DNA of 64,000 bases from the NCBI GenBank assembly GCA_964585095.1, contig CAZPCN010000011.1, positions 9,367 to 73,366 on the forward strand, in the 5' to 3' direction. The translations under genes were made by a program, and so were the position numbers. The stretch comes from an uncultured Syntrophaceae bacterium. Lineage in GTDB: Bacteria; Desulfobacterota; Syntrophia; Syntrophales; UBA2192. The notes under the pieces were generated by a model, which searched no databases, was not told the DNA's origin, and saw only the letters and a program-made list of their open reading frames with translations. How positions within the stretch are numbered: the first letter of the stretch is position 1; the number at the start of each line of letters is the position of its first letter. Positions 1 to 64,000 of the stretch are shown in pieces.

Positions 1-639
1 CAGGAACTCGTCGACCGGGACCTCTCCACCTTCGGGTTTCTCGGCTACCCCGTCCTCCAGGCGGCGGACATCATCATGTACAAGGCCTACGGCGTGCCCG
101 TGGGCGTCGACCAGCTGCCCCACGTCGAGCTGACCCGCGAGATCGCCCGGCGGTTCAATTTCCTCTACCGGGAGATCTTCCCGATCCCCGAGCCGCTCAT
201 GACGGAGGTGCCGAAGCTGCTCGGCATCGACGGGCGCAAGATGAGCAAGTCCTACGACAACGCGATCTACCTGAGCGACCGCGGGGAGGAGCTGCGCAAG
301 AAGATCGAGTCCATGTTCACCGACCCGCAGCGCCAGCGCAAGAGCGACCCCGGCCGGCCGGAGGTCTGCAACGTCTTCGCCTTCCACAACCTCTACTCGC
401 CGCCGGTAGAGGTCGCCCAGATCGAAGAGGACTGCCGCAAGGCGGCCATCGGCTGCGTGCAGTGCAAGAAGCGGCTGGCCGGGCGCATCGCGGAAGGCCT
501 CAGGCCGATCCACGACAAACAGGACTACTACCGCTCGCACATCCGGGAAGTCCACGACATCGTCGCCGACGGGAACGAGCGGGCTCGGACGGTGGCCCGG
601 GCGACGATGGCCGAGGTGCGCGACGCCATCCGGATCTGA
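1..639 (+). CDS. trpS: tryptophan--tRNA ligase, C-terminal part (5' end lies outside the window)
   Basis: Frame 1 is open from nt 1. It carries the class I aaRS KMSKS motif (GRKMSKSYDNAIYL) and a PHVELTREIARRFN region typical of TrpRS. ORF-track entry 76..639 is the tail of this gene. Confidence 0.9.
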   Translation, partial: QELVDRDLSTFGFLGYPVLQAADIIMYKAYGVPVGVDQLPHVELTREIARRFNFLYREIFPIPEPLMTEVPKLLGIDGRKMSKSYDNAIYLSDRGEELRKKIESMFTDPQRQRKSDPGRPEVCNVFAFHNLYSPPVEVAQIEEDCRKAAIGCVQCKKRLAGRIAEGLRPIHDKQDYYRSHIREVHDIVADGNERARTVARATMAEVRDAIRI

Positions 640-644
640 TCGCC

Positions 645-1376
645 ATGAGCTACGAGGTCAAACTCGACATCTTTGAGGGGCCCCTCGATCTTCTCCTGTA
701 CCTGATCCGGAAGAACGAGCTCGACATCTACAACATCCCCATGGCCCTCGTCACGGAACAGTATCTCGAGCACCTCGAGATGATGAAGGCCCTCAATCTC
801 GACCTGGCCGGGGAGTACCTGGTGCTGGCGGCCACCCTCATCCACATCAAGTCGAGGATGCTCCTGCCCGTCGAGGAAGGGACGGGGGAGACGGAAGAGG
901 AGCGGGACCCGCGGGCGGACCTGGTCCGGCAGCTCCTGGAGTACCAGGCCTTCAAGGAAGTGGCCCTCAGCCTGGACAAGAGACGGATGCTGGACCGGGA
1001 CGTGTTCAAGCGACTCCTGCCCGCAGACGAGATCCCCGACGAGCCGGAGGAGGCGATGATGGAGGTGAGCCTCTTCGAGCTCATCGAGGCCTTCAAGCAG
1101 GTCGTCGAGAGGATGGACAAGGAGGACCTCCTGGAGATCGACACGGAGCGGATCTCGCTGTCCGACCGGATCAACGAGATCCTCGAGGATCTCTCGAGGG
1201 AGAAGAGCCTCTCCTTCACCGATCTGCTGAAGTCGAGCCGCACCCGCAAGAGCATCATCTACACGCTGCTGGCCATCCTGGAGCTCATGAAGATGCGCGT
1301 GGTCAGGGCCTTTCAGTCCGATCCCTTCGGGCAGATCCGAATATTCCCGGCGGTGGAGGAGTCAACCGATGGATGA
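645..1376 (+). CDS. scpA: segregation and condensation protein A (kleisin)
   Basis: An internal ATG at 645 within ORF 462..1376 gives MSYEVKLDIFEGPLDLLLYLIRKNELDIYNIP, a typical ScpA N-terminus. scpB follows it. Confidence 0.85.
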   Translation: MSYEVKLDIFEGPLDLLLYLIRKNELDIYNIPMALVTEQYLEHLEMMKALNLDLAGEYLVLAATLIHIKSRMLLPVEEGTGETEEERDPRADLVRQLLEYQAFKEVALSLDKRRMLDRDVFKRLLPADEIPDEPEEAMMEVSLFELIEAFKQVVERMDKEDLLEIDTERISLSDRINEILEDLSREKSLSFTDLLKSSRTRKSIIYTLLAILELMKMRVVRAFQSDPFGQIRIFPAVEESTDG

Positions 1377-1890
1377 CATGAGATCCGTTGTCGAGGCGCT
1401 GGTGTTCGCTTCGGACGCCCCCGTCTCGGTGGACCGTTTGAAGGACGTCCTCGGGGAGGTGGATCGCAAGGCGATCCTGGAGATCCTGCAGGACATCGAG
1501 CTGGAATACCGGCAGCGGCGCGGCGGTCTGTGCCTCATGGAAGTCGCCGGCGGCTACCAGTTCAGGACCAAGGTGGAGTTCTCCCCCTGGATCCGCAAGC
1601 TGCGGGGGATCCGCCCAGTGCCGCTTTCGCCCGCAGCCATGGAGACCCTCTCCGTCGTCGCGTACCGCCAGCCCGTGACGCGACAGGAGGTCGAAAAGAT
1701 CCGCGGGGTCGATGTGAGCGGCTCCCTCAAGGGGCTGCTGGAGAAAAAGCTTGTCCGGATCGTGGGCCGAAAGAACGTCCCCGGGAAGCCCATCATGTAC
1801 GGCACGACAAAGCGCTTCCTCGAGGTCTTCGATCTGAAGGATCTCTCCGAGCTGCCGACACTTCGGGAAATCACGGAAATGGAGGAATAG
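1369..1890 (+). CDS. scpB: segregation and condensation protein B
   Basis: The 173-aa product contains VEALVFASDAPVSVDRL and VVAYRQPVTRQEVEKIRGV winged-helix motifs. It overlaps the scpA stop by 8 nt. Confidence 0.85.
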   Translation: MDDMRSVVEALVFASDAPVSVDRLKDVLGEVDRKAILEILQDIELEYRQRRGGLCLMEVAGGYQFRTKVEFSPWIRKLRGIRPVPLSPAAMETLSVVAYRQPVTRQEVEKIRGVDVSGSLKGLLEKKLVRIVGRKNVPGKPIMYGTTKRFLEVFDLKDLSELPTLREITEMEE

Positions 1891-1894
1891 TCCC

Positions 1895-2623
1895 ATGGAG
1901 GAGCGGCTCCAGAAGATCATCGCCGCCGCGGGCATCTGTTCGAGGCGGGCGGCCGAGGAGCTCATCCTTGCCGGGAAGGTGCAGGTCAACGACCGCATCG
2001 TCAGGCAGCTGGGGACGAAGGCCGACCCGGGGCGGGACGAGATCCGCATCGACGGGCGTCTGATCACGACCGAAGTGGAACGCGTCTACCTGATGCTCAA
2101 CAAGCCCGCCGGGTACGTGACCACGCTGAAGGACCCCGAGGGCAGGCCCGTCGTCACGGACCTCGTGCGGGACGTGGGCCAGCGCGTTTACCCCGTGGGA
2201 AGACTGGATTACGACTCCGAGGGCTTGCTCATCCTGACCAACGACGGCGCCTTTGCCGAACGGGTCCAGCATCCGCGGTACGAGATCCCGCGCACCTACC
2301 TGGCGAAGGTCCGCGGCAGGGTAACCCGGAAGGAACTCCAATCACTCCTCAAGGGGATCGAACTGGAGGACGGGCCCTTCACGGTCGACGGCATCCAGGA
2401 GGAGAAGTTCAACGAAAAGAGCCAGTGGCTCCGTGTGACCATCTCCGAGGGCCGCAACCGGATCATCCGGCGGGCCATGGAGGCCCTGGGGCATCCCGTG
2501 GCGAGATTGATCCGCGTTTCCCTGGGGAGCCTGGAGCTGGGAAGCCTCAAGCCGGGCGAGCACCGGCAGCTCCGCAGGAAAGAAGTCGGGGGGCTTTTGC
2601 GGCCCCAGCGGAAAAAAGCGTAA
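1895..2623 (+). CDS. rluB: 23S rRNA pseudouridine synthase, RsuA/RluB family
   Basis: It has an N-terminal S4 domain (RLQKIIAAAGICSRRAAEELILAGKVQVN) and an RsuA-family core (YLMLNKPAGYVTT, GRLDYDSEGLLILTNDG). Confidence 0.8.
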   Translation: MEERLQKIIAAAGICSRRAAEELILAGKVQVNDRIVRQLGTKADPGRDEIRIDGRLITTEVERVYLMLNKPAGYVTTLKDPEGRPVVTDLVRDVGQRVYPVGRLDYDSEGLLILTNDGAFAERVQHPRYEIPRTYLAKVRGRVTRKELQSLLKGIELEDGPFTVDGIQEEKFNEKSQWLRVTISEGRNRIIRRAMEALGHPVARLIRVSLGSLELGSLKPGEHRQLRRKEVGGLLRPQRKKA

Positions 2624-2631
2624 AAATGTTC

Positions 2632-2661
2632 TTGACATTCCGGGACGATGGAAACTAATAT
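2632..2661 (+). promoter_or_regulatory. candidate sigma70 promoter for the IHF-like gene
   Basis: TTGACA (2632-2637), 18 nt spacer, TAATAT (2656-2661). It sits about 85 nt upstream of the ATG at 2746. Confidence 0.4.
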
Positions 2662-2745
2662 CCAATGAAAACGCGCAATTAATCCCTTTTCATTTTTGGA
2701 TCGACAAGCCCTTGGGGCTTATTCCGCTTTATACGGGGGGGGACC

Positions 2746-3072
2746 ATGAACAAGTCGGGATTGATCGAGGAGCTGGCACGGAGGGAGAACCTGACGGAGA
2801 AAAAGGCCACCGACGTGGTCAATCTCATTTTCAAGGGATTCACGGAAGAGCTCAAGAATAACGGGCGGATCGAGATCCGCGGCCTCGGCAGCTTCGTCGT
2901 GCGCAACTACGAGTCCTACACGGGGCGAAACCCCAAGACGGGTATGAACATCACCGTTTCCCCGAAGCGGCTTCCCTTCTTCAAGGTCGGCAAGGAGCTT
3001 CGCGACAAGGTGAACCTGGAAGATGAAGACGAGAACGGCATGGAGAGTGAAATCAGCAACATCGCGGAATGA
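2746..3072 (+). CDS. ihfB: integration host factor beta-like DNA-bending protein (HU/IHF family)
   Basis: The 108-aa product carries RIEIRGLGSFVVRNYESYTGRNPKTG...PFFKVGKELRDKVN, a close match to the IHF-beta signature. The C-terminal tail is acidic. Confidence 0.75.
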   Translation: MNKSGLIEELARRENLTEKKATDVVNLIFKGFTEELKNNGRIEIRGLGSFVVRNYESYTGRNPKTGMNITVSPKRLPFFKVGKELRDKVNLEDEDENGMESEISNIAE

Positions 3073-3130
3073 CTCCGTTCCCTTGAGACCGGGCCCGCCG
3101 CAGCGTTAGAAGACAGGGGATCATGATCCG

Positions 3131-4033
3131 ATGATCCCTTTTTCGTTTATGGGACTGAAATCCAGCCTTCGCCGCTTCCTTTCGAGCCCCGGGTTCAATC
3201 ACCCCCTTGTCCCGGCGGGGCTCTTCGCCGTGACCGTTTTCACGACCCTCGCGGCCGGGGCGCTGCAGGCCGGCGTGAACCCCATCGAGAACCCTTCAGG
3301 CATCTGGAAGGGCATCCCCTTTTCCTTCACGCTGCTCCTGATCCTGGGCTGCCACGAACTGGGCCATTGGGTGGCCTCCCGCAGGCACGGGGTGGATGTC
3401 AGCTTCCCCTACTTCATCCCGGGACCCACGCTCGTGGGGACCTTCGGGGCCTTCATCGCCATGAAATCCCCCATATCGGACCGCAATGCCCTCATCGACA
3501 TCGGTGCGGCGGGGCCCCTCGCGGGGCTCGTCGTGACGATCCCCGTCCTGTTCGTGGGCCTGGCGCTCTCTCAGATCGTGCCGGCGGCGCAGACGGAGGG
3601 GGCCGGCATCCATCTCGGCGAATGCGCCCTGTTCTCGGCCGTCAACTGGCTCGTCAACGGCACGATCGGGCCCGACCAGGACGTGATCCTGCACCCCATG
3701 GCCTTCGCGGGATGGATCGGCCTGCTCGTGACCTCCCTCAACCTCATTCCCGTGGGGCAGCTCGACGGCGGGCACATCATCTACGCGATCTTCGGACAGC
3801 GCCAGCGCGAGGTGGCCTGGATGGTGGTGGGGATGCTGCTCGTTCTCGGCATCGTGGGCTGGGAAGGGTGGCTCATCTGGGGCGGGATCCTGCTCGCACT
3901 GGGCGTGCGCCACCCTCCGGTAATCTACGACTGGGGCGAGCTGGACAACCGGCGCCTGGCGGTGGGGTATGTGGCCATGCTGTGCTTTGCCCTGACCTTT
4001 ACCCCTATCCCCTTCACCAGCATCAACATCTGA
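3131..4033 (+). CDS. site-2 protease family (M50) membrane metalloprotease
   Basis: The product is a polytopic hydrophobic protein with an HExxH motif (GCHELGHWVASRRHGV) and a downstream LNLIPVGQLDGGH motif. Confidence 0.8.
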   Translation: MIPFSFMGLKSSLRRFLSSPGFNHPLVPAGLFAVTVFTTLAAGALQAGVNPIENPSGIWKGIPFSFTLLLILGCHELGHWVASRRHGVDVSFPYFIPGPTLVGTFGAFIAMKSPISDRNALIDIGAAGPLAGLVVTIPVLFVGLALSQIVPAAQTEGAGIHLGECALFSAVNWLVNGTIGPDQDVILHPMAFAGWIGLLVTSLNLIPVGQLDGGHIIYAIFGQRQREVAWMVVGMLLVLGIVGWEGWLIWGGILLALGVRHPPVIYDWGELDNRRLAVGYVAMLCFALTFTPIPFTSINI

Positions 4034-4035
4034 AA

Positions 4036-4070
4036 GGGTCTCGGGTCACGGGGATAGGGTCTAGGGCACA
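4036..4070 (+). repeat. GGGTNNN heptad array, 5 units (gggtctc gggtcac ggggata gggtcta gggcaca)
   Basis: Read directly. It starts 2 nt after the M50 protease stop (4031-4033). It is the left arm of an inverted pair. Confidence 0.9.
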
Positions 4071-4109
4071 AAGGTACAGAAGAAATTTAGAAACGAATTC
4101 TGCTTCCTT

Positions 4110-4141
4110 CCCGATACCCGATACCCTAAACCCGATACCCC
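4110..4141 (-). repeat. GGGTNNN heptad array, 4 units on the minus strand (gggtatc gggttta gggtatc gggtatc)
   Basis: Read directly. It starts 4 nt after the radC stop (4146-4148) on radC's sense strand. It is the right arm of the inverted pair, and the two arms flank a 39-nt AT-rich core. Confidence 0.9.
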
Positions 4142-4145
4142 TTTC

Positions 4146-4829
4146 TCAGAGGATGCCCTCCTCCCGGAAGCTGAAGAATCGGTTCTCGCCCACGATGAGG
4201 TGGTCGTGCAGCGCGATGTCCATGATGCGCGCCGCGTCCTGGAGGACCCTCGTGAGGCGGATGTCCGCGTCGGAGGGGCGTACGTGGCCCGAGGGGTGGT
4301 TGTGGACGAGGATGATGGCCGAGGCCTTGTGCGCGAGGGCCTTTTCGAGGACCTTGCGGGGGTAGACGACGGCCTGGTTCACGATGCCTTCCTGGATCGT
4401 CTCCACCCGGATGATGCGGTTGCGGGCGTTGAGGTAGATGACGGCGAAGTGCTCGTCCTTCAGGCCGCCCATGGACGAGAGACAGTAGTCGATCAGCTCC
4501 CTCGTCGAGGAGATCTGTTCGTGCTCCTCGGCCCTCTGCCGCAGGGTGAGGGACCCGACATCGCGAACGACGCGGAAGAGGGTGGCGGCGTGGGGGCCGA
4601 TCCCCGGGGTTGCCAGCAGGGCCTCGCGGTCGGCGTCGAGCACCCCCTTCAGGGAGCCGAAGCGCTTGAGAAGCTCCTTCGCCAGGGGCTTCACGTCCCT
4701 GCGGGGCAGGGCGTAGAACAGCAACAGTTCCAGGACCTCGTAATCCTGCAGGCCTGCGACGCCCGCCCGTTCGAACCGGGCTTTCAGCCTGTCGCGGTGT
4801 CCCAGGTGGTGGGGGCCGTCGGGGGTCAT
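4146..4829 (-). CDS. radC: RadC-like JAB/JAMM domain protein (UPF0758)
   Basis: The 227-aa product has an N-terminal HhH region (GHRDRLKARF...LQDYEVLELLLFYALPRRDVKPLAKELLKRFGSL) and the JAMM motif HNHPSGHVRPSDADIRLT. Confidence 0.85.
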   Translation of the reverse strand: MTPDGPHHLGHRDRLKARFERAGVAGLQDYEVLELLLFYALPRRDVKPLAKELLKRFGSLKGVLDADREALLATPGIGPHAATLFRVVRDVGSLTLRQRAEEHEQISSTRELIDYCLSSMGGLKDEHFAVIYLNARNRIIRVETIQEGIVNQAVVYPRKVLEKALAHKASAIILVHNHPSGHVRPSDADIRLTRVLQDAARIMDIALHDHLIVGENRFFSFREEGIL

Positions 4830-4856
4830 CGTCGATGCTATCCTCCGGGGTTTCCG

Positions 4857-5702
4857 TCAGTGTTTCAGTCTGAACAGCCGCACGCCCACAACCGACAGGA
4901 GGTAAGCCGCCCCTGCGATCACGATGATCGTCGCCCCGGCGGGCAGGTTGGGGCCGTAGCTCAGCGCAAGCCCGGTCGTCGTAAACGCGACGGTGAGCAG
5001 GGCCGACAGCAGCATCATGTGCCAGAGCCGTTTCGTGAATTCGCCGGCGACGGCGGCGGGAAGCGTGATGATGGCGATGACCATGATGATCCCCACGATG
5101 GTGACGAGCAGCACGACGGTGAGGGCGGTCATGCAGAGAAGGAGCAGGTAGAACCCTTCGACCCGGATCCCCCGGAGCCGGGCGAATTCCTCGTCGAAGC
5201 AGATGGCGAGGAACTGGTTGTAGAAAAGCGCGGCGGCGATCACGACGAGAAGATCCAGGCCGGCGATCAGCCACAGGTCCTGGGCGGAGACCATCAGGAT
5301 GCTCCCGAAGAGGTAGCTCATCAGGTCCTCGTTGTAGCCGGGCGTCTGGGAGATGAACAGGATTCCCGCAGCCATGCCCACGGCCCAGAGGGCGCCGATC
5401 ACGGTGTCCTCGCGCTGCCGCGCCTTCATGCTGACCAGCCCGATGGCGAGCGCCGCGATCAGGGAGGCCAGGACGGCGCCGTAGAGGGGCTCGAACCAGT
5501 CCCAGCCGTGAACCACCTGGAAGTAGCGCGCGGCCCCGAGACCGCCCAGAACGGTGTGGGAGATGCTCCCCGCGATGTAGCTGATCTTCCGGGTGACGAC
5601 GTAGCTGCCGATGATCCCGCAGGCGACGCTCGCGAGCACCCCGGCGAGCAGGGCATGCTGCAGGAACGGGTATCGCGGCAGGTCCGTCAGGAATTCTCCC
5701 AT
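4857..5702 (-). CDS. znuB: metal (Zn/Mn-type) ABC transporter permease
   Basis: The 281-aa hydrophobic product belongs to the ABC-3 family (FLQHALLAGVLASVACGIIGSYVV). It lies in an operon with the ATPase, the binding protein and Zur. Confidence 0.8.
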   Translation of the reverse strand: MGEFLTDLPRYPFLQHALLAGVLASVACGIIGSYVVTRKISYIAGSISHTVLGGLGAARYFQVVHGWDWFEPLYGAVLASLIAALAIGLVSMKARQREDTVIGALWAVGMAAGILFISQTPGYNEDLMSYLFGSILMVSAQDLWLIAGLDLLVVIAAALFYNQFLAICFDEEFARLRGIRVEGFYLLLLCMTALTVVLLVTIVGIIMVIAIITLPAAVAGEFTKRLWHMMLLSALLTVAFTTTGLALSYGPNLPAGATIIVIAGAAYLLSVVGVRLFRLKH

Positions 5703-5718
5703 GGGTTGTTCCCTTCTC

Positions 5719-6459
5719 TCATCCGTCCCGGTGATGGTGCCGGACCATGCAGACGTCGGACAGGTAGAGATCCCGGATGACCTCGCCCGTCACGGTTGCG
5801 GTCGGGTGAACCAGGACCCGGCGATTGACGCACACCACGCTCTGAACGTACTGGGAAACGAATCCCAGGTCGTGGCTGACCACGATCACCGTGATCGTTT
5901 TGCTCATCTCGTGGAGCAGCTCGAAGAGCTCCGTTTCCACCACCATGTCCACGTTTGCCGTCGGTTCGTCGAGGAACAGCATCTGCGGTTCCGAGGCCAG
6001 GGCCCGGGCGATGAGCACCCGCTGGCGCTGTCCGCCGGACAGGGCCATGAACGGCCGGCCGGCAAGGTCCTGCATCTCGAGCTTCCGCAGCGCATCGAGG
6101 GCAATGGCCCGGTCCGTGCGGCTGTACGGGCCGATTCGCCCTCCCGGTCCCAGGCGCCCCATGAGGACGACATCGAGAACGCTCACGGGAAACTGCAGGT
6201 CGAGCTGGACCTGCTGGGGCATGTACCCGATGCGGGTCCGCGCCTTCTCGGGGGGCATCCCCAGGACCTCGAGGGTCCCTTGCGAAGGCCGGAGCAGGCC
6301 CAGCATGAGCTTCAGCAGGGTCGTCTTGCCGCCCGCATTGGGCCCGACGATCGAGATGAACGACCGTTCCTGGATCGTGAAATGGACATCCTCCAGGACG
6401 GGGATCCCGTCGTAGGAAAACGACACGTGGCTGGCCTTGACGACGTCCCTGGGATTCAT
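5719..6459 (-). CDS. znuC: metal ABC transporter ATP-binding protein
   Basis: It has Walker A GPNAGGKTTLLK, the ABC signature LSGGQRQRVLIARAL and Walker B LFLDEP. Confidence 0.85.
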   Translation of the reverse strand: MNPRDVVKASHVSFSYDGIPVLEDVHFTIQERSFISIVGPNAGGKTTLLKLMLGLLRPSQGTLEVLGMPPEKARTRIGYMPQQVQLDLQFPVSVLDVVLMGRLGPGGRIGPYSRTDRAIALDALRKLEMQDLAGRPFMALSGGQRQRVLIARALASEPQMLFLDEPTANVDMVVETELFELLHEMSKTITVIVVSHDLGFVSQYVQSVVCVNRRVLVHPTATVTGEVIRDLYLSDVCMVRHHHRDG

Positions 6460-6465
6460 GGCTCC

Positions 6466-7371
6466 TCAGCGCAGGCCCTGCTCGACGGCAGAGGCAATGG
6501 TTTCGAGGTTCGCGAGGTATTCCCTCGAGAGCGGATTGATCGGGACCACGGCGCCCCCGATCGACGTCGCCACCACCGCGGCGCTCTTGCTCGAGAATTG
6601 CGGCTGCACGAAGATCACCCGGACGCCGTCCGCCCGTGCCCTGTCGATCAGGTCGGCCAGCTGCCTGGCCCCCGGTTCCTTCCCCTCGATCTCGATGGGG
6701 ACCTGGATCAGCCCGTAGGCGTCCGCGAAATATCCGAAGGCGGGGTGAAACACGTACATCTTCCGGCCCTGGAGAGGGGCGAGCGAGCGGGCAATGCGGG
6801 CATCCACCCGGTCCAGATCGTCCTGGAAGGCCTTCAGGTTCAGGGCGTACTGCTGCGAGTGTGCCGGGTCCAGGCGGCACAGGGCGTCGTGGATGTTCCG
6901 CGCCACGATCTTCGCGAGCCTCGGCGACATCCAGATGTGGGGATCGTGCGTTGCCGCGCCCCTACCGGCCCGCCGGTGTCCGTGGCTGTGCCCGTCTTCG
7001 CCGTGGTCGTGTCCGGCAAGGGTGCGCGTGGGGACCCCTTTCTGCGTCTCGACGAGGAGCAGGTTCCTGTGGGAGCGGCCGATCTTCTTCGTCAGGCCCC
7101 GTTCGAACCCGACCCCGATGAGGAAGAGGCCCCGGGCCTCGCTGAGCCTGGCCATCTGCTTCGGCGTCGGCTCGTAGGCGTGCGGCGACTGTCCCTCGCC
7201 GACGAGAACCTCGACACGGACCCGGTCCCCGCCGATCCGCTCGAGAAAATAGGATTGCGGGAGGATGCTGACAAACACGGTCATCCGGGATGGCTCGACC
7301 TCTCCCCACGCGGTCTGCCAGAAAGCGGCGACGAGCACCGCGATCAGGATCGTCATCGCGCCTTTTTTCAT
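6466..7371 (-). CDS. znuA: periplasmic metal-binding protein with His-rich loop (ZnuA-like)
   Basis: The start is the internal ATG at 7371 (MKKGAMTILIAVLVAAF signal peptide). The product has a cluster-9 SBP fold and a His-rich loop, GHDHGEDGHSHGH, typical of Zn-specific members. Confidence 0.8.
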   Translation of the reverse strand: MKKGAMTILIAVLVAAFWQTAWGEVEPSRMTVFVSILPQSYFLERIGGDRVRVEVLVGEGQSPHAYEPTPKQMARLSEARGLFLIGVGFERGLTKKIGRSHRNLLLVETQKGVPTRTLAGHDHGEDGHSHGHRRAGRGAATHDPHIWMSPRLAKIVARNIHDALCRLDPAHSQQYALNLKAFQDDLDRVDARIARSLAPLQGRKMYVFHPAFGYFADAYGLIQVPIEIEGKEPGARQLADLIDRARADGVRVIFVQPQFSSKSAAVVATSIGGAVVPINPLSREYLANLETIASAVEQGLR

Positions 7372-7853
7372 GGAGAACTCCTTCTTTCCCCAGGATGGCC
7401 TTTCAGACGACCGGCCGGATTCCGGCCGATTTCTTTCCGGCACCGGCGGCACAATCCCGTGAAGTGGATGGCGACGGTCTCGATGGTCTCTTCCGCCGTC
7501 CGATACTCCCGAAGCCACCGCTCCTGGTTTCCCGCCGTGGGCAGGCAGGCGAGGCTCCGGCAGGCGCGGCAGTAGAAATGGGGGTGCGTCGGGTTGTGCC
7601 GGCAGGCCATTTCGAAGAAGTTCTCCCCGTGGTCCGTCGCGATTTCCCGGATGATGCTGCCGGCCTTGAAGGATGCCAGGATTCGGTAGACCGTGACCTT
7701 GTTGATCCGGCTCTCTCCGGACACCCGCTGAAGGATGTCCCGGGCGCTCAGCGGCGTCTCCGCGTGCACGAGCGCCGTCAGCACCGCTAGGCGCTGGGAC
7801 GTCTTCGAAAGGCCCGCCCGTTCCAGGGTGGTGTGGATGTCGCAGTGTCCCAT
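7368..7853 (-). CDS. zur: Fur-family transcriptional regulator, probable Zur
   Basis: The start is the ATG at 7853 (MGHCDIHTTLERAGLSKTSQRLAVLTAL). The product has two CxxC pairs (CRACRSLAC, CRRC). Its stop overlaps the znuA start in an ATGA overlap. Confidence 0.7.
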   Translation of the reverse strand: MGHCDIHTTLERAGLSKTSQRLAVLTALVHAETPLSARDILQRVSGESRINKVTVYRILASFKAGSIIREIATDHGENFFEMACRHNPTHPHFYCRACRSLACLPTAGNQERWLREYRTAEETIETVAIHFTGLCRRCRKEIGRNPAGRLKGHPGERRSSP

Positions 7854-7871
7854 GGAAACACCATACAATAG

Positions 7872-7888
7872 ATGCAACTCGTTTGCAA
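7872..7888. promoter_or_regulatory. candidate Zur operator (imperfect palindrome ATGCAAC-tcg-TTTGCAA)
   Basis: It lies 19-35 nt upstream of the zur ATG, in the zur/ccdA divergent region, and contains the perfect 10-nt palindrome GTTTGCAAAC (7881-7890). From memory it resembles the ATGCAAC-N3-GTTGCAT Zur signal proposed for Desulfovibrio. I have not verified this. Confidence 0.35.
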
Positions 7889-7972
7889 ACAGTTTCCCCT
7901 CCCCGCCGTCCCGCGCTTGCGCGTCCCCCCGAATTGCGTTATGGAGGGGCAGGACGAACGCGGAGGGGCGGA

Positions 7973-8677
7973 ATGGTCGAACAGCTCGCAGCGCAATTCG
8001 AAGTCCATCTCGGGCATTCATTCCTGCTGGCCTATGCGGCGGCATACCTGGCCGGCGTCCTGGTCAGCTTCACCCCCTGCGTCTATCCCGTCGTCCCGAT
8101 CACGGCGGCCGTGATCGGCGCGCAAGGCGGGGTATCGGCCGGCAGGGGATTTGCGCTCTCGCTGAGTTTTGTCCTGGGACTGGCGGTCACCTACACGGCC
8201 ATCGGGATGTTCGCGGCCCTGACGGGGAGGCTCTTCGGTTCGATCCAGGCGAGCCCCCTGACGCAGGGCGCGCTCGGCGTCCTCTTCGTCCTCATGGGGC
8301 TCGCCATGCTGGAGGTCTTCCACCTTTCGCTCGAGCGCTTCATCCCGCGTCCCCGGGCGGGGGCGGGGCGCAAGGGGATCGTCGGGAGCTTTGCGATCGG
8401 GCTGACCTCGGGCTTCCTGTTGGGCCCCTGCACGGCCCCCGTGCTGGCCGTGATCCTTGGCGTGGTGGCCGCGCGGCAGAGCGTGTTCTTCGGCGGGTCG
8501 CTGCTGTTTGTCTTCTCCTTCGGCGTGGGCACGCTTCTCATTCTCGTCGGCACCTTTACGGGCATCCTGGCCGGTCTTCCGAAGTCGGGCGCCTGGATGA
8601 CGGGCGTGAAAAAAATCTCGGGCGTCGTCCTGCTTGCCGCCGGCGCATATTTTCTGTACAGTGCCCTCATCCACTAA
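7973..8677 (+). CDS. ccdA: cytochrome c biogenesis/thiol-disulfide transporter CcdA (DsbD family)
   Basis: The start is the internal ATG at 7973. The membrane protein carries the two conserved Cys motifs FTPCVYPVVP and LLGPCTAPVLA. Confidence 0.8.
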   Translation: MVEQLAAQFEVHLGHSFLLAYAAAYLAGVLVSFTPCVYPVVPITAAVIGAQGGVSAGRGFALSLSFVLGLAVTYTAIGMFAALTGRLFGSIQASPLTQGALGVLFVLMGLAMLEVFHLSLERFIPRPRAGAGRKGIVGSFAIGLTSGFLLGPCTAPVLAVILGVVAARQSVFFGGSLLFVFSFGVGTLLILVGTFTGILAGLPKSGAWMTGVKKISGVVLLAAGAYFLYSALIH

Positions 8678-8695
8678 GCGAGAGGTTCCGATCCG

Positions 8696-9196
8696 ATGCA
8701 TGCCAGGCCCTTCCTCCTGCTGTTCTTTTCCTGCCTTCTGACCGTTGCGTGTTCCCTCGGCGAGGACGTTCCGAAGGGTCCGCCGGCGAAGATCGCCGTC
8801 GACGCCCCGGCCCCGGATTTCCGTCTTCTCGATCTCAAGAGCCGGGAGGTGACGCTGGGTGGCCTGCGGGGACGCCCGGTCCTGCTCGTGTTCGGCACGA
8901 CCTGGTGCCCCTACTGCCGCGAGGAGATCCCGCGGATCAAGGAGATCTACGCGAAAGGCCGCGCGAAGAACCTCGAGGTGCTCAACGTCTACATCAACGA
9001 GTCGGAACAGAAAGTCGGCGAGTTTGCGGCCCGCCATGCGCTGCCGTACCCCGTCCTGCTCGACCGGGACGGCAAGGTGGCCGAACGATACCAGGTTCGT
9101 GGCGTCCCGATGATCGTCCTGGTGGACGGGCAGGGCAGCATCCGGTGCTACCAGTGCCGAAACCTCGAGGCGATGCTGGAAACCTTGAGGCCCTGA
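8696..9196 (+). CDS. secreted thioredoxin-fold thiol:disulfide oxidoreductase (TlpA/ResA-like)
   Basis: It has a signal peptide ending LLTVAC, an active site WCPYC, and the redoxin family motif VRGVPMIVLVD. It is paired with ccdA. Confidence 0.8.
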   Translation: MHARPFLLLFFSCLLTVACSLGEDVPKGPPAKIAVDAPAPDFRLLDLKSREVTLGGLRGRPVLLVFGTTWCPYCREEIPRIKEIYAKGRAKNLEVLNVYINESEQKVGEFAARHALPYPVLLDRDGKVAERYQVRGVPMIVLVDGQGSIRCYQCRNLEAMLETLRP

Positions 9197-9223
9197 CAGC
9201 TTCACCCGCTCCGCATTTTTCCA

Positions 9224-9251
9224 TTGCTTTTCCCCCGATACCTGTATATTT
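9224..9251 (+). promoter_or_regulatory. candidate promoter of the feoB operon
   Basis: TTGCTT (9224-9229), 15-16 nt spacer, TATATT (9245-9250). A Fur box follows immediately. Confidence 0.35.
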
Positions 9252-9256
9252 TGAGA

Positions 9257-9273
9257 ATGCGAATCATTCGCAT
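9257..9273. promoter_or_regulatory. Fur box (ATGCGAAT-c-ATTCGCAT)
   Basis: It is a perfect 8-1-8 inverted repeat. The 19-mer GAGAATGCGAATCATTCGC matches 14/19 positions of the classical GATAATGATAATCATTATC consensus. It lies between the -10 element and the feoB start. Confidence 0.6.
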
Positions 9274-9284
9274 GAGGAGCACTC

Positions 9285-11264
9285 GTGGAGCAAGACGAGA
9301 AGAAAGAGCCCCATTTTCCGCCGAACGCGGCCCCGAACCGCAGGCTCGTTCTGGTCGGTCACCCGAATGTGGGCAAGAGCAAAATCTTCTCGATGCTCAC
9401 GGGGGAATACGTGATCGTGTCGAACTATCCGGGTACCACGGTCGAGGTAAAGTCCGGAAAGGCCGCGCGTCTCGATTACTACGTGGTGGACACCCCGGGG
9501 ATCACGAGCGTCGTTCCCCGCAGCGAGGAAGAGCGCGTAACGCTCAAGACGCTCGTTACCGAGAACTTCTCGGCCGTGCTGCAGGTCGGCGACGCGCAGA
9601 ACCTCCGCCGGACGCTGCTGCTCACGATGGCCCTGATCGAGGCGGAGGTACCCCTGGTTCTCGACCTCAACATCGCCGACGAGGCGGAAAAGAAAGGCTA
9701 CGTCATCGACACGGCCAGGCTTTCGAGGAGCCTGGGCATCCCCGTCGTCAAAACCGTGGCAACCCAGGAGAAAGGACGTGCGGAGCTGCTGGAAGCCCTG
9801 CGAAACCCCACGAAGTCCCCTCTTCGGATCGCGTACGATTCCCGCGTGATCGAGGCGGCCGCGGACATCACGGGCCACCTGCCGGAATACCCCGTGTCAC
9901 GGCGCGCCGTCGCCCTGACGCTTCTTGCGGGGAATCCGTCGATCGTGGATGACCTGCTGGGGGACGGGGCCGCGGAGGGCCGGGCGATCAAGGACATCAT
10001 CGGCAGAACGCAGGCCCGCGTGCTCGAACCGCTGTCGCGGGTCATCCTCGATGCCCGGATGGCCTACGTGGAGAGACTGATCCGCGAATGCGTCTCGCTG
10101 CGCCAGGGCAGGGGGTTCCGCTCGCAATTCGCGGAGCGACTCGACCGGTTCTCGACCCACCCGATGGGGGGCGTGTTGCTGCTGCTGGGCATCCTGTACG
10201 TGATCTACGAGTTCGTCGGGGTCTTTGCCGCGGGTACGGTCGTGGACTTCATCCAGAACGTGATCTTCGGCGAATGGCTGTTGCCCCCGGTCGTGGAATC
10301 CCTTTCCCGGCTGCCCTATCCCCTGGTGCGGGATTTCCTCGTCGGGCCCTACGGCCAGATCACCATGGGCATCACCTACGCGATCGCCATCGTGTTCCCC
10401 ACGGTGACGGCCTTCTACATCGTGTTCTCCTTCCTCGAGGACACGGGATACCTCCCGCGCCTGGAGGTCATGATCAACCGCCTCTTCTCCCTGATCGGGC
10501 TCAACGGCAAGGCGGTCATCCCGATCATCCTGGGATTCGGGTGCGGCACCATGGCCGCCATCGTGACCCGGATTCTCGAGACGCGCCGGGAACGGATCAT
10601 TGCAACCCTGATCCTGGCCCTCGGGATTCCCTGCGCTCCCCAGATGGGGCTGATCCTGGGGATGTTCGCCCGCATCGGATTCATCCCGCTGGTCCTCTTT
10701 TTCGTCCTCCTGGCGGCCCAGCTGATGGCGACGGGGTGGCTCGCCTCGAAACTCCTGCCGGGGCAGACGACGGCATTCGTCACCGAACTTCCCCCGTACC
10801 GGCTCCCCCAGCTGAGCAACGTGGCGGGGAAGACGGTGTACCGGTCCTACTGGTTCGTCCGGGAGGTCATCCCCTGGTTTCTCCTGGGGACGGCGATGCT
10901 CTTCGCCGCCGATCTCACGGGTGTCCTGCCGGGGCTGAAAAAGATGCTCGAGCCCGTCGTCGTGGGCTTTCTCAGCCTGCCGGCCGACACGGCGGAGGGG
11001 TTCATCCTGGGGTTCCTGCGGCGCGAGTACGTGGCGGCCTACTTCTTCGACCTCTACGGCCGGGGCCTGATGGATCACCTCCAGGCCTTTGTCGCCACCA
11101 TGGTGATGACGCTGTTCGTGCCCTGCGTGGCAAACACCTTCGTGATCATCAAGGAGCGGGGGATGCTCGTCGGCCTCGGCATCGTCTGCTTCGTCGTCGC
11201 ATACGCCATCGCCGCGGGCGGGATTCTCAATGCCGTTCTGAGACTCCTCCACGTGACGTTCTGA
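9285..11264 (+). CDS. feoB: ferrous iron transporter FeoB
   Basis: GTG start with GAGGAG 6 nt upstream. The product has a G-domain (GHPNVGKS, DTPG) followed by a polytopic membrane domain. It is 659 aa. Confidence 0.9.
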   Translation: MEQDEKKEPHFPPNAAPNRRLVLVGHPNVGKSKIFSMLTGEYVIVSNYPGTTVEVKSGKAARLDYYVVDTPGITSVVPRSEEERVTLKTLVTENFSAVLQVGDAQNLRRTLLLTMALIEAEVPLVLDLNIADEAEKKGYVIDTARLSRSLGIPVVKTVATQEKGRAELLEALRNPTKSPLRIAYDSRVIEAAADITGHLPEYPVSRRAVALTLLAGNPSIVDDLLGDGAAEGRAIKDIIGRTQARVLEPLSRVILDARMAYVERLIRECVSLRQGRGFRSQFAERLDRFSTHPMGGVLLLLGILYVIYEFVGVFAAGTVVDFIQNVIFGEWLLPPVVESLSRLPYPLVRDFLVGPYGQITMGITYAIAIVFPTVTAFYIVFSFLEDTGYLPRLEVMINRLFSLIGLNGKAVIPIILGFGCGTMAAIVTRILETRRERIIATLILALGIPCAPQMGLILGMFARIGFIPLVLFFVLLAAQLMATGWLASKLLPGQTTAFVTELPPYRLPQLSNVAGKTVYRSYWFVREVIPWFLLGTAMLFAADLTGVLPGLKKMLEPVVVGFLSLPADTAEGFILGFLRREYVAAYFFDLYGRGLMDHLQAFVATMVMTLFVPCVANTFVIIKERGMLVGLGIVCFVVAYAIAAGGILNAVLRLLHVTF

Positions 11265-11274
11265 GGAGAGAAAC

Positions 11275-12000
11275 ATGGAAGAGAATTGCAGACCCTGCAC
11301 GAGGGAGGATCTCGAGGAGATCCTCGAGGAGATCTGGACCACCCTGGAGCTCCAGGGGGAGGTCCCGGCGCCCAATTCGCGGGTCCCGCCTGCGCTGACC
11401 GCGCAGGCCGAGCGGCTTGTCGAGGAGGGGCTTGTGTGGGAGGGGGGAACGGAACTCGTCCTGACGGAGCCGGGGTTCCGGAAGGCCAAGGAGATCATCC
11501 GGAGCCACCGGCTCGCGGAGAGGCTCCTGCACGATGTCCTGAACCTGCACAGCGAGGAGATGGAGCATTCGGCCTGCCGCTACGAGCACATGATGGGCTC
11601 CGAGGCGGCCGACTCGATCTGTATCCTGCTGGGGCATCCCCGGACCTGCCCGCACGGCAAGGCCATCCCGCCCGGGGACTGCTGCGAGGCGGGCGAGACG
11701 ACGCTGAGGCCGCTCGTCGTGCCGCTCACCGAGCTCGAGCCCGGCGAAACGGCGGCGGTGGCCTACATCGGGACGCGGGACAATGCCCGACTGGCGTACC
11801 TGACCTCGCTGGGCGTCATGACGGGGCGGCCCGTCGAGCTGGTCCAGAAACGGCCGTCCTACATCGTGAAGATCGACGAAAGCACCGTGGCCTTCGACGA
11901 GGCGATCGCCCGTGAGATTTTCGTCAGGCCCGCCCATCGAAAACGACAGGCGGCAAAGGGCGACGGGCGGCGTTTCCGATGGCGAAGCGGCCGCCGGTGA
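11275..12000 (+). CDS. DtxR/MntR-family metal-dependent regulator with C-terminal FeoA/SH3-like domain
   Basis: It has SHRLAERLLHDVL...EHSACRYEHMMG (the DtxR dimerisation/metal-site region) and a C-terminal LEPGETAAVAYIG...GRPVELVQKRPSYIVKIDESTVAFDEAIAREIFV. Confidence 0.7.
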   Translation: MEENCRPCTREDLEEILEEIWTTLELQGEVPAPNSRVPPALTAQAERLVEEGLVWEGGTELVLTEPGFRKAKEIIRSHRLAERLLHDVLNLHSEEMEHSACRYEHMMGSEAADSICILLGHPRTCPHGKAIPPGDCCEAGETTLRPLVVPLTELEPGETAAVAYIGTRDNARLAYLTSLGVMTGRPVELVQKRPSYIVKIDESTVAFDEAIAREIFVRPAHRKRQAAKGDGRRFRWRSGRR

Positions 12001-12015
12001 CGGGAGGACCGGACG

Positions 12016-12417
12016 ATGGAGCCTGTTCAGAAACCCTTGCGCATGACGCCGCGGCGGGAGATCATCCTGGAGATCCTCCGGGAGCGCGGCCACCTGGACG
12101 CCTACGAGCTTTTCGAACTGGCGCGCCGGAAGGACTCCCGGATCAGCCTGGCCACCGTCTACCGGGCCCTGGCCTATTTCCGGGAGCGCAACGTGATCCA
12201 GGGCCGCAGTTTCGGCGAGGGGCACTCCCACTTCGAGGTCCACGACGCCGAGACGGGCACCCACGCCCATTTCATCTGCACCCGTTGCGGGAAGGTTCGC
12301 GAGGTGAAAGGCAAGTTCATCCGGGACATGGAAGCCCTCGCGCAGAGGGAGCGATTCAGGGTCACCGGGGCGCATCTGGACCTCTTCGGGCTCTGCGAGG
12401 ATTGCGCGGCCCGGTGA
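12016..12417 (+). CDS. fur: Fur-family transcriptional regulator
   Basis: The 133-aa product carries MTPRREIILEIL, ATVYRALAYF, HFICTRCGKV and GLCEDC. Confidence 0.8.
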   Translation: MEPVQKPLRMTPRREIILEILRERGHLDAYELFELARRKDSRISLATVYRALAYFRERNVIQGRSFGEGHSHFEVHDAETGTHAHFICTRCGKVREVKGKFIRDMEALAQRERFRVTGAHLDLFGLCEDCAAR

Positions 12418-12450
12418 GGTCCCCGAAATCGGGATCGAAAGGAGCGGGAC

Positions 12451-13041
12451 GTGGCGGCGGCGAAACGATTCGAGGAGAGGAAATGCCGGTACTTCCGCAA
12501 GCCCGGCAAGGCGAACACGAGCGACGTGCTCGACGCCTCGGCCGCCCGTGCGGCGGAGCTGGGCATCGGGACCGTCATCGTACCGAGCGTGAGCGGAAGG
12601 ACGGCGCTGGCTGCCCGGGAAGCGTTCGGGAAGGGGGCGCGAATCATCGCGGTCACCCACGTGGCGGGCTTCGAGGGGCCCGACATCCAGGAGATGGGGG
12701 AGGCCGCGCGGAAGCGCCTCGAGTCGGCGGGCGTCCGCGTCTTCACGGGCCAGCACGCCTTCGGAGGCGTGGGGCGCGCGGTGCGCAACAAGCTCGGCAC
12801 CTACCAGGTCGATGAGATCATGGCCTACACGCTGCGGACGTTCGGGCAGGGAACGAAGGTGGCCGTCGAGGTCGCCCTCATGGCGGCCGATGCGGGGCTG
12901 GTCCGGACCGACGAGGACGTCATCGCGCTGGGGGGGACGTACGCGGGGGCGGACACGGCTCTCGTCATCGGGCCCGCCAACAGCGCCCGTTTCTTCGACC
13001 TGAAGGTCCGCGAGGTGATCTGCAAGCCGAGGAACTTTTAA
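12451..13041 (+). CDS. stand-alone pyruvate-kinase C-terminal (alpha/beta) domain-like protein
   Basis: GTG start with AAAGGAG 6 nt upstream. The 196-aa product (VIVPSVSGRTALAAREAF, GADTALVIGPAN) resembles proteins annotated as pyruvate kinase alpha/beta domain-containing. The function is unknown. Confidence 0.55.
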   Translation: MAAAKRFEERKCRYFRKPGKANTSDVLDASAARAAELGIGTVIVPSVSGRTALAAREAFGKGARIIAVTHVAGFEGPDIQEMGEAARKRLESAGVRVFTGQHAFGGVGRAVRNKLGTYQVDEIMAYTLRTFGQGTKVAVEVALMAADAGLVRTDEDVIALGGTYAGADTALVIGPANSARFFDLKVREVICKPRNF

Positions 13042-13046
13042 AACAA

Positions 13047-13081
13047 GGGTATCGGGGCTGGGGTCAAGGGTATAGGGCAAG
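13047..13081 (+). repeat. GGGTNNN heptad array, 5 units (gggtatc ggggctg gggtcaa gggtata gggcaag)
   Basis: Read directly. It starts 5 nt after the stop at 13039-13041. It is followed by the SD (AGAGGAG) and the ATG at 13106. Confidence 0.9.
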
Positions 13082-13105
13082 GACAAAGAAAAGAGGAGAA
13101 GAAAC

Positions 13106-14305
13106 ATGCTGTCGGAGAACACGCTGGAGCGGTATGCGGAGGTGCTCATCTGGGGCCTGAACAAGGCGAGGAAGAAGGCGGTGCGGAAGGGCGAGATCGT
13201 CAGGGTCGCCTTCGACATTCCGGCCATCCGGCTGGCGGAGGTCGTCCAGCGAAAGCTCATCGAACGCGGCATCCACCCCGTCCTGCGCTCGGGGTTGACG
13301 CCGGCCATGGAACGGAACTTCTACGGCCTGTCGGACGGCAAGCAGCTGGCCTTTCTGGCGCCCGGAGACCGCGAGCTCTGCGAGCGCCTCAACGGCAGCA
13401 TCTACCTTTACGCCCCGGCGTCGCTGACCCACCTGAGGGACGTGGATCCCGGGAAGATCGCCGCGGCCACCGTCGCGCGCAAGGAGCTGAAGGACATCCT
13501 GGACCGCCGGGACGCCGAGGGGAGCTTCGGGTGGACCCTGTGCATGATGCCGACCGCCGAGCTCGCGAGGCAGGCGAAGCTGACGGAAGCGCAGTACGAG
13601 AAGCAGGTCGTCAGGGCCTGCTACCTCGACAGCGCGGACCCGGCGGGTCAGTGGGAGTCCATCTACCGCGAGGTGGGCGAAATCAAGAAGCGGCTCAACG
13701 CGATGAAGGTCGCCTTCTACCGCGTCGAGGGCAAGGGCACGGACCTCAAGATCACTCCCGGCCGTGATCGCAAGTGGGTGGGCATTTCGGGTCACAACAT
13801 CCCGAGCTTCGAGATCTTCCTGTCGCCGGACTGGAGGGGGACCGAGGGGCGCTACGTCGCCAACATGCCCTCGTTCCGGAGCGGCAACTACGTCGCCGGC
13901 GTCGTCCTCGAGTTCCGCAAGGGGGTCGGTTCCGTAGTCGGCGCGGACGAGGGGGAGGCGTTCGCCCGGAAACAGATCGCCATGGACGAGGGAGCGAGCC
14001 GGATCGGGGAGTTCTCGCTGACGGACCGCCGGTTCTCCCGGATCGACCGTTTCATGGCCAACACGCTCTTCGACGAGAACTTCGGCGGGAAGTACGGGAA
14101 CTGCCACATCGCCTTCGGCTCCTCCTACGCCGACACCTACAGGAAGAACCCGGCGTCGCTGACGCCGGCGATGAAAAAGAAACTGGGGTTCAACGACTCG
14201 GCCCTGCACTGGGACCTCGTCAACACGGAGCCCAAGACCGTGACGGCGCACCTGGTCACGGGCAAGAGGGTGGTGGTCTACGACAACGGGGTGTTCAAAT
14301 ACTGA
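13106..14305 (+). CDS. aminopeptidase, M29 (AmpS/PepS) family
   Basis: The 399-aa product has M29-like blocks (NIPSFEIFLSPDW, EGASRIGEFSLTD, DENFGGKYGNCHIAFG). Confidence 0.7.
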   Translation: MLSENTLERYAEVLIWGLNKARKKAVRKGEIVRVAFDIPAIRLAEVVQRKLIERGIHPVLRSGLTPAMERNFYGLSDGKQLAFLAPGDRELCERLNGSIYLYAPASLTHLRDVDPGKIAAATVARKELKDILDRRDAEGSFGWTLCMMPTAELARQAKLTEAQYEKQVVRACYLDSADPAGQWESIYREVGEIKKRLNAMKVAFYRVEGKGTDLKITPGRDRKWVGISGHNIPSFEIFLSPDWRGTEGRYVANMPSFRSGNYVAGVVLEFRKGVGSVVGADEGEAFARKQIAMDEGASRIGEFSLTDRRFSRIDRFMANTLFDENFGGKYGNCHIAFGSSYADTYRKNPASLTPAMKKKLGFNDSALHWDLVNTEPKTVTAHLVTGKRVVVYDNGVFKY

Positions 14306-14307
14306 CA

Positions 14308-14321
14308 GGGTACAGGGTGTG
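14308..14321 (+). repeat. short GGGTNNN array, 2 units (gggtaca gggtgtg)
   Basis: Read directly. It starts 2 nt after the aminopeptidase stop (14303-14305). Confidence 0.6.
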
Positions 14322-14377
14322 ATCCCTTAGAGGATCCGTTCCGCGACAAGATGGGATCGTGAGGTGAGGCTCGCCAT

Positions 14378-14569
14378 TTAGTCTTCGAGGTCGATCGCCT
14401 CGACGGGACAGGATTCGGCGGCTTCGCGGCAGGCATCCTCGAATTCCGTGGGGATCTCGTCGTCGAAGCGGCAGACCGCGAGTTCGTCCTTCATCTCGAA
14501 CACATCGGGGCAGATGTCGACGCAGCTCTCACAGCCGATGCAGAGGTCCTCGTTGACGGTGGCTTTCAT
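14378..14569 (-). CDS. small single-cluster ferredoxin
   Basis: The 63-aa product contains CIGCESCVDICP plus a distal CP motif (ESCPVEAI). It is acidic. Confidence 0.85.
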   Translation of the reverse strand: MKATVNEDLCIGCESCVDICPDVFEMKDELAVCRFDDEIPTEFEDACREAAESCPVEAIDLED

Positions 14570-14728
14570 TTCCCCTCCTTTTCCGGGTTGCCGGCCGACG
14601 TCGAGACGATAACCGCTGGAAAAATCGAAAAAATGGGACGCGACGCTGTTTATGGATGACTTCCGGCGGAAAAGTCAACTTTTTTTTGAGCGCCCGCCGC
14701 AGGACTCCGCGCTCGGGAGGATGAGGCA

Positions 14729-15286
14729 ATGAACGTCGACAAACTCGTTCCCAAGGAGCCCCGGGGGCTCGTCGTCGTCATCACGGGCCACGGCAAGGGG
14801 AAGACCACGACGGCGCTGGGGATAGCCGTGAGGGCCTGCGGGCACGGCATGCGCATCTGCATCATCCAGTTCATGAAGGGCGACCTGTATTCCGGCGAGT
14901 GGGACGGCGTGAAGAAGATGGACTGCGCCATCGAGCTGCACGCCACGGGGAAGGGGTTCTGCGGCATCCAGGGCAACCCCTACCCGTACCGCGAGCACCG
15001 GCAGAACGCCCAGGACGCCGTTGCCCTGGCCCGGGAGAAAATGGTCTCGGGGAACTACGACCTGATCATCCTCGACGAGATCCACAACGCGCTGCACCTG
15101 AAGCTCGTGGACCTCGAGCAGGTCCTCGCCCTGATCCGGGAGAAGCCGCCGCTCACGCACCTGGTCCTGACGGGACGGGACGCGCACCCGGAGGTCATCG
15201 AGCTTGCCGATACGGTGAGCGAGGTGGTGGAAATCAAGCACGCGTACAGGAAGGGAATCGAACCCCAACCGGGCATCGACTATTGA
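14729..15286 (+). CDS. cobO: cob(I)yrinic acid a,c-diamide adenosyltransferase
   Basis: It has the P-loop HGKGKTTTALGIAVRACGHG, IIQFMKG and ILDE. It is 185 aa, typical of CobO/BtuR. Confidence 0.85.
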   Translation: MNVDKLVPKEPRGLVVVITGHGKGKTTTALGIAVRACGHGMRICIIQFMKGDLYSGEWDGVKKMDCAIELHATGKGFCGIQGNPYPYREHRQNAQDAVALAREKMVSGNYDLIILDEIHNALHLKLVDLEQVLALIREKPPLTHLVLTGRDAHPEVIELADTVSEVVEIKHAYRKGIEPQPGIDY

Positions 15287-15320
15287 ACGGATGATGACCG
15301 GGGGCACAGCCCGCAGGCAA

Positions 15321-15359
15321 GAGAAGGTGAGAGGGTAAGAAGGGAAGAGGGTCAGAAGG
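15321..15359 (+). repeat. purine-rich short-period array (gagaaggtgagagggtaagaagggaagagggtcagaagg)
   Basis: Read directly. GG(G)T recurs every 7-9 nt. It lies 35 nt after the cobO stop and is followed by a GGCTTC...GAAGCC hairpin (15358-15377). Confidence 0.6.
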
Positions 15360-15456
15360 CTTCAGATGCCGGAAGCCGACCACTACGCGGGAGTCTGCCT
15401 ATCTGGATTTGCACGTCTTGTGGCTTGAGGCCTGCGGCTCTTTCGGCGGAATCCCC

Positions 15457-15485
15457 TTGACAGGTTGTCCGGTTCCTCCGATATT
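15457..15485 (+). promoter_or_regulatory. candidate sigma70 promoter of sufC-sufB/D
   Basis: TTGACA (15457-15462), 17 nt spacer, GATATT (15480-15485). The 5' UTR carries the palindromes TGACGCGTCA (15495-15504) and ATGCGCAT (15512-15519). Confidence 0.5.
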
Positions 15486-15557
15486 AGGTGAACTTGACGC
15501 GTCAGATTGCAATGCGCATCGCGTCGGTTGACACGAGAATGACGAAAGGAGTCAGGG

Positions 15558-16316
15558 ATGCTTCTCATCGAAGATCTCCAGGTGAAACTGGGCGAACGGG
15601 AGGTTCTCCGGCACATCGACCTCCAGATCAATCCCGGGGAGACGCACATCCTGTTCGGGCCGAACGGCTCCGGCAAGACGTCTCTCCTCATGACCATCAT
15701 GGGGTACCCCCAGTACAGGGTGACGGCGGGCAAGATCACTTTCAAAGGCGTGGACATCACGAACCTGCCCATCAACGAGCGGGCGAAGCTCGGCATCGGG
15801 ATGTCGTACCAGCGTCCGCCGACGGTCAACGGCCTCAAGACGAAGCAGATGGTCCAGATCTGCGCGGGCGGCCGCGACGTGGACGTGGCGGGCATGGCGG
15901 CGCGGATGAATTTCACCGATTTCCTGGAGCGGGACATCAACGCGGGGTTCTCGGGCGGGGAGATCAAGCGATCGGAACTGGTTCAGCTCATGGCCCAGCA
16001 ACCCGACCTCCTGCTTTTCGACGAACCCGAGTCCGGCGTGGACCTCGAGAATATTGCCCTGATCGGCAACACGATCAGCATGCTGCTGCAGAGGGATTTT
16101 CACACGGAGCCCAATAAGTCGCAGCTCCAGAGGAAAAAGGAACGGACAAAGATGGGTCTCATCATCACGCACACGGGCTTCATCCTGGATTACGTCACGG
16201 CGGACAAGGGGCAGGTGTTGTTCAACGGTGTGCTGTCCTGCTCCAACAACCCGTCGGATATTTTCAGCTGCATCAAGGTCATGGGATACGAGGAGTGTGT
16301 GAAATGCGCAATCTGA
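15558..16316 (+). CDS. sufC: Fe-S cluster assembly ATPase SufC
   Basis: It has Walker A GPNGSGKTSLL, a SufC-style signature FSGGEIKRSELVQL, and LLLFDEPESGVD. Confidence 0.85.
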   Translation: MLLIEDLQVKLGEREVLRHIDLQINPGETHILFGPNGSGKTSLLMTIMGYPQYRVTAGKITFKGVDITNLPINERAKLGIGMSYQRPPTVNGLKTKQMVQICAGGRDVDVAGMAARMNFTDFLERDINAGFSGGEIKRSELVQLMAQQPDLLLFDEPESGVDLENIALIGNTISMLLQRDFHTEPNKSQLQRKKERTKMGLIITHTGFILDYVTADKGQVLFNGVLSCSNNPSDIFSCIKVMGYEECVKCAI

Positions 16317-17515
16317 GCGATAGAGCCCGCGAGGCGAAGGACAAGAAAGCAGCCATCGGCCCCGACGTGGACCTGACGACCTTCACGGCGGAGCCCGTCA
16401 AGCATGATTATGTGAAGGACCTCAAGACGCTTCCCGTTGTCGACCAGGGCCGGCTTATCCAGGCCGGAATCGACACGAGCGAGAGCGGGCGCGCCGGGAC
16501 CTACATCCAGATGGACACGGCCGTCGTGCACTCCCACGCGAAGCAGGAAGGCCTCGAGGTAATTCCCATCAAGGAGGCCCTGAAGAAGCACGAGTGGGCG
16601 AGGGAGTACTACTGGAAGCTCGTGTCCGTCGATGCCGACAAGTACACCGCCGCGGCGGAGCTCAGCCTCCACGACGGCTACGTGATCCGGGCCCTGCCCG
16701 GCGCGAAGGCCGTCTGGCCCGTGCAGGCCTGCCTGTACCTCGACAAGGACAACATCAGCCAGTACGTGCACAACCTCATCATCGCCGAGGAGGGCTCGGA
16801 GCTGCACGTCATCACGGGCTGCGCCACGTCTCCCCGCCTCAAGCGGGGGCTCCACGTGGGGATCTCGGAATTCTTTGTGAAGAAGAACGCGAAGCTCAGC
16901 TTCACCATGATCCATCACTGGGCGGAAGAAGTGATGGTGCGGCCCCGTTCCGTGGGCATCGTCGAGGAAGGGGGGCTCTTCCTGAACAACTACATCTGCA
17001 TGAAGCCCGTCAAGAGCCTGCAGATGTACCCCACGACGCACCTCGTGGGCAAGGGGGCCGTGGCCCGCTTTTACAGCATCCTCGTGGGGACTCCGGGCTC
17101 CGAGATGGACGTGGGTGGCCGGATCCTGCTCAAGGCCGAGGACACGAAGGCCGAGATCATCGCACGGGCCATCACCAACGGCGGCACGATCATCAACCGC
17201 GGCGACCTCGTCGGCGAGGTGACCGGCGTGAAAGCGCACCTGGAGTGCAAGGGCCTGATCCTCAACGGCGGGATTATCCACGCCATCCCGGAACTCCAGG
17301 GCAAGGCGGACGGCGTCGAAATGTCCCACGAGGCCGCGGTCGGCAAGATCGCGCAGGAGGAGATCCTGTACCTCATGTCCCGCGGGCTCTCCGAGGACGA
17401 GGCGATCTCCACGATCGTCCGGGGCTTCCTCAGCGTGGACATCCCGGGCCTGCCCCCGAAGCTCCAGGAAGAGATCGACCGGGCCGTCGATTTGAGCTCG
17501 AAGGATGTGATGTAA
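16304..17515 (+). CDS. sufB: Fe-S cluster assembly scaffold, SufB/SufD family
   Basis: The ATG at 16304 has AGGAG 8 nt upstream and overlaps the sufC end. The product is 403 aa. The C-terminal SufBD block reads EAAVGKIAQEEILYLMSRGLSEDEAISTIVRGF. Confidence 0.8.
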   Translation: MRNLSDRAREAKDKKAAIGPDVDLTTFTAEPVKHDYVKDLKTLPVVDQGRLIQAGIDTSESGRAGTYIQMDTAVVHSHAKQEGLEVIPIKEALKKHEWAREYYWKLVSVDADKYTAAAELSLHDGYVIRALPGAKAVWPVQACLYLDKDNISQYVHNLIIAEEGSELHVITGCATSPRLKRGLHVGISEFFVKKNAKLSFTMIHHWAEEVMVRPRSVGIVEEGGLFLNNYICMKPVKSLQMYPTTHLVGKGAVARFYSILVGTPGSEMDVGGRILLKAEDTKAEIIARAITNGGTIINRGDLVGEVTGVKAHLECKGLILNGGIIHAIPELQGKADGVEMSHEAAVGKIAQEEILYLMSRGLSEDEAISTIVRGFLSVDIPGLPPKLQEEIDRAVDLSSKDVM

Positions 17516-17540
17516 CGGGACCGTCCGCGAGGGACGGTCC

Positions 17541-17575
17541 GGGTCCAGGGTTCAGGGGACAGGGTCCAGGGCAAG
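17541..17575 (+). repeat. GGGTNNN heptad array, 5 units (gggtcca gggttca ggggaca gggtcca gggcaag)
   Basis: Read directly. It lies between a 9-bp hairpin (17518-17540) that follows the sufB stop and the terminator at 17585. Confidence 0.9.
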
Positions 17576-17584
17576 ACAAGAGTC

Positions 17585-17617
17585 GGGTCGGGGAGATATC
17601 CCCGGCCCGCTTTTTTT
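17585..17617 (+). terminator. intrinsic terminator after sufB/D
   Basis: The stem gggtcgggga/tccccggccc has a GATA loop and is followed by a T7 run (17611-17617). Confidence 0.7.
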
Positions 17618-17675
17618 ACGCGAGGGTTGTGACCCGGGGATTGATTCCGGGCGGAATCCGGGGTATGACCGGGGC

Positions 17676-18476
17676 ATGATCCCGGGGCTTCTCGATCCGG
17701 TGCGGGAAATCCTCGACACCCTCTGCGCCGTGTCCGGCAAGGGGGTTCAGGCCGTCCTGAGGCCGGACCTCAAATCGCTCGCCCGCTTGCGGATGGCCGG
17801 TCCGGGTACGCAGACCCACGTGCTCTTCCACCGCGGCGACGACAATCCCGTCGTCAACCACGTGATCGCCAACGAGTGCGGCCACCTGATCCGTCTCTTC
17901 GCCGCTCCCCCCGAGAAACGGAGGGTGGCCGTGGCCAACGAGCGGACCCGGTCGCTGTACCACGGGGAGATCCGCGAGGACATCCAGCGTCTCTCCCTGA
18001 TCCACGGGATCGGAACGCTGGGCGAGTTCCTGCCTCTGTGGTACGAGAGCGTCGTCTTCCAGCTCACGAGGATGCCCCCGGACATCGCGATCGAGCGGTG
18101 GCTTCACCGCGAATACCCCGGTTTGAGGGCGGTCCAGCGGATGGCTCTCATGGAGCAACAGGCCAAGGCGGCCGCGGTGCTCTCGCGGGGAATCCGGCGG
18201 ATGACGCCGCGCAAGGTCTACGACGTCTCGCAGGCCATGAATCACGCCTTCTTCAGACTCATGGAACCCCTGGCGGGGGTCGACCTGACGGCGCCCTACG
18301 AGCGGAGCCTCTACGTCCTGCAGGGCGAGGAGCTTGCGGCGCAGGCGGATCGGAACGCGCGCGACGATCATGAAGGGGACGTGGAGCTGACCCGGCAATG
18401 GGCCGAGTCCCTGGCCCTGTCGGGGTGGATCGAGTGGCGCCGACTCGACGAGGTCGAGACGGGAACGCTCCACTGA
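17676..18476 (+). CDS. hypothetical protein (266 aa)
   Basis: It is a long ORF with genome-typical codon usage. I recognise no family. It contains HVIANECGHLIR, a degenerate HExxH-like string. Confidence 0.6.
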   Translation: MIPGLLDPVREILDTLCAVSGKGVQAVLRPDLKSLARLRMAGPGTQTHVLFHRGDDNPVVNHVIANECGHLIRLFAAPPEKRRVAVANERTRSLYHGEIREDIQRLSLIHGIGTLGEFLPLWYESVVFQLTRMPPDIAIERWLHREYPGLRAVQRMALMEQQAKAAAVLSRGIRRMTPRKVYDVSQAMNHAFFRLMEPLAGVDLTAPYERSLYVLQGEELAAQADRNARDDHEGDVELTRQWAESLALSGWIEWRRLDEVETGTLH

Positions 18477-18487
18477 CGGGACGGAGG

Positions 18488-18501
18488 GTGCCGATCGGCA
18501 C
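18488..18501. terminator. 14-nt perfect palindrome between convergent genes (GTGCCGATCGGCAC)
   Basis: Read directly. There is no U-tract, so it is only a weak bidirectional terminator candidate. Confidence 0.25.
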
Positions 18502-18528
18502 GAGGAGGAAGGGCTTCCGCGGGCGGCC

Positions 18529-19638
18529 TCAGCGCAGAGGGTCGGCCGGGGGCTTCTCGAGCCCGAAGGCCTCGGCCACGGCCGGGTACGTGACGGCGCC
18601 GCGCCAGGTGTTGAGGCCCCGGGCGAGGCCCGGGTCCCTCGAGAGGGCGTCCGGGACACCGTCGGCGGCCAGCCGGGCGACGTAGGGCAGGGTGGCGTTC
18701 GACAGGGCCACGGTGCTCGTCCGGGGGACGGCGCCGGGCATGTTCGTGACCCCGTAGTGCAGGACGCCCCCGACGAAGTAGACCGGGTCGGAGTGCTTCG
18801 TCGGGCGGATCGTTTCGATGCAGCCCCCCTGGTCCACGGAGACGTCGATCACGACGCTGCCCGTCGCCATGCGCGCCGCCATCGCGCGGGTGACGACGCG
18901 AGGCGTCCGGGCCCCTCTCACGAGGACGGCGCCGATCAGCAGGTCGGCCTCGGCCACGGACTCCTCGACGGAAAGCGGGTCGGCGCTCCGGGTGACGAGC
19001 CGCTCGTGAAGGACCTCCTCGAGGTGTCGGAGCCTCTCGATGTCCCGGTCCAGCACGGTGACCTCGGCGCCCATGCCCAGGGCGATCCGGGCGGCGCTTG
19101 CCCCGACGATGCCGCCCCCGACGATCGTCACCCGCGCGGGCTCCACGCCGGCGACCCCGCCGATCAGCTTGCCGGACCCGCCGTTGATCTTCTCCAGGTA
19201 GAACGCCCCTTTCTGGACGGCCAGGCGGCCCGCCACCTCGCTCATGGGCTTGAGCAGGGGCAACTGCCCGTCGGCGATCTCCACGGTCTCGTAGGCGATC
19301 CCCGTGACGCCCCGTTTCATCATCTCGAGGGTCAGTTCCCGATCGGCGGCAAGGTGCAGATAGGTGAAGAGGGTCAAGCCGGGGCGCAGGTGGGCATATT
19401 CCGAGGGGAGGGGCTCCTTGACCTTCACGACGAGCCCCGCACTCCATGCCGCCGCGGCATCGGGGACGATGTCCGCCCCCGCGGCCCGGTACGCGTCGTC
19501 GCCGAATCCGCTGCCTTGGCCCGCCTTCGTTTCCACGACAACGCGGTGACCCGCCTCGCACAGCATCCGGACTCCCCCGGGTGTCATGGACACCCGGAAC
19601 TCCTGATCCTTGATTTCCCTGGGGACTCCGACGATCAT
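18529..19638 (-). CDS. ald: alanine dehydrogenase
   Basis: The N-terminus is MIVGVPREIKDQEFRVSMTPGGV, and the NAD site is VTIVGGGIVGASAARIALGMGAEVTVLD. The product is 369 aa. Confidence 0.9.
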   Translation of the reverse strand: MIVGVPREIKDQEFRVSMTPGGVRMLCEAGHRVVVETKAGQGSGFGDDAYRAAGADIVPDAAAAWSAGLVVKVKEPLPSEYAHLRPGLTLFTYLHLAADRELTLEMMKRGVTGIAYETVEIADGQLPLLKPMSEVAGRLAVQKGAFYLEKINGGSGKLIGGVAGVEPARVTIVGGGIVGASAARIALGMGAEVTVLDRDIERLRHLEEVLHERLVTRSADPLSVEESVAEADLLIGAVLVRGARTPRVVTRAMAARMATGSVVIDVSVDQGGCIETIRPTKHSDPVYFVGGVLHYGVTNMPGAVPRTSTVALSNATLPYVARLAADGVPDALSRDPGLARGLNTWRGAVTYPAVAEAFGLEKPPADPLR

Positions 19639-19697
19639 GACTCTTTCCCGGTCCTTTCGCAGAATTCATCCCGTTCAGGAACGGCAACGATGCCTCT

Positions 19698-19726
19698 ACT
19701 ATAAATAACGAACCAAGAGAAAGCAA
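19698..19726 (-). promoter_or_regulatory. candidate sigma70 promoter of ald
   Basis: The minus strand reads TTGCTT, 17 nt spacer, TATAGT. It lies about 60 nt upstream of the ATG at 19638. Confidence 0.45.
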
Positions 19727-19772
19727 CCGCGGGGAAAAACCGCACTCTGCCTGGCATGTGCAGCGTAGGTTG

Positions 19773-19781
19773 TGGTATACT
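19773..19781 (+). promoter_or_regulatory. extended -10 element (TGgTATACT) upstream of the P-type ATPase
   Basis: Read directly. It lies about 58 nt upstream of the ATG at 19839. Confidence 0.4.
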
Positions 19782-19838
19782 GGTCAAGCGGCGCAGCGCA
19801 GCGGCCACCGCGGCACCATTCAGCAGGAGGGTGAAGGC

Positions 19839-22538
19839 ATGGCGCAAACGGCCTGGTATCGCAAGGCGGCGGACGAGGTCTTCCGGGAACTCGGCACGGC
19901 CCCCTCGGGGCTCCACGAGAAGACGGCGGCGGACAAGCTCGAGTCCCACGGGCCGAACCGCCTCCCCGAGGCAAAACGGGTGAGCCGCGCCGTCATCCTC
20001 CTGCGCCAGTTCGCAAGCCCCCTGATCTACATCCTCCTTATCGCCGCGGTCGTGACCTTCGCGCTCGGGGAGTACAAGGACACGATCGTCATCGCCGTGG
20101 TCCTGCTGTTCAACGCCGTCATCGGGTTCATCCAGGAGAGCCGGGCCGAGGAGAGCGTCCGGGCCCTGCAGAGGATGATCGTGCCCCAGGCGCGCGTCGT
20201 GCGCGAGGGGAGGGAGAGAGAGATCTCGAGCGAGGGGCTTGTGCCCGGCGACATCGTCCTGCTCGCCTCGGGTGCGAAAGTCCCCGCCGATATCCGGCTG
20301 ACGGGCGCCATCGAGATGCGCATCGACGAGTCGCTGCTCACGGGGGAATCGGTCCCGGCGGAAAAATTCGCCGACGCGATCCCCGAGGCGAACCTCACGC
20401 CGGGCGATCAGCGCAATATCGCCTTCATGGGCACCGTCGTCGTCAACGGGCGGGGTACGGGCGTGGTCGTCGAGACGGGGGCCCGGACGGTCCTGGGCGG
20501 CATCGCCCACGAGATCCGGGAGACGAAAGCGGCCCGGGCGCCCCTGCAGGAGAAGTTCGGCCGCTTCTCCAACCGGATCGGCCTGTACGTGCTCGCGGCG
20601 GCCGCGGCGCTCTTCGGGGCCGGCATCGCGGTCGGGGAGCCTGTCCGGGAGATGTTCATGACCGTCGTGGCGGTGGCGGTGGCGACGATCCCCGAGGGCT
20701 TGCCCGTCGTGCTGACGATCGCGCTGGCCGTGGGGGTGCAGCGCATGGCGGCGCGAAACGCGATCCTGAGGAAGCTGCCCGCCGTCGAGACCCTGGGAAG
20801 CACGACGGTCATCTGCACCGACAAGACGGGGACCCTCACGAAAAACGAGATGACCGTCAAGGTCGTGTTCGACGGGACGCGACACTTCGAATTGACGGGC
20901 ACCGGCTACGAGCCGAAGGGGGAGATCCTCCACGACTGGATCCCGAAACCGGAGGCCGAGCGCGAGCACCTCGCCATGTGCTTCCGCGTGGGGCTGCTGT
21001 GCAACGAGTCGAGCCTCTACGAGGATGACGGGATCTGGCGGGTCAACGGCGACCCGACGGAAGGGGCCCTCATCGTCTCGGCCCAGAAGGCGGGCCTGCA
21101 GCCCGAAGAGGAGAAGCGGCGGTACCCGCAGATCGGCATCATCCCCTTCGAGTCGGACCGGGGGTACATGGCGACCCTGCACCGCTTCGGCGACGAGAAG
21201 TACATTTTCATCAAGGGCGCCCCCGAGAAGGTGCTCGAGCTCTGCGTCAGCTGCATGGTACGGGACGGCCTGCGCACGGAGGAAATCCTCAAGATCTCGG
21301 ACCGCTTCGCGTCGGAGGGGATGCGCGTGCTGGCCATGGCCTACAAGAGGGCCCCCGACGACCTGTCCGAGCTTACGCACGAGGCCGTGCAGCACGACCT
21401 GACCCTGGCCGGCATCCAGGCCATGATCGACCCGCCCCGCGAGGAGGCGGTGGAGGCCGTCCGCGGCTGCCGGCGGGCGGGGATCCGCGTGATCATGATC
21501 ACCGGCGACCACCCGACGACGGCGCTCGCCATCGCGAAGATGGTCGGGATCGACACGACAGGCGACCGCGTGATCACGGGCCGCGAGATCGAGGAGATGA
21601 AGGACGAGGACCTCTTCTACCGGGTCAAGACGGTGTCCGTCTACGCCCGCGTGGCCCCACACCACAAGCTGCGGATCGTCCGGCAGCTGATGGACCACGG
21701 GGAGGTCGTGGCCGTCACGGGCGACGGCGTCAACGACGCCCCCGCCCTTCGCGCCGCCCATCTCGGGGTCGCCATGGGCCGCAAGGGGACGGACGTGGCC
21801 AAGGAGGCCTCGGACATGGTGGTCACCGACGACAACTTCGCCGCCATCTTCCACGCCGTGCGGGAGGGGCGCGTCGTCTTCGAGAACATCCGCAAGGTCG
21901 TCTTCTTCCTGATCCCCACGGGAGTGGCCGCCATCGGCTCCATCCTCGGCTGCGTCCTCATGGGGGTCCCCATCCCCTACACGGCGTCGCAGCTGCTCTG
22001 GATCAACCTCGTGACCAACGGCTTCCAGGTCATCGCGCTGACCTTCGAGCCGGGGGACCGGGATGTGGTCCGGAGGCCGCCCCTGGACCCCTCCGAAGGG
22101 ATCATGTCGAAGGTCCTCGTCCAGCGCACCGTGATCGTGGGCCTGCTCATCTCGGCGGGGGTCATCGTGAAGTTCGCCTGGGCGCTGCAGGCAGGGATGC
22201 CGCTCGAAAAGGCGCGGACCATCGCCATGACTACCATGGTCTTCTTCCAGTTTTTCCAGGCTTGGAACAGCCGCTCCGAGACGAAGTCGATCTTCCAGAT
22301 CGGGGTTTTCACCAATCCCTACCTGGCCTACGGGCTCGCGGCCTCGGTGATGGCCCACGTGGCGGCGATCTACGCGCCGCCTTTCCAGTGGCTGCTGTCG
22401 ACGGAGCCCATCGCGGGGAGGGAGTGGCTGCTGATCGTGGCGATGTCCCTGTCGGTCATCGCCGTCGTGGAGCTCGACAAGCGGATGCGGTCCGGGGTGA
22501 CGGCGGGGCGCCCGGCGGAAAGGGGTGCGAAGACATGA
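19839..22538 (+). CDS. P-type cation-transporting ATPase (P2, Ca2+/Mg2+-type)
   Basis: The start is the ATG at 19839 (MAQTAWYRKAADEVFRELG). It has the phosphorylation motif CTDKTGTLT, plus TGDHPTTA, GDGVNDAPAL and TGES. It is 899 aa. Confidence 0.9.
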   Translation: MAQTAWYRKAADEVFRELGTAPSGLHEKTAADKLESHGPNRLPEAKRVSRAVILLRQFASPLIYILLIAAVVTFALGEYKDTIVIAVVLLFNAVIGFIQESRAEESVRALQRMIVPQARVVREGREREISSEGLVPGDIVLLASGAKVPADIRLTGAIEMRIDESLLTGESVPAEKFADAIPEANLTPGDQRNIAFMGTVVVNGRGTGVVVETGARTVLGGIAHEIRETKAARAPLQEKFGRFSNRIGLYVLAAAAALFGAGIAVGEPVREMFMTVVAVAVATIPEGLPVVLTIALAVGVQRMAARNAILRKLPAVETLGSTTVICTDKTGTLTKNEMTVKVVFDGTRHFELTGTGYEPKGEILHDWIPKPEAEREHLAMCFRVGLLCNESSLYEDDGIWRVNGDPTEGALIVSAQKAGLQPEEEKRRYPQIGIIPFESDRGYMATLHRFGDEKYIFIKGAPEKVLELCVSCMVRDGLRTEEILKISDRFASEGMRVLAMAYKRAPDDLSELTHEAVQHDLTLAGIQAMIDPPREEAVEAVRGCRRAGIRVIMITGDHPTTALAIAKMVGIDTTGDRVITGREIEEMKDEDLFYRVKTVSVYARVAPHHKLRIVRQLMDHGEVVAVTGDGVNDAPALRAAHLGVAMGRKGTDVAKEASDMVVTDDNFAAIFHAVREGRVVFENIRKVVFFLIPTGVAAIGSILGCVLMGVPIPYTASQLLWINLVTNGFQVIALTFEPGDRDVVRRPPLDPSEGIMSKVLVQRTVIVGLLISAGVIVKFAWALQAGMPLEKARTIAMTTMVFFQFFQAWNSRSETKSIFQIGVFTNPYLAYGLAASVMAHVAAIYAPPFQWLLSTEPIAGREWLLIVAMSLSVIAVVELDKRMRSGVTAGRPAERGAKT

Positions 22539-22822
22539 AACGGTGCCAGGCCTGCACGAAGGAGGTCCCGATGGACCGGACCGTGGGCCGGCAGGAGACG
22601 TGCCCCCACTGCGGGGCCGACCTGCACGCGTGCCTCAACTGCAGCTTCTACAGCCCGGGGGCGTATAACGAGTGCCGCGAGCCGCAGGCCGAGCGCGTGG
22701 TCGACAAGCGCCGCAGCAACTTTTGCGACTTCTTTGTTTTTGCGGACGATACCGATCGGAAAGGCAGCGCCGCAAAGAAAGAGGACGCCCGCGGCCGCCT
22801 CGATGCGCTCTTCAAGAAGTAG
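22535..22822 (+). CDS. small zinc-ribbon protein (95 aa), function unknown
   Basis: The ATG at 22535 overlaps the ATPase stop (ATGA). It has Cys pairs CQAC...CPHC...CLNC...C. Confidence 0.6.
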   Translation: MKRCQACTKEVPMDRTVGRQETCPHCGADLHACLNCSFYSPGAYNECREPQAERVVDKRRSNFCDFFVFADDTDRKGSAAKKEDARGRLDALFKK

Positions 22823-22849
22823 CGGGCGGAGAACCGGGCGGAGCCCCGG

Positions 22850-23380
22850 TCAGGTCAGCTTCCCCAGCTCTTCCGAAAAGAGATCGAACATCGGCTTCCC
22901 GAACAGCACGAATCGCACCCGTTCGATCTCGGGGTGGTCCTTCAGGTACTCGACGGCCGTCCGGAGGGCGATGCGGGCGGCGTCGTTCAGCGGGTAGCCG
23001 TAGGCGCCCGTGCTGATGGCCGGGAAGGAGACGCTCTTCAGGCCCCTCTTCGAGGCGAGCTTCAGGCTTTCGAGGTAGGCGCTCTTCAGCAGCCCCGCCT
23101 CGTTCCGGTTCCCGCCGTTCCACACCGGCCCCACCGTGTGGATGACGTATCGGGCCTTGAGGTTGCCGCCCGTGGTGATCACCGCCTGTCCCGTGGGGCA
23201 GCGGCCGATCGCCCGGCACTCCTCCATGATGGCCGGGCCCCCGGCGCGGTGGATCGCACCGTCGACGCCGCCTCCCCCGCGCAGGCCCGAGTTGGCCGCG
23301 TTCACGATGGCGTCGGTTTCCTCCTTCGTGATGTCGCCCTCGACGACGGCCAGCGTGGCATTCCCTATCTTGACCTCCAT
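22850..23380 (-). CDS. macro-domain protein (O-acetyl-ADP-ribose deacetylase-like)
   Basis: The start is the ATG at 23380. The product carries GDITKEETDAIVNAANSGLRGGGGVDGAIHRAGG and SFPAISTGAYGYP. Confidence 0.85.
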   Translation of the reverse strand: MEVKIGNATLAVVEGDITKEETDAIVNAANSGLRGGGGVDGAIHRAGGPAIMEECRAIGRCPTGQAVITTGGNLKARYVIHTVGPVWNGGNRNEAGLLKSAYLESLKLASKRGLKSVSFPAISTGAYGYPLNDAARIALRTAVEYLKDHPEIERVRFVLFGKPMFDLFSEELGKLT

Positions 23381-23396
23381 GGCATTCCCCCTCCGC

Positions 23397-23431
23397 TGAA
23401 CCCTATACCCTGTACCCGAACCCCTATACCC
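23397..23431 (-). repeat. GGGTNNN heptad array, 5 units on the minus strand (gggtata ggggttc gggtaca gggtata gggttca)
   Basis: Read directly. The first unit covers the last two codons and the TAG stop of the phosphoglycerate mutase. The array ends 16 nt before the macro-domain ATG. Confidence 0.9.
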
Positions 23432-25004
23432 CCTCTTTGACGGCATAGCCGTCGCCATACACCAGCATCCGGTAGGTCTTCTCGATACGGTCCCAGTTCT
23501 CCTCGCGGTCCATGGACCAGTAGCGGCCGATGACGGAGACAACGCGGCCAAGCCCCAGCTCCGCGCACTTGTCCTCGATCTGCTTGACGTAGTTGGCCCC
23601 GCTCTCGGGCATCTCGCCGCGGCGCCCGAGCATGGCGTGGATGAAAAGCTCGGGGACGCCCTCCTTCTTTGCCATCTCCATCAGGGCGAGGAGATGGTTC
23701 ATCATGCCGTGGGAGCTGAAGAACGAGACGATCCCCATCAGGTGCAGGGCCGTCCCGCGCCGGATGGCCTCGGCCATGGTCCGCCGGTAGGCCTCGTTCG
23801 AGAAGAAGGCCCCGCTTTCGATCGCCCGGTCGATCTTCAGGCGGTCGGAGAACACGCGCCTGCCCGCGCCGATGTGGAGGTGCCCGGCTTCGGAATTTCC
23901 CACGGTGCCCGCCGGGAGCCCGACGGCCTCGCCCGAGGCGGCGAGCACGGAAAAGGGGAGGGAGGCGAGCAACCCGTCCATGACGGGGGTAAAGGCCTTT
24001 GCGATCAGGTTGCCGGCCTTCTCGGGGTTGTAGCCCCAGCCGTCGAGGATGAGCACGACGAGCCGGCGGAAGGGTGCCGGCGGTCTCTTCACCAGCAGGG
24101 ATTTCCCCTCCATGCGCTTCGGCACGGCGATGCCGTACAGCTCCAGGATCGTGGGCGCCACGTCGGTGAGTTCGCCCTCCTTGTGCAGCGCGAGGGGCTC
24201 CCCGGTTCCGGCAAGGACGAAGGGCACGGGGCTCGAGGTGTGTCCCGTGTCGACGGCCCCGTCGGGGTAGAGCCACCGCTCCACGGTGCCGTGGTCGGCC
24301 GTGACGAGCACGGGCACCCCCGCCCTGCGGGCTTCGTCGACGACGCGGCCCAACGCCCGGTCCACGGCCTCGACGGCGCGTATCACGGCGGCCTCGTTTT
24401 CGATGTGACCCACCACGTCCACGTTGGCGAAGTTGGCGAGGATGAAGTCGTGGCGGCCCTCGCGAATCTCGCGGATGGCGGCCCCCGCCACTTCGTCCAC
24501 GGACATCTCCGGCGCCTCGTCGAAGAGCTTCACGTCCTTGCGCGTGGGCACCACGATACGGTCTTCGTCGGGGTAGGGCGCCTCGCGCTTGCCGTTGAGG
24601 AAGTAGGTGACGTGAAACGCCTTCTCCGCCTCGGTGATCTTCACCTGCCGGATCCCGCTGCGGGAGAGGACCTCGCTCAGGGTGTCCTCCAACTCCTCTT
24701 CGGGCGGGAAGGCCACGTCGACCTGCAGCTCCCGGGAATATTCGATCATCGTCGCATAGTGCAGGCCGAGAGGGCCGGCCGTGGGGAACTCGCGGAACTC
24801 GTCCTCCGTGAGGCTGCGCGAGAGCTCCACCTCGCGCTCGCCGCGGATGTTGTAGAAAATGACCGCGTCTCCCTTCCCGATCCTCCCCGCGGGCCTGCCC
24901 GAGGGGTCCACCAGGACCAGGGGGTTGAGCGTCTCGTCGTCCTCGCCGCGGCGGTATGCGTCCCGCACCGCCCGGGACATGGCGTTCGATTTCGGTGTCG
25001 GCAT
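23424..25004 (-). CDS. gpmI: 2,3-bisphosphoglycerate-independent phosphoglycerate mutase, circularly permuted
   Basis: The start is the ATG at 25004 (AAAGGA upstream). Residues 1-306 match the canonical C-terminal part (IFYNIRGERE, ITEAEKAFHVTYF, ANVDVVGH, TADHG, GKSLLVK). Residues 315-526 match the canonical N-terminal part (VVLILDGWG, GLPAGTVGNSEAGHLHIGAGR, GRYWSMDREENWDR). Confidence 0.85.
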   Translation of the reverse strand: MPTPKSNAMSRAVRDAYRRGEDDETLNPLVLVDPSGRPAGRIGKGDAVIFYNIRGEREVELSRSLTEDEFREFPTAGPLGLHYATMIEYSRELQVDVAFPPEEELEDTLSEVLSRSGIRQVKITEAEKAFHVTYFLNGKREAPYPDEDRIVVPTRKDVKLFDEAPEMSVDEVAGAAIREIREGRHDFILANFANVDVVGHIENEAAVIRAVEAVDRALGRVVDEARRAGVPVLVTADHGTVERWLYPDGAVDTGHTSSPVPFVLAGTGEPLALHKEGELTDVAPTILELYGIAVPKRMEGKSLLVKRPPAPFRRLVVLILDGWGYNPEKAGNLIAKAFTPVMDGLLASLPFSVLAASGEAVGLPAGTVGNSEAGHLHIGAGRRVFSDRLKIDRAIESGAFFSNEAYRRTMAEAIRRGTALHLMGIVSFFSSHGMMNHLLALMEMAKKEGVPELFIHAMLGRRGEMPESGANYVKQIEDKCAELGLGRVVSVIGRYWSMDREENWDRIEKTYRMLVYGDGYAVKEGV

Positions 25005-25157
25005 GGCGTCCTTTCTGGGTTGTCCGGCGTCGTCAGCCGCAAGCGGAAGACCCCGAAAGGCCCACCGATCCTGCGGCGCCGGTCCATCATACTGGAAAAG
25101 GCCGCGCCGGTCAAAGGGACCTTTTCGGTTGCAATGAGGGAAGCGAAGTGATAAAAA

Positions 25158-25520
25158 ATGCTCGAAAAAGCGGGAATTTATCACTGCATGAGGAAGTCGG
25201 CCTGGGAGAAAACCCAGGAAGAGATATTCAAGGAACGGGCCGAGGTTCTCGGCCGCGCGGGGGAAGCGCTGGCGGCCGCGCTTTCCGAGGTGGACAGGAT
25301 CGACCGGCTGATCGTCGAGAGCGTGCGGACGGCCGGAGAGAGGCCCGGACTGGAGGCCCTGGCGGAGATCAACGGCGAAATCCGGCTCTACAACCGGGCC
25401 CGGGCATATGCCGAGTTGCGCTACTACTACCTCATCGTGACCCGGGAAGCCATGGGAATACGGCGCCACAAGGCCGTCGAGGAAATCTACCGGATCCCTC
25501 CGAAGAGAAAATATCTTTGA
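25158..25520 (+). CDS. hypothetical protein (120 aa, predicted helical)
   Basis: The ORF has genome-typical codon bias. I recognise no family. The SD is weak. Confidence 0.45.
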   Translation: MLEKAGIYHCMRKSAWEKTQEEIFKERAEVLGRAGEALAAALSEVDRIDRLIVESVRTAGERPGLEALAEINGEIRLYNRARAYAELRYYYLIVTREAMGIRRHKAVEEIYRIPPKRKYL

Positions 25521-25560
25521 ACAGCCGGTGACCGGGGCGACACCTTTGAGAACGGATCTG

Positions 25561-25601
25561 GAGGGCGAGAGGGTGAGAAGGTGAGAAGGTGACAAGGTCG
25601 G
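25561..25601 (+). repeat. octamer array (gagggcg agagggtg agaaggtg agaaggtg acaaggtc gg)
   Basis: Read directly. AGGTGAGA-type units have an 8-nt period. The array is flanked by the inverted 10-mers GAGAACGGAT (25548-25557) and ATCCGTTCTC (25645-25654). Confidence 0.7.
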
Positions 25602-25705
25602 ATGTGCTATCAGCCTGACGGGGCTCCTGGCTTTTCCTGCCTTCATCCGTTCTCAGCCCCTTGCCCTCCGTTATTTTGACAGCCATGTGCTGCGCGGCAT
25701 AGTGA

Positions 25706-26368
25706 ATGGATCGGTACGAGAAACAGCGCAAGAGAATGGTCGATGCCCAGATCCGCTCCCGCGGCATCCGGGACGAGCGCGTCCTGCGGGCCATGGAGAA
25801 GATCCCGCGGCACCTCTTTGTCGACGAAGGGCTCATCGATCAGGCATACAACGACAGCCCCCTTCCCATCGGGGAGAAGCAGACCATCTCGCAGCCGTAC
25901 ATCGTAGCGCTCATGACGGACGCCCTCGAGCTCGCCGGGCGTGAAAAGGTTCTGGAACTCGGCACCGGGTCGGGATACCAGGCGGCGATCCTGGCGGAGC
26001 TGGCAGACCGCGTGTTCACCATCGAGCGGATCGCCTCGCTCGCCCAGAAAGCCAGGAGGCTTCTCGAGTCGCTGAATTACTACAATGTGGTGATCCGGGT
26101 TGGGGACGGGACATACGGCTGGCGCGAGGAGTCCCCGTTCGACGCCATCCTGGTCGCCGCGGGGTCGCCCTCCATTCCCCGGACGCTGGTGGAGCAACTC
26201 GCCGTCGGGGGCCGCCTGGTGATCCCCGTCGGGGGACGTTACACGCAGAACCTGATCAAGCTGACGCGTCTTTCCGAGAATCCCGATGACGTGAGGCGGG
26301 AGGATCTCGGAGGGTGCCGGTTCGTGAGCCTGATCGGGGAGCACGGCTGGAAAATGGAACAACAATAA
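25706..26368 (+). CDS. pcm: protein-L-isoaspartate O-methyltransferase
   Basis: It carries TISQPYIVALMTDAL, the SAM motif VLELGTGSGYQAAILAEL and LVIPVG. It is 220 aa. Confidence 0.9.
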   Translation: MDRYEKQRKRMVDAQIRSRGIRDERVLRAMEKIPRHLFVDEGLIDQAYNDSPLPIGEKQTISQPYIVALMTDALELAGREKVLELGTGSGYQAAILAELADRVFTIERIASLAQKARRLLESLNYYNVVIRVGDGTYGWREESPFDAILVAAGSPSIPRTLVEQLAVGGRLVIPVGGRYTQNLIKLTRLSENPDDVRREDLGGCRFVSLIGEHGWKMEQQ

Positions 26369-26397
26369 TGAGGCAGTTGACCGGAGGCGCATCCTCT

Positions 26398-26495
26398 GGA
26401 GACGGGAAGCTGAGAAGTTGTGAAGCTTGGAGAGGCCGAAAGCCAATCGCACAATATCCTCTTCTCCGAGCTTCATAACTTCCTAACTTCCATCC
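26398..26495. repeat. GAAGYT octamer-array hairpin element (copy 1)
   Basis: The left arm is ggagacgggaagctgagaagttgtgaagcttggagagg. The right arm is cctcttctccgagcttcataacttcctaacttccatcc. The arms are imperfectly complementary, with a 22-nt loop. The right arm contains the 21-mer CTTCATAACTTCCTAACTTCC (26471-26491), which is identical to 51104-51124. Confidence 0.8.
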
Positions 26496-26566
26496 TTTCA
26501 GGGCGCCTTGCATCTGTGCATCTTTGAACTGCCTGAGGATATGAGCTGGAGCCTGTGAGTCTATTG

Positions 26567-27664
26567 ATGAAATCCTCATCGTGCATTCTGCGAATCATCC
26601 TTCTGGCTCTTTCGGGGATCCTTCTTCTTTCCTGTTCCATCCAGGTCGTCGACCGAAGCAGCCTCAAATCCTCCGAGCGCATGCGGGGCGTCTACCACCG
26701 GGTCAAGCCGGGCGAGACGCTGTGGCGGATCTCCAGGGCCTACAACGTCGACCTCCAGGAACTGGCCGAGATCAACAACATCACCGATGCCTCCCGCATC
26801 GGTGCGGACAGCGTCGTCTTCGTCCCCGACGCCCACGAGGTCATCGACATCCCTCCCGCCAGGCCGCCGGCCGAGACAAAACCGCCCGCACCCAGGACGG
26901 CCGAAAAGCCGGCACTCGCCGCATCGCAACCGGAAACCGCAAGCCCCGCGGCCGCGGCGACCGGTGCCGCCGCCATCGGCGGGCCCAGCAGGGTGAAGGA
27001 GGAGAGCATCACCGACCGCGCCCCGGCGTACAGGCCGGAGCGAGGAGCGGCCGCCAGGCCGCCCACACCCGTCCCCACGGAGAAGGCGGTGCCCAAGCCG
27101 TTGGAGAAACCCGATACATCGGCTACCTCGGCTGCAAAAACCCAGGCGGCCGCAAGACCGCCTGCCCCGGTGCCCCCGGTAAGGACCCCCGACACGGCGC
27201 TCAAGGACAGGGCCGCGGTGCCACCGCCGCCGAAGAAGCCCGAACCGACCGTACGGGCCGATGAGCCGCAGGGGCAGATCCGGGTGGAGAAGGGACGGTT
27301 CCTCTGGCCCGCGAAAGGGCCCGTGATCACCCGGTTCGGGATCCAGCCCAGCGGGATGAAGTACAACGGGATCAAGATCGCCGCGAAAGAGAACACGCCG
27401 GTCCAGGCGGCTGCAGCCGGTACGGTCATCTATGCGTCATACGTCAAGGGCTACGGGGAAACGGTGATCGTCAAGCACGACGAGAACTACACGACGGTCT
27501 ATGCCTACCTGAAGAACACGGTGGCGAAACGGGACGAAAAAATCCGGAAGGGCGAGAGGATCGCCTCCGTAGGCCCGTCCCAGGAGCAGGGCGGGGAGCC
27601 GTACCTGTACTTCGAGATCCGGGAGAAAAACAAGGCGCGAAACCCCATGTTCTTCCTGCCGTGA
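26567..27664 (+). CDS. nlpD: LysM-domain M23 peptidase lipoprotein (NlpD-like)
   Basis: The ATG at 26567 gives MKSSSCILRIILLALSGILLLSCS (lipobox). It has a LysM domain (YHRVKPGETLWRISRAYNVDLQELAEIN), a Pro/Ala-rich linker and an M23 C-terminus. The alternative start is the GTG at 26555. Confidence 0.85.
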   Translation: MKSSSCILRIILLALSGILLLSCSIQVVDRSSLKSSERMRGVYHRVKPGETLWRISRAYNVDLQELAEINNITDASRIGADSVVFVPDAHEVIDIPPARPPAETKPPAPRTAEKPALAASQPETASPAAAATGAAAIGGPSRVKEESITDRAPAYRPERGAAARPPTPVPTEKAVPKPLEKPDTSATSAAKTQAAARPPAPVPPVRTPDTALKDRAAVPPPPKKPEPTVRADEPQGQIRVEKGRFLWPAKGPVITRFGIQPSGMKYNGIKIAAKENTPVQAAAAGTVIYASYVKGYGETVIVKHDENYTTVYAYLKNTVAKRDEKIRKGERIASVGPSQEQGGEPYLYFEIREKNKARNPMFFLP

Positions 27665-27669
27665 AAAAC

Positions 27670-27697
27670 GGGTATCGGGTATAGGGTCTCGGGTATC
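27670..27697 (+). repeat. GGGTNNN heptad array, 4 units (gggtatc gggtata gggtctc gggtatc)
   Basis: Read directly. It starts 5 nt after the nlpD stop (27662-27664). Confidence 0.9.
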
Positions 27698-27721
27698 GAA
27701 AATGCAAACCGGCGCATTGCA

Positions 27722-27750
27722 TTGACGGATGAGAGTGTGATGCCTATACT
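27722..27750 (+). promoter_or_regulatory. candidate sigma70 promoter of the radical SAM gene
   Basis: TTGACG (27722-27727), 17 nt spacer, TATACT (27745-27750). Confidence 0.5.
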
Positions 27751-27802
27751 ACACACGTGAATATCGTCTGTCTGAAAAACCCGAAAGAGGAAAACTGAAC
27801 GC

Positions 27803-28957
27803 ATGACCGTGAGCGCCTGCTTCGAGCAGGGTCCCATACGACCGCCCAGCGAGGCCCGAAGCCTCCTCATCCGGCCGACGCGGAACTGTCCCTGGAACAA
27901 GTGCGCCTTTTGCCACACCTACAAGGGCACGCGATTCGAGCTGCGCCCCGTCGAGGAGATCAAGCGGGACATCGACGCCGTCCGCGCCCTGGCCGATGAG
28001 GTCGGGGAGCTGTCGTGGAAACTGGGACAGGGGGGCAAGGTCAACGATGCCGTCGTCTCCTACGTGTTCGGCAACGAGGGTTTCTTCAGCGACACGTTCC
28101 GGCACGTGGCGGCCTGGCTCTACTTCGGGGGCAAGACGGCCTTTCTCCAGGACGCCGACACGCTCATCATGAAGGCCGACGACCTGGTCGGCATTCTCCG
28201 GTACCTGCGCGAGAAATTCCCCGCAATCGAGCGCGTCACCTCCTATTGCCGCTCGCGGACGGCGGGGCACAAATCGGTGGAGGATCTCCGGCGCATCCGG
28301 GAGGCCGGGCTTGTGAGGATTCACGTCGGGCTCGAATCGGGCTGCGACGAGGTGCTCCGGTTCATCCGGAAGGGGGCGACGGCGGCGGACCACGTCAAGG
28401 GGGGAAAGCGGATCGTCGAGGCCGGCATCTCGCTGTGCGAGTACGTCATGCCCGGGCTCGGCGGCAGGCAGTGGTCACGCGAGCACGCGGTCGAGACGGC
28501 CCGCGTCCTCAACGAGATCAACCCGGACCACATCCGGCTTCGCACCCTGTCGGTCAGACGGGGAACCGCGCTGCACGAGACGATGACCGAGGGAGGGTTC
28601 GAGCCCCTCGGGGACGAAGAGATCCTGCATGAAATCAGGCTCCTCATCGAGACCCTCGACGGGATTCGGAGCCGCATCGTCAGCGATCACGTCCTGAACC
28701 TCCTGGAAGAGCTGGAGGGCAACCTGCCGGAAGAGAAGGAAAGGCTCCTGGGGGTTATCGATCGCTACTTCGCGCTCCCCGAGACGGACCGGCTGATCTT
28801 CCGACTCGGGCGAAGAAGGGGGGTCTACCGCGCCCTGGACGACCTGTCCGAGCAGGGAACGTACCGCCAGCTCGAGCAGACGGTCGAACGCTATCAGCGC
28901 GAGGAGCCGGGAAAGCTGGACCGCGACCTGGACCGGGTGCGCCAGAGCTTCATCTGA
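27803..28957 (+). CDS. radical SAM protein with non-canonical CX4CX2C motif
   Basis: The 384-aa product has GPIRPPSEARSLLIRPTRNCPWNKCAFCHTYKG (Cys codons at 27887-27913) and a TIM-barrel-like core (RIHVGLESGCDEVL). Confidence 0.75.
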   Translation: MTVSACFEQGPIRPPSEARSLLIRPTRNCPWNKCAFCHTYKGTRFELRPVEEIKRDIDAVRALADEVGELSWKLGQGGKVNDAVVSYVFGNEGFFSDTFRHVAAWLYFGGKTAFLQDADTLIMKADDLVGILRYLREKFPAIERVTSYCRSRTAGHKSVEDLRRIREAGLVRIHVGLESGCDEVLRFIRKGATAADHVKGGKRIVEAGISLCEYVMPGLGGRQWSREHAVETARVLNEINPDHIRLRTLSVRRGTALHETMTEGGFEPLGDEEILHEIRLLIETLDGIRSRIVSDHVLNLLEELEGNLPEEKERLLGVIDRYFALPETDRLIFRLGRRRGVYRALDDLSEQGTYRQLEQTVERYQREEPGKLDRDLDRVRQSFI

Positions 28958-29099
28958 GAGGTCCCCCCGCGCGCCTCTCGCGGTGTCCCCGGCCGGTCAG
29001 CCGGGATGCCGAATTCCTTAACCCGTTGAAATCACGCCGATAAGCCGTCAGCGGCACCATCCGCCCGTCTGCGCGACACGCTCTCCCAAGCAATTTGCA

Positions 29100-29128
29100 T
29101 TGACTTTTCAAGCGGATTCATTTATGAT
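29100..29128 (+). promoter_or_regulatory. candidate sigma70 promoter of carD
   Basis: TTGACT (29100-29105), 17 nt spacer, TATGAT (29123-29128). Confidence 0.5.
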
Positions 29129-29183
29129 TCACAGGCTCGTGGAGTATCATAGAGGGGAATCTGTGAGAGGTGGTAATGGGGAG

Positions 29184-29669
29184 ATGTTCAAGATAGGAGA
29201 ATTGGCCGTTTATCCAGCACAGGGAGTCGGGCTTATCGAGGCAATTGAAGACCGAGAGATCATGGGAACCTGGCAGAAGTTCTACGTGATGAAGATCCTT
29301 GGCAACGGGATGAAGATCATGATTCCCACCGACACGGCCCAGACCATCGGGCTGCGTCAGCTGATCACATCCAAGGAGATTCCGAAGATTTACGAAATCC
29401 TGCGCGCCCGTGACGTCACGATCGACAAACAGGCCTGGAACAAGCGTTACCGCGAATACCTCGAAAAGATCAAGACGGGCTCCGTCTACGAGATCGCCAA
29501 GGTCCTGAGGGACCTCTTCATCCTCAAGCACGGGAAGGACCTGTCCTTCGGCGAGAGGAAGATGATGGATACGGCGAAGCACCTGCTGATCAAGGAGATC
29601 TCCATTGCAAGCCGCGCGGCCGAGGCGAAGGTCGAAGCCGAGATCAACGCCATGTTCCCGCTTCAGTGA
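29184..29669 (+). CDS. carD: CarD-family (CdnL) RNA polymerase-binding transcription factor
   Basis: The ATG at 29184 has GGGGAG upstream. The N-terminus is MFKIGELAVYPAQGVGLIEAIEDREI, and WNKRYREYLEKIKTGS is present. Confidence 0.85.
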   Translation: MFKIGELAVYPAQGVGLIEAIEDREIMGTWQKFYVMKILGNGMKIMIPTDTAQTIGLRQLITSKEIPKIYEILRARDVTIDKQAWNKRYREYLEKIKTGSVYEIAKVLRDLFILKHGKDLSFGERKMMDTAKHLLIKEISIASRAAEAKVEAEINAMFPLQ

Positions 29670-29901
29670 GGGGCGGCGGCGGGCGGCGTGCTGCGCATAG
29701 AGCTCTGAGAAACCCAAGCGCCAAGATCGGGTTGCCCGCAGGGTGCCTACCTTCGGGTCGAAGGGTCTATTTGCTCGTTCCGTCGTCTCCTTTGCGGATC
29801 GGGGCACGGCGGAGCGTTTTCTCGAGAGCTTTTTTATATGATGCCGTCGGGGTTCTTTGAAATCCAGTCACGCAAATAATTCAGAGAGGGGGGATGTTCG
29901 T

Positions 29902-30927
29902 TTGCTTATCCGTTCACTGCTCATCGGCATTTGCTCGGTCAGCGGATATTTTATTGCCTTGAAGTATTTGGCTTCATATCAATTATCCATTATCGGTCTT
30001 TTACTGGGTTTTATTGCCGCTGTCATCGTCATCCAGATCGAGCAGATCATCCGGCGATTCTCACTGCGCATCATCCTGGGGGGTGTCGTCGGGACCATCA
30101 TCGGGCTCCTGATTGCCATCCTGCTGTCCTACGGCCTTCGGTTCGTCACCGTGTGGGAGCAGCAAGAACTGGCGTTTCTGATCTATGCCCTGATGGCCAG
30201 CATTCTGGGGTATCTGGGTCTCGTCATCGGTTCCAAAAAGAGCGAGGAGATCGCTCTGCCCGCCTTCGGGCCCTTCAAGGGGTTCCGGGGGTCGACGGAC
30301 TACCGCATTCTCGACACGAGCGTCATCATCGACGGCCGGATCGCGGACATCTGCGACACGGGGTTCATGGAAGGGACCCTGATCGTCCCGCGCTTCGTCC
30401 TGGACGAGCTCCAGCACATCGCAGATTCCTCCGATTCCATGAAGCGCTCGAGGGGCAGGCGGGGTCTCGACATCCTCAACCGGGTGCAGAAGAACCAGGG
30501 CATCAACATCGAGATCGTCGATCACGAGTTCCCGAAGATCAAGGGGGTGGACGCGAAGCTCGTCGCCCTCGCGAAGAAGATGAACGGGAAGATCATCACG
30601 AACGACTTCAACCTCAACAAGGTCGCAGAGCTGCAGGGCATCAAGATCCTGAACGTCAACGAGCTGGCCAATGCCCTGAAGCCCGTCGTGCTCCCCGGGG
30701 AGCTCATGGTCGTGAAGGTGATCAAGGAGGGAAAGGAGCCCGGCCAGGGGGTCGCCTACCTCGACGACGGGACGATGGTGATCGTCGATCACGCCAGCCG
30801 CCACCTGGGGGAGACGCTCGAGGTCGCCGTGACCTCCGTCCTGCAGACGACGGCGGGGCGGATGATCTTCACGGATCTCAAGGCCGTCGTGCCCGAAAAG
30901 AAGTACCACAGCATCGATGCGCTGTAA
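29902..30927 (+). CDS. PIN/TRAM-domain membrane-anchored protein (YacL-like)
   Basis: It has N-terminal TM helices, a PIN domain ([17 protein letters not shown]...[15 protein letters not shown]) and a C-terminal TRAM domain. A TTG start at 29902 is favoured because a G-rich SD lies 8 nt upstream. The ORF-track start at 29857 (also TTG) is the alternative. Confidence 0.75.
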
Positions 30928-30939
30928 TCGGCGGGGAAG

Positions 30940-30978
30940 AAGCCCGGGAGCCCTGAAGGGTCCCGGGCTTTTCTTTAT
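30940..30978 (+). terminator. intrinsic terminator after the PIN/TRAM gene
   Basis: The 10-bp stem aagcccggga/tcccgggctt has an 11-nt loop and is followed by ttctttat. Confidence 0.6.
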
Positions 30979-31020
30979 GGGAGCCGGACCGGCGCGATCC
31001 GGCGCAACGGGGAAAGGCCT

Positions 31021-31722
31021 ATGAAGACGGTCGCGATCGTGCCGGCAGCGGGATCGGGCAGCCGGATGAACCGGGAGGTCTCCAAGCAGTATCTCTCGCT
31101 TGCGGGCAAGCCTGTCCTGGTGCGCACCCTGGAGGCGCTCGAGGCGTGCCCCGGCGTGGAGCGCCTCTACGTTGTGGTCCCTTCGCAGGACGTGGACTCG
31201 GTCCGGGACGGCATCCTCCCTCCCTGGGGGTTGAAAAAGGTGACCGCCGTCGTCCCCGGTGGGATGGAGCGACAGGACTCCGTGCGGGCGGGGATCGAGG
31301 CAATCGATCGCGATGCCGACATCGTCATCGTCCACGACGGCGTGCGGCCCCTGATCACCGCCGAACTGGTCGAGCGGTGCATCCGGGCCGCCGCGGAGGG
31401 CGGGGCCGCAACGGTCGGGGTGCCGGTGAAGGAAACGGTCAAGGAGGTGACACCCGGCGGGCAGGTCCTGCGGACCTGCGACCGCAGCGCTCTGTGGCTG
31501 ACCCAGACGCCGCAGGCCTTTCGCCGGGAAATCCTCGAGCGGGCCCACCGGGAGGCGTTCCGCGACGGCTTCCGGGGGACCGACGACACGTCGCTGGTCG
31601 AGCGCCTGGGGATCCCGGTCCGGATGGTCGCGGGCGACTACGTCAACATCAAGATCACGACGCCCGAAGACCTGGTGATCGCCGAGGCCCTGCTTGTTGC
31701 ACGGCGGAAGGCGGGAGGCTGA
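31021..31722 (+). CDS. ispD: 2-C-methyl-D-erythritol 4-phosphate cytidylyltransferase
   Basis: The N-terminus is MKTVAIVPAAGSGSRM, with VVHDGVRP and TDDTSLVE. It is 233 aa. Confidence 0.9.
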   Translation: MKTVAIVPAAGSGSRMNREVSKQYLSLAGKPVLVRTLEALEACPGVERLYVVVPSQDVDSVRDGILPPWGLKKVTAVVPGGMERQDSVRAGIEAIDRDADIVIVHDGVRPLITAELVERCIRAAAEGGAATVGVPVKETVKEVTPGGQVLRTCDRSALWLTQTPQAFRREILERAHREAFRDGFRGTDDTSLVERLGIPVRMVAGDYVNIKITTPEDLVIAEALLVARRKAGG

Positions 31723-31770
31723 AGGCGGAATGCGTCCGTATGGACTGAACGGTTTCGTGTGGGGGGTGCC

Positions 31771-32262
31771 ATGAGGATCGGGTTCGGCTACGACAGTCAC
31801 CGGTTCGCCGAGGGACGCCGGATGCTCCTCGGCGGCGTGGAATTGACCTACGAAAAGGGCCTCCTGGGGCACTCCGATGCCGACGCCCTGATCCACGCCA
31901 TCGTCGATGCCATCATCGGGGCCCTCGGGGAAGGGGACATCGGCAGGCACTTTCCCGACACGGACCCGCACCTCAAGGGCATTTCCAGCCTCGTCATCCT
32001 CAAGCGGGCCGCCGAACTGGCCGTGCACCGCGGCTATGTCGTCAACAACGTGGATTCCACCGTCATCCTGGAGAAACCCCGGCTGGCCTCGTTCATCGAG
32101 GAGATGCGGCGCAACATCGCCAAGGTGCTGGGGACGGAGGCCTCGCGGGTCAACGTGAAGGCCAAAACGAACGAGAAGATGGGCTTCATCGGACGCGGGG
32201 AAGGCATCGCGGCCTTCGCCGTGGTGACCCTGGCGAGGGCGGGCGCCGACGAAGTTGCCTAG
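31771..32262 (+). CDS. ispF: 2-C-methyl-D-erythritol 2,4-cyclodiphosphate synthase
   Basis: The ATG at 31771 gives MRIGFGYDSHRF, with GHSDADALIHAIVDAIIGA and DIGRHFPDTDP. Confidence 0.9.
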   Translation: MRIGFGYDSHRFAEGRRMLLGGVELTYEKGLLGHSDADALIHAIVDAIIGALGEGDIGRHFPDTDPHLKGISSLVILKRAAELAVHRGYVVNNVDSTVILEKPRLASFIEEMRRNIAKVLGTEASRVNVKAKTNEKMGFIGRGEGIAAFAVVTLARAGADEVA

Positions 32263-32338
32263 AAATTGACTGAGCAAGGGACTGCTGCGGCGCCACGCGC
32301 CGACGCGTTCGATTCAAACCGAATCAGAGGAGGTACGC

Positions 32339-32821
32339 ATGAGAGCCCGAGTGATGATTTCCCTGTTGACCGTCACGATGATCCTGTTGGGCGGTTCCCT
32401 TGCGGCAGCGCAAACCGCTCGGGATACCAAGACCCCCATCGGGACGAGGATGGCGACGCCCCCCGCGAATCCCGCGGACGACCCGAAGGGCCCCGTCGGG
32501 AGCCTGTCGGGCCGCACGTCAGGTGACCTGCTGACGCTCGGTTCGGTCTGGCAGGTGCAGGAATGCTGCGGGTGGAGCGGTACGTGGACGCGGCGTGCCG
32601 GCACGAACACCTTCGACGCCAGGTGGCGACACAGCAACGGCTCCCAGGCGCAGGACGTCATCACCCTGCAGTCCTGGAACAGGACGACCAACGAGGTTGT
32701 CTTGAAGAGGCAGAACCTGAACGGCACCTACAAAGCGACCCTCAACCCGTCGGCCAGGACGCTGACGAACGGCACGGCCTCGTGGTACCCGGTCGGGGAA
32801 AAATGGAGCGCCCGGTACTGA
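32339..32821 (+). CDS. secreted hypothetical protein (160 aa)
   Basis: GAGGAGG SD. It has a signal peptide (MRARVMISLLTVTMILLGGSLAAAQT). The mature part contains VQECCGWSGTWTRR. I recognise no family. Confidence 0.6.
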   Translation: MRARVMISLLTVTMILLGGSLAAAQTARDTKTPIGTRMATPPANPADDPKGPVGSLSGRTSGDLLTLGSVWQVQECCGWSGTWTRRAGTNTFDARWRHSNGSQAQDVITLQSWNRTTNEVVLKRQNLNGTYKATLNPSARTLTNGTASWYPVGEKWSARY

Positions 32822-32849
32822 TCCGTCGGAATGGTCGGGAACGAAAAAA

Positions 32850-32877
32850 ACGGGGGAGCCGGCATCGGCTCCCCCGT
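32850..32877. terminator. bidirectional intrinsic terminator
   Basis: The perfect 12-bp stem acgggggagccg/cggctcccccgt has a GCAT loop. It is flanked by an A7 run (32844-32850) and TTTG, and sits between convergent genes. Confidence 0.75.
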
Positions 32878-32906
32878 TTGTGTCTGCGGGCCTCAGCGGG
32901 TTGCGC

Positions 32907-34460
32907 TTACAGCGGGATGTTGTTGTGCTTCTTTTCGGGCAGGGTCTGCTCCTTGTCCTTGTAGGCCTCGAGCAGGGCCACGATGCGCTTGCGCGTCTCG
33001 CGGGGGGCGATGACTTCCTCGATGATCCCCATCTTCGCGGCGAAGTAGGGGTTGTTGAACTGCTCCTCGTAGGCGGCGATCAACTCGGCCCGCTTGGCCT
33101 CGGGGTCCGGGGCCGTGGTGATCTCGCGGCGGTAGACGATGTTGCAGGCCCCGGCGGCGCCCATGACGGCGATCTCGGCGGAGGGCCAGGCCATCACGTA
33201 GTCGGCGCCCAGCTGCTTGCTGCACATGCCGATGTAGGCTCCGCCGTAGTCTTTGCGGGTCACGACGGTGAACTTGGGCACCGTGGCCTCGGAGTAGGCG
33301 TGCAGGAGCTTCGCGCCGTGGCTGATGATGCCGTTCCACTCCTGGTGCGTGCCGGGCATGTAGCCGGGCACGTCGGCGAAGGTCAGCAGCGGGATGTTGA
33401 AGGCGTCGCAGAAGCGGATGAAGCGCGAAGCCTTGTCGGAGGCGTTCACGTCCAGCACGCCGCCGCCGAACTGCGGGTTGTTGGCGATGACGCCCACCGT
33501 CTGGCCCATGACGCGGATGAAGCAGACGAACATGTTCTTGGCCCAGTTGGCGTGGGGCTCGAAGAAGACGCCGTTGTCCGCCACGGACGCCACGACCTTC
33601 TTCATGTCGTAACCGCGGGTGGCGCGGTCGGGGATGATCTTGTCGAGTTCGGGGCAGTCGCGGTCGGGCGTGTCCGTGGGGGTGACAACCGGGGGCATCT
33701 CGTGGCAGTTGTCGGGCAGGTAGCCCAGCAGGGTCTGGATCTGCGCGATGCAGTCCTCATCGCTTTCGGCGACGAAATGGCAGACGCCGCTCTTGGTTGC
33801 GTGGGCCATGGCGCCGCCCAGGTCGTCGTGCGTCACTTCCTCTCCGATGACCGCCTTGATGACGTCGGGGCCCGTGATGTACATGTAGCTCTTGCCCTTG
33901 ATCATGAAGACCCAGTCCGTCAGGGCGGGCGAGTACACGGCGCCGCCCGCCGTGGGGCCGAGGATGGCCGTGATCTGGGGGATGTAGCCCGAGCAGATCG
34001 TGTTGCGGTAGAAGATCCCGCCGTAGCCTTCGAGGGCGGGCACGCCTTCCTGGATGCGGGCGCCGCCGGAGTCGTTCAGCGCGATGAAGGGCTTCTTGGC
34101 GTCCTTGGCCATGTCCATGACCTTCCAGATCTTCTTCGCGTGCATCTCGCCGAGGCTTCCTCCGGCGCTGGTGAAGTCCTGGGCGGCGGCGAACACCGTG
34201 CGGCCGTTCACGTTGCCGAAGCCGCAGACGACGGCGTCGGCATTGATCTGCTTTTCGCCGAGACCGAACAGCGTGGAGCGTTTCTCGACGAAGAGCTGCA
34301 CTTCCTGGAAGGTCCCCGCGTCGTAGAGCTTCAGGAGCCGCTCGCGGGCCGTCATCTTCCCCGAGTCGTGCTGCTTCTTGATGGCGGCCTCGCCGCCCTG
34401 GGTCATCAGTTTCTCGCGTTTTGCCTCAAATGCCTTGATTCTGTCTTCTGTCAGTCCCAT
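32907..34460 (-). CDS. acyl-CoA carboxyltransferase (propionyl-CoA carboxylase beta / methylmalonyl-CoA decarboxylase alpha family)
   Basis: The 517-aa product has KMTARERLLKLYDAGTF, AQDFTSAGGSLGEMHAKKI, the conserved block PQITAILGPTAGGAVYSPALTD and GAAGACNIVYRRE. Confidence 0.85.
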   Translation of the reverse strand: MGLTEDRIKAFEAKREKLMTQGGEAAIKKQHDSGKMTARERLLKLYDAGTFQEVQLFVEKRSTLFGLGEKQINADAVVCGFGNVNGRTVFAAAQDFTSAGGSLGEMHAKKIWKVMDMAKDAKKPFIALNDSGGARIQEGVPALEGYGGIFYRNTICSGYIPQITAILGPTAGGAVYSPALTDWVFMIKGKSYMYITGPDVIKAVIGEEVTHDDLGGAMAHATKSGVCHFVAESDEDCIAQIQTLLGYLPDNCHEMPPVVTPTDTPDRDCPELDKIIPDRATRGYDMKKVVASVADNGVFFEPHANWAKNMFVCFIRVMGQTVGVIANNPQFGGGVLDVNASDKASRFIRFCDAFNIPLLTFADVPGYMPGTHQEWNGIISHGAKLLHAYSEATVPKFTVVTRKDYGGAYIGMCSKQLGADYVMAWPSAEIAVMGAAGACNIVYRREITTAPDPEAKRAELIAAYEEQFNNPYFAAKMGIIEEVIAPRETRKRIVALLEAYKDKEQTLPEKKHNNIPL

Positions 34461-34580
34461 GTCTCCGTATCTCCCTGTCTCTGTAGTGGTCGGAAATCCG
34501 ACGTTTCCATCTCCCTGTAAACCCGCAGCCTGATATCATTTCTGGCCGATTTTTTCAATACAAAAGAGGGCAAATCGCCC

Positions 34581-34609
34581 TTGATTTCAAAAGGCACCTG
34601 GGCTATAAA
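34581..34609 (+). promoter_or_regulatory. candidate sigma70 promoter of pgk
   Basis: TTGATT (34581-34586), 17 nt spacer, TATAAA (34604-34609). Confidence 0.45.
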
Positions 34610-34679
34610 ATACCGGCCCGTCGACCTCGAGAAAAAAGGGGGTGATGATGCCCCCAACGATATCGGTAGAGGTGAAAGC

Positions 34680-35864
34680 ATGAAATATATCGATGAGATG
34701 GATCTGAAGGGGAAACGGGTGCTGTTTCGGTTCGATTTCAACGTCCCCCTCGACGCCAATCAGAACATCACCGACGACACGCGCATCCGGTCCGTCCTGC
34801 CCACCATCAATTACGCCCTCGACGAAAACGCCAAGGTAATCATCGCTTCACACCTCGGCAGGCCGAAGGGCAAGGTCATCGACAAGATGAGCCTGGCCCC
34901 CGTGGCGAAGCGCCTCTCGCGCCTGCTCGGCAAGAACGTGACCCTGACGAAGGAAGTCGTGGGCCCCGAGGTGAAGAAGGCCGTCGACGCGATGAAGCCC
35001 GGCGACATCGTCATGCTGGAGAACCTCCGGTTCGATCCCCGGGAAGAGAAGAACGACGAGGAGTTCGCGAAGGGACTGGCGGAGCTCACCGACGTCTACA
35101 TCGACGACGCCTTCGGCAATGCCCACCGCAGCCACGCCTCCAACGTGGGGATCACCCGGTTCGTAAAGACCTGCGGGGCAGGCTTTCTGATGAAGAAAGA
35201 GCTGACCTACTTCAACAAGGCCCTTGAGAAGCCCGCGCGTCCCCTGGTCGCCATCGTCGGGGGTTCGAAGGTGTCGGGCAAGCTCGAGGCCCTGGCCAAC
35301 CTGATCAACCGGGTCAACAAGATCGTCATCGGCGGCGGCATGGCCTTCACCTTCCTCAAGGCGCAGGGCGTCGAGGTCGGCAAGTCCATCGTCGAGCCCG
35401 AGCTCGTCGACAAGGCCCGGGAGGTCCTGGAGACGGCGAAGAAGCTGGGCGTGAAGGTCTACCTGCCCGTCGACTGCGTCATCGCCGAGAACCGGGACGC
35501 CGAAGCCGAGACCAAGATCGTCCCCGTGCAGGAGATCAACCCGCAGTGGATGGGGCTCGACATCGGGCCGGCCACGATCACCCTGTTCACGGAGGCCCTG
35601 AGCAACGCGAAGACGATCGTCTGGAACGGGCCCATGGGCGTCTTCGAGATCGACGCCTTCAGCCGGGGCACCTCGGCGCTGGCCCACAGCGTGGCGAACT
35701 CCTACGCGCTCTCCATCGTGGGGGGCGGGGACACGGACGTGGCCATCGACAAGGCGGGCGAGCGGGATAACATGTCCTACATCTCCACGGGCGGCGGCGC
35801 TTTCCTGGAGCTGCTCGAGGGCAAGGAGCTGCCCGCCGTGAAGGCCCTCAAGACCTGCAAGTGA
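34680..35864 (+). CDS. pgk: phosphoglycerate kinase
   Basis: The ATG at 34680 gives [25 protein letters not shown], with ASHLGRPKG and GGGDT. It is 394 aa. Confidence 0.9.
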
Positions 35865-35881
35865 TTCCGTGAACGATCGAA

Positions 35882-35917
35882 GGGGAGCAGAAGAGGCCCT
35901 TCTGCTCCCCTTTTTTT
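35882..35917 (+). terminator. intrinsic terminator after pgk
   Basis: The perfect 12-bp stem ggggagcagaag/cttctgctcccc has a 5-nt loop and a T7 run. Confidence 0.85.
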
Positions 35918-36045
35918 ATCTGCTCCGGAAGGAACAGATGAGTGCATCATCCACGGTCCGAGAGGGAGTAACCATGAAACAGGAGAGCATGAAGCATTCT
36001 CCGTGTTCTCATCGGCCGGATTTTCATGTAAGATTCAGCGCAGCG

Positions 36046-36789
36046 ATGAATAGAAATATCAAACTGGTTATCGAATACGACGGGACGGCTTACAACGGCT
36101 GGCAGCGCCAGGCCGACGTCCTCACGATCCAGCAGGTGATGGAGGACACCCTCTCGCGGATCGTCAACGACCGCGTGGTGCTCGTCGCCTCGAGCCGCAC
36201 GGACACGGGCGTTCACGCCCTGAACCAGGTGGCGAACTTCCGGACGTCCACGAAGCTGCCCCTGCGCAACCTCCACCTGGGGGTCAACAGCCTGCTGCCG
36301 CCCGACATCGTGGTGAAGGAGATCGGCGAGGTGCCCTGGGAGTTTCATTCGCAGTTCAATGCCCTGGGCAAGGTCTACCGGTACCGGATCTTCAACCACC
36401 CCGTGCGGACGGCGCTCGAGCGCGACCGGTGCTGGCACGTGCGCAAGCCCCTCGATCTCGAGGCCATGCAGCGCGCGGCGCGGCATGTCCCGGGCACGCA
36501 CGACTTCAACTCCTTCTGCGCGGCGCAATGCGAGGTGGAAGACCGGGTGCGGACCGTAACGGACGCGCGCTTCGAGCGGGAAGAGGGGGGGATGATCGTC
36601 TTCCGGATCGAGGCCGACGGGTTTCTGCGTCACATGGTGCGCAACATCGTGGGGACCCTCGTCGACATCGGCAGGGGGGCGATTCCCGAAGAGGACATGA
36701 CCCGCATCATCGAGGCGAAGGACCGCCGCCTGGCGGGCCAGGCAGCCCCGGCCAGGGGCCTGTGCCTCGTGGAGGTGAGATACGGATGA
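36046..36789 (+). CDS. truA: tRNA pseudouridine(38-40) synthase
   Basis: It carries MNRNIKLVIEYDGTAYNGWQRQ and SRTDTGVHALNQV. The upstream in-frame ATG at 35974 has a better SD, but the stretch between is low-GC and does not look like coding sequence. The start is therefore uncertain. Confidence 0.8.
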   Translation: MNRNIKLVIEYDGTAYNGWQRQADVLTIQQVMEDTLSRIVNDRVVLVASSRTDTGVHALNQVANFRTSTKLPLRNLHLGVNSLLPPDIVVKEIGEVPWEFHSQFNALGKVYRYRIFNHPVRTALERDRCWHVRKPLDLEAMQRAARHVPGTHDFNSFCAAQCEVEDRVRTVTDARFEREEGGMIVFRIEADGFLRHMVRNIVGTLVDIGRGAIPEEDMTRIIEAKDRRLAGQAAPARGLCLVEVRYG

Positions 36790-37640
36790 GAATCCTGGTG
36801 ATGGGCCACAAGGGCATGCTGGGAAGCGACCTCGTGGAGGTTTTGGGCAGGGGCCATGACGTCGCGGGCGTCGACGTGGCCGACTTCGACATCACTTCGG
36901 CGGCGGACTGCGCCCGGGTCGTCAGGGAGTTCCGTCCCGGGACGGTCGTCAACGCCGCCGCCTACACCGACGTGGACGGCTGCGAGACCCACCGCGACGC
37001 CTGCTTTGCCGTCAATGCCGAAGGGGTGAGAAACGTGGCGGAGGCCTGCAGGGCTGCCGGGGCGAAGGCCGTCCATTACAGCACGGACTACGTCTTCGAC
37101 GGGACCAAGGGCGATCCCTATCTCGAGGAAGATCCCTGCAGGCCCATCAACGCCTACGGGGAATCCAAGCGCAAGGGCGAAGAGGCGCTCGTCGAGACCC
37201 TGGAGCGCCACGTGCTGATCCGCACGGCCTGGCTCTACGGACGCCAGGGGAAGAACTTCGTCAAGGCCATCCTGGCCAAGGCCAGGGACGAGGGGACCCT
37301 TCGGGTCGTCGACGACCAGGTGGGTTCCCCCACCTTCACGCTCGACCTGGCGCAGGCCACGAAACTGCTCATCGAACGGGACTGCCTCGGGACGTACCAC
37401 GTGACGAACCGGGGCGTGTGCAGCTGGTACGACTTTGCCCGGCGGATTCTCGAGTACGCCCAGGTGGCGGGGGTGACCGTGGTGCCCATCCGGTCGAACG
37501 AGCTGGACCGGAAGGCCGCCCGCCCGTCCTACTCGGTGCTGAGCAACCGCAAGTTCATGGAGGCGACGCAGAAGACCATGCGGCCCTGGCAGGTCGCCCT
37601 GAACGACTACCTGAGCGGCCAGAGCCACATCCCCAGGTGA
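36786..37640 (+). CDS. rfbD: dTDP-4-dehydrorhamnose reductase
   Basis: The ATG overlaps the truA stop (ATGA). It carries MRILVMGHKGMLG, YSTDYVFDG and YGESKRKGE (YxxxK). It is 284 aa. Confidence 0.85.
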   Translation: MRILVMGHKGMLGSDLVEVLGRGHDVAGVDVADFDITSAADCARVVREFRPGTVVNAAAYTDVDGCETHRDACFAVNAEGVRNVAEACRAAGAKAVHYSTDYVFDGTKGDPYLEEDPCRPINAYGESKRKGEEALVETLERHVLIRTAWLYGRQGKNFVKAILAKARDEGTLRVVDDQVGSPTFTLDLAQATKLLIERDCLGTYHVTNRGVCSWYDFARRILEYAQVAGVTVVPIRSNELDRKAARPSYSVLSNRKFMEATQKTMRPWQVALNDYLSGQSHIPR

Positions 37641-37646
37641 AAAGAA

Positions 37647-37688
37647 GGGTATTGGGGATAGGGTATCGGGTATCGGGTATCGGGTGTG
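37647..37688 (+). repeat. GGGTNNN heptad array, 6 units (gggtatt ggggata gggtatc gggtatc gggtatc gggtgtg)
   Basis: Read directly. It starts 6 nt after the rfbD stop (37638-37640). Confidence 0.9.
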
Positions 37689-37746
37689 GAAAGATTCATG
37701 TTCTCATTGCGCGTTGACTCGTAACGACTGATCTTGCACGAGAGGT

Positions 37747-39531
37747 TTGGATTTGGACCGAAGGATCACCGTGCTTCCCGAGGAGGTTGCCTCGAAAATC
37801 GCCGCCGGCGAGGTCATCGAGCGGCCCTCGTCCATCGTGAAGGAGCTGCTCGAGAACGCCGTCGACGCGGGCGCCACGGATATCGCCATCGACCTGCGGG
37901 GCGGCGGCAAGGAGGCGATCCGGATCGCCGACAATGGCTCCGGCATCGCGCCGCTGGACGTCCCCGTGGCCTTCGAGAGGCATGCCACGAGCAAGATCCT
38001 CACCGTGGAGGACCTCTACGGCGTCCGGTCCTTCGGGTTCCGGGGCGAGGCGCTGCCGAGCATCGCGGCGGTCTGCCGCGTGGAGATGGTCACGCGGCGC
38101 CGCGGCGACGTGGAGGGCACGCGCATCGTCGTCGAGAACGGGGCCGTCCTGGCCAACGAGGCGGTCGGCTGTCCCGAGGGCACGACGATCACCGTGAGCC
38201 GCATCTTCGACACGCTGCCGGTGCGCAAGAAGTTCCTGCGGCAGGACGCCACGGAGCAGGGCCATTGCCTCGACATCATCGTCCGCGTGCTGCTTCCCCA
38301 TGGGCGCGTGAGGGCGACGGTAACGGCGGGGCCCCGGACGCTTCTCGAGGTCCCGCGCACGGAGAGCCTTCGCGACCGGATCGTCCTGCTGCTGGGCAGC
38401 GACCTGCGCAACCATCTCGTCCCGGTAGACGGAAACGCGCCGGGGATGCGCCTCGAGGGGTTCGTGTCGAGGCCCGACTTCACGCGCTCCTCGACGAGGA
38501 GCATGTTCTTCTACGTCAACGGCCGCTATGTCCGGGACGTGCTGCTGTCCCAGGCCGTCATGAACGCCTACCGCAATCTCCTCGAGCCCCGCAAGTACCC
38601 CGCCTGCGCCGTCTTCCTCGAGATGCCGCCCGATACGCTCGACGTCAACGTCCACCCGGCCAAGCTGGAAGTCCGCTTCCGGCGGCCGCAGGACGTGCGG
38701 GAGCTGATCCATCGGGGTCTCGCGGAGGCCCTCTCGGGCGTCAGGCCGACGGCAGGGGCGCATGCGGCGCCCGGCGTTGCGCGCTGGCAGGCGGCCCCCG
38801 GCCGGACCGGGGTGGCCGAGGCCCTGCGGCGCTACAGCCTTTCGGCAGGGACCGCCGCCCGGCCGTTTCCGCCCGCAGGCCCCATTGAGGATGTCCCCCA
38901 TTTCGGTCCGGCTCCCGGGGAGCTGTTCGCGCAGGGGGAGGCCCCGCATCAACCGCTCCTTTTTTCGTCCCTGGACTATCTCGGCCAGGTCGACGGGACC
39001 TACCTCGTCTTCGCGTCATCGGGCGTGATGATCCTGCTCGACCAGCACGCCGCCCACGAGCGGGTCCTCTACGAGACGCTGAAAGCGTCGAAGGGCGCGG
39101 GGATCGAGGTGCAGAGCCTGCTCATTCCCGAGGTCCTGGAGATGAGCCCCGGGGATTTCCAGCGGCTCGCGGCATCGCGGGACCTGCTGCTCGAGGCGGG
39201 CGTCGAGGTCGAGCCCTTCGGCGAGAACACGGCCGTCGTCAAGTCCGTGCCGGCCCTGATGGGCGACACGGACGTGCGGGCCCTGGTGAGGGAAATCCTG
39301 GACGGCATCTCAGACTCGGGAATTCCCCGGGACGAGAAACGCAACCGGATCTTTATCCGGATGGCTTGCCGCGGGGCGATCAAGGCCAACCAGCCTCTCA
39401 CCGACGAGGAGGTGAAGCGCCTGTGCCGAGACCTCGACGGCATCCCCTTCGCCTCCAACTGCCCGCACGGCAGGCCGGTGTTCATCGAGCTGCCCGCAAC
39501 GGTGATCGAGAGGATGTTCAAACGGACGTAA
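37747..39531 (+). CDS. mutL: DNA mismatch repair protein MutL
   Basis: TTG start. It has the GHKL ATPase N-terminus (LPEEVASKIAAGEVIERPSSIVKELLENAVDAGAT) and the C-terminal motif CPHGRP. Confidence 0.9.
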   Translation: MDLDRRITVLPEEVASKIAAGEVIERPSSIVKELLENAVDAGATDIAIDLRGGGKEAIRIADNGSGIAPLDVPVAFERHATSKILTVEDLYGVRSFGFRGEALPSIAAVCRVEMVTRRRGDVEGTRIVVENGAVLANEAVGCPEGTTITVSRIFDTLPVRKKFLRQDATEQGHCLDIIVRVLLPHGRVRATVTAGPRTLLEVPRTESLRDRIVLLLGSDLRNHLVPVDGNAPGMRLEGFVSRPDFTRSSTRSMFFYVNGRYVRDVLLSQAVMNAYRNLLEPRKYPACAVFLEMPPDTLDVNVHPAKLEVRFRRPQDVRELIHRGLAEALSGVRPTAGAHAAPGVARWQAAPGRTGVAEALRRYSLSAGTAARPFPPAGPIEDVPHFGPAPGELFAQGEAPHQPLLFSSLDYLGQVDGTYLVFASSGVMILLDQHAAHERVLYETLKASKGAGIEVQSLLIPEVLEMSPGDFQRLAASRDLLLEAGVEVEPFGENTAVVKSVPALMGDTDVRALVREILDGISDSGIPRDEKRNRIFIRMACRGAIKANQPLTDEEVKRLCRDLDGIPFASNCPHGRPVFIELPATVIERMFKRT

Positions 39532-39536
39532 ATACA

Positions 39537-39575
39537 GGGTTCAGGGGACAGGGTCCAGGGTCCAGGGTACAGGGG
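39537..39575 (+). repeat. GGGTNNN heptad array, 5 units plus GGGG (gggttca ggggaca gggtcca gggtcca gggtaca gggg)
   Basis: Read directly. It starts 5 nt after the mutL stop and abuts the miaA ATG at 39576, so it fills the whole spacer. Confidence 0.9.
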
Positions 39576-40493
39576 ATGGAAGAGAAGCCGAGGATTGTCA
39601 TTGTTCTCGGGCCGACGGCCGTCGGCAAGACGGACCTTTCCCTGGACCTGGCGTCTGAATTCAACGGCGAGATCGTCAGCGCCGATTCCATGCAGGTATA
39701 CCGCCATCTCGACATCGGAACCTCGAAACCCTCGCCGCAGGAGCGCCAGAGGGTCCCCCACCACCTCATCGACGTCGTGAGCCCCGACGAGGAGTTCAGC
39801 GCGGCCCGCTTCCGCGAGACGGCGGGCGGCATCATCGGGGACCTCGAAGGCCGGAAGGCCGTCTTCGTCGTCGGGGGAACGGGACTCTATGTCCGCGCCC
39901 TCACGGGGGGGCTGATCGAAGGCCCCGATGCGGTTCTCCGGAGCAGCTACCGCGAAGCCATGGAGCGGGAGGATCGCGAATGCCTCCACGGCAGGCTCCG
40001 GCAGCTCGATCCCCGGGCGGCCGAGCGGATCCACCCGTGCGACAGGGTCCGGATCGTCCGGGCGCTGGAGACGGTCGAGCTGACCGGGGAGCCGATCTCG
40101 GAGAAGCAGAGGCGACACGGCTTCCGCGACATCCGATACGAGGCCCTCAAGATCGGTCTCTACCGCGACAGGGAGGAGCTGTACCGCCGCATCGACAGCC
40201 GGGCCGCGCAGATGGTCGAGGGGGGCCTGATCGGGGAGACCGAGAAAATTCTAGGCATGGGCTATACAGAAAAACTAAAACCGTTGCAGACACTTGGCTA
40301 CCGATACTTCATCCGGTACTTGAAAGGAGGCATGGCCCTCGAAGAGGCCCTTCGGTCCATGCAGCGCGACACCCGCCACTACGCCCGCCGCCAGATGACC
40401 TGGTTCAGGGGCGAAGGAGGAATCGAGTGGTTTCACCCCGGTGAAGCCGGGGCGATCCGGGAGCGCATCGAGCGATTCCTCCACGGCCGCTGA
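39576..40493 (+). CDS. miaA: tRNA dimethylallyltransferase
   Basis: It has the P-loop GPTAVGKT, SADSMQVYRHLDIGTSKP and RQMTWFR. Confidence 0.9.
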   Translation: MEEKPRIVIVLGPTAVGKTDLSLDLASEFNGEIVSADSMQVYRHLDIGTSKPSPQERQRVPHHLIDVVSPDEEFSAARFRETAGGIIGDLEGRKAVFVVGGTGLYVRALTGGLIEGPDAVLRSSYREAMEREDRECLHGRLRQLDPRAAERIHPCDRVRIVRALETVELTGEPISEKQRRHGFRDIRYEALKIGLYRDREELYRRIDSRAAQMVEGGLIGETEKILGMGYTEKLKPLQTLGYRYFIRYLKGGMALEEALRSMQRDTRHYARRQMTWFRGEGGIEWFHPGEAGAIRERIERFLHGR

Positions 40494-40651
40494 GGACGTG
40501 TCCGCGAGCGGGACGATGGCCTTGAATCCTTGAAAAATCCTTGACTTGAGACTCCCGACCGGATACAAAAACCGCTTATCGGATAGTGGCTTGCCCTGCA
40601 AGGAAAACGGCTTACTTCAGCGATAACAAGAGACACAAACATGGGGGGATC

Positions 40652-43297
40652 ATGGACCTGAATGCACTGCCCAAAGCCTACGAGTCGAAGGATGTGGAGG
40701 CGAAGTGGTACGAGTTCTGGCTCAAGAACAAGTATTTTCACGCCCAGGACGCAAGTGACCGCCCGCCCTTCTGCATCGTCATCCCTCCCCCCAACGTGAC
40801 GGGGATGCTTCACATGGGGCACGCCCTGAACAACACCCTGCAGGACATCATGACCCGCTACCGGCGCATGCAGGGCTACAACGCCCTCTGGATGCCAGGC
40901 ACGGACCATGCGGGGATCGCCACCCAGAACGTGGTCGAGCAGGAACTGGCCAAAACAGGCAAGACGCGGCACGACCTGGGCCGGGAGAAATTCATCGAGC
41001 GCGTCTGGACGTGGAAGGAGAAGTACGGCGGCGTCATCCTGCACCAGCTCCAGCGCCTGGGCTGCTCCTGCGACTGGGAGCGCGAGCGCTTCACCATGGA
41101 CGAAGGGCTCTCCAGGGCGGTGCGGGAGGTCTTCGTGCGGCTCTGGCATGACGGCCTCATCTACAAAGGAGACTACATCGTCAACTGGTGCCCCCGCTGC
41201 CACACGGCCATATCGGACCTGGAGGTGGAGTTCGAGCAGGAGAAGAGCAACCTCTGGCACATCCGCTACCCCTACGCCGACGGCACGGGCGAGATCAGCG
41301 TGGCCACCACGCGGCCCGAGACGATGCTGGGCGACACGGCCGTGGCCGTCAACCCCAACGACCCGCGCTACAAGGACGTCATCGGCAAGAGGGTGATCCT
41401 GCCGCTCGTCAACAAGGAGATCCCCATCATTGCCGACGACTACGTGACCATGGACTTCGGCTCCGGGGCCGTGAAGATCACCCCGGCCTGCGACGCGGCG
41501 GACTTCGCCATCGCCGGGCGCCACAACCTCGAGATCATCAAGATCATGGACGGCAGCGCCGTGATCAACGAAAACGGCGGGATCTACAAGGGGCAGGACC
41601 GCTACGAGGCCCGGAAGAACGTCGTCAAGGATCTCGAGAAGGGCGGCTATCTCATCCGGATCGAGGACTACAGCCACAACATCGGCCGCTGTTACCGCTG
41701 CAAGACGGACGTCGAACCCGCCGTCTCGGCGCAGTACTTCGTCAAGGTCGCCCCCCTGGCCAAGACGGCTATCGCGGCCGTCGTCAAGGGCGACACGAAG
41801 CTCATCCCCTCCATGTGGGATGCCACCTACTTCGAGTGGATGAACAACATCCGCGACTGGTGCATTTCGCGCCAGATCTGGTGGGGCCACCGGATCCCCC
41901 TGTGGACCTGCGAGGGCTGCGGCGAGGTGATCGTGCAGACCGACGACCCGAGCCGCTGCCCTACGTGCGAGGGCACAAAGCTCAAGCAGGAAGAGGACGT
42001 CCTGGACACCTGGTTCAGCTCGGCCCTCTGGCCCTTCACGACATTGGGCTGGCCCGACGACAAGCCGGCCGTCAAGACCTTCTACCCCACGACCCTGCTC
42101 ATCACCGGGTTCGACATCCTGTTCTTCTGGGTGGCGCGCATGATGATGATGGGCCTCTACATCATGAAGGACGTACCCTTCAAGCACGTCTACCTGCACG
42201 CGCTGGTGCGCGACGCGCACGGCGACAAGATGAGCAAGTCCAAGGGCAACATCATCGACCCCCTGGAGATGATCGACAAGTTCGGCGCCGACGCCTTCCG
42301 GTTCACCCTGGCGGCCTTCACGGCCCAGGGGCGCGACATCCGCATGTCCGAGGAGCGGATCGAGGGCTACAAGCACTTCGTCAACAAGATCTGGAACGCC
42401 ACGCGCCTGTGCATGATGAACCTCGAGGGCTACCCCGACGGGCCCGTCACGGTGAAAAAAGAGGACTACTCCCTGGCCGACCGCTGGATCCGGGCGCGGC
42501 TCAACGACACGATCGCCGACGTGACGCAGAGCCTCGACGAATACCGCTTCAACGATGCGGCGGCCCACCTGTACCGTTTCATCTGGCAGGAGTTCTGCGA
42601 CTGGTACCTCGAGCTGATCAAGCCCGTTCTCTACGGCAAGGACAACCCCGCGGCGAGGCTTGCGGCGCAGGAGACGATGATCACCGTGCTGCGATCGAGC
42701 CTCGAGCTCATGCACCCCTTCATGCCCTTCGTGACCGAGGAGATCTGGCAGAAGATCTCGAAGGACGGTCCTTCCATCATGGTGGCAACCTTCCCGACGG
42801 TGGACGAGCGCTTCAAGGACGATACGGCGGAACGGGACATGGGCCTGCTGATGGACATCATCGGCTCGATCCGGAACATCAAGGGCGAGAAGGGCATCTC
42901 CCCCTCGAAGAAGCTCAAGGCCCTGGTGACGACGGAAGAGAAGGACCTGCTGCCGCTGCTGCAATCGGGGGTGGGCTACGTGGTCAACCTGGCCCGCCTG
43001 GAGAGCCTCACCATCGTCTCCGCCGGGGAGGAGCCCAAGGACGCCGCAACGGGTGTCGCAGGCCCCGTGAAGGTCTTCGTCATCCTCGAAGGCCAGCTCG
43101 ACAAATCGGGCGAAAAGGCACGCCTGGAGAAGGAGATGGCCAAGGTCGAGAAGGAGCTCGCCCAGGTGAACCGCAAGCTCGAGAACCCCGACTTTTGGCA
43201 GAAGGCGGCCCAGGCCGTCATCGACAAGGAGGAGGCGAAGGCGAGGGCGCTCAACGAGCGGTATGATATTCTGCAGGAGGCCCTGAAGAAGCTGTAA
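40652..43297 (+). CDS. valS: valine--tRNA ligase
   Basis: The start is the ATG at 40652. It carries PPPNVTGMLHMGHALN, DKMSKSKGN and a C-terminal coiled coil. It is 881 aa. Confidence 0.95.
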   Translation: MDLNALPKAYESKDVEAKWYEFWLKNKYFHAQDASDRPPFCIVIPPPNVTGMLHMGHALNNTLQDIMTRYRRMQGYNALWMPGTDHAGIATQNVVEQELAKTGKTRHDLGREKFIERVWTWKEKYGGVILHQLQRLGCSCDWERERFTMDEGLSRAVREVFVRLWHDGLIYKGDYIVNWCPRCHTAISDLEVEFEQEKSNLWHIRYPYADGTGEISVATTRPETMLGDTAVAVNPNDPRYKDVIGKRVILPLVNKEIPIIADDYVTMDFGSGAVKITPACDAADFAIAGRHNLEIIKIMDGSAVINENGGIYKGQDRYEARKNVVKDLEKGGYLIRIEDYSHNIGRCYRCKTDVEPAVSAQYFVKVAPLAKTAIAAVVKGDTKLIPSMWDATYFEWMNNIRDWCISRQIWWGHRIPLWTCEGCGEVIVQTDDPSRCPTCEGTKLKQEEDVLDTWFSSALWPFTTLGWPDDKPAVKTFYPTTLLITGFDILFFWVARMMMMGLYIMKDVPFKHVYLHALVRDAHGDKMSKSKGNIIDPLEMIDKFGADAFRFTLAAFTAQGRDIRMSEERIEGYKHFVNKIWNATRLCMMNLEGYPDGPVTVKKEDYSLADRWIRARLNDTIADVTQSLDEYRFNDAAAHLYRFIWQEFCDWYLELIKPVLYGKDNPAARLAAQETMITVLRSSLELMHPFMPFVTEEIWQKISKDGPSIMVATFPTVDERFKDDTAERDMGLLMDIIGSIRNIKGEKGISPSKKLKALVTTEEKDLLPLLQSGVGYVVNLARLESLTIVSAGEEPKDAATGVAGPVKVFVILEGQLDKSGEKARLEKEMAKVEKELAQVNRKLENPDFWQKAAQAVIDKEEAKARALNERYDILQEALKKL

Positions 43298-43300
43298 TCA

Positions 43301-43335
43301 GGGTTCAGGGGCCAGGGTTCAGGGTACAGGGGAGA
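43301..43335 (+). repeat. GGGTNNN heptad array, 5 units (gggttca ggggcca gggttca gggtaca ggggaga)
   Basis: Read directly. It starts 3 nt after the valS stop and ends 6 nt before the nadC ATG. Confidence 0.9.
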
Positions 43336-43341
43336 ATCGGA

Positions 43342-44184
43342 ATGCTGGAGATGGAGGCCGTCAGGAAGATCATCCGCCGGGCCCTCGAGGAGGACATCCG
43401 CTCGGGGGACGTGACGACGGCGTATGTTCTCACGGGGGCCGAGAAGGGCACGGCGAAGGCCCTGGCCAAGGAAGACCTTGTCGTGGCCGGCCTCGACGTG
43501 TTTCGCGAAGTCTTCCGGATACGTGATGCGGGAATCCTTTTCCGGACGGCGCTGAAAGACGGGGACCGCGTCCCTCGGGGGACCGTCCTGGCCGTCGTGC
43601 AGGGATCGCTGGCCGGCATCCTCACGGCCGAGCGGGTCGCCCTGAACCTGTTCCAGCGGATGTGCGGGGTGGCCACCCTGACAAGGCAGTTCGTCGACGC
43701 CGTGGCCGGCACGAAGGCCTCGATCCTCGACACGCGAAAGACCATGCCGGGCCTGCGCGTGCTCGACAAGTACGGCGTGCGGGTCGGAGGCGGGCGCAAT
43801 CACCGCTACGGGCTCTATGACGGGGTCCTGATCAAGGACAACCACATCGAGGCGGCCGGCGGCATCGGAAAGGCGGTTCGCCGGGTGCGGGACAAGTCCC
43901 CGCTGCTGGCGAGGGTCGAAGTGGAGGTGAAAGACCTCGCCGAGGTCCGGGAGGCCCTGGCGGCGGGCGCGGACGTGATCATGCTCGACAACATGCCCGT
44001 CGACGCCATGAAGAAGGCCGTGGCGCTCATCGGGGGAAAGGCCCTCGTGGAGGCCTCGGGCAACGTGACCCTTGCCACGGTGAAGGCGATCGCCGCGACG
44101 GGGGTCGATTTCATCTCCTCCGGGGCGCTCACCCACTCGGCCCGCGCCTCGGACATCTCCCTGAAGGTGAAGAGAAAGGCCTGA
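43342..44184 (+). CDS. nadC: nicotinate-nucleotide pyrophosphorylase (carboxylating)
   Basis: It carries [28 protein letters not shown] and IMLDNM. It is 280 aa. Confidence 0.9.
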
Positions 44185-44187
44185 GCG

Positions 44188-44976
44188 ATGGACGTCAACG
44201 TCGAAGAGCTCAGGCGCTATTTCCAGTCGAAGACCATCGGCCGGAGGGTCGAGTTCCGCGAGGAAACCGGATCGACGAACACCGAGGCGCTGCGCCTGGC
44301 CCTCGACGGGACGCCCGAGGGGACCGTCGTCCTGGCCGACGCGCAGTCCCAAGGCCGGGGACGGCTGGACCGTGCCTGGGAATCGCCGCCCTCGAAGAAC
44401 CTCTACCTCTCCGTTGTCCTTCGGCCCGACATCCCCGCCGCGTCGTCGTCGCTCATCCCGCTGATGACCGGCGTAGCCGTCGCGGATGTGGTCTCGCAGT
44501 ACTGCCCGGGGCGGGTGCGGCTCAAGTGGCCCAACGACGTCCTCGTCGGCGGGCGGAAGATCTGCGGCATGCTGACGGAGATGCGGACCAGGGGGAACCG
44601 AGTCCACTTTCTCATTGTCGGCGTCGGGCTGAACGTCAACATGGGTCGACTCGATTTCCCGCGCGAGCTCCGCGAGACGGCCACGTCTTTGAAGATCGAA
44701 ACGGCCTGCGAGCTCGACCGGTTCGACGTTGCCGTACGCCTCTTCGAAGCCCTGGAGCGATGGTACCGCATCTTCCTGGGCGGGGGGCAGGAGGCGATCC
44801 GGGAGACCTGGCTGCGGGTTGCCGACATCGTCGGGAAGCGGGTCGAGGTAGTTTTCAAGGAAACGATCCAGCGGGGCGCCGTCACGGGTCTCGACGAAAA
44901 CGGGGCGCTCCTGCTGGAAGGGGAATCCGGTCCGCAGAGAGTGCTGGCCGGGGATGTCTATATCGAGAGGTTGTGA
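44188..44976 (+). CDS. birA: biotin--[acetyl-CoA-carboxylase] ligase (class I, no HTH domain)
   Basis: It carries [29 protein letters not shown] and GVGLNVN. It is 262 aa. Confidence 0.85.
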
Positions 44977-44978
44977 CC

Positions 44979-45749
44979 ATGCTTCTGGCAATCGATGTGG
45001 GAAACAGCAACACCGTCCTGGGGCTCTACGACGGCGACAAGCTCATCTACGACTGGCGCATCCGAACCGTGGCCAACCACACGGTCGACGAGTACGGGAT
45101 GCTGATCGTGAACCTCTACAAGACCGTCAAGACGAGCGCGAGGCCGGTGACCCTGACGGGCATCATCATCTCCTGCGTCGTCCCGCCCATGCTGAACATC
45201 CTGGAGCCCCTCTGCAAGAAGTACTTCGGTCTCAAGCCCCTCATCGTGGAGCCCGGGATCAAGACCGGCATGCCCATCTTCTACGACAACCCGAAGGAGG
45301 TCGGCGCCGACCGGATCGTCAACGCCGTTGCGGCGTACGAGAAATTCAAGACCGAGCTGATCGTCGTGGACTTCGGCACGGCGACCACCTTCGACTACGT
45401 CTCGAAGAAGGGCGAGTACATGGGGGGCTGCATCACGCCCGGCATCGCCATCTCCAGCGACGCGCTCTTCGACAAGGCCTCCAAGCTGCCTCGCGTAGAG
45501 CTCAAGAGGCCCCGGACGATCATCGCGAAGGACACGATCAGCAGCATGCAGGCGGGGATCATGTTCGGCTACGCGGGACTTGTCGACGGGATCGTCGACC
45601 GGATGAAGGCCGAGACCCGCACGAACCCGAAGGTCGTGGCCACGGGGGGGCTCGCCAAGATCATCGCGCCGGAGACCCGAAGCATCGACGTTGTCGACGA
45701 GTTCCTGACCCTCGACGGGCTTCGCATCATCTTCGAGAGGAACAAGTAG
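44979..45749 (+). CDS. coaX: type III pantothenate kinase
   Basis: The ATG at 44979 gives [15 protein letters not shown]. It also carries DFGTATTFD and [11 protein letters not shown]. Confidence 0.9.
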
Positions 45750-45807
45750 CCCTGCCGACCCGCGCGGCGGGATTCGGCCCGACCGGCGGATAACGGGGGT
45801 GTGTCCC

Positions 45808-48045
45808 ATGGCCTTCGAGCACCTGAACAAGAAACAGCTTCTCCAGAAGATGGAGGCCCTCCGTCTGGAGGTGATGGAGTACGAGAAGCAGGAGAGCGAG
45901 AAGCTCTACGAGGAGAAGCTCTACCGATCGCTGGCCGTCACCGCCGAAGCGGGCGTCTACATCATCAAGGACGGGGTGTTCCGTTTCGTCAACCAGTTCA
46001 CGGCGTCGAGGCTGGGGTGCCGTCCCGCGGAGCTCATCGGGCAGAAGGCCTCCGACTTCGTCCATCCCGACGACCGCGAGGCGGTCGCGAAGATGGCCAG
46101 GGACATGCTCCGCGGCAGGCGCGCTCAGCCTTACGAGTTCCGGACCGTCGGCAAAGACGGGCGGGTCCACTGGATCCTCGAGTCCGCCACCTCTATCGAT
46201 TTCGGCGCGGGCCGCGCCGTGCTCGGGCAGTCGATGGACGTCACCCGGCAGGTCGAGGCCCGGGAGCGCCTGGCCCGGCTCGAAGCCCTCGAGGCGTCGA
46301 TCCTCGAGTCGATCCCCCACGCCGTGATCGGCCTGAAGAACCGGCAGATCATCTTCGCCAACGACGGCGTCGAGAAGGTCTTCGGCTGGAAGCGCGAGGA
46401 GGTCATCGGCCGGAGCACCCGGATCTTCTACCGCACCAGGAAGGAGTGGGCCGTCGGGGCGGACAACCTCTACCGCTCCCTGGAGACGCAGCGGACCTTC
46501 ACCGCCGAGGTCCAGCGCAAGAGAAAGGACGGCGCGCCCATCGTCTGCCGCCTCACGGCGTCCCGAATCGGCCCCGCGCTCGTCGACAAGCAGGTGGTCA
46601 TCACCTACGAGGACATCACGGACCAGAAAGCGGCCGAGGAAGTCTACATGACCATGGCCGAGAGCTCCCAGGTCGGGGTGTACGTGGTGCACGGCGGGAC
46701 GTTTCTCTACATCAACACCATCGGGGCGGCCTACGCCGGCTACCGCGCCGACGAGCTGATCGGCGCGAGTTCCCTGAAGCTCGTTCATCCCGACGACCGG
46801 GCCCTGGTCTCCAAGAGGGCCAGGGCGATGCTGCGGGGCAGGGGACGCACCCCCAACGTGTTCCGGATCCTGACGAAGGACGGCCAGGTGCGGTGGATCA
46901 TGGAAACGGTGACGCCGATCCGATTCCAGGGGAAAAAGGCCATCCTCGGCAACTCGATGGACATCACGGAGCAGAAGGAGGCGCAGGGCAAGCTCGCGGA
47001 GCTCGAAGCCCTCGAGGCGTCGATCCTCGAGTCGATCCCGCACGCCGTGGTCGGGTTGAGGGACCGGAAGATCTTCTTCGCCAACGACGGCGTCGAGAAG
47101 GTCTTCGGCTGGAAACCGAAGGACCTGATCGGCCGGGGGAAAAGGCTCCTGTTCCTCTCGGACTCGGAATTCGAGGTGATCGCCCAGCTGCTCTACTCCA
47201 CGCTGGAGAGGCGACGGACGTTCGCCGTCGAGTACCCCTGCTGCAAGAAGGACGGCGCCGAAGTGCAGTGCATGATCAGCGCGGCGCGCATCGGGGAGCG
47301 GCTGGAGCACGACAGCATCGTGATCACCTTCGAGAACATCACGTACCGCAAGCAGTTCGAGAAGGAGCTCGAGCTCTCCCGCGGGAGGCTGCGCGACCTC
47401 TCGATGCACCTCCAGACGGTGCGTGAGAAGGAGAGGACGCGCATCGCGCGCGAACTCCACGACGAGCTGGGGCAGCTCCTGACGGCGCTCAACACGGGCG
47501 TCATCCTGCTGCGCAAGAAGATCCCGTCCGACCAGGAGCACCTCCTGGAGAGGACGCTGTCGATGAAGGAACTCATCGACATGACCATGCAGACCGTCAA
47601 GCGGATCTACATGGACCTCCGGCCCGGCATGCTCGACCACCTGGGGCTGCCCGCGGCGATCGAGTGGCAGTGCCAGGAGTTCCAGAAACGGACGGGCATC
47701 CAGTGCTCCATCGTCGTGGATCCCGAGGACATGGAGCCCAACAAGGACGCCTCCATCACCGTCTTCCGCATCCTCCAGGAGACGCTCACGAACGTGGCCA
47801 AGCACTCGAAGGCGACCCGCGTGCAGGTGAGTCTCAAGGGGCTGGAGGACGATCTGGAACTCGCGGTGTCGGACAACGGCAGGGGCATCCGCGACGGGGA
47901 TCTCCAGAAGCCGAAATCGTTCGGGCTGCTGGGGGTCCGGGAGCGGGTGGATTTCCGCGGCGGCGAGGTGCACATCTCCGGCAGGAAGGGGAAAGGGACG
48001 ACGGTAACGGTGCGTCTGCCGGCCTGGAGAGGAGGCGAGACATGA
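45808..48045 (+). CDS. four-PAS sensor histidine kinase (HisKA_3/NarX-type)
   Basis: It has an N-terminal coiled coil, four PAS units in an A-B-A'-B' pattern, the H-box ARELHDELGQLLTAL and a C-terminal HATPase domain (DNGRGI, GLLGVRERV). Confidence 0.85.
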   Translation: MAFEHLNKKQLLQKMEALRLEVMEYEKQESEKLYEEKLYRSLAVTAEAGVYIIKDGVFRFVNQFTASRLGCRPAELIGQKASDFVHPDDREAVAKMARDMLRGRRAQPYEFRTVGKDGRVHWILESATSIDFGAGRAVLGQSMDVTRQVEARERLARLEALEASILESIPHAVIGLKNRQIIFANDGVEKVFGWKREEVIGRSTRIFYRTRKEWAVGADNLYRSLETQRTFTAEVQRKRKDGAPIVCRLTASRIGPALVDKQVVITYEDITDQKAAEEVYMTMAESSQVGVYVVHGGTFLYINTIGAAYAGYRADELIGASSLKLVHPDDRALVSKRARAMLRGRGRTPNVFRILTKDGQVRWIMETVTPIRFQGKKAILGNSMDITEQKEAQGKLAELEALEASILESIPHAVVGLRDRKIFFANDGVEKVFGWKPKDLIGRGKRLLFLSDSEFEVIAQLLYSTLERRRTFAVEYPCCKKDGAEVQCMISAARIGERLEHDSIVITFENITYRKQFEKELELSRGRLRDLSMHLQTVREKERTRIARELHDELGQLLTALNTGVILLRKKIPSDQEHLLERTLSMKELIDMTMQTVKRIYMDLRPGMLDHLGLPAAIEWQCQEFQKRTGIQCSIVVDPEDMEPNKDASITVFRILQETLTNVAKHSKATRVQVSLKGLEDDLELAVSDNGRGIRDGDLQKPKSFGLLGVRERVDFRGGEVHISGRKGKGTTVTVRLPAWRGGET
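46279..46391 (+). repeat. intragenic direct repeat, copy 1 (start of PAS unit B)
   Basis: It is about 90% identical by eye to 47002-47114, offset by 723 nt. Two blocks are perfectly identical (38 nt at 46279-46316, 39 nt at 46353-46391). Confidence 0.85.
47002..47114 (+). repeat. intragenic direct repeat, copy 2 (start of PAS unit B')
   Basis: See copy 1. The identical blocks are 47002-47039 and 47076-47114. Confidence 0.85.
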
Positions 48046-48674
48046 TCAAGATCCTCATCGCCGACGATCACCCCATCGTGAGGCAGGGGTTCAAGCAGGT
48101 CCTCTCGGAGACGGCGGACCTCGTGGTGGCCGACGAAGCGGGAAACGGCCAGGAGGTGCTCTCCCTGGTCGGCCGCAAGGACTACGACGTGATCCTGCTG
48201 GACATCTCCATGCCGGGCAAGAACGGGCTCGAGGTGCTCAAGGAGCTGAGGATCGCGAACCCGAAGATCCCCGTCCTGATCCTGAGCATCTACCCCGAGG
48301 AGCAGTACGCCATCCGCGCCCTGAAGGCCGGGGCCTCCGGCTATCTCACGAAGGCCAGCGCCCCCGAGGAACTCATTTCGGCCATCCGCAAGGTCTCGCG
48401 GGGCGGGAAGTACATCAGCTCTTCCCTGGCGGAAAAGCTTGCCTACGAACTCGACGGCGATGCGGAGAAGGCCCCCCACGAAACGCTTTCGGACCGCGAG
48501 TACCAGATCCTCCTCATGATCGCCTCGGGGAAGACCGTTTCCGACATCGCCGAGGAGATGTGCCTCAGCGTCAAGACGGTGAGCACCTACCGCTCGCGGA
48601 TCCTGGACAAGATGAAGCTGAAGAACAACGCGGAGCTCACGACGTACGCGATCCGGAACAAGCTGGTAGAATAG
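48042..48674 (+). CDS. NarL/FixJ-family response regulator
   Basis: The ATG overlaps the kinase stop (ATGA). It carries MIKILIADDHPIVRQG, a DISMPGKNG receiver domain and a LuxR HTH (LSDREYQILLMIASGKTVSDIAEEMCLSVKTVSTYRSRIL). Confidence 0.9.
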   Translation: MIKILIADDHPIVRQGFKQVLSETADLVVADEAGNGQEVLSLVGRKDYDVILLDISMPGKNGLEVLKELRIANPKIPVLILSIYPEEQYAIRALKAGASGYLTKASAPEELISAIRKVSRGGKYISSSLAEKLAYELDGDAEKAPHETLSDREYQILLMIASGKTVSDIAEEMCLSVKTVSTYRSRILDKMKLKNNAELTTYAIRNKLVE

Positions 48675-48708
48675 GGTCTAGGGGCTCGGGTATAGGGTCT
48701 GAGGGACG
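48674..48708 (+). repeat. GGGTNNN heptad array (gggtcta ggggctc gggtata gggtctg agggacg)
   Basis: Read directly. The first G is the last base of the response-regulator TAG stop. It is the left arm of an inverted pair. Confidence 0.9.
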
Positions 48709-48740
48709 AAGAATTTGTTATAGATGAAATCTTATTCCAT

Positions 48741-48772
48741 CCCGATACCCTAGACCCGATACCCGATACCCC
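48741..48772 (-). repeat. GGGTNNN heptad array, 4 units on the minus strand (gggtatc gggtatc gggtcta gggtatc)
   Basis: Read directly. It is the right arm of the inverted pair around a 32-nt AT-rich core (48709-48740). It ends 15 nt before the ferredoxin ATG. Confidence 0.9.
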
Positions 48773-48787
48773 GTTCCGAAGGAACCC

Positions 48788-48976
48788 ATGCGCATCGTCA
48801 TCAACAAACAGGCCTGCATCGGCTGCGAGATCTGCGTGAACACCTGCCCGGAGGTGTTCCTGGAGTGGGGCCTGCACATGCGGGCAACCTTCGAGGTCAA
48901 GGACCCGGAACGGTATCAGGCCCTCATCCGGAAAGTTGTCGAGGATTGCCCCGCACGGGCGATCTCCATCACCTGA
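48788..48976 (+). CDS. small ferredoxin
   Basis: The 62-aa product contains CIGCEICVNTCP plus a distal CP motif (EDCPARAI). Confidence 0.8.
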   Translation: MRIVINKQACIGCEICVNTCPEVFLEWGLHMRATFEVKDPERYQALIRKVVEDCPARAISIT

Positions 48977-49005
48977 AACGCGTTCAGCGCGGCAGGCCCG
49001 AGAGA

Positions 49006-49704
49006 ATGAGCGAACCCTCCTTCACTCAACCCATCTCGGATCGAGAGGTTCTTGTCATCATGGCCCGCTACCCCGAGGCGGGCGCCGTCAAGAGACGGCT
49101 GGCGCGGGATCTGGGGGACGCCAGGACCCTCGTGGTCTACAAGGCTTTTCTCGAGGACCTCAACGGAAAGTTCGGGGGGCGCGAGCGGCCCCTCGTCTGG
49201 TACTACACGCCTGCGGGCAGCCCCTTCGGGAACTGGCTGGGCGGCAAGGCCGCCTTCAGGCCGCAATCGGGGGACACCCTTCAAGAGAGCCTCCGGGGCG
49301 TAGTCGGCGACCTGTTCCGGGATGGCTTCGATCGGATCGTCGTGACGGGCGCGGACTGCCCCCACCTGACGATCGACGAAGTCGACGCCGCATTCGAAGG
49401 GCTCCGGGGATCCGACGTCGTTCTTCAGCCCTCCGACGACGGGGGCTACAACCTCGTCGGGCTTCGCTCCCCTTCCGACCTGTTTTCGGGGGTCGCCCTG
49501 GGCACTGGAGCCGCCCTTCGCGAGACCGTCGACCGCGCCCGATCCCTCGGGCTCACGTGCCGATTCCTTCCGCCTTCTTTCGACGTCGACACGATCGAGG
49601 ACCTGCATCGGCTTCGGGATTTCCTGGCGGCGTCGGATGACCCGCTTCCACGCACCCGCGAGGCGCTTGCCGGGATCCGGGCAGGGGGTCAACAGGCAGG
49701 CTAG
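49006..49704 (+). CDS. DUF2064/TIGR04282-like nucleotidyltransferase-fold protein
   Basis: The start is the ATG at 49006. It carries [26 protein letters not shown] and [12 protein letters not shown]. The family assignment is from memory. The stop overlaps the trmFO stop (CTAG, 49701-49704). Confidence 0.55.
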
Positions 49705-51017
49705 ATGGACAAGGATCGGATCCAGTCCCCCAGCGCCGCGAGGGCTCGCTCGGCGTAGGCCGCACCGCGAAGCCGTTTCCTCATTTTCCCGCCCAGGGGC
49801 TCGAAGAGCCCGAAATTCACGTTCATCGGCTGAAAGGTCTTCCCGTCGGCGAGACTGACATGATGCAGCAGCGCGCCCAGCGCGGTCGTGCGCGGGGGGA
49901 TGGAAACCGGCGCGCCGAGGCGGATTGCGTGCAGGAAGATACCGGCGAGCAAGCCCGTGGCCGCCGATTCGACGTAGCCCTCCACGCCGGTGATCTGACC
50001 CGCGAAGAACAGGTCGGGGTTGGAACGAAGCTGCAGGGTGTCCGTCAGCAACAGGGGCGAGTTGAGAAAGGTATTGCGATGGATGCTCCCGAAGCGGAGG
50101 AACTCCGCCTTCTCGAGCCCCGGGATCGTGCGGAAGATCCGCTCCTGCTCGGGCCGGGCGAGCTTGGTCTGGAAGCCGACCATGTTGAACATCGTTCCGT
50201 CCCGGTTCTCCTGTCTCAGCTGTATGACGGCATGGGGCTCCCTGCCTGTCCGGGGGTCGACGAGGCCCACGGGCTTCATCGGCCCGAACCGCAGGGTGTC
50301 CTCCCCGCGGCGCGCCAGGATTTCGATGGGCAGGCAGCCCTCGAAGTACTTCTCGTCCTCGAAGGGCCGTGCCGCGATCTCCCGGCCCTCGAGGACGGCC
50401 TTCCGGAAGTCCCCGTACTGCTGCTCGTCCAGCGGGCAGTTCAGGTAGTCCCCCTCGCCCTCGTCGTACCGGGATGCCCGGAAGACCTTCGTGCGGTCGA
50501 TCGATCCGGCGTCCAGGATGGGGGCAATGGCGTCGTAGAAGTGCAGGGACGCCTGGCCGACGATTTGGGCGATGGCGGCGGCAAGCGGGTCCGACGTCAG
50601 GGGGCCCGTGGCGACGATGACGTGCGCCCCCGGCGGGATATCCGTGCACTCCTGCCGGACGATGCGGAGGCCCTGCCGGGCCTGCAGGGTCATCTCGATG
50701 CGCTCCGAGAACAGGGCCCGATCGACGGCCAGGGCCTTGCCCGCCGGCACGCACGTGGCGTCGGCCGAGGCGATGACGAGGGAGTCGAGCCTGCGCATCT
50801 CTTCCTTGAGGAGGCCGACGGCGCTCGTGGGCTCGTTGGATCGCAGGGAGTTGCTGCAGACCAGCTCCGCCAGGCGCGGGGAGCTGTGGGCGGGCGAGAG
50901 CTTGCCGGGCTTCATGTCGACGAGCGCGACCTCGTGGCCGCGCTTCGTCAGCTGCCAGGCCGCTTCGCAGCCCGCAAGGCCGCCGCCGATGATGATGATC
51001 GGTTTCGTTCGGGTCAT
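49701..51017 (-). CDS. trmFO: methylenetetrahydrofolate--tRNA-(uracil-5-)-methyltransferase
   Basis: It has the FAD motif [17 protein letters not shown], plus [10 protein letters not shown] and [15 protein letters not shown]. It is 438 aa. Confidence 0.9.
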
Positions 51018-51018
51018 T

Positions 51019-51127
51019 GGATGGAAGCTGGGAAGTTGAGATGTTGTGAAGTTGAGAATCGGATTCGTCGGTCGAACGACGAGGAGTCATCCGCGCTTCC
51101 TAACTTCATAACTTCCTAACTTCCGTC
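51019..51127. repeat. GAAGTT octamer-array hairpin element (copy 2)
   Basis: The plus-strand left arm is ggatggaagctgggaagttgagatgttgtgaagttgag. The core contains a CGTCG...CGACG mini-hairpin. The right arm is gcttcctaacttcataacttcctaacttccgtc. The element fills the topA-trmFO spacer and contains the 21-mer shared with 26471-26491. Confidence 0.8.
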
Positions 51128-51128
51128 T

Positions 51129-53369
51129 TTACGAGATCGGTTCCTTGAACCCGCAGCCTTCCTTCGGGCAGGCCTTCATGCGGCCCGTCTTCCGGTTGTA
51201 CTTCTCGACGAGGAACGGCGAACCGCACTGGGGGCACGCCTCGGCGACGGGGCGGTCCCAGGTGGCGTATTTGCACTGGGGGTAGCGGGTGCAGCCGTAG
51301 AAGGACTTGCCCTTCTTCGTCCGCTTCTCCGCCAGCGTGCCCGTGCAGCCTTCCTCGGGGCAGGCCACGCCTGTCGAGAAGGGCAGGGTGCTCTTGCACT
51401 CCGGGTATCCCGAGCAGCCGAGGAACTTCCCGAAGCGGCCTTCCTTGAGGACCATGGGCTTGCCGCACTTTTCGCAGGCGATGTCCGTCGGTTTCGCCTC
51501 GGCCTGGCCGTTGGCGCCTCCGTTGCCGTTCAAGTTCTTCGTGTTCTTGCAGTCGGGGTACTTGGAGCAGGCGATGAAGCGGCCGTTGCGGCCCCACTTG
51601 ATCACCATGGGGGCCCCGCATTTGTCGCAGATCTCGTCGGTGGGCTCGCCCTGCGTCTTGACGTTGCGCATCTTCTTGGCGGCGTTTTTCAGGTCCTTCT
51701 CGAAGGGCGCGTAGAATTTCTTCAGCGTGTCGATCCGGTTGAGCGTACCCTCCTCGATCCGGTCGAGCTGGTCCTCCATGGCGGCGGTGAACTCCACGTC
51801 CAGGATCTGGGGGAAGTTCTCCACCAGCAGCTCGTTGACCAGGATCCCGAGGTCCGTGGGGTGGATGCGCGCCTGATCGAGCTTCACGTAGTTACGCTCC
51901 TGGATGGTGCTGAGGATGGCGGCGTAGGTGCTGGGCCGTCCGATGCCCTTCTCCTCGAGCTCGCGCACCAGCATGGCCTCGGTGAAGCGGGGAGGCGGCT
52001 GGGTGAAGTGCTGCTCGGGCTTGAGCTCCAGCAGCTTCAGGACTTCCTTCTCCGCGAGCTTCGGCAGCGTCTTGCCGTTGCCGTTCTCGTCGTCCGTGTC
52101 CTTGCCCTCCGTGTAAAGGATCGTGAAGCCCGCGAACTTCAGAACCGAGCCGCGCACCTGGAAGAGGCAGTCTGCCGCCGCGATGTCGACGGTCGTCTGG
52201 TCGTAGACGGCCGGGTTCATCTGGCTCGCCACGAAGCGGTTCCAGATGAGCTGGTAGAGCCGGAACTCGTCGCTCGAGAGCAGCGGCTTGATCTCGGCGG
52301 GACGGTAGGCGAGAGACGTGGGGCGGATGGCCTCGTGGGCGTCCTGGGCTTTCTCGGAGGTGGCGTACACCTTTGCCTTGGCGGGCAGGAAATCCTTGCC
52401 GTAGACGTCCTGGATGAAGGAGCGCGCCTCGGCCAGGGCCTCGCCCGCGACCCGGACGGAGTCGGTTCGCATGTAGGTGATGAGGCCCACGGGGCCTTCC
52501 TTTCCGAGCTCGATGCCCTCGTAGAGCTTCTGGGCGATCATCATGGTCTTCTTGGGCGAGAAGTGGAGCCAGCGCGAGGCCTCCTGCTGGAGCTTGCTCG
52601 TCGTGAAGGGGGGAAGCGGGTTGCGCTTCGTCTCCTTGCTCTCGATCGAGGTCACCGTGAAGGGGGATTTCTTGAGCGTCTCGACGAGACCCGTGGCCTG
52701 CTCGCCGTTTCCGACCTTGGCCTTCTTTCCCGCGATCTTGACGAGCTTGGCCTCGAAGGGCGGCGGGTTGGCCCCCTCCAGGGCCGCCGTGATCGTCCAG
52801 TACTCCTCGGGCTTGAAGTTCCGGATTTCCTCCTCGCGCTCGCAGACGATCCGCACGGCGACGGACTGGACGCGCCCCGCCGAGAGCCCCCGCTTCACCT
52901 TGTCCCAGAGGATCGGGCTGATCTGGTAGCCCACGAGCCTATCGAGGATGCGCCTCGTCTGCTGGGCCTCGTAGCGGTTGCGGTCCAGGGGCAGGGGGTT
53001 CCGGATGGCCGCCAGCATCGTGTTCTTCGTCAGGTCGTTGAAGAGCACGCGGTAGAGCGACTTGCCCTTGGCGCCGATCTCCTCGGCGATGTGCCAGGCG
53101 ATGGCCTCCCCCTCGCGGTCGGGGTCCGGGGCGAGGAAGATCGTGTCGGCCGCCTTCGCGGCCTTCTTGAGCTCCGTGATGACCTTCTTCTTGGCCTCGA
53201 GGACCTGGTAGGTGGGGCTGAAGTCGTGCTCGATGTCGATCCCGAGCGTGTTGCCGGGCAGGTCCTTCACGTGGCCCACGGAGGCCCGGACGTCGAACTC
53301 CGAGCCGAGGTATTTCTTGATGGTCTTCACCTTCGTGGGCGACTCGACGATGATCAGTGCGTTCGACAT
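51129..53369 (-). CDS. topA: DNA topoisomerase I
   Basis: The ATG at 53369 gives MSNALIIVESPTKVKTIKKYLG (TOPRIM). The catalytic region is present, and there are four C-terminal C4 zinc ribbons. It is 746 aa. Confidence 0.95.
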   Translation of the reverse strand: MSNALIIVESPTKVKTIKKYLGSEFDVRASVGHVKDLPGNTLGIDIEHDFSPTYQVLEAKKKVITELKKAAKAADTIFLAPDPDREGEAIAWHIAEEIGAKGKSLYRVLFNDLTKNTMLAAIRNPLPLDRNRYEAQQTRRILDRLVGYQISPILWDKVKRGLSAGRVQSVAVRIVCEREEEIRNFKPEEYWTITAALEGANPPPFEAKLVKIAGKKAKVGNGEQATGLVETLKKSPFTVTSIESKETKRNPLPPFTTSKLQQEASRWLHFSPKKTMMIAQKLYEGIELGKEGPVGLITYMRTDSVRVAGEALAEARSFIQDVYGKDFLPAKAKVYATSEKAQDAHEAIRPTSLAYRPAEIKPLLSSDEFRLYQLIWNRFVASQMNPAVYDQTTVDIAAADCLFQVRGSVLKFAGFTILYTEGKDTDDENGNGKTLPKLAEKEVLKLLELKPEQHFTQPPPRFTEAMLVRELEEKGIGRPSTYAAILSTIQERNYVKLDQARIHPTDLGILVNELLVENFPQILDVEFTAAMEDQLDRIEEGTLNRIDTLKKFYAPFEKDLKNAAKKMRNVKTQGEPTDEICDKCGAPMVIKWGRNGRFIACSKYPDCKNTKNLNGNGGANGQAEAKPTDIACEKCGKPMVLKEGRFGKFLGCSGYPECKSTLPFSTGVACPEEGCTGTLAEKRTKKGKSFYGCTRYPQCKYATWDRPVAEACPQCGSPFLVEKYNRKTGRMKACPKEGCGFKEPIS

Positions 53370-54517
53370 CAAGGCTCCTTCAAAATAAATCGCTTTCCCG
53401 GAAGCTGCCGGATGTACCCCTTGAGCTCCAGGGACAACAGAAGCGAAAGGGCCTCGGCCGCGGCCAGGCCCGTTCGGTTGATGAGGGTATCGGCATCCTG
53501 CGGCGTTTCTGTAACGAACCGCAGAAGCCGCGACTCTTGATCCGTCAGGGCCTCGAGGCCCGGCGTGCCGGCCGGCGCGCCCTCGGCGCGGGCGGGAATT
53601 TCCTCTGTCGCGTCCGGCCGCGCTGCGGTCGGGCGCTCGAGCTGCGGGAGGATCTCCTCGAGGATGTCCTCCACGTTCTCCACGAGCTTGGCCCCCTGCC
53701 GGAGAAGCCTGTTTACGCCCCGCGAGCCCGGCAGGTCGATGCTGCCCGGGACGGCGAAGACCTCTCGGTTCTGATCCAGCGCGCACCGGGCCGTGATGAG
53801 CGAGCCGCTCTTCTCCCCCGCCTCGACGATGAGGACGCCCAGCGAGAGGCCGCTGATGATGCGATTGCGCGCCGGGAAGTGCGGGCGGTCCGGTTCCGTA
53901 CCGAAGGGGAACTCCGTCACGACGGCGCCGCTCGAGGCGATCTCGCCGTGGAGCTTCCGATTCTCCGGCGGGTAGACCACGTCGATGCCGCAGCCCATCA
54001 CGGCGATCGTGCGGCCCCGGCCCGCCAGGGCCCCGCGGTGCGCGCAGGTGTCGATGCCGCGGGCCAGCCCGCTGACGACGGTCACCCCCCGCTGCGCCAG
54101 CTCACGGCAGAGCCTCTCCGTGACATAACGGCCATAGGGGCTTGCGTTGCGCGAGCCGACGACGGCGACGGGGATCTCCGCCGCGTCGAGTCTTCCTTTT
54201 ATATAGAGAAGCGGGGGAGGGTCGTAGATCCTCCGCAGCCTCTCCGGGTACGCCGGGTCCCTGCAGGTAACGATCGAGACGCCCTCGCGCTCGGCCCGCG
54301 CAAGCTCGGCGCGGGCACGCTCCCAGCCCCGAAATTCCTTGATGTTGCGTGCCGTCTTGTGGTTTAATCCCGCCGCTTGCTCCAGTTCGGGCAGGGCGGC
54401 TTCGAAGACACGGCGAGGCGATCCATAGACCGACAGGAGATTGCGGAACGCGACGCTTCCGACCCCCTCGACGGACGTGAGCGCAATCCAGGTTGTCAAT
54501 TCGTCCCTGACTGCCAC
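53369..54517 (-). CDS. dprA: DNA processing protein DprA
   Basis: It carries VAVVGSRNASPYG, VVSGLARGIDTCAH, SGSLITAR and a C-terminal winged helix. There is no ATG in the right region. A GTG at 54517 or a TTG at 54499 is the likely start. The stop overlaps the topA ATG (TGATG). Confidence 0.8.
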   Translation of the reverse strand: MAVRDELTTWIALTSVEGVGSVAFRNLLSVYGSPRRVFEAALPELEQAAGLNHKTARNIKEFRGWERARAELARAEREGVSIVTCRDPAYPERLRRIYDPPPLLYIKGRLDAAEIPVAVVGSRNASPYGRYVTERLCRELAQRGVTVVSGLARGIDTCAHRGALAGRGRTIAVMGCGIDVVYPPENRKLHGEIASSGAVVTEFPFGTEPDRPHFPARNRIISGLSLGVLIVEAGEKSGSLITARCALDQNREVFAVPGSIDLPGSRGVNRLLRQGAKLVENVEDILEEILPQLERPTAARPDATEEIPARAEGAPAGTPGLEALTDQESRLLRFVTETPQDADTLINRTGLAAAEALSLLLSLELKGYIRQLPGKRFILKEP

Positions 54518-54637
54518 GGAACGGGTGACCTCGGCTTTATACAAAGCAGACCTTCTATACTCGAGCGGACCGCCTGTCAAGCATTTTCGAACGCCCCGGA
54601 CGCGCCCCCCGGGCGCGGGACGGGGCGGGAGCCGGTG

Positions 54638-56257
54638 ATGACGCGCCTTTCCAGAACAATCGCAGCAGCCCTTTTCGCCCTTCTGGCCGCGATCTCGCCG
54701 GCGGGGGCGGGGTGCGCCGCCGCGGCCCTCCACCTCTCGGCCCGCGAAGTCGACCTCGGGGACCTCGGGCCCGGAGAGACCGCGCGGGCGCAGTTCCAGA
54801 TCGCGAACACCGCGGAGGGGAGAATCCGGTGGACCCTCACGGCGCCGCCCGACTGGGAGGGGGGCGGGGCGCTTTCGGGGGAAGTCGGCGGCGCGCCTTC
54901 GAAGGTCGACGTGACGCTCGTCTCGCTGCGGGGAGGGGCGGGGGCGGGAGACCATCCCGTGGAAATCCGCCTCGCGTTGGGGCGGGGCGTCCTGGTCCTG
55001 AGGCGGACGCTGGCCGAAGGCCCCTGGCGAGAGGCGCTGCGGATCGAGTCCGACTCCGGCGGCCGGACGCTGTTCGTGAAATTCGTCCTCACCGACGCAA
55101 GATCGAGGCCCGCTCTCGAGGCCGAACCCCGGGGCATCGACCTGGGGGACATGGAGCCCGTCCGGGAGATCACGCGAAAAATCAGGGTTTCCAATTCCGG
55201 GGCGGGCGTGCTGCGCTGGCAGGCCTCGTCGGGGGCAGCCGGGATGCCTTCCGTGTCGGCGCGAGGGAGGTATCTCTCGCTGCACAACGAGGCCCTGCAG
55301 GGCGGAGGTCCTTACTCGCCGCCTGCCGTCCTGAAGGAGGCCGTACAGGCGACGGGGCCCTGGGGAGCCGAGAAGGGTTACCCGAAGGCTGCGGGCCACG
55401 GATGCGCCCTGCGGATCCAGTTCCAGGGATCGGCGGCCGTCCTGACGGGCAGGCGCGTCTCGGAAGCGGCCGTGCTGAGGGCATCGGTCGGCGATCAGCC
55501 CCCGCGGGAGGTGATCCTCGAGGAACTCGAGGGCGGACGTTTCGAGGCGACCGTTGCCGAAAGCCTTCCCGAGGGCCCGCACAGCCTCCTGATGCAGGTA
55601 TCGGAGGGCACCGTCGTCCTCGAAGGCGTCACGGCGCGGGACTCGCGGGTCGCGAGCCCGCCGACGGCCTGGATCCGGCTGACCCCGCTTTCGGGCACCA
55701 CCACGCGGGAGACGGATTTCGTCACCGTGCGGATGACCCTCTCCGACCTCAAGCCCGGAGTCTACACGGACCTGGTGACGATCTCGTCCAATGGCGGGAC
55801 CGTCCGCATTCCCGTTTCGCTCGCCGTCACCGGGGAGGCGGCGCCGAAGCACCTCACCGTGTGGCGATACACGCGGGGTTCCGACGTCCTCTTCACCGCG
55901 CAGCCCGAGAAGGAGGACCCCCGGTACATCGGCGCCTACCAGCGCGCGGGGCTTGCCTTCCGGCTCTACGGGCCGGGGACGGCGGGAACCGCCGAACTGT
56001 ACCGGTGGTACAACCCCGCGATCGGGGACCACTACTACTCTGCGGAGCGAGGCGGGGGCCGCAAGAACCTCCAGGGCTACGTCTTCGGCGGGACGATCGG
56101 CAACATCGCCACGATCCGCCTGCCCGGCACAAGGGAGCTCTACCGCTGGTTCAACCCCGAGACGGGACGTCACTACTTTACCACCGACACCGCCGGGGAG
56201 GGGATGGGCCGCCGCGGGTACCGGTTCGAGGGGACCGTGGGGTACGTCCTGCGGTGA
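54638..56257 (+). CDS. secreted protein with Ig-like N-terminal modules and C-terminal YRWYNP-type repeats
   Basis: The start is the ATG at 54638, with signal peptide MTRLSRTIAAALFALLAAISPAGAG. Two clear C-terminal repeats are present (ELYRWYNPAIGDHYYS...GYVFGGTIG and ELYRWFNPETGRHYFT...GYRFEGTVG), which resemble DUF5648-type repeats. Confidence 0.7.
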   Translation: MTRLSRTIAAALFALLAAISPAGAGCAAAALHLSAREVDLGDLGPGETARAQFQIANTAEGRIRWTLTAPPDWEGGGALSGEVGGAPSKVDVTLVSLRGGAGAGDHPVEIRLALGRGVLVLRRTLAEGPWREALRIESDSGGRTLFVKFVLTDARSRPALEAEPRGIDLGDMEPVREITRKIRVSNSGAGVLRWQASSGAAGMPSVSARGRYLSLHNEALQGGGPYSPPAVLKEAVQATGPWGAEKGYPKAAGHGCALRIQFQGSAAVLTGRRVSEAAVLRASVGDQPPREVILEELEGGRFEATVAESLPEGPHSLLMQVSEGTVVLEGVTARDSRVASPPTAWIRLTPLSGTTTRETDFVTVRMTLSDLKPGVYTDLVTISSNGGTVRIPVSLAVTGEAAPKHLTVWRYTRGSDVLFTAQPEKEDPRYIGAYQRAGLAFRLYGPGTAGTAELYRWYNPAIGDHYYSAERGGGRKNLQGYVFGGTIGNIATIRLPGTRELYRWFNPETGRHYFTTDTAGEGMGRRGYRFEGTVGYVLR

Positions 56258-56283
56258 GGCCTGAAAAAAATGTGAAATCCAGC

Positions 56284-56312
56284 TTGACAAAACGGGGCAA
56301 AGCGTTTATTAA
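56284..56312 (+). promoter_or_regulatory. sigma70 promoter of the tRNA operon
   Basis: TTGACA (56284-56289), 17 nt spacer, TATTAA (56307-56312). It lies 27 nt upstream of the first tRNA. Confidence 0.6.
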
Positions 56313-56338
56313 TCCCTCTTCGCGATGGAACGTCACGT

Positions 56339-56415
<77 letters not shown>

Positions 56416-56423
56416 GATAAGAC

Positions 56424-56501
56424 GGTGGGTGTAGCTCAAGTGGTTAGAGTGTCGGGTTGTGGCCCCGAAGGTTGAGGGTTCAAGTCCCTCCACTCACCCC
56501 A
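56424..56501 (+). tRNA. tRNA-His (anticodon GTG)
   Basis: Manual cloverleaf with the extra G(-1) paired to C73, anticodon loop TTGTGGC, T-loop TTCAAGT and encoded CCA. Confidence 0.85.
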
Positions 56502-56521
56502 GTAATAAAACGGGCAAAAAG

Positions 56522-56598
56522 GCGCCCGTAGCTCAGATGGATAGAGTCGCAGACTTCGAATCTGTTGGTCGCACGTTCGAGTCGTGCCGGGCGCACCA
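56522..56598 (+). tRNA. tRNA-Arg (anticodon TCG)
   Basis: Manual cloverleaf: acceptor GCGCCCG/CGGGCGC, anticodon loop CTTCGAA, T-arm GCACG TTCGAGT CGTGC, encoded CCA. Confidence 0.85.
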
Positions 56599-56620
56599 AA
56601 AATAGACAAACGGATATCTT

Positions 56621-56696
<76 letters not shown>

Positions 56697-56705
56697 GGAC
56701 AAAAA

Positions 56706-56738
56706 GCCGTCTCGCATTCATGGCGAGGCGGCTTTTTT
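56706..56738 (+). terminator. intrinsic terminator of the tRNA operon
   Basis: The stem gccgtctcgc/gcgaggcggc has one G-U pair and a 7-nt loop, followed by a T6 run. Confidence 0.75.
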
Positions 56739-56909
56739 GTGTGCGCTGCGGTGGCGCGCCCTCAGCTTTTTGAGGGTTCGCCCCGCTGCCGGATTGTTCT
56801 TATTCTTGCCTGAAAAGGGACAATCGAGTACTCTGAAAACCCTAGGAAGCCTGAGAACAAGAAGAAATCAACGATGAGATGGCCGCGAAATCGAGAAGGA
56901 GGAGATGAA

Positions 56910-58361
56910 ATGGCAAGACGATTGTTGGCACTGCTCTGCTTCGTACTGATGCTGGTCCTGCTGGCCGGATGTTCGAAGGACGACTCCATAACGAAGGCCG
57001 AAAAGAAGGATGCCGTCAAGCCGACCATGGCCGAGGTCAAGGCCATCGCCGAGGAGGGATTCATCTACGGCCTTCCCATCGTGATGAATTACGCGGTCAT
57101 GTACGAGTATGCCGTTGACCGCAACTCCGGCCAGTTCAAGGCGCCGTTCAATGAGATCAAGAACGAAGCGCGCGTTTTCACCTACAAGGACACGGCCATC
57201 ATCACCCCTAACAGCGACACGCCTTATTCGTTTGTCTGGATGGACCTGCGCCGCGAGCCCATCGTGCTGTCGGTTCCCGCCGTGGAGAAGAATCGGTACT
57301 ATTCGGTGATGCTCTGCGACGGCAACACGTTCAACTACGGTTACATCGGCAGCCGGGCGACCGGCAATGAAGCCGGAGATTACATGGTGGTCGGGCCTGA
57401 CTGGAAGGGCGAAACCCCGGCCGGCATCAAGAAAGTGTTCCGCTCCACGACGCAGTTCTCGCTCGCGGGCTACCGCACCCAGCTCTTCAACCCGAAAGAC
57501 ATGCCCAACGTGGTGAAGGTCCAGTCCGGGTACAAGGTCCAGCCGCTCTCTGCGTACCTGAAGCAGCCTGCGCCTCCGGCAGCACCGGCCATCGACTTCC
57601 CGAAGATCGACAAGGAACTGGTGAAGACGAACTTCTTCGAGTACCTGGACTTCGCCCTGCAGTTCGCCCCAGCAGGGCCGGAAGAAAAGGAAATCCGCGA
57701 CAAGCTCGCCCGCATCGGTATCGGCCCGGGCAAAACCTTCAGCTTCAAGGACCTTTCCCTAGAGCACAAGGCGGAGATCGCACTCGGGATGAAGGAAGGC
57801 GACAAGAAAGTCGATGAAAAAGTCGCAACCCTCGGCAAGGAAGTCAACGGCTGGCGTATCGGCTCGGCATTTGGCGACCGGAATTATTACAACGGCAACT
57901 GGCTCCTGCGCGCGGCGGCGGCAAAGGCCGGGATTTACGGAAACGACGCCGTAGAGGCCACGTATCCCCTGACGCGCAAGGATGGAGACGGCCAGCCGCT
58001 CGACGGCAGCAAGCATGCGTATACGATCACCTTCCCCGCAGGCCAGCTTCCCCCGGTGAACGCCTTCTGGTCGATCACCATGTACGACGGCAAGACACAG
58101 TTTCTGATCAAGAACCCGATCGACCGGTACCTGATAAACTCGCCGATGCTCCCGAGCTTGAAGAAGAACAAGGACGGATCGCTCACGATCTACATCCAGA
58201 GGGACTCGCCGGGGAAGGCGAGAGAATCCAACTGGCTGCCAGCCCCCGACGGACCCATCTACCTGGCCATGAGGTTGTACTGGCCGAAACCCGAGCCGCC
58301 GTCCGTCCTGCCGCCCGGCGAGGGCACGTGGCAGCCGCCGGCAGTGGTGCAGGTGAAGTAA
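56910..58361 (+). CDS. DUF1254/DUF1214-domain lipoprotein
   Basis: The ATG at 56910 has AGGAGG upstream. The lipobox is LLAGCS. Family-typical blocks are YYSVMLCDGNTFNYGYIG and NAFWSITMYD. Confidence 0.75.
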   Translation: MARRLLALLCFVLMLVLLAGCSKDDSITKAEKKDAVKPTMAEVKAIAEEGFIYGLPIVMNYAVMYEYAVDRNSGQFKAPFNEIKNEARVFTYKDTAIITPNSDTPYSFVWMDLRREPIVLSVPAVEKNRYYSVMLCDGNTFNYGYIGSRATGNEAGDYMVVGPDWKGETPAGIKKVFRSTTQFSLAGYRTQLFNPKDMPNVVKVQSGYKVQPLSAYLKQPAPPAAPAIDFPKIDKELVKTNFFEYLDFALQFAPAGPEEKEIRDKLARIGIGPGKTFSFKDLSLEHKAEIALGMKEGDKKVDEKVATLGKEVNGWRIGSAFGDRNYYNGNWLLRAAAAKAGIYGNDAVEATYPLTRKDGDGQPLDGSKHAYTITFPAGQLPPVNAFWSITMYDGKTQFLIKNPIDRYLINSPMLPSLKKNKDGSLTIYIQRDSPGKARESNWLPAPDGPIYLAMRLYWPKPEPPSVLPPGEGTWQPPAVVQVK

Positions 58362-58391
58362 GACAGCAAACAGGGAACATCCACCCCAGCC

Positions 58392-58490
58392 CTCCTTTTG
58401 CAAAGGAGCGAGCGACTCTCCCCCTTTGAAAAAGGGGGATAAAGGGGGATTTGAGTGGAATAAGCGGAAGTAAACGAGGCCTTCGGGCCT
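58392..58490 (+). repeat. cluster of three small hairpins with a tandem AAAGGGGGAT duplication
   Basis: The hairpins are ctccttt-tgc-aaaggag (58392-58408), tcccccttt-gaa-aaaggggga (58419-58439) and aggcc-ttcg-ggcct (58477-58490). The 10-mer aaagggggat occurs twice in tandem (58431-58450). Confidence 0.7.
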
Positions 58491-58524
58491 GAACCGTTCA
58501 ACAGAAAGACAGGAGGAGGGGACC

Positions 58525-60921
58525 ATGAAACGAAATGCCGTGAACACGACACTCGGCGTTGCCCTGTCGGCGTTCTGCGTAAGTTCGGCGCAGGCGCAGG
58601 ATGTCCTGCCTCGCCCTGAACAACCCTTCAAGGGTCACATCGGCCGCAAGGCCAAGGACTCGATCAAGGACTTCCCCCAGGAGGTGGCCGCCCCGAAAGG
58701 AGCGCCCAACGTGCTGTTGATTCTGACCGACGACGTGGGCTTCGGGGCATCCAGCACATTCGGAGGCCCCATCGAGACGAAGACGTTCGACCGCCTGGCA
58801 GCCAACGGTCTTCGTTACACTCAGTTCCACACGACGGCGCTTTCCTCGCCGACGCGTGCAGCGCTGTTATCCGGCCGCAACCACCACTCGGCCGCCACCG
58901 GGGTGATCATGGAACTGGCCAGCGGCTACCCGGGATACAACTCCCTCATGCCCAAGAGCGCAGGCACCTTTGCCGAGGTGCTCAAGCAGAGCGGATGGAA
59001 CACGGCCTGGTACGGCAAGAATCACAACGTACCTGATTGGCATGGGAGCCAGGCAGGCCCCTACGATCTGTGGCCCACGGGGCTCGGGTTCGAGTACTTC
59101 TACGGCTTCATCGGAGGCGACGCCAACCAGTGGGCCCCGGCCCTCTATGAAAACATCAAACCCATCGAGCCCCCCCACGACGCCAAGGACTACCACTTGG
59201 ACAAGGATCTGGCCGACAAATGTATCGAGCGAATCCGTATGCTGCACTCCGTCGCACCCCACAAACCCTGGGTGCAATACTACGCGCCTGGTACGGCCCA
59301 TGCTCCGCATCATGCTCCCAAAGATTGGATAGAGAAATACAAGGGTAAATTCGACCAGGGATGGGACAAGGTGCGAGGGGAAACGCTGGCGCGCCAGAAG
59401 AAGATGGGCATTGTCCCGCAGAACACGAGGCTCACGGAACGGACAAAAGGTATTCCCTCCTGGGACAGCCTGGGCGCTGACCAGAAGAAGGTGTTTGCCC
59501 GCATGATGGAGGTCTATGCGGGTGCGCTATCTCATGCCGACCACCAGATCGGTCGCATCCTGGATGCCATTGCGGAACTGGGAGAACTGGACAACACGCT
59601 GGTGATTTACATCCAGGGCGACAATGGCGCCAGCGCCGAGGGCAGCCCGCAAGGTTTGCTCAACGAAATGACCTACTTCAACGGAGTTCCCGAGGACTTC
59701 AAGGAAGTGGCGCGCCGCATGGAGGAACTTGGCGGGCCCATGACGTACAATCACTACCCGATCGGCTGGGCACACGCGATGGACACGCCCTTCCAGTGGA
59801 CAAAGCAGGTGGCCTCACACTTCGGCGGCACTCGCAACGGGCTTGTGATCTCCTGGCCTGTTCGCATCAAGGACAAGGGGGGCATCCGTACCCAGTTCCA
59901 TCACGTGATTGACATCGCACCGACGATCCTCGAAGCCTGCGGGATCCGGTTTCCCGCGGAGCTGAATGGTGTTCCCCAGAAACCGATCGAAGGCGTGAGC
60001 ATGGTCTATTCGTTCGACGACGCCAAAGCGCCCTCGAAACGCCGCACACAGTATTTCGAGATGTTCGCCAACCGTGCGATCTACAGCGACGGCTGGGTGG
60101 CCACCACGACGCCGCCGGTAACTCCCTGGGATCTGTTCGGAAAAGTCCCGGACGTGGATGACTACAGGTGGGAGCTGTACCATGTGGCTGAGGATTTCAG
60201 CCAGGCTGTAAACCTTGCCGACAAGGAACCGGCCAGACTGCGTGCCTTGCAGGACCTTTTCTGGGTCGAGGCGGCAAAGTACGACGTGATTCCCATCGAC
60301 AACAGTCGTACAGAGCGGTTCGATGTGGCTAACCGGCCAAGCCTCACCCGTGGACGGTCGGTATTCACCTACTTCCCCGGACAGGTACGCATCCCCGAGG
60401 GGGCGGCGCCTGATCTCAAGAACAAATCGTTCAAAATCGCGGCTGACGTGGTCATCCCAAAGGACGGCGCAGAGGGCATCCTTGCCACCCAGGGCGGACG
60501 GTTTAACGGATGGGGGATTTACCTGCTCCAGGGCAGGCCGGTGTTCCACTACAACCTTGCCGGGGTACAACGATTTACCATCGCAGCCAAGGACAAGCTG
60601 ACACCCGGCGAGCACGTCATTGTTGTGGACTTCAAATATGACGGTGGTCTCGGTAAAGGTGCGGCGGCGACGATCTCGGTGGACGATAAGCCGGTCGCCC
60701 AAGGCCGGGTCGAGCGCACCGTTCCGTTCCGCATGTCCATCGACGAAACCCTGGATATCGGGGAGGACACCGGCACGCCTGTCAGCGAGGACTACCGTGT
60801 GCCCTTCAAGTTCACGGGCAAACTCAAGCGCGTCCTCATCGGGCTGACCGACCACAAACTTACCCCTGAAGATGAAGAGGAGATCAAACGCGCCAAGGCC
60901 TTGATCGGTGTAGCACAGTAA
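58525..60921 (+). CDS. Ser-type (periplasmic) arylsulfatase-family enzyme, 798 aa
   Basis: It has signal peptide MKRNAVNTTLGVALSAFCVSSAQA, the metal site LILTDDVGFG, and the formylglycine motif S-S-P-T-R (58843-58857) followed by AALLSGRN. A C-terminal extension of about 250 aa is present. Confidence 0.85.
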   Translation: MKRNAVNTTLGVALSAFCVSSAQAQDVLPRPEQPFKGHIGRKAKDSIKDFPQEVAAPKGAPNVLLILTDDVGFGASSTFGGPIETKTFDRLAANGLRYTQFHTTALSSPTRAALLSGRNHHSAATGVIMELASGYPGYNSLMPKSAGTFAEVLKQSGWNTAWYGKNHNVPDWHGSQAGPYDLWPTGLGFEYFYGFIGGDANQWAPALYENIKPIEPPHDAKDYHLDKDLADKCIERIRMLHSVAPHKPWVQYYAPGTAHAPHHAPKDWIEKYKGKFDQGWDKVRGETLARQKKMGIVPQNTRLTERTKGIPSWDSLGADQKKVFARMMEVYAGALSHADHQIGRILDAIAELGELDNTLVIYIQGDNGASAEGSPQGLLNEMTYFNGVPEDFKEVARRMEELGGPMTYNHYPIGWAHAMDTPFQWTKQVASHFGGTRNGLVISWPVRIKDKGGIRTQFHHVIDIAPTILEACGIRFPAELNGVPQKPIEGVSMVYSFDDAKAPSKRRTQYFEMFANRAIYSDGWVATTTPPVTPWDLFGKVPDVDDYRWELYHVAEDFSQAVNLADKEPARLRALQDLFWVEAAKYDVIPIDNSRTERFDVANRPSLTRGRSVFTYFPGQVRIPEGAAPDLKNKSFKIAADVVIPKDGAEGILATQGGRFNGWGIYLLQGRPVFHYNLAGVQRFTIAAKDKLTPGEHVIVVDFKYDGGLGKGAAATISVDDKPVAQGRVERTVPFRMSIDETLDIGEDTGTPVSEDYRVPFKFTGKLKRVLIGLTDHKLTPEDEEEIKRAKALIGVAQ

Positions 60922-61032
60922 CGACAGCATGGAGAATCAGTGGTCTGAGCCGCGGGCAACACCCACTGCGAAGCACGCTGCTGGTCATCTTTTCCCGGCT
61001 ATGGGCAAGCGATCACCTGAGATGGGTAACGA

Positions 61033-62346
61033 ATGACGAGGTCGCTCGAAAACAGCCATCCGATCAGCATTCCCCCGGGCATCCACGTCGTGGCCAAACC
61101 GATCGGCCCGGCCTGCAACCTCGACTGCGAGTACTGCTTCTATCTGGAAAAGCAGGCCCTGTTTCCCGCGGGTGGGCAATACCGGATGAATGACACGGTC
61201 CTCCAGGCATTCATTGCGGGCTACATCTCCTCGCAGCCCGTGCCGGTTGTCGAGTTCGTCTGGCAGGGCGGGGAGCCGACGCTGCTGGGGATCGACTTTT
61301 TCAGGCGGGTCGTGGAGCTTCAGAAGCCCTTCGCGAAGGGCAGGACGATCGCGAACGCGCTGCAGACCAACGGGACGCTCCTCAACGACGAGTGGTGCCG
61401 GTTTCTGAAAAAGCACAACTTCATGGTCGGGGTGAGCCTCGACGGCCCGAAGGAAATCCACGACCGATACCGGAAGGACCGCAAGGGAAGGGACACTTTC
61501 GATCGGGTCATGCGCGGGCTGAAGCTCTTGCAGAAGCACAGGGTCGACCACAACGTGCTGGCCTGCGTGGCCCGTGACACGGCGGACAGGCCGCTGGAGG
61601 TGTACCGCTTCCTGAAGAATGCCGGCGTGGAATTCATCCAGTTCACCCCGATCGTCGAGCGCGTACCCGATCCGCAAATCGCAGGTCTTGGCCTGCGATT
61701 GGCCGACCCCGCGGTACTGGACAGCCTGGAGGAGCAGGGGGAGGTCACGCCCTGGTCCGTCGAACCCGAGGCCTGGGGCGATTTTCTCATGGGCGTCTTC
61801 GAGGAGTGGGTCCGCAACGACGTGGGCAGGGTCTTCGTCATGAACTTCGAGTGGGCCCTGAATGCCTGGATCGGAAACCCCTCGCCCGTGTGCGTCCATG
61901 CGAATCAGTGCGGCCGCTCGCTCGTGATCGAGCACAACGGCGATGTCTACGCCTGCGACCACTGCGTCTACCCGCAGTACCGGCTCGGCAACATCCTGAG
62001 CGATGCGCTGCCCCGGATGGCGGAGCGATCCGTTCAGTCGGGCTTTGGAGCGTGCAAGGAAACAGCCCTGCCGCGCTGGTGCAGGGAGTGCGAGGTGCTG
62101 GCCGCCTGCCGCGGCGGGTGCCCCAAGCACCGCTTCCTGCAAACGCACCACGGCGAGCCGGGGCTACACTACCTTTGCGCCGGATACAGAAAATTCTTCC
62201 TGCACATCCGGAAGTACCTGCACGTCATGGCGCAGTTGCTGGAACATGACCAGCCCGTCAGCCTCGTCATGGAGGCGGTCAAGGGGCCCCTGGTCATCAC
62301 GCGGGGCGCCGGCGGCGACCCGGCGAAGACAAAAATCATTCGCTGA
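61033..62346 (+). CDS. anaerobic sulfatase-maturating enzyme (radical SAM/SPASM)
   Basis: It carries CNLDCEYCFY (CX3CX2C), a GGEPTL motif and C-terminal SPASM cysteines (CDHCVYP, CRECEVLAACRGGCPKHR). Confidence 0.85.
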   Translation: MTRSLENSHPISIPPGIHVVAKPIGPACNLDCEYCFYLEKQALFPAGGQYRMNDTVLQAFIAGYISSQPVPVVEFVWQGGEPTLLGIDFFRRVVELQKPFAKGRTIANALQTNGTLLNDEWCRFLKKHNFMVGVSLDGPKEIHDRYRKDRKGRDTFDRVMRGLKLLQKHRVDHNVLACVARDTADRPLEVYRFLKNAGVEFIQFTPIVERVPDPQIAGLGLRLADPAVLDSLEEQGEVTPWSVEPEAWGDFLMGVFEEWVRNDVGRVFVMNFEWALNAWIGNPSPVCVHANQCGRSLVIEHNGDVYACDHCVYPQYRLGNILSDALPRMAERSVQSGFGACKETALPRWCRECEVLAACRGGCPKHRFLQTHHGEPGLHYLCAGYRKFFLHIRKYLHVMAQLLEHDQPVSLVMEAVKGPLVITRGAGGDPAKTKIIR

Positions 62347-62369
62347 TTGTGGAAAGGAAACGAGGACCC

Positions 62370-62807
62370 ATGCGGGCATACGCCAGAAGACAGGCCGGAT
62401 CCGGAACATTGGCCGCCGTTCTGTTCGCAGCCCTGCTCTGTATGGTAGGGTTTGCGGGCGCCGTTGTCGAAGCGGCTGACGAGCCGTCCCCGGCGCAGGC
62501 CGATTTCCGGCGTCTCGAGGGACGCTGGGTCCGGCCCGACGGGGGCTACATCCTCGAGTTGAAGAACATCAAGAAGGACGGCAGCATGACGGCAGGCTAC
62601 TTCAATCCCCGGCCAATCCGTGTCTTCCGCGCGGAGGCAGCCAAAAAAAACGGCACACTCACCGTGTTTGTCGAACTGCGCGACGTCAACTACCCCGGGT
62701 CCACCTATACCCTGCAGTACGACCCGGCCGCGGACCGCCTCAAGGGGAAGTACTTCCAAGCCGTGGAGAGGCAGACCTTCGACATCGAGTTTGTGCGGGT
62801 GAAATGA
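62370..62807 (+). CDS. small secreted hypothetical protein (145 aa)
   Basis: The ATG at 62370 follows an AAAGGAAACGAGG stretch (the ORF-track GTG at 62349 is the alternative). It has a signal-like hydrophobic segment (AAVLFAALLCMVGFAGAVVEA). The mature part is rich in beta-strand propensity. Confidence 0.55.
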   Translation: MRAYARRQAGSGTLAAVLFAALLCMVGFAGAVVEAADEPSPAQADFRRLEGRWVRPDGGYILELKNIKKDGSMTAGYFNPRPIRVFRAEAAKKNGTLTVFVELRDVNYPGSTYTLQYDPAADRLKGKYFQAVERQTFDIEFVRVK

Positions 62808-62928
62808 CGGGGGGCTTCCCCGGGGCCGGCGAAGGAATTTGCAGAGTGAGAAACAATAGAATCGAAGGGGAAAGAAATAGTGCCCCGTTGAATCTTGAAT
62901 CTGACGTGACGGCAAAGGAGGATTCCGA

Positions 62929-64000
62929 ATGAAACGAACCGGATGGATCCGCCTGCTGTGCTCCCTGGTCCTTGCGGCCGTGCTGGCCGGCCAGACGGCC
63001 TGGGCGGGCGGGATTTCGCTCTATGAGTTCGGATCGCCCGACGTGGGGCTTGCCGCGGCGGGCTACGCCGCTCGCGCACAGGACGCTGCGACGGTGTTCA
63101 CAAACCCGGCGGGAATGAGCCGCCTGGATAAGTCGCAGGTTTTGGGCGGCCTGCAGGCGCTCTACGGCAACATCGAGTTCAGCCCCGGCGCAGCCACGAA
63201 CGTCTCCGGGGGCGACGGCGGGGTTGCCGTGGGCTGGATTCCCGGGGGCAGCGCCTTCATCGTCCAGAAGCTCAACCCCGACTGGAGCGTGGGCTTCGGC
63301 GTCCTGTCCTACTTCGGCCTGGCCGAGAGCTACGACGACAACTGGGTCGGCCGCTACTACGTGAAGAACTCCTCGCTCCTGGGCCTCACGCTCACTCCCG
63401 CCGTCAGCTACCGGGTGAACAACTGGCTCTACCTGGGCGCGGGGCTGAACCTCATGTACGGGGCCGTCGACAGCGAGATCGCCGTCAACAACATCGGGGA
63501 GGCACGGCCTGACGGGCAGCTCAAGTACTCCGACCGGCAGTGGGGCTACGGCGGCAATTTCGGGATCCTCGTGGAGCCGAAGCCGGGGACGCGCTTCGGG
63601 CTCACATACCTGACGGAAGTGAAGCTCGACTTCGCGGCGGCGCCCGAATTCAGCGGCCTGGGCCCCATCCTCCAGGCTCTCCTGGTCAGCCGGGGTCTGA
63701 CGGCGAGCGACATGGACCTGTCCATGACGGTCCCCCAGATGGTCATGTTCAGTGCCTATCACGAGATCAACTCGAAGTGGGCCGTCATGGGCAACGTGGG
63801 CTGGCAGGACTGGTCGCAGTTCGGAAAGGTCGACGTGGAGATCAACACGAGCAACCCCACGAGCCTGACTGTGAACAACGACTACAATGACACGTGGCAC
63901 GCAGCCCTGGGAGTCCAGTACCGGCATTCGCCTGCCTGGACCTTCTCCTGCGGGATGGCCTACGACAGCTCCGCCGTGGACAACGACAAGCGCTCCGTCG
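62929..64000 (+). CDS. FadL/TodX-family outer-membrane hydrophobic-compound channel (3' end lies outside the window)
   Basis: This gene is not in the ORF track because no stop codon lies in the window. My own translation from the ATG at 62929 (AAAGGAGG 8 nt upstream) gives MKRTGWIRLLCSLVLAAVLAGQTAWAGGISLYEFGSPDVGLAAAGYAARAQDAATVFTNPAGMS, which has a FadL-type N-terminus with an NPAG motif. The frame stays open to nt 64000. Confidence 0.75.
   Translation, partial: MKRTGWIRLLCSLVLAAVLAGQTAWAGGISLYEFGSPDVGLAAAGYAARAQDAATVFTNPAGMSRLDKSQVLGGLQALYGNIEFSPGAATNVSGGDGGVAVGWIPGGSAFIVQKLNPDWSVGFGVLSYFGLAESYDDNWVGRYYVKNSSLLGLTLTPAVSYRVNNWLYLGAGLNLMYGAVDSEIAVNNIGEARPDGQLKYSDRQWGYGGNFGILVEPKPGTRFGLTYLTEVKLDFAAAPEFSGLGPILQALLVSRGLTASDMDLSMTVPQMVMFSAYHEINSKWAVMGNVGWQDWSQFGKVDVEINTSNPTSLTVNNDYNDTWHAALGVQYRHSPAWTFSCGMAYDSSAVDNDKRSV

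Follow-up and report, generated by a model that had tools for sequence, protein, structure and literature searches.

INTRODUCTION

Tandem repeats of a guanine-rich heptamer were described in 2015 by Rehm et al. (PLoS One 10:e0144275; PMC4692102) as GGGNATC (GGGAATC) in Xanthomonas and GGGGA(C/T)T in Nostoc. These repeats prefer four units, lie close to stop codons on the coding strand, occur as inverted pairs and form G-quadruplexes (G4s) in vitro; a regulatory role in Xanthomonas was not found (PMC4692102). Xanthomonas transcripts carry the C-rich strand about as frequently as the G-rich strand, and transcript starts and stops are more frequent at G4-capable than at control repeats (PMC4692102). 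A first-pass annotation of the DNA examined here took its G-rich arrays for an undescribed element and so overlooked this published class, whereas its comparison with STRR repeats was apt, as Rehm et al. count the Nostoc heptamers in the same class. We assign the arrays with high confidence to the G4-forming heptameric repeats of Xanthomonas and Nostoc, as a lineage-specific member; what is new is that a Syntrophales lineage has such repeats and that their strand rule is far stricter than in the described class.

Like the Xanthomonas and Nostoc repeats, the Syntrophales arrays are tandem heptamers headed by G3, and the commonest unit in the window, GGGTATC (11 of 44 units), matches GGGNATC exactly. 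Shared features also include a preference for about four units, which is the G4 minimum, an intergenic location (~90-100%), closeness to the ORF on the 5' side, coding-strand overlap with the stop codon included, frequent convergent inverted pairs and scarcity between divergent genes. Both recur at the same sites in related species with changed length and sequence, unlinked to gene function. The Syntrophales arrays differ in belonging to another phylum, Thermodesulfobacteriota, in carrying T at position 4 where the known repeats have A or G, and in their mostly non-identical units, modal tract number of five and lack of length variation between strains. Strand and placement differ as well: 43 of 44 are sense arrays after a stop codon, whereas in Xanthomonas ~30-35% lie on each strand and a large share is antisense and upstream of starts, and the stop offset is 2-6 nt against a class average of 28 nt.

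STRR1, reportedly described by Mazel et al. in 1990 from heterocystous cyanobacteria, has the unit CCCCAGT (ACTGGGG on the other strand). STRRs are likewise dispersed intergenic tandem heptamers, one family of them G4-capable, but they are defined by cyanobacterial unit sequences and taxon, are largely perfect and often long, and in Anabaena favour the non-coding strand. The REP/BIME elements of enterobacteria resemble the arrays in being short and dispersed, numbering in the hundreds in 3' UTRs and between cistrons, in always being co-transcribed with the upstream gene and in often lying very near stop codons; unlike the arrays, they are hairpin-forming imperfect palindromes tied to RAYT transposases. 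From the work of Newbury in 1987 and of Liang, Rudd and Deutscher in 2015, REPs are said to make the mRNA upstream more stable and, at ~15 nt or less from the stop, to influence translation. The TAACTGA repeats of marine Beggiatoaceae are also lineage-specific intergenic tandem heptamers, in 2-6 copies, gene-oriented, at times overlapping the upstream stop and proposed to act post-transcriptionally, but they are not G-rich, lack predicted structure and sit just upstream of start codons (MacGregor 2015, PMC4679880). At mitochondrial CSB II, non-template G tracts similarly work via the nascent RNA as a hybrid or RNA G4 terminator, although at a single locus, with a phage-type RNA polymerase and in primer formation for DNA replication (PMC3488243).

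MATERIALS AND METHODS

The window is the whole 64,000-nt stretch of DNA analysed, from an uncultured Syntrophales lineage (Thermodesulfobacteriota). The gene context of arrays was taken from gene calls, Pfam and the called genes of L001, and each offset is the distance of an array's first G from the stop codon's end. The chance control for GGGN4GGGN4GGGN4GGG matches consisted of 100 dinucleotide shuffles. Relatives were surveyed in 341 kb from 15 related genomes, with 775 kb of more distant relatives as an outer set; the within-species sample comprised six independent assemblies at 99.84-99.97% identity. Folds were predicted with ViennaRNA, using G-quadruplex energies.

RESULTS

All twelve arrays reported by the first-pass annotation are present in the window at the coordinates and on the strands it gave (Table 1), although the one at 14308 has two units only and is the remnant of a 4-7 unit array. 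The window gave 22 overlapping matches to GGGN4GGGN4GGGN4GGG, compared with 0.13 +/- 0.37 in the shuffles. Gene calls, Pfam and the L001 genes place every array between genes, as claimed, and in 11 of 12 the G-rich strand is indeed the sense strand with respect to the gene whose end directly precedes the array. The sole departure from this rule lies at 48737-48772, where no gene precedes the array on the strand that it occupies; we read it as the C-rich arm of inverted pair 2. Ten arrays start at a stop codon, as had been stated, within a range of -8 to +6 nt; the proposed limit of -6 fails at 23431, and the array at 17541 was correctly singled out as an offset exception behind a hairpin. With uniform placement within each spacer as the null, the joint probability of such offsets is ~1e-11. 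None of six divergent spacers contains an array. Roughly one gene in six has an array directly behind its stop codon; arrays occur approximately once per 6-8 kb, and at this density a genome would hold several hundred copies. The reported lack of arrays at 56.7-64 kb was confirmed, but is not significant because this block has only five gene ends. Well-supported CDSs were also described as free of arrays; one three-unit match inside a CDS (49672-49692) is at chance level.

Table 1. Arrays and associated features in the window (offset: end of stop codon to first G)
Feature	Position	Strand	Offset (nt)	Context and relatives
Five-unit G array	4036..4070	+	+2	Past stop of M50 peptidase gene (3149-4033); G arm of inverted pair 1; kept in 9/11 relatives
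Five-unit G array	4106..4141	-	+4	Past stop of radC (4146-4829, minus strand); second arm of inverted pair 1
Inverted pair 1 spacer	4031..4146			Predicted hairpin, -43 to -49 kcal/mol, z ~ -5
Five-tract array	13047..13081	+	+5	64-nt spacer between PK_C-domain gene (stop 13041) and M29 aminopeptidase gene (ATG 13106); kept in 8/11 syntenic relatives, octamer hairpin instead in L007, L008, L010
Two-unit remnant	14308..14321	+	+2	Past M29 stop codon; in relatives 4-7 G3 units, or heptads without G3
Hairpin, 9-10 bp	17517..17540	+		Between stop of SufD-like gene (17515) and array 17541; kept in L007
Five-unit array	17541..17575	+	+25	3' UTR of SufD-like gene; canonical terminator downstream
Canonical intrinsic terminator	17584..17617	+		11-bp GC-rich stem + T7; 8 nt past array 17541
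Five-unit array	23397..23431	-	-8	Unit 1 holds TAG stop of phosphoglycerate mutase gene; fills 43-nt spacer ahead of Macro-domain gene (22850-23380, minus strand); kept in L007 and L009
Four-unit array	27670..27697	+	+5	Past stop of LysM/M23 peptidase gene
Promoter-like site	27722..27750			TTGACG-17-TATACT; 25 nt downstream of array 27670
Six-unit array	37647..37688	+	+6	Past stop of RmlD-like gene; orthologous five-tract array in L204
Six-tract array	39537..39578	+	+5	Fills 44-nt mutL-miaA spacer; miaA ATG (39576) abuts last GGGG; orthologue in L204 is a GGGACGA-type array
Five-unit array	43301..43335	+	+3	Fills 44-nt valS-nadC spacer; last unit GGGGAGA, 6 nt before nadC ATG, is the nadC Shine-Dalgarno site
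Array	48674..48708	+	-1	Overlaps TAG stop of LuxR-type response-regulator gene; G arm of inverted pair 2
Exception array	48737..48772	-		G-rich strand antisense; 16 nt upstream of + strand ferredoxin gene (48788-48976)
Inverted pair 2 spacer	48672..48787			Predicted fold, -46 to -51 kcal/mol, z ~ -5

The unit is an imperfect tandem heptamer, GGG-T-[A/C/T]-[T/C]-[A/C], with 4-7 in-phase G3 tracts per array. Taken across sites and across species, 77-82% of units have T at position 4, and loop positions 5-7 hardly ever contain G. In the 341 kb of relatives, period-7 chains number 10 with three tracts (background level), 17 with four, 21 with five, 5 with six and 1 with seven, while no period from 4 to 10 except 7 yields more than one chain of four or more tracts; intergenic G4 motifs here have the heptad form almost without exception. 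All arrays of four or more tracts fit the G4 rule, as had been pointed out, and a three-layer G4 appears in the ViennaRNA minimum-energy fold of 11 of 11 arrays (-9 to -17 kcal/mol). Their antisense RNA is predicted to be unstructured (~0 kcal/mol) and is almost G-free. Palindromy is absent from single G arrays, and hairpins are possible only at the inverted pairs.

Across the 15 related genomes we found 44 arrays with at least four tracts; in 775 kb of more distant relatives there were none. The strand rule extends beyond the window, with 43 of the 44 downstream of a same-strand gene, and so does conservation at orthologous spacers: arrays recur at the same gene ends in relatives, where one also lies inside znuC-znuB, and window gene ends without an array never reach four tracts there. 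Between species with ~80-90% protein identity, G tracts are 88% conserved and loops 52% (odds ratio 6.8), in keeping with the earlier statement that G3 tracts and phase are kept while loops vary; its argument that the arrays do not reflect the spread of one mobile copy also stands. Within the species, array length does not vary and indels are absent from all six independent assemblies. Between species, arrays are gained and lost and unit types turn over. Orthologous or similar post-stop sites in relatives carry heptads without G3, namely (AGGCTAA)n, (AGACGAA)8 and a GGTAACA/CCTGTCA inverted pair. At the PK_C-M29 spacer the octamer-repeat hairpin lies exactly at the post-stop site of the array, and L012 has there a G4-competent array whose loops of 4, 3, 3 and 4 nt break the period. 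Selection for periodic G3 tracts, as originally proposed, meets complications. T at position 4 indicates that more than G3 is shared; the G3-less heptads imply that function, if any, may not need a three-layer G4 and, together with the octamer hairpin substitute, call for caution against a pure G4 reading.

DISCUSSION

What might the arrays do? The most likely reading, which we hold tentatively and which is unproven, is that of an RNA-level structured boundary resembling REP elements. The data show where the arrays lie, their strand, tract number, conservation and predicted folding; that they fold in the cell, and that RNA ends or translation are affected, we infer. Transcription would place the array at the head of the 3' UTR or intercistronic spacer, and its RNA would fold into a compact three-layer G4 or, where an inverted copy lies downstream, form a long hairpin with that copy in place of the G4. 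The folded array might then hold back 3'-to-5' exonucleases as a REP element does, and the 3' end of the upstream cistron would thereby be defined or stabilised. In short spacers whose last G tract is the downstream Shine-Dalgarno sequence, folding may limit independent initiation of that gene. The octamer hairpin at the same post-stop site in three relatives fits a generic boundary role, and the strand bias relative to transcription would be expected as much of a DNA G4 on the non-template strand as of an RNA G4. Against a boundary, G4 folding does not explain T in ~80% of units, and the canonical terminator after array 17541 would already protect that 3' end. Arrays 2-6 nt past a stop lie partly within the footprint of the terminating ribosome, a placement that a plain exonuclease barrier does not need. 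Moreover, no regulatory role was found for the Xanthomonas repeats, and transcripts contain their C-rich strand about as often as the G-rich one (PMC4692102).

Alternatively, passage of the polymerase over the G-rich non-template strand might give rise to a G4 in the nascent RNA, or to a DNA:RNA hybrid G4, that causes pausing or release; the arrays would then end transcription units or set operon polarity in a genome that is GC-rich and poor in hairpin/U-tract terminators. We consider this rather improbable, even though arrays lie at both sides of a convergent gene pair, where terminators are expected, one precedes the strong promoter-like site with no other terminator between, and ~4-5 strong canonical terminators in 64 kb compare with 11 arrays. 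A G4 or hybrid G4 terminates transcription at CSB II (PMC3488243), and the enrichment of Xanthomonas transcript starts and stops at G4-capable repeats (PMC4692102) points in the same direction. However, in several cases the array occupies a 43-64 nt spacer and the following Shine-Dalgarno sequence or ATG comes right behind it, which leaves no room for a new promoter, and the znuC-znuB array of relatives is an example of such placement. Downstream of the array the flank is rich in purines and not in U, and array 17541 has a canonical terminator of its own. In E. coli, the terminating ribosome represses nearly all activity of a terminator placed a few bp past a stop (PMC4824070).

Heptamer slippage could also generate simple sequence repeat (SSR) arrays that are non-functional or selfish and survive only where they are harmless, just past stops and with the G-rich strand in the mRNA, while selection removes copies in the C-rich orientation, within coding sequence or at divergent promoters. 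Among the long SSRs of prokaryotes, heptamers dominate (Mrazek, as cited in PMC4679880 and PMC4692102), many kinds of G-rich heptad SSRs are common in metagenome and viral contigs, and the same niche is held by G3-less heptads and other repeat elements. Unit turnover, array gain and loss between species and the array-free divergent spacers would fit as well. We nevertheless judge this origin unlikely, as lengths peak at 4-5 tracts instead of declining geometrically, with no excess at three and no long tail, and imperfect units retain their G tracts far better than their loops. Arrays are held at the same gene ends across the species compared, length polymorphism is absent from the six assemblies, and the 2-6 nt start offset is far tighter than tolerance anywhere in the 3' UTR predicts.

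A strict 7-nt period, where the G4 rule permits loops of 1-7 nt, raises the question of whether the arrays are sites for an oligomeric RNA-binding (or single-strand DNA-binding) protein reading GGGU or RGG at that spacing. HutP, with three UAG triplets 4 nt apart, and TRAP, with GAG/UAG repeats, exemplify such spaced-site logic. The T at position 4 common to unrelated sites, the heptadic form of nearly all intergenic G4 motifs, and the AGG- and GG-type heptads that keep period and purine head at orthologous sites while losing G4 capacity all argue for it. Even so, we attach little probability to a protein array: no candidate protein was identified, the L012 array breaks the period yet stays G4-competent, the sharp four-tract minimum matches what a G4 requires, and an origin by tandem duplication equally predicts a strict period.

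It is very unlikely that the antisense strand is the one that works, its C/U-rich, G-poor ~50-60 nt (array plus flank) loading Rho and stopping antisense or convergent read-through transcripts before they enter the gene: the unstructured, nearly G-less antisense RNA, the location at gene 3' ends, the entry side of antisense transcription, the convergent pairs in which each read-through RNA meets the partner's C-rich array, and the exception at 48737-48772, C-rich on the + strand, would all suit such a role, but the arrays are short for a rut site, the four-tract threshold and 2-6 nt stop offset are left unexplained, and at inverted pairs the C arm would be sequestered by pairing with the G arm.

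Many arrays are intercistronic, and some provide the Shine-Dalgarno site of the next gene. Canonical terminators coexist with the arrays.

Heptad arrays at gene ends in the window

The first-pass annotation had listed twelve tandem arrays of GGG-headed heptads, all of which are present where it placed them and on the strands it assigned; its account of the array at 14308 is corrected here to two units only. The longer arrays in the window are recovered with a period of 7 by Tandem Repeats Finder, and overlapping matches to GGGN4GGGN4GGGN4GGG number 22 in the window versus 0.13 +/- 0.37 in dinucleotide shuffles, which bears out their non-random character. According to a gene map of the window built from codon statistics and cross-checked against Pfam and against genes called on an identical metagenome contig, every array is intergenic, as had been claimed, and the sense-strand rule holds as well, 11 of the 12 sharing the strand of the gene that ends just 5' of them. 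The exception, 48737-48772(-), has no gene 5' on its own strand and is followed by a ferredoxin gene (+) 16 nt downstream. The placement of ten arrays at a stop codon stands, with starts from -8 to +6 nt relative to the end of the stop, and only the proposed limit of -6 has to be given up, as the array at 23431 starts 8 nt before. Under uniform placement within spacers, the joint probability of the start offsets is ~1e-11. The window has six divergent spacers, and all of them are free of arrays. TGA, TAA and TAG precede the arrays alike, which rules out a SECIS element or recoding signal.

The unit consensus is GGG followed by T (77-82%), A/C/T, T/C and A/C, and G is nearly excluded from the loop positions (2-6%). 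The commonest unit is GGGTATC in the window (11 of 44) and GGGTACA in the clade. Across 341 kb of clade sequence, in-phase GGG chains of period 7 with 3, 4, 5, 6 and 7 tracts occur 10, 17, 21, 5 and 1 times, versus 9-20 three-tract chains and at most one four-tract chain for other periods within 4-10. There is thus no excess at three tracts, where chains amount to background, and a clear family at four or more, so that copy number shows a preference at the G-quadruplex (G4) minimum of four G tracts. The canonical G4 motif (four or more G3+ tracts, loops of 1-7 nt) is present in 11 of the 12 window arrays and missing at 14308. In the clade, 80 G4 motifs were counted; 49 are intergenic and nearly all of these are heptadic.

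Conservation and distribution

The M29 aminopeptidase of the window recurs with identical sequence on several metagenome contigs. Its nearest genome relatives are uncultured Syntrophales or Syntrophaceae MAGs of the Thermodesulfobacteriota, and protein identity is 79-91% in fourteen species and at most 63% in all others. Heptad arrays occur in this close clade and essentially nowhere beyond; 775 kb from more distant relatives contains no chain of four or more tracts. All 44 clade arrays are intergenic and 43 follow a same-strand gene, mostly at +2 to +6 nt. At a sister-species locus anchored on valyl-tRNA synthetase (ValRS; 92% identity), the orthologous RmlD, MutL-MiaA and ValS ends have arrays too. 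Essentially no arrays are found at the loci anchored at 73% and 70% identity, the ValRS of the latter being the very one annotated in Syntrophus aciditrophicus.

A site by species table provides the conservation check that had been proposed for orthologous sites: gene ends that bear an array in the window usually carry one in the relatives, and at window gene ends without an array four tracts are reached in no relative. Related species have their arrays in the same intergenic sites, with lengths and sequences that vary. As anticipated, the G3 tracts are conserved and the tails vary, identity being 272/309 (88%) at tract positions versus 170/328 (52%) at loop positions (odds ratio 6.8), a comparison in which species pairs are non-independent and the alignment may favour G tracts. 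Six independent assemblies of the window's species share 99.84-99.97% identity and show no indel across six arrays, so the arrays are not hypervariable contingency loci; this lack of length polymorphism, together with the housekeeping nature of the genes, rules out a phase-variation locus. The earlier argument against the spread of a single mobile copy is upheld, since units differ within and between arrays and flanking repeats are absent.

A metagenome scan with three GGGTVNN units followed by GGG matched at least 120 contigs, which come without taxonomy. The matches listed form a mixed set of mostly perfect and partly eukaryote-like repeats, in which ORF-end adjacency is same-strand in 32 cases versus opposite-strand in 8. 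Five metagenome loci (L084, L158, L170, L175 and L166; GC 0.39-0.57) have GGGT heptads, whether imperfect or perfect, immediately 3' of long ORFs and in the sense orientation. On the basis of such loci of varied GC and of the strand count, the post-stop habit may extend beyond this clade, Xanthomonas and Nostoc. In IMG/VR at least 120 viral contigs hold 5-tract GGGT heptads; among the matches listed there is no clear strand rule (29 versus 20), and these counts say nothing about a host gene-expression signal. Heptad arrays of five or more GGGT tracts are common in such contigs; the viral loci (L207-L306, for example L286, L245, L250 and L229) are mostly perfect repeats, among which those in giant-virus bins include the telomere-like GGGTTTA, and a few phage-like contigs (L286, L250) have imperfect post-stop arrays resembling those of the window.

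Relation to known repeat classes

The first-pass annotation was mistaken in taking the element for an undescribed one: the class was described in 2015 by Rehm et al. (PMC4692102), and the arrays are a new lineage's member of it. That study found the heptamer repeats to be 89-93% intergenic and close to an ORF on the 5' side, including coding-strand overlap with stop codons, with 70-75 convergent inverted pairs per genome (PMC4692102). Two Xanthomonas species use the same sites with varying length and sequence, most copies are transcribed, CD shows K+-dependent G4 formation, and no function was identified (PMC4692102). Judged by their titles and abstracts, none of six works citing that study appears to address function, and literature searches for the exact heptamer strings, or for Syntrophales with G-quadruplex, yielded no relevant report.

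The class comprises tandem GGG-headed 7-nt units, perfect or heterogeneous and including GGGNATC, a form represented here by the commonest window unit; of 179 units, only 2 conform to GGGANTN, the form specific to Xanthomonas. Here too the arrays are non-coding, near the upstream ORF and on its coding strand at or over the stop (43 of 44), and convergent inverted pairs able to form stem-loops are frequent. Antisense placement upstream of a start is seen in 1 of 44, the strand exception of the window, which is a difference of frequency rather than of a defining feature. The K+-dependent G4 known in vitro for the class is here an energy-model prediction for eleven arrays. Between aligned genes the Xanthomonas repeats lie about equally on the non-coding and coding strands (30-35% each), whereas the ratio here is 43 to 1; the stop offset is 2-6 nt, compared with a mean of 28 nt in Xanthomonas. 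Also unlike in Xanthomonas, units within an array are mostly non-identical and position 4 is T.

STRRs are the heptamers CCCCAGT, TTGGTCA or CAACAGT of heterocystous cyanobacteria. The analogy drawn with them earlier was right; given a Syntrophales host and different units, the arrays are an analogue and not a member. REP/BIME elements are imperfect palindromes of ~35 nt that form a hairpin by themselves, and the arrays fall outside that class, the hairpins of lone arrays being weak and the G4 fold lower in predicted energy. An Rfam scan of the window at the gathering score returned four tRNAs only, and the arrays match no family.

Predicted folding and genomic context

When ViennaRNA is run with G-quadruplex energies, the minimum-energy fold predicted for each of the 11 arrays contains a three-layer G4; these folds have energies of -9 to -17 kcal/mol and beat the best hairpin by 1-10 kcal/mol, hairpin alternatives of single arrays reaching -2 to -13 kcal/mol. 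The window has two convergent inverted pairs, and the M50/RadC site is paired in 8 relatives. Both pairs are predicted to give long hairpins in either direction (-43 to -51 kcal/mol, z ~-5), and by these energies the pair hairpin is predicted to outcompete the G4 if one RNA holds both arms. In a test of arm co-evolution, true partners were no more complementary than chimeric arms, except in the relative L069 and in the response-regulator to ferredoxin (RR-Fdx) pair of the sister-species locus L204, so the hairpin potential may be a by-product of facing arrays.

Many arrays lie between cistrons and take up short co-directional spacers (see table); there the Shine-Dalgarno site has to be supplied by the last G tract. 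Others close transcription units, among them the two opposed between the convergent M50 and radC genes, and one that is followed, 25 nt further on, by a strong promoter-like site.

Intrinsic (Rho-independent) terminators consist of a GC-rich hairpin and an immediate U tract. The arrays are absent from the hairpin/T-run sites of consensus scans of the window and their 3' flanks are purine-rich rather than U-rich, which rules them out as intrinsic terminators. Canonical hairpin/T-tract terminators exist in the window, one of them directly 3' of the array at 17541, and for this reason the arrays are not simply the clade's terminator substitute; replacement of missing terminators is ruled out as the sole explanation.

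Depending on the species, the 3' end of the M29 gene carries GGGTAYA, GGGCAAA, AGGCTAA or AGACGAA heptads, and for the last two a three-layer G4 is impossible. Post-stop non-G3 heptads in the relatives comprise (AGACGAA)8, (AGGCTAA)3-4 and (AGGCTAC)3. In the sister species (AGGCTAA)3(AGGCTAC)3 spans the ispD stop, and a GGTAACA/CCTGTCA inverted pair stands at the RR-Fdx spacer in place of the window's pair. Three relatives (L007, L008 and L010) have an octamer-repeat hairpin in the PK_C-M29 spacer, 3 nt past the stop and exactly at the site of the 13047 G array; in a further one (L012) the array is still G4-competent, and its loops of 4, 3, 3 and 4 nt break the 7-nt period. Taken together, these cases point to a post-stop niche filled by compact structured or purine-headed repeats, of which the G4-capable heptad is far the commonest occupant, and they caution against a pure G4 reading.

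Positions and context of arrays and other features (window coordinates unless a locus is named)
Feature	Position	Length or distance	Remark
mutL-miaA spacer		44 nt	last GGGG adjoins ATG
valS-nadC spacer		44 nt	GGGGAGA 6 nt 5' of ATG
Phosphoglycerate mutase to Macro-domain gene spacer		43 nt	
PK_C-domain gene to M29 spacer		64 nt	
znuC-znuB spacer, relatives		4 nt	ATG past last tract
Inverted pair, M50/radC	4031-4146		
Inverted pair, RR-Fdx	48672-48787		
Promoter-like site	27722-27750		
Canonical terminators	17584, 32848, 35879		
Non-G3 heptads, post-stop, relative L010	11208-11275		
Non-G3 heptads, post-stop, relatives L011, L013, L014, L067	~11200-11235		
Non-G3 heptads, post-stop, sister species L204	1429-1469, 18256-18343		
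Octamer hairpins	26404-26492, 51018-51128		RNA MFE -63 and -40 kcal/mol, z ~-5.4
Purine-rich octamer arrays (GAGAAGGT)n	15284-15365, 25518-25600		no stable fold predicted (z ~0)
Convergent spacer between 18476(+) and 18529(-)	18477-18528		four G3 tracts, irregular loops of 5, 21 and 7 nt; neither heptad array nor terminator
Box GATCCCTTAGAGGATCCGTTCCGCGACAAGATGGGATC	14321-14358		intergenic, between M29 gene and convergent ferredoxin gene
tRNA gene cluster	56339-56696		Arg-TCT, His, Arg-TCG, Lys-CTT

Proposed role of the arrays

That the arrays are a striking, selected, clade-wide feature is a solid observation. What might they do at the end of a gene? Our first choice, held tentatively, is a putative REP-like RNA boundary element. 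Such an element, an RNA G4 or, at inverted pairs, a hairpin, would set the 3' end of the upstream cistron or make it more stable, and where spacers are short it would mask the next Shine-Dalgarno site. Co-transcriptional termination or attenuation by a G4 or hybrid G4 has a precedent in mitochondrial CSB II (PMC3488243); we rank it second and consider it unlikely here. Neutral or selfish repeats, tolerated only in the post-stop niche, come third and appear improbable. The arrays all have a period of 7 with GGG heading each unit, and a periodic protein-binding array, fourth in rank, would be a quite doubtful account of them. A Rho-loading site on the antisense strand, whose RNA is essentially unstructured according to ViennaRNA, is fifth and very unlikely.

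Beyond the boundary element we may speculate, with little confidence, that sense-strand RNA G4s throughout the clade act as a genome-wide punctuation read with the ribosome, their folding setting transcript end or stability and Shine-Dalgarno access. The start of the array lies within the footprint of the terminating ribosome, so that folding would be possible only after release of the upstream cistron; from then on the fold would control the fate of the transcript, termination or stabilisation, and access to the Shine-Dalgarno site of the next gene, for which the last G tract serves. If true, punctuation of this kind would mean that a bacterium makes natural and widespread use of RNA G4s, contrary to the view that they are avoided in bacteria. 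A 2016 study by Guo and Bartel reportedly found RNA G4s to be depleted there, and RNA G4s acting here would constitute a counter-example.

The question of what the Xanthomonas GGGNATC repeats and the cyanobacterial STRRs do dates from 1990 and 2015, and the clade offers an unusually clean test case for it because of the near-strict sense strand, the offset of 2-6 nt, the four-tract minimum, the conserved tracts and drifting loops, the strain-stable length and the natural contrasts. The last come from relatives whose corresponding sites hold non-G3 heptads or a hairpin element, and they make the G4, periodic protein site and neutral repeat models directly comparable. For the annotation of these MAGs, the arrays serve as markers of true gene ends and of operon junctions.

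Other repeats and features of the window

A second dispersed family consists of long hairpins of tandem octamers with arms (GAAGYTGA)n / (TYARCTTC)n; on the sense strand the purine-rich arm leads, a few nt past a stop codon. It is this element that stands in place of the 13047 G array in L007, L008 and L010. Two further octamer arrays, (GAGAAGGT)n, are purine-rich and stop-adjacent; they share a 5' box, TGAACnGnnGnTGACCGGGG, that begins at the stop codon, and over the first 100 nt they agree in ~75% of columns. The tRNA gene cluster is followed by a block of slightly lower GC (0.60-0.63) at 56.7-64 kb, which encodes a DUF1254/DUF1214 protein, a sulfatase, a radical-SAM/SPASM maturase and a FadL-type porin, contains no arrays and may be an accessory island. 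The box GATCCCTTAGAGGATCCGTTCCGCGACAAGATGGGATC is bounded by an inverted repeat, GATCCC/GGGATC, and is conserved in three relatives (L007, L012 and L015), directly 3' of their heptad arrays.

Follow-up and report, generated by a model that had tools for sequence, protein, structure and literature searches.

The 112-nt gap between the converging genes for an M50 protease and a RadC-family protein (positions 4034-4145 of the window, that is, the whole 64,000-nt stretch of DNA that was analysed) is very probably occupied by one copy of a genus-restricted, ~105-nt family of repetitive extragenic palindromes with arms made of tandem heptads. Taken as a whole, the element is best explained as a member of a REP-like family of hairpins that would protect mRNA 3' ends, a reading to which a probability of about 0.5 is given. 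The main rival to the protective hairpin is repeat DNA that has no function at all.

A palindrome between converging genes

The gene for the protease ends in a TGA at 4031-4033, and the stop codon of the radC-like gene lies at 4146-4148, reading TCA on the plus strand and TGA on the minus strand. A first-pass annotation of the same DNA had identified both genes correctly, as the Pfam assignments PF02163 and PF04002 confirm (the matches were taken on identical metagenome contigs), and the length that it gave for the gap also agrees with the sequence. The same 112 nt recur, identical to the window, in six other metagenome contigs.

The sequence bears out the arrangement described there, an inverted pair of heptad arrays around an A/T-rich core in a convergent gap (Table 1). 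Each arm contains five G- or C-tracts in 31 nt, equal to 4.4 units. The count of five units had been right for the G-arm, but the C-arm, which was credited with four, has five tracts as well; the core, put at 39 nt, comes to 43 nt when it is counted between the outermost tracts. This core belongs to the family core consensus GCnGAAGGnAnnnAAGATTnTTTTATAGACnAAATCTTnTTCCTT and contains, in the fold, a small inner stem in which CAGAA (4077-4081) pairs with TTCTG (4098-4102).

The predicted hairpin takes in the last two bases of the M50 stop codon and stops 1 nt short of that of RadC. Its folding energy is -43.3 kcal/mol on one strand and -48.9 kcal/mol on the other (z = -3.5 and -4.0), values that were matched by none of 200 shuffled sequences. 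The folds of both strands and a terminator scan thus uphold the proposed three-part design, with an imperfect hairpin of ~30-45 bp and no U-tract. The stem is followed by CTTTCTC on one strand and by TTTCAGA on the other. A consensus scan of positions 3800-4400 detected no terminator, no T-tract and no promoter in the gap, and a search of Rfam 15 returned no family matching the element, the only match being a chance-level one outside it (E = 0.84).

Table 1. Coordinates of the genes, arrays and three-part elements considered here, in positions of the window.
Feature	Position	Strand	Basis or remarks
Peptidase M50 (site-2 protease family) gene	3131..4033	+	ORF list, codon-usage gene calls, Pfam PF02163 (Peptidase_M50)
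RadC-family gene	4146..4829	-	ORF list, codon-usage gene calls, Pfam PF04002
G-arm GGGTCTCGGGTCACGGGGATAGGGTCTAGGG	4036..4066	+	GGGTCTC GGGTCAC GGGGATA GGGTCTA GGG, five G-tracts, period 7
Core CACAAAGGTACAGAAGAAATTTAGAAACGAATTCTGCTTCCTT	4067..4109		43 nt, A/T-rich; family alignments and fold
C-arm CCCGATACCCGATACCCTAAACCCGATACCC	4110..4140		C-rich on +; - strand reads GGGTATC GGGTTTA GGGTATC GGGTATC GGG
Whole palindrome	4032..4145		RNA folds of both strands
Second copy	48674..48771		G-arm 48674-48697, core 48698-48740, C-arm 48741-48771
Solo G-array	13047..13077	+	5 nt past stop of upstream + gene
Solo G-array	17541..17571	+	After stop at 17515, then hairpin-plus-T terminator
Solo array	23401..23431	-	G-rich on -; overlaps stop of - strand gene 23424-25646
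Solo G-array	27670..27693	+	5 nt past stop at 27664
Solo G-array	37647..37684	+	Six G-tracts, 6 nt past stop at 37640
Solo G-array	39537..39574	+	Fills mutL-miaA spacer
Solo G-array	43301..43331	+	Fills valS-nadC spacer

A dispersed family with heptad arms

The window has 22 matches to GGGN4GGGN4GGGN4GGG, compared with 0.13 expected from shuffles. In the genome (a 3.16-Mb draft with 64% G+C in 248 contigs), 285 arrays have at least four G-tracts at period 7, while the other periods from 4 to 10 give at most 15. Together, the count in the window and the genome-wide excess at period 7 exclude chance. The arrays are not an assembly artefact either, since they are not enriched at contig ends. Their length is narrowly set, with exactly five G-tracts (4.4 units) in 186 of the 285, and the units seen are GGGTATC, GGGTATA, GGGTCTC, GGGTCTA and GGGTNCA. 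TRF likewise finds that intergenic tandem arrays of at least three copies almost all have a period of 7 (203 arrays) or 8 (145 arrays).

According to whole-genome gene calls from the author's own rough codon-usage caller, 91% of the arrays are intergenic; 176 of the arrays are G-rich in the sense direction just 3' of a stop codon, the median distance being 5 nt. Solo arrays follow the same rule, 104 of 139 being G-rich in sense directly after a stop. Arrays are present in 4.7% of divergent, 17% of convergent and 8% of co-directional gaps.

When two arrays lie within 150 nt of each other, the G-arm precedes the C-arm in 65 pairs and follows it in one, and the spacing peaks at 39-47 nt. Two kinds of pair can be told apart by spacing. 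In pairs 53-78 nt apart, all but two of them in convergent gaps, the arrays flank an ordinary bidirectional terminator (an A-tract, a GC hairpin and a T-tract); in those 37-51 nt apart, the spacer is the conserved core. Paired arms are far in excess of what independently placed single arrays would give, the comparison that the first-pass annotation had set in advance for its proposal: 354 convergent gaps hold 18 pairs, where 4.4 are expected (p = 2e-9), and 1914 co-directional gaps hold 44, where 5.0 are expected. The proposal that the arms form a unit survives in this respect.

A census with nhmmer located 68 copies of the three-part element, all of them outside coding sequence and 63 close to full length, so that the element is multi-copy and dispersed, as had been suspected. 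The family unit is ~105 nt long with a conserved A/T-rich core of 37-47 nt, and all 39 copies whose spacer is the conserved core (37-51 nt) align, once oriented by arm type, as one asymmetric family. In the consensus the left arm ends in GGGTATA units and the right arm reads CCCGATA CCCGAGn CCCGATA, of the GGGTATC type, so that an A·G mismatch recurs systematically from heptad to heptad. The consensus core is (GCTGAAGGTAnnnA or GAAG)AGATTGTTTTATAGACnAAATCYnnTTCCWTC. Over the 39 copies the mean MFE is -46 kcal/mol. The window itself holds only two copies, at 4036-4140 and 48674-48771. The second confirms the recurrence that the first-pass annotation had reported at 48674, and the GAAGAA(A)TTT that it had found common to both cores is part of the family-wide core consensus. 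This second copy is flanked by a response-regulator gene, whose TAG includes the first G, and by a small ferredoxin-like ORF with its start at 48788.

Both flanking genes were called for 61 of the near-full-length copies. The flanking genes are co-directional in 43 cases, convergent in 15 and divergent in three, the last a depletion relative to the 17% of gaps that are divergent. Assigning each arm to the gene upstream of it therefore fails for the family, since only the 15 convergent copies have such an arrangement. The orientation relative to the flanking genes is mixed (18 copies one way and 11 the other), and this, with the lack of an Rfam match, speaks against the earlier suggestion of a structured small RNA. 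One copy lies between fliF and fliG, 5 nt past the fliF stop and 12 nt before the fliG ATG (Pfam on the flanking proteins). A further copy separates a radical-SAM/SPASM gene from a NirD/AhbA-like gene, two genes that look like alternative haem biosynthesis genes.

Could the elements be terminators? The first-pass annotation had proposed a bidirectional class of intrinsic terminator lacking a U-tract, in which the hairpin of G-arm and C-arm would release polymerase coming from either side. Here the hairpin does fill a convergent gap in which a canonical terminator is missing, its tail is pyrimidine-rich with three U's in it (CUUUCUC on one strand, UUUCAG on the other), and in Xanthomonas the starts or ends of transcripts coincide with G4-capable repeats more frequently than with control repeats (PMC4692102). 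The share of gene ends with a canonical terminator was estimated with a simple hairpin-plus-T finder. Among convergent ends it is 40% when there is no array, 33 of 40 with a solo G-array and 4 of 10 with a three-part element; among co-directional ends the corresponding values are 18%, 24% and 1 of 35. These shares place the solo arrays in the 3' UTR ahead of real terminators. The three-part elements are seldom accompanied by a canonical terminator, and the 1 of 35 could mean that they substitute for one. However, most copies are co-directional, and one stands in the operon-type spacer between fliF and fliG, which makes an efficient terminator unlikely. The next start codon is no more than 35 nt from the element in 10 of 29 co-directional copies, congener G017 has just a 16-nt spacer at one site where this genome carries a full element, and the scan found no T-tract. 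Moreover, the genome has ordinary hairpin-plus-T bidirectional terminators, often wrapped by solo G and C arrays. A bidirectional terminator class thus fails for the family and is a quite improbable reading of the element. An intrinsic terminator of the usual type was considered and rejected: no U-tract directly follows the stem, and placement at the end of a transcription unit holds for the copy between the M50 and RadC genes, not for the family.

The further suggestion of a miniature mobile element fares better in one part than in the other. The family is dispersed, with copy numbers ranging from 0 to more than 100 among related genomes, but the marks of transposition that were sought in this genome were not found. 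No target-site duplication is apparent, the flanking direct repeat averaging 1.06 nt compared with 0.90 ± 0.18 nt in swapped-flank controls. The genome, which is 99% complete, has no match to PF01797 for a Y1/RAYT transposase, and control genomes do. A search for a parent element, as a G-array followed by a C-array 300-4000 nt away, gave none that stood out, with part of the proteins screened.

Within this genome, compensation between the arms of a copy is not seen: a copy's own halves pair slightly worse than swapped halves, a deficit that is partly an artefact of how the pairs were selected, and RNAalifold detects no covariation in the family. A rut-like stretch with more C than G is absent just downstream of the hairpin, where C/G is 0.88 and 0.80. 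Rho and trmFO are both encoded in the genome. A contig scan across phyla with TTCCNTCCCNATACCC returned random matches only.

Distribution and persistence among congeners

The array pattern was found in 16 of 17 congeners, with 2-245 copies each, and in 13 genomes of other genera and families of the same order it has 0-7 copies; it is nearly confined to the genus. The three-part family was counted with a covariance model of the core and inner arms, applied to this genome (G000) and to the 17 congeners. Matches number 106 here, 104 in G008, 94 in G003, 62 in G004 and 56 in G015, and lie between 2 and 32 in ten further congeners. In G006, G009 and G016, all of them well assembled, the model has no match, so that the family as such is dispensable. 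A different heptad family, CGAGGNN, has the opposite pattern, with 307 matches in G001, nine in this genome and none in G017 (the reversed pattern, used as a control, gives 0 everywhere).

Orthologous sites tell how the individual elements change. In the gap between the RadC and M50 genes, 11 of 15 congeners have a heptad-armed hairpin, with cores that differ and with units of GGGTTCA, GGGTACA, GGGTATT or CGAGGAT; the remaining four have a different palindromic repeat of ~170-200 nt. Seven of these spacers were folded, and six of them gave -41 to -73 kcal/mol with z between -2.3 and -10.8. Their alignment across species yields weak covariation, and the arms align in shifting registers. The element at 48674-48771 is present at the orthologous site in G008. 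Ten further sites were compared; of seven sites with a three-part element in this genome, the family is common to G008 at five and to G002 at one. Elsewhere, the orthologous gaps hold hairpins with GGTGACA, AAAGGCT or GGCTGTT heptads, octamer arrays or other palindromes.

The spacer between fliF and fliG was recovered from 15 congeners, and in every one of them, as in this genome, it holds a heptad-armed hairpin. These hairpins are 97-127 nt long, have energies of -37 to -62 kcal/mol and start 0-5 nt past the stop codon, and their units differ, being GGGTATA/GGGTACA, AAGGCTN, CAGGCAC or CAGGCGA. In the alignment, consensus pairs are kept in 91.7% of cells, compared with 83.9 ± 1.5% in shuffles (reached by 0 of 500), and there are 21 double changes compared with 9.1 ± 2.6. 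Given that the sequences are related, the counts do not represent independent events, yet controls in which the alignment was slid, which retain the relatedness, are far lower, with 33-61% paired and 0-3 double changes. Pairing has been maintained over time at fliF-fliG, and the two arms co-vary. Since GGC units cannot form G-quadruplexes, it is the hairpin, and not a quadruplex, that persists at this site.

This result bears on the possibility that the (GGGN4)5 arm forms a G-quadruplex, in RNA or DNA, through which transcription, the termination of translation or decay would be regulated. The G3N4 motif of each arm is canonical and has one tract to spare, the arrays peak at five tracts much as those of Xanthomonas, whose oligonucleotides form G4s in vitro (PMC4692102), peak at four units, and in ViennaRNA with its G-quadruplex model the solo arrays take a G-quadruplex in the MFE structure. 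Under the same model, however, the three-part elements, including 4032-4145, remain hairpins, with the hairpin predicted to win by more than 30 kcal/mol once the C-arm is present; by this modelling the three-part unit folds as one long hairpin and not as a G-quadruplex. Congener spacers keep the architecture with the units AAGGCTN, CAGGCGA, CGAGGAT and GGTGACA, which have no G-triplet and therefore cannot form G4s, and octamer-unit arrays of like layout are almost as common as the heptads (145 compared with 203). A G-quadruplex element is thus very improbable, and the arm co-variation at fliF-fliG suggests that what is maintained is the hairpin and not a G4.

Another way to read the layout is as a protein-binding module, either a site of the BIME-1/RIP kind for a nucleoid protein such as IHF or HU, or an array that a protein would recognise in steps of 7 nt. 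BIME-1 consists of two inverted units flanking an A/T-rich protein-binding core, and GC-rich inverted units around a conserved A/T-rich core of ~40 nt resemble the BIME-1/RIP elements of E. coli. In orthologous arrays, moreover, the GGG is kept while the loop bases drift. On the other hand, the E. coli IHF consensus WATCAANNNNTTR has no match anywhere in the window, the core length varies from 16 to 51 nt across array pairs, and the units at fliF-fliG differ so widely by species that a single reader protein could hardly follow them. A protein-binding module is very improbable.

Possible function and relation to known repeats

Why would a long hairpin be kept just past stop codons? By analogy with REP and with other stem-loops of E. 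coli that have no U-tract, the element may act as a REP-like stem-loop whose effect would be independent of its exact sequence. Such a hairpin would block 3'-to-5' exonucleases and, between converging genes, might both set and protect the 3' ends of the two mRNAs, while copies inside operons would protect the upstream cistron. Release of RNA polymerase would presumably be inefficient at the hairpin or would occur further downstream. The arms could evolve by gain and loss of 7-nt units together with arm-to-arm correction, and the family may have spread, or been homogenised between sites, by some means of copying that needs no RAYT transposase. This protective mechanism is proposed tentatively, at somewhat less than even odds. 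Several observations go against it. The polarity of G-arm before C-arm (65 to 1) is unexplained by an exonuclease block, and the co-variation of the arms could stem from fold-back template switching instead of selection. Own-arm covariation is missing in this genome and only weak at RadC-M50, the family is absent from three congeners, and no rut-like stretch follows the hairpin.

The functionless alternative holds that these are selfish or neutral hairpin-forming repeats, generated by slippage and fold-back synthesis and copied between sites, and that the arrays persist only where they do little harm, just past stop codons. The range in copy number from 0 to more than 100, with three near-complete genomes devoid of the family, accords with it, and so do the bloom of CGAGGNN in G001 but not here, the rapid turnover and replacement at orthologous gaps, the missing own-arm covariation and the occurrence of both orientations relative to genes; Rehm et al. 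detected no regulatory role for the Xanthomonas repeats (PMC4692102). It is harder to reconcile with the fliF-fliG hairpin, which is kept in this genome and in 15 of 15 congeners with arms that co-vary despite the change of units, or with the heptad-armed hairpin that most congeners keep at RadC-M50. Array length is sharply peaked, unlike the product of free slippage, and the sense-strand rule of the solo arrays is strong. Repeat DNA with no host function seems rather unlikely.

The protective hairpin might also be one case of something broader: a general, sequence-independent class of gene-end elements, in which hairpins of tandem 7- or 8-nt units, invariably with the purine- or G-rich arm first whichever strand is read, would be made by a dedicated step-size mechanism (slippage together with fold-back correction) and have their pairing selected. 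Their role would be to insulate, in spite of having no U-tract, and to protect 3' ends, and with the G-rich arm in front the C-rich arm would never be exposed as a free loading site for Rho. Such a class is unlikely. If it were real, the genus would lend itself well to testing it, with at least five unit families that replace one another at orthologous positions.

The closest known system is that of the G-rich heptamers described by Rehm et al. (2015, PLoS One, PMC4692102), GGGAATC or (GGGANTN)n in Xanthomonas and GGGGA(C/T)T in Nostoc PCC 7120; the cyanobacterial STRR heptamers are grouped with them. There, 183-186 loci per genome with a mode of four units are 89-93% intergenic, lie near stops on the coding strand and are rare between divergent genes, and Xanthomonas has 70-75 convergent inverted pairs per genome. 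Those heptamers form G4 in vitro, no function has been found for them, and arrays between the same genes vary in length and sequence among related species (PMC4692102). The likeness is close: tandem 7-nt G-triplet units in mixed variants with period 7 favoured, ~180-290 loci per genome that are ~90% intergenic, a preference for about four units, anchoring at stop codons with rarity between divergent genes, and frequent convergent inverted pairs. Because every sequence-level feature that defines the Xanthomonas and Nostoc heptamers was found here, the present arrays are a new example of that kind, and the element is not a new class of terminator.

There are also differences. The host is of a different, uncultured lineage with a ~3-Mb genome, and it has trmFO, a gene that to our knowledge is lacking in gammaproteobacteria. 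The units here are GGGTATC, GGGTATA, GGGTCTA or GGGTNCA, and families of non-G3 heptads and of octamers have the same layout. The spacer of the inverted pair is a conserved core, which makes the pair as a whole a composite repeat with dispersed copies; the spacers were left unanalysed by Rehm et al.

Like the REP and BIME sequences of enterobacteria, the elements are extragenic, multi-copy imperfect palindromes found after stops, inside operons and at operon ends, in both orientations and in species-specific families. Their arms, however, are tandem heptads, whereas REP is a single palindromic unit of 35-40 nt, and they differ further in the lack of a RAYT (Y1) transposase and of the E. coli IHF consensus and in the strict polarity with the G-rich arm first. 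With MITEs such as the Correia elements of Neisseria they share a length of ~100 nt, terminal inverted repeats, dispersal, lineage-specific expansion and a position near gene ends, but not target-site duplications, and their ends are tandem arrays of variable length where those of MITEs are fixed inverted repeats. Bidirectional intrinsic (Rho-independent) terminators resemble them in that the middle of a convergent gap is taken up by a palindrome whose 5' side is rich in purines, and whose 3' side is rich in pyrimidines, on both strands. They differ in having a GC-rich tip stem and a T-tract that are missing here, and many copies of the present family are internal to operons.

What the genus adds is threefold. 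Inverted pairs of arrays can be a conserved composite repeat with a core of its own, the same layout can be built of units incapable of forming G-quadruplexes, and at fliF-fliG the hairpin has been retained while its units were replaced, both arms changing together. The question thereby moves from the role of G-quadruplexes to the reason why a long hairpin is kept right past stop codons. For annotation, it follows that such elements should not by default be labelled as terminators or small RNAs.

In addition to the two three-part copies, the window holds seven solo arrays (Table 1). At the place equivalent to 37647-37684, congener G008 has an array with different loop bases. The valS-nadC spacer, which is 44 nt long here, measures ~230 nt in four congeners.

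Solo arrays, terminators and stop codons

At convergent gene ends across the genome, 33 of 40 solo G-arrays (tandem 7-nt G-rich units lacking an inverted partner arm) have a canonical hairpin-plus-T terminator downstream; among array-free ends the share with such a terminator is 40%. These arrays are marks of 3' UTRs that run into strong terminators.

The units themselves can also carry stop codons. Genome-wide, heptads of the GGGTCTA/GGGTATA type contain a TAG whenever GGG comes next, and three such units place a stop in each of the three frames. Several genes terminate at the first unit or within it (distance -1 or -8), and in congener G013 the fliF reading frame apparently extends into the array.

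Downstream of fliF, a small conserved hairpin, GUUCCGUGAGGAAC, directly follows the heptad hairpin in the fliG leader of G014, G005, G011 and G001 (loci L187-L190), and the GAGGAA Shine-Dalgarno sequence of fliG is located within it. In the fliG leaders of species with GGG-type arms, a Shine-Dalgarno sequence ahead of the gene was not obvious.

Turnover of repeats at orthologous gaps

At one orthologous gap, the three-part element (G-arm, A/T-rich core and C-arm) is oriented oppositely in G000, the draft genome that holds the window, and in congener G008; the two copies must therefore have arrived independently, or else the entire element was inverted. The valS-nadC spacer, nearly all G-array in the window, is about 230 nt long and conserved in G002, G006, G008 and G017, where it includes an octamer-type hairpin. 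In the window lineage the spacer has been replaced or deleted.

Other repeat families

The window also contains arrays and hairpins of a second family, made up of 8-nt units (AGAAGGTA, GAGAAGGT, GAAGCTGA/CTTCCTAA), with the purine arm first, as in the heptad family; intergenic period-8 arrays number 145 in G000. A separate palindromic repeat, AAATCCCCC...(loop)...GGGGGATTT, recurs at gene ends of G000, G001, G006 and G008, sometimes at sites where other species have heptad hairpins. The four congeners that have no heptad hairpin in the convergent gap between radC and the M50 protease gene have that gap filled by another palindromic repeat, whose ends resemble CAGGATTCT...AGAATCCTG.

Locations of the repeats and spacers discussed
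Feature	Location	Remark
TAG-bearing heptads at gene ends (examples)	window 48672-48680; G000 C16:30687	
Oppositely oriented three-part element	G000 C9:22738-22830; G008 (L172)	
valS-nadC spacer	window 43298-43341	44 nt
Octamer-unit arrays/hairpins	window 15322-15359, 25567-25598, 26406-26491, 51024-51124	
Palindrome AAATCCCCC...(loop)...GGGGGATTT	G000 contigs C8, C10, C13, C33; loci L166-L168, L172	
Duplicated AAAGGGGGAT	window 58431-58450	related to AAATCCCCC...GGGGGATTT
RadC-M50 palindromic repeat	L136 (G006), L138 (G012), L139 (G009), L140 (G016)	~170-200 nt

Follow-up and report, generated by a model that had tools for sequence, protein, structure and literature searches.

A natural circular permutant of the cofactor-independent phosphoglycerate mutase family in anaerobic bacteria

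Introduction

A gene in the stretch of DNA analysed here (64,000 nucleotides from an uncultured Syntrophaceae bacterium, below called the window) encodes a protein in which the parts of a cofactor-independent phosphoglycerate mutase (iPGM) stand in an unusual order. Is this an artefact of assembly or a natural circular permutation, and does a chain connected in this way still act as a phosphoglycerate mutase? Natural circular permutants are known among transaldolases, some DNA methyltransferases and swaposins. In such proteins homologous segments are generally swapped and the fold is presumably kept, which would also hold for the permuted iPGM, and the latter fits the duplication, fusion and truncation model of natural permutants. 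It differs from other natural permutants in that, of the two domains of the enzyme, the inserted one is cut, and as a result the continuous and the split domain exchange roles.

The Permuted Gene and its Domain Layout

The open reading frame and its translation place the gene on the minus strand, from 25004 down to 23424, with a product of 526 amino acids that starts MPTPKSNAM; a ribosome-binding site, AAAGGA, lies 6 nt 5' of the ATG at 25004. The in-frame ORF extends upstream to 25646, but homologues are 524–532 amino acids long and a search of the extension for iPGM similarity found none. The features are as follows.

23424..25004, minus strand: complete coding sequence of the permuted iPGM (526 aa plus stop), from ORF and translation; homologues of 524–532 aa cover 97–100%
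24972..25004, minus strand: new N-terminal tail, residues 1–11 (MPTPKSNAMSR), not alignable to canonical iPGM; alignments start at residue 12
24705..24971, minus strand: transferase-domain segment B, residues 12–100 (canonical ~219–309), from the 1ejj alignment and column statistics; its boundary with the phosphatase domain is approximate and follows the Pfam Metalloenzyme match, which begins at residue 99
24087..24704, minus strand: phosphatase domain, canonical C-terminal part, residues 101–306 (~310–511), from Pfam Metalloenzyme (99–292) and 1ejj
24063..24086, minus strand: junction linker RPPAPFRR, residues 307–314, between the two aligned blocks
23850..24062, minus strand: phosphatase domain, canonical N-terminal part, residues 315–385 (canonical 6–76), from 1ejj
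23439..23849, minus strand: transferase-domain segment A, residues 386–522 (canonical 77–213), from 1ejj and motif statistics
23424..23438, minus strand: new C-terminal tail KEGV and stop codon, from the translation
22850..23380, minus strand: Macro-domain gene, O-acetyl-ADP-ribose deacetylase family, 43 nt downstream of the permuted iPGM gene

In phmmer comparisons with the iPGM of G. stearothermophilus (1ejj), residues 12–306 of the window protein match 1ejj positions 219–511 with 234 bits, and residues 315–522 match positions 6–213 without gaps and with 184 bits. Each of the 11 PDB structures of iPGM likewise aligns in two pieces with exchanged order, and among the PDB matches there was no solved structure with the permuted order. 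The Pfam profiles demonstrate that both iPGM domains, the alkaline-phosphatase-like metalloenzyme and the transferase, are present, with Metalloenzyme (PF01676, 197.5 bits) and iPGM_N (PF06415, 186.6 bits) each matching in two stretches; residues 391–519 cover iPGM_N profile positions 1–129. The window protein does not follow the canonical order of phosphatase N-part, transferase and phosphatase C-part, and on permuted relatives the Pfam order reads iPGM_N, Metalloenzyme, iPGM_N. The TIGR01307 match is also divided in two, one part pairing profile positions 211–504 with residues 7–304, and the score of 482.1 bits (cut-off 330.65) is the sum of these two partial matches. As a test for circular permutation the protein was aligned to a tandemly doubled canonical reference, P0124. 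Single-copy P0124 gave two HSPs (217 and 213 bits), and P0124 joined to itself gave a single colinear HSP (query 12–526 to 222–734; 44% identity, 8 gaps, 420 bits).

Judged from these alignments, the window gene is almost certainly a genuine natural circular permutant of the iPGM (GpmI/GpmM) family. A sequence-only reading had proposed that the old C-terminus is fused to the old N-terminus, and had suggested pairwise or HMM alignment and inspection of the Pfam domain order as a check; the sequence, profile and duplicated-reference alignments, which reveal the swapped order, bear the proposal out. The motifs it quoted are all present at the residues assigned to them, its coordinates for the linker (nt about 24063–24086) are exact, and its estimate of canonical position ~220 for the new termini agrees with the ~214–219 indicated by the alignments. 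It gave no strand for the gene, which lies on the minus strand.

The chain of the window protein runs through canonical positions 219–309, a hinge, 310–511, the 8-residue linker, 6–76, a second hinge and 77–213. The linker, which differs in sequence and length among homologues, leads into the usual N-terminal strand and Ser-nucleophile loop of the phosphatase domain. The alkaline-phosphatase-like domain of the permuted chain is thus contiguous and the transferase domain is built from both chain ends, a domain-insertion topology that is the reverse of the canonical one. Canonical GpmI/GpmM (1EJJ, 1O98, 2IFY, 4MY4; TIGR01307) and the window protein both consist of Metalloenzyme and iPGM_N, are ~42–48% identical in each half, and both make two inter-domain crossings; unlike the canonical enzyme, the window protein is permuted at canonical 214–218, leaving the phosphatase domain whole and the transferase domain split. 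All permuted groups end 3–12 residues past the ALVxGxG motif.

The AF2 model of the window protein has a pLDDT of 86.4 and a pTM of 0.84, with values of 94–97 for the linker and 66 for residues 1–10. Its best Foldseek matches are the iPGM structures 1ejj, 1o99 and 1o98, with ~300 columns and a TM of 0.51; partial alignment of this kind is what a sequential aligner should give with a permuted chain. The model is consistent with an enzyme in which the iPGM fold and the two-hinge domain closure would be kept, and in which the new chain ends would sit at the surface, in a loop of the transferase domain.

Distribution among Genomes

The 120 best homologue clusters are colinear with the window protein at 60–91% identity, with 97–100% coverage where complete; four gene fragments among them cover 62–84%. 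Relatives occur in 141 species-representative genomes, of which the best 80 all carry colinear proteins and all belong to Syntrophales, Smithellaceae or "Deltaproteobacteria." S. aciditrophicus SB (CP000252, 2054715–2056313) is among the permuted homologues, and complete carriers include the S. buswellii DM-2 chromosome as well as closed MAG chromosomes. All permuted clusters that were examined share one breakpoint, among them 119 of 119 clusters of the Anaerolineae type, and the permuted order is also found in Ca. Desulfofervidus and in small groups of otherwise canonical appearance. Homologue searches thus answer the question, raised by the sequence-only reading, of how widespread the order is: hundreds of anaerobic bacteria share it, and they belong to at least two phyla.

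This distribution bears directly on whether the gene could be an assembly chimera, a mis-join of ordinary gene halves, or two partial copies read as one ORF. The unusual order itself, and the fact that the window comes from a single assembly, would invite such a reading, but the same order and breakpoint recur in hundreds of independent assemblies and in the finished chromosomes of S. aciditrophicus SB and S. buswellii DM-2. The junction moreover keeps the reading frame, occupies a conserved position and is modelled with high confidence; a search of both flanks for iPGM relics found none, and the window holds a single iPGM locus. The probability of an artefact is therefore negligible. A mis-join or tandem duplication, which the sequence-only reading had named as fatal to the permutation, is excluded by the conservation in complete genomes together with flanks free of iPGM relics.

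Origin of the Permutation

For phylogenetic analysis the permuted sequences were re-ordered to the canonical order and neighbour-joining trees were constructed, the second with 200 bootstraps. The clade of the window protein, which combines the permuted order with altered motifs (see below), forms a distinct long branch recovered in 200 of 200 bootstraps. The canonical-looking permuted groups P0130, P0132, P0135, and P0241 fall outside this clade, with an unsupported placement (<25%). Pairwise identity is ~51% both to canonical and to other permuted sequences and does not discriminate. These four groups have the same breakpoint and permuted order as the window protein; unlike it they retain DGRD and GVHS, and they outscore it on TIGR01307 (P0135 592 vs. 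482 bits). As they do not group with the window clade, it is conceivable that the same surface loop was cut in more than one independent permutation event. The most likely route to the permutation would be a tandem duplication with in-frame fusion, after which the outer halves were lost. In a search for duplication intermediates, the matches of 600–2349 amino acids were canonical iPGMs with extra domains and included no tandem copies.

Conserved and Altered Residues of the Active Site

Conservation was counted over 76 aligned relatives from the permuted clade with altered motifs (the SSHG clade). D321, S371, D196, H200, D237, H238, and H255, corresponding to D12, S62, D403, H407, D444, H445, and H462 of the G. 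stearothermophilus enzyme, are invariant in all of them, as is H375. More broadly, the equivalents of D12, S62, H66, H123, R185, R191, R261, R264, K336, D403, H407, D444, H445, and H462 are found in 76 of 76 relatives, and that of R153 is kept except in one divergent member, P0165, which has His. Along the permuted chain these residues are distributed over all four segments: segment B holds R54 and R57 (R261 and R264), the C-terminal phosphatase part (24087..24704) holds K128, D196, H200, D237, H238, and H255, the N-terminal phosphatase part contains D321 (D12) as well as S371 (S62; nt 23892–23894), the nucleophile, and segment A holds H432 (H123), R462 (R153), R494 (R185), and R500 (R191). 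The metal-ligand sets of C. elegans iPGM match those scored here (PMC5382265).

The window protein shares with canonical iPGM the Ser nucleophile, the seven metal ligands and the Arg/Lys/His residues, and differs in having G-R-R-G-E for D-G-R-D and FSSHG for GGVHS. H123, R153, D154, R185, R191, R261, R264, and K336 are taken to be the substrate-site residues of the transferase domain, with R153, R185, R191, R261, R264, K336, and H123 presumably in contact with the phosphate and carboxylate groups of phosphoglycerate. The window protein retains seven of these eight, the exception being D154, which is replaced by G463. The canonical D151-G152-R153-D154 motif is kept in 119–125 of 126 canonical cluster representatives (D151 in 125, D154 in 123), and reads G460-R-R-G463-E in the window protein (GRRGE, nt 23613–23627), with G460 in the place of D151. 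Throughout the clade the D154 position is Gly or Ser; it may be that E464, which adjoins G463, replaces D154. The GGVHS motif reads FSSHG (SFFSSHG, nt 23706–23726), D263 is changed to Glu in the clade, and D192E is a further change. All of these alterations (FSSHG, D263E, D192E and the loss of D151 and D154) are invariant inside the Syntrophales family. The sequence-only reading, according to which all metal and catalytic motifs appear intact, is thus correct for the metal ligands, the Ser and the Arg/Lys/His residues and incorrect for D-G-R-D, where D151 and D154 are lost, and for GGVHS.

Gene Context and Other Phosphoglycerate Mutases

The product of the Macro-domain gene downstream scores 157 bits with Pfam Macro and 223.5 bits with NF001664 (cut-off 200), its ATG is preceded by GGAGG, and the pairing is kept in 72 of 80 Syntrophales loci. 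It is probable that this gene is an operon partner of the permuted iPGM gene, as context and not as part of the enzyme. The context in the window (Macro-domain gene, pcm, nlpD) is non-glycolytic. The sequence-only reading had taken the presence of pgk as a sign of function; pgk is indeed present (34581–35864), but it lies ~9.6 kb away and relatives have ApgM-type mutases, so that it is no evidence of function. It is followed by truA, not by tpiA, and no further glycolytic genes were found among the window ORFs scanned. One window ORF corresponds to the C-terminal domain of pyruvate kinase alone.

ApgM (TIGR00306; PhosphMutase plus Metalloenzyme) belongs to the same alkaline-phosphatase superfamily as iPGM and is annotated with the same reaction; its cap domain differs from that of the window protein. 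The window protein itself is not an ApgM: TIGR00306 gives a weak local match to residues 170–268, at 40.1 bits far below the cut-off of 320, and the Pfam scan found no match to PhosphMutase (PF10143). The two kinds of enzyme nevertheless occur together. For S. aciditrophicus SB, a published TBLASTN screen with a 100-bit threshold lists a single iPGM match of the bacterial type and no dPGM (Table S1 of PMC2964296). This match must be the permuted gene; the organism also carries three ApgM-type mutase genes. In Anaerolineae an ApgM-type gene, the product of which passes its own equivalog cut-off, adjoins the permuted gene within a conserved cluster of HAD(-HAD), permuted iPGM, ApgM and PRK-like kinase(s), and three of the four loci have an RpiR regulator or sugar-acid genes as neighbours. 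Other permuted members lie behind an ABC transporter or beside a glycerophosphodiesterase gene. Because of this coexistence with ApgM, the permuted enzyme is not required to account for phosphoglycerate mutase activity. In the canonical-looking permuted group P0135, on the other hand, the gene forms an operon with pgi in which the two overlap by 4 nt, and the permuted architecture is thus compatible with a glycolytic role.

Function

The window protein is very likely an active metal-dependent phosphomutase. The sequence-only reading had called the gene probably functional, and this stands insofar as the metal and nucleophile sites are kept; phosphoglycerate mutase activity is probable. In such an enzyme Ser371, activated by Mn/Zn, would take the phosphate from 3-phosphoglycerate and return it to O2 of the reoriented glycerate, and the interconversion of 3-PG and 2-PG in gluconeogenesis or glycolysis would be its most likely role. 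Taken as a whole, a permuted iPGM that works as a phosphoglycerate mutase is the reading that we consider probable, and phosphoglycerate is more likely than not the physiological substrate. The NF003897 score (411.6 bits, cut-off 862) is weak evidence against it, since canonical P0124 also falls below the cut-off with 614 bits.

A rival explanation to be taken seriously is that the substrate has changed. The permuted protein could have retained the phosphoserine and binuclear-metal chemistry and act as a mutase or phosphatase on another phosphoester (acid or sugar), with ApgM-type enzymes performing the glycolytic step. Such a change is the less expected outcome, yet it would be in line with the loss of D151 and D154, with the co-ordinated changes D263E, D192E and GGVHS to FSSHG, which are invariant in the Syntrophales family, and with the monophyly of the clade in every bootstrap. 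The three ApgM-type genes of S. aciditrophicus, the Anaerolineae cluster with its regulator or sugar-acid genes, the members near a transporter or glycerophosphodiesterase gene and the Macro-domain partner in Syntrophales point the same way. Against this, the presumed phosphoglycerate contacts are kept with R153 of one divergent member as the sole departure, the TIGR01307 cut-off is passed, and E464 may stand in for D154. Gene contexts also vary by lineage and point to no single alternative substrate, and synteny inside one order can be inheritance rather than function. It is tempting to speculate, if only tentatively, that the proteins from Syntrophales, Anaerolineae and Desulfofervidus constitute a separate, unrecognised family within the iPGM superfamily, marked by the permuted order, loss of D154, D263E and SSHG, with another substrate or role while the ApgM-type enzyme does the glycolytic step. 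That the protein is an inactive relic, or a pseudo-enzyme kept for a non-catalytic role, is very improbable. The two lost aspartates and the other mutases in related genomes could be taken to suggest it, but the seven metal ligands, the nucleophile and nearly all residues checked are invariant in a clade that spans two phyla, and even the altered motifs are invariant inside the Syntrophales family, which argues for purifying selection on a catalytic site.

Whichever substrate it uses, the permuted iPGM is a clean natural case in which "host" and "inserted" domains are swapped in a central metabolic enzyme. Catalysis by iPGM depends on hinge closure, and the permuted form lends itself to asking how domain motion responds to the connectivity of the chain. 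The loss of two near-invariant Asp residues together with the coexistence of ApgM makes the permuted family a candidate for new specificity.

Literature and Annotation

A full-text literature search found no paper describing a permuted iPGM, but most subscription journals were beyond its reach and this absence is not proof. The permuted iPGM is apparently undescribed, although its sequences are public and annotated. The sequence-only reading had held that a form common in annotated genomes would be real but not novel; being common, it is new as a description and not as a sequence. Members of the permuted family are annotated inconsistently, as "phosphoglycerate mutase," "alkaline phosphatase family protein" or "hypothetical protein," and it is plausible that partial profile matches to the permuted chain are the cause. 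If so, phosphoglycerate mutase may be counted wrongly when metabolism is reconstructed from MAGs of syntrophs and Anaerolineae.

Circular permutation of the window iPGM

The 526-codon gene read from 25004 to 23424 on the minus strand encodes a circular permutation of cofactor-independent phosphoglycerate mutase (iPGM), and we state this as a fact. When the protein was compared with all PDB sequences by phmmer, residues 315-522 aligned gap-free with residues 6-213 of the Geobacillus stearothermophilus (Bst) enzyme (1EJJ) and residues 12-306 with residues 219-511. The same double match in swapped order was obtained with 11/11 distinct iPGM sequences having solved structures, and the permuted order was absent from all solved iPGM structures in this search. 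The Pfam domains Metalloenzyme and iPGM_N each matched in two stretches, as did the NCBIfam equivalog TIGR01307, whose profile positions 211-504 fell on residues 7-304. Against a single copy of P0124, a canonical iPGM, two alignments were found (217 and 213 bits), while a doubled P0124 gave one colinear alignment (query 12-526 to 222-734, 44% identity, 8 gaps, 420 bits). The permutation cut falls within the loop joining canonical residues ~213 and ~219. All iPGM motifs quoted in the sequence-only reading, which had proposed the permutation, were found in the translation, and the linker RPPAPFRR sits exactly where it had been placed, at nt 24063-24086.

In canonical iPGM the phosphatase domain is interrupted by the transferase domain, whereas the window protein has the following layout:

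Residues 12-100, transferase part B
Residues 101-306, phosphatase C-part
Residues 307-314, linker
Residues 315-385, phosphatase N-part
Residues 386-522, transferase part A

This order makes the phosphatase domain contiguous and builds the transferase domain from both chain ends, with both hinges retained; 11 residues at the start of the chain and 4 at its end form new tails. iPGMs are monomers in which the active site is made by domain closure (PMC5382265; PMC8113725). An AlphaFold2 model based on 31 family members was confident, with a mean pLDDT of 86.4 (94-97 in the linker) and a pTM of 0.84. Its top PDB matches were the iPGM structures 1EJJ, 1O99, and 1O98, with a TM-score of 0.51 over ~300 columns, which is what is expected from a sequential aligner on a permuted protein.

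An open frame continues upstream of the gene as far as 25646. The start was set at 25004 because homologues of 524-532 aa cover the protein end to end, the ATG at 25004 is preceded at 6 nt by an AAAGGA ribosome-binding site, and no iPGM similarity was found in the upstream in-frame extension.

An assembly artefact, i.e., a mis-join that brought the two halves together in the wrong order, was rejected because the permuted order recurs in other genomes and because the window holds a single iPGM locus, whose flanks showed no remnant of another copy. The best 120 homologue clusters (90% identity) were 60-91% identical to the window protein, their complete members covered 97-100% of it colinearly, and the finished Syntrophus aciditrophicus SB genome is represented among them (locus on CP000252). 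When one genome per GTDB species was scanned, 141 genomes encoded a relative; in the best 80 of these every relative was colinear and essentially full length. These 80 are labeled Syntrophales, Syntrophaceae, Smithellaceae, Smithella, Syntrophus or "Deltaproteobacteria", with the chromosome of S. buswellii DM-2 and several closed chromosomes from MAGs among them.

Distribution and origin of the permuted order

The permuted order extends beyond Syntrophales. In a search of 1.84 billion 50%-identity representatives, 135 of the best 150 matches were canonical, and 11 full-length sequences and 1 fragment were permuted with an identical breakpoint; the permuted clusters outside Syntrophales have, among their named members, Candidatus Desulfofervidus auxilii and one "Pseudomonadota" MAG. 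Using P0136, one of these non-Syntrophales permuted members, as query returned at least 119 more clusters, every one permuted at the same position, of which the few named are Anaerolinea sp., Anaerolineaceae, and Chloroflexi; some of the clusters lie on contigs as long as 2.75 Mb. A third kind (P0130, P0132, P0135, P0241) is permuted yet otherwise canonical-looking. The P0135 group is small, with six clusters, and its next-best relatives are canonical iPGMs at ~50% identity.

That the breakpoint is identical is compatible both with one ancient event and with repeated cuts in a permissive loop. When permuted sequences were cut at the junction, re-ordered and aligned with canonical iPGMs for neighbor-joining (NJ) trees with 200 bootstraps, the clade of the window protein (Syntrophales, Anaerolineae-type, Desulfofervidus-type, and others) was monophyletic in 200/200. 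A grouping of all permuted sequences was recovered in no NJ tree, and the four canonical-looking groups were placed with <25% support. Tandem-duplicate intermediates of iPGM were looked for and none were found.

Active site and probable function

Active-site residues in Bst numbering and their equivalents in the window protein

D12, D321
S62, S371
H66, H375
H123, H432
R153, R462
R185, R494
R191, R500
R261, R54
R264, R57
K336, K128
D403, D196
H407, H200
D444/H445, D237/H238
H462, H255

These residues are kept in 76/76 aligned clade relatives from both phyla, with the single exception of P0165, which has His at the R153 position. The pattern points to strong purifying selection on the complete catalytic apparatus, and the permuted enzyme very probably has metal-dependent phosphomutase activity by way of a phosphoserine intermediate.

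The surrounding motifs are altered. Among canonical cluster representatives D151-G152-R153-D154 is found in 125/126, 124/126, 119/126, and 123/126, respectively, and Asp154 presumably touches the glycerate moiety in the 1EJJ complex. At this motif the window's family has G460-R-R-G463-E464, invariant in 31/31 Syntrophales-type sequences, and the Anaerolineae type has D-G-R-S. GGVHS around H123 is FSSHG in the window's family, D263 is Glu across the whole clade, and D192 is Glu in the Syntrophales type. DGRD and GVHS are retained in the canonical-looking permuted groups. The TIGR01307 scores drop in step with these changes, from 691 bits for a canonical protein through 593 (P0135) to 482-493, the range of the window protein and an Anaerolineae member; all exceed the cut-off of 330.65.

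Conversion of 3-PG to 2-PG is, by a modest margin, the likelier physiological reaction to have been kept by the permuted enzyme. It is favored by the retention of the conserved Arg, Lys, and His residues, which we take to be phosphoglycerate binders and from which P0165 at the R153 position is the sole departure in the clade, by passage of the equivalog cut-off, and by the presence of the permuted architecture in the glycolytic operon of P0135. The permuted enzyme is also the only bacterial-type iPGM in S. aciditrophicus: a TBLASTN screen by the authors of PMC2964296 (Table S1; 100-bit threshold) listed no dPGM, one bacterial-type iPGM match and three archaeal-type (ApgM) matches in strain SB, and that paper does not mention the permutation. 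On the other hand, two nearly invariant aspartates are missing in a clade with firm support, ApgM-type mutases occur alongside the permuted gene and directly next to it in Anaerolineae, and the gene contexts are non-glycolytic.

The sequence-only reading had known of no described permuted iPGM. By the criterion set in that reading, the permuted form is real, yet it is common in annotated genomes and its sequences are therefore nothing new. The permutation as such seems to have gone undescribed, and full-text literature searches found no description of a permuted iPGM. The relatives' sequences are public and mostly named iPGM, also as [quoted passage not shown] in NCBI records, with "alkaline phosphatase family protein" and "hypothetical protein" among newer NCBI names. 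Partial profile matches on the permuted order may explain this inconsistency.

Genomic context

The neighborhood in the window includes:

22850-23380, minus strand, macro-domain gene, 43 nt 3' of the permuted iPGM gene, with its own GGAGG site
25158-25520, plus strand, 120-aa ORF, divergent 5' of the permuted iPGM gene, between it and pcm
34581-36789, plus strand, pgk and, directly 3' of it, a TruA-like pseudouridine synthase gene, not tpiA

The macro-domain protein scored 223.5 bits against NF001664 (O-acetyl-ADP-ribose deacetylase; cut-off 200). The 120-aa ORF had no Pfam or NCBIfam match and was found by tblastn in 32/80 Syntrophales loci; S. aciditrophicus SB has a 132-aa gene called at its place. 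Beyond it, divergent from the permuted gene, lie pcm and then an nlpD-like gene. This arrangement is conserved in Syntrophales (macro gene in 72, pcm in 78, and nlpD in 76 of 80 loci) and shared by S. aciditrophicus SB.

Among permuted members a clearly glycolytic context was found solely for the P0135 group (L083, 4556-7626), where the gene forms an operon with the upstream pgi and overlaps it by 4 nt. In the Ca. Desulfofervidus type (L081, L082, 1-6044) it shares 44 nt with the 3' end of an ORF of 2100-2400 aa with a PPDK_N domain and faint P-loop kinase matches. The P0165 gene is placed after an ABC transporter, and P0297 adjoins a glycerophosphodiesterase gene and an ABC transporter. In these two permuted groups (L085, 2299-7572; L086, 7666-13038, the latter with the glycerophosphodiesterase gene) the ABC transporters have the same build, namely a solute-binding protein, a long permease fused into one chain (549-618 aa) and an ATPase (TOBE_2 in L085).

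In four Anaerolineae (Chloroflexota) genomes (L087, 4505-11276; L089, L090, L091) the permuted gene lies in a conserved cluster of HAD(-HAD), permuted iPGM, (HAD), ApgM-type mutase and one or two PRK-family kinases of ~400 aa, whose N-terminal ~180 aa are unmatched. With 562 bits against a cut-off of 468, the ApgM qualifies for its own equivalog, and the cluster has two different iPGM-type mutases within one operon. LacI, UxaE, ADH, and GFO-type sugar-acid genes flank 3/4 of these loci and an RpiR regulator flanks 2/4.

In the window pgk is ~9.6 kb from the permuted gene, and the remainder consists of ordinary housekeeping genes. In the pgk ORF the PGK domain is preceded by ~36 surplus N-terminal residues, and the true start is probably further downstream. 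A 196-aa ORF (12451-13041, plus strand) downstream of feoB and a DtxR/FeoA-type regulator gene matches solely the pyruvate kinase C-terminal alpha/beta domain (PK_C). The stretch 58525-62346 (plus strand) encodes a sulfatase of 798 aa and, after it, a radical SAM/SPASM protein; the pair looks like a sulfatase with its anaerobic sulfatase-maturating enzyme.
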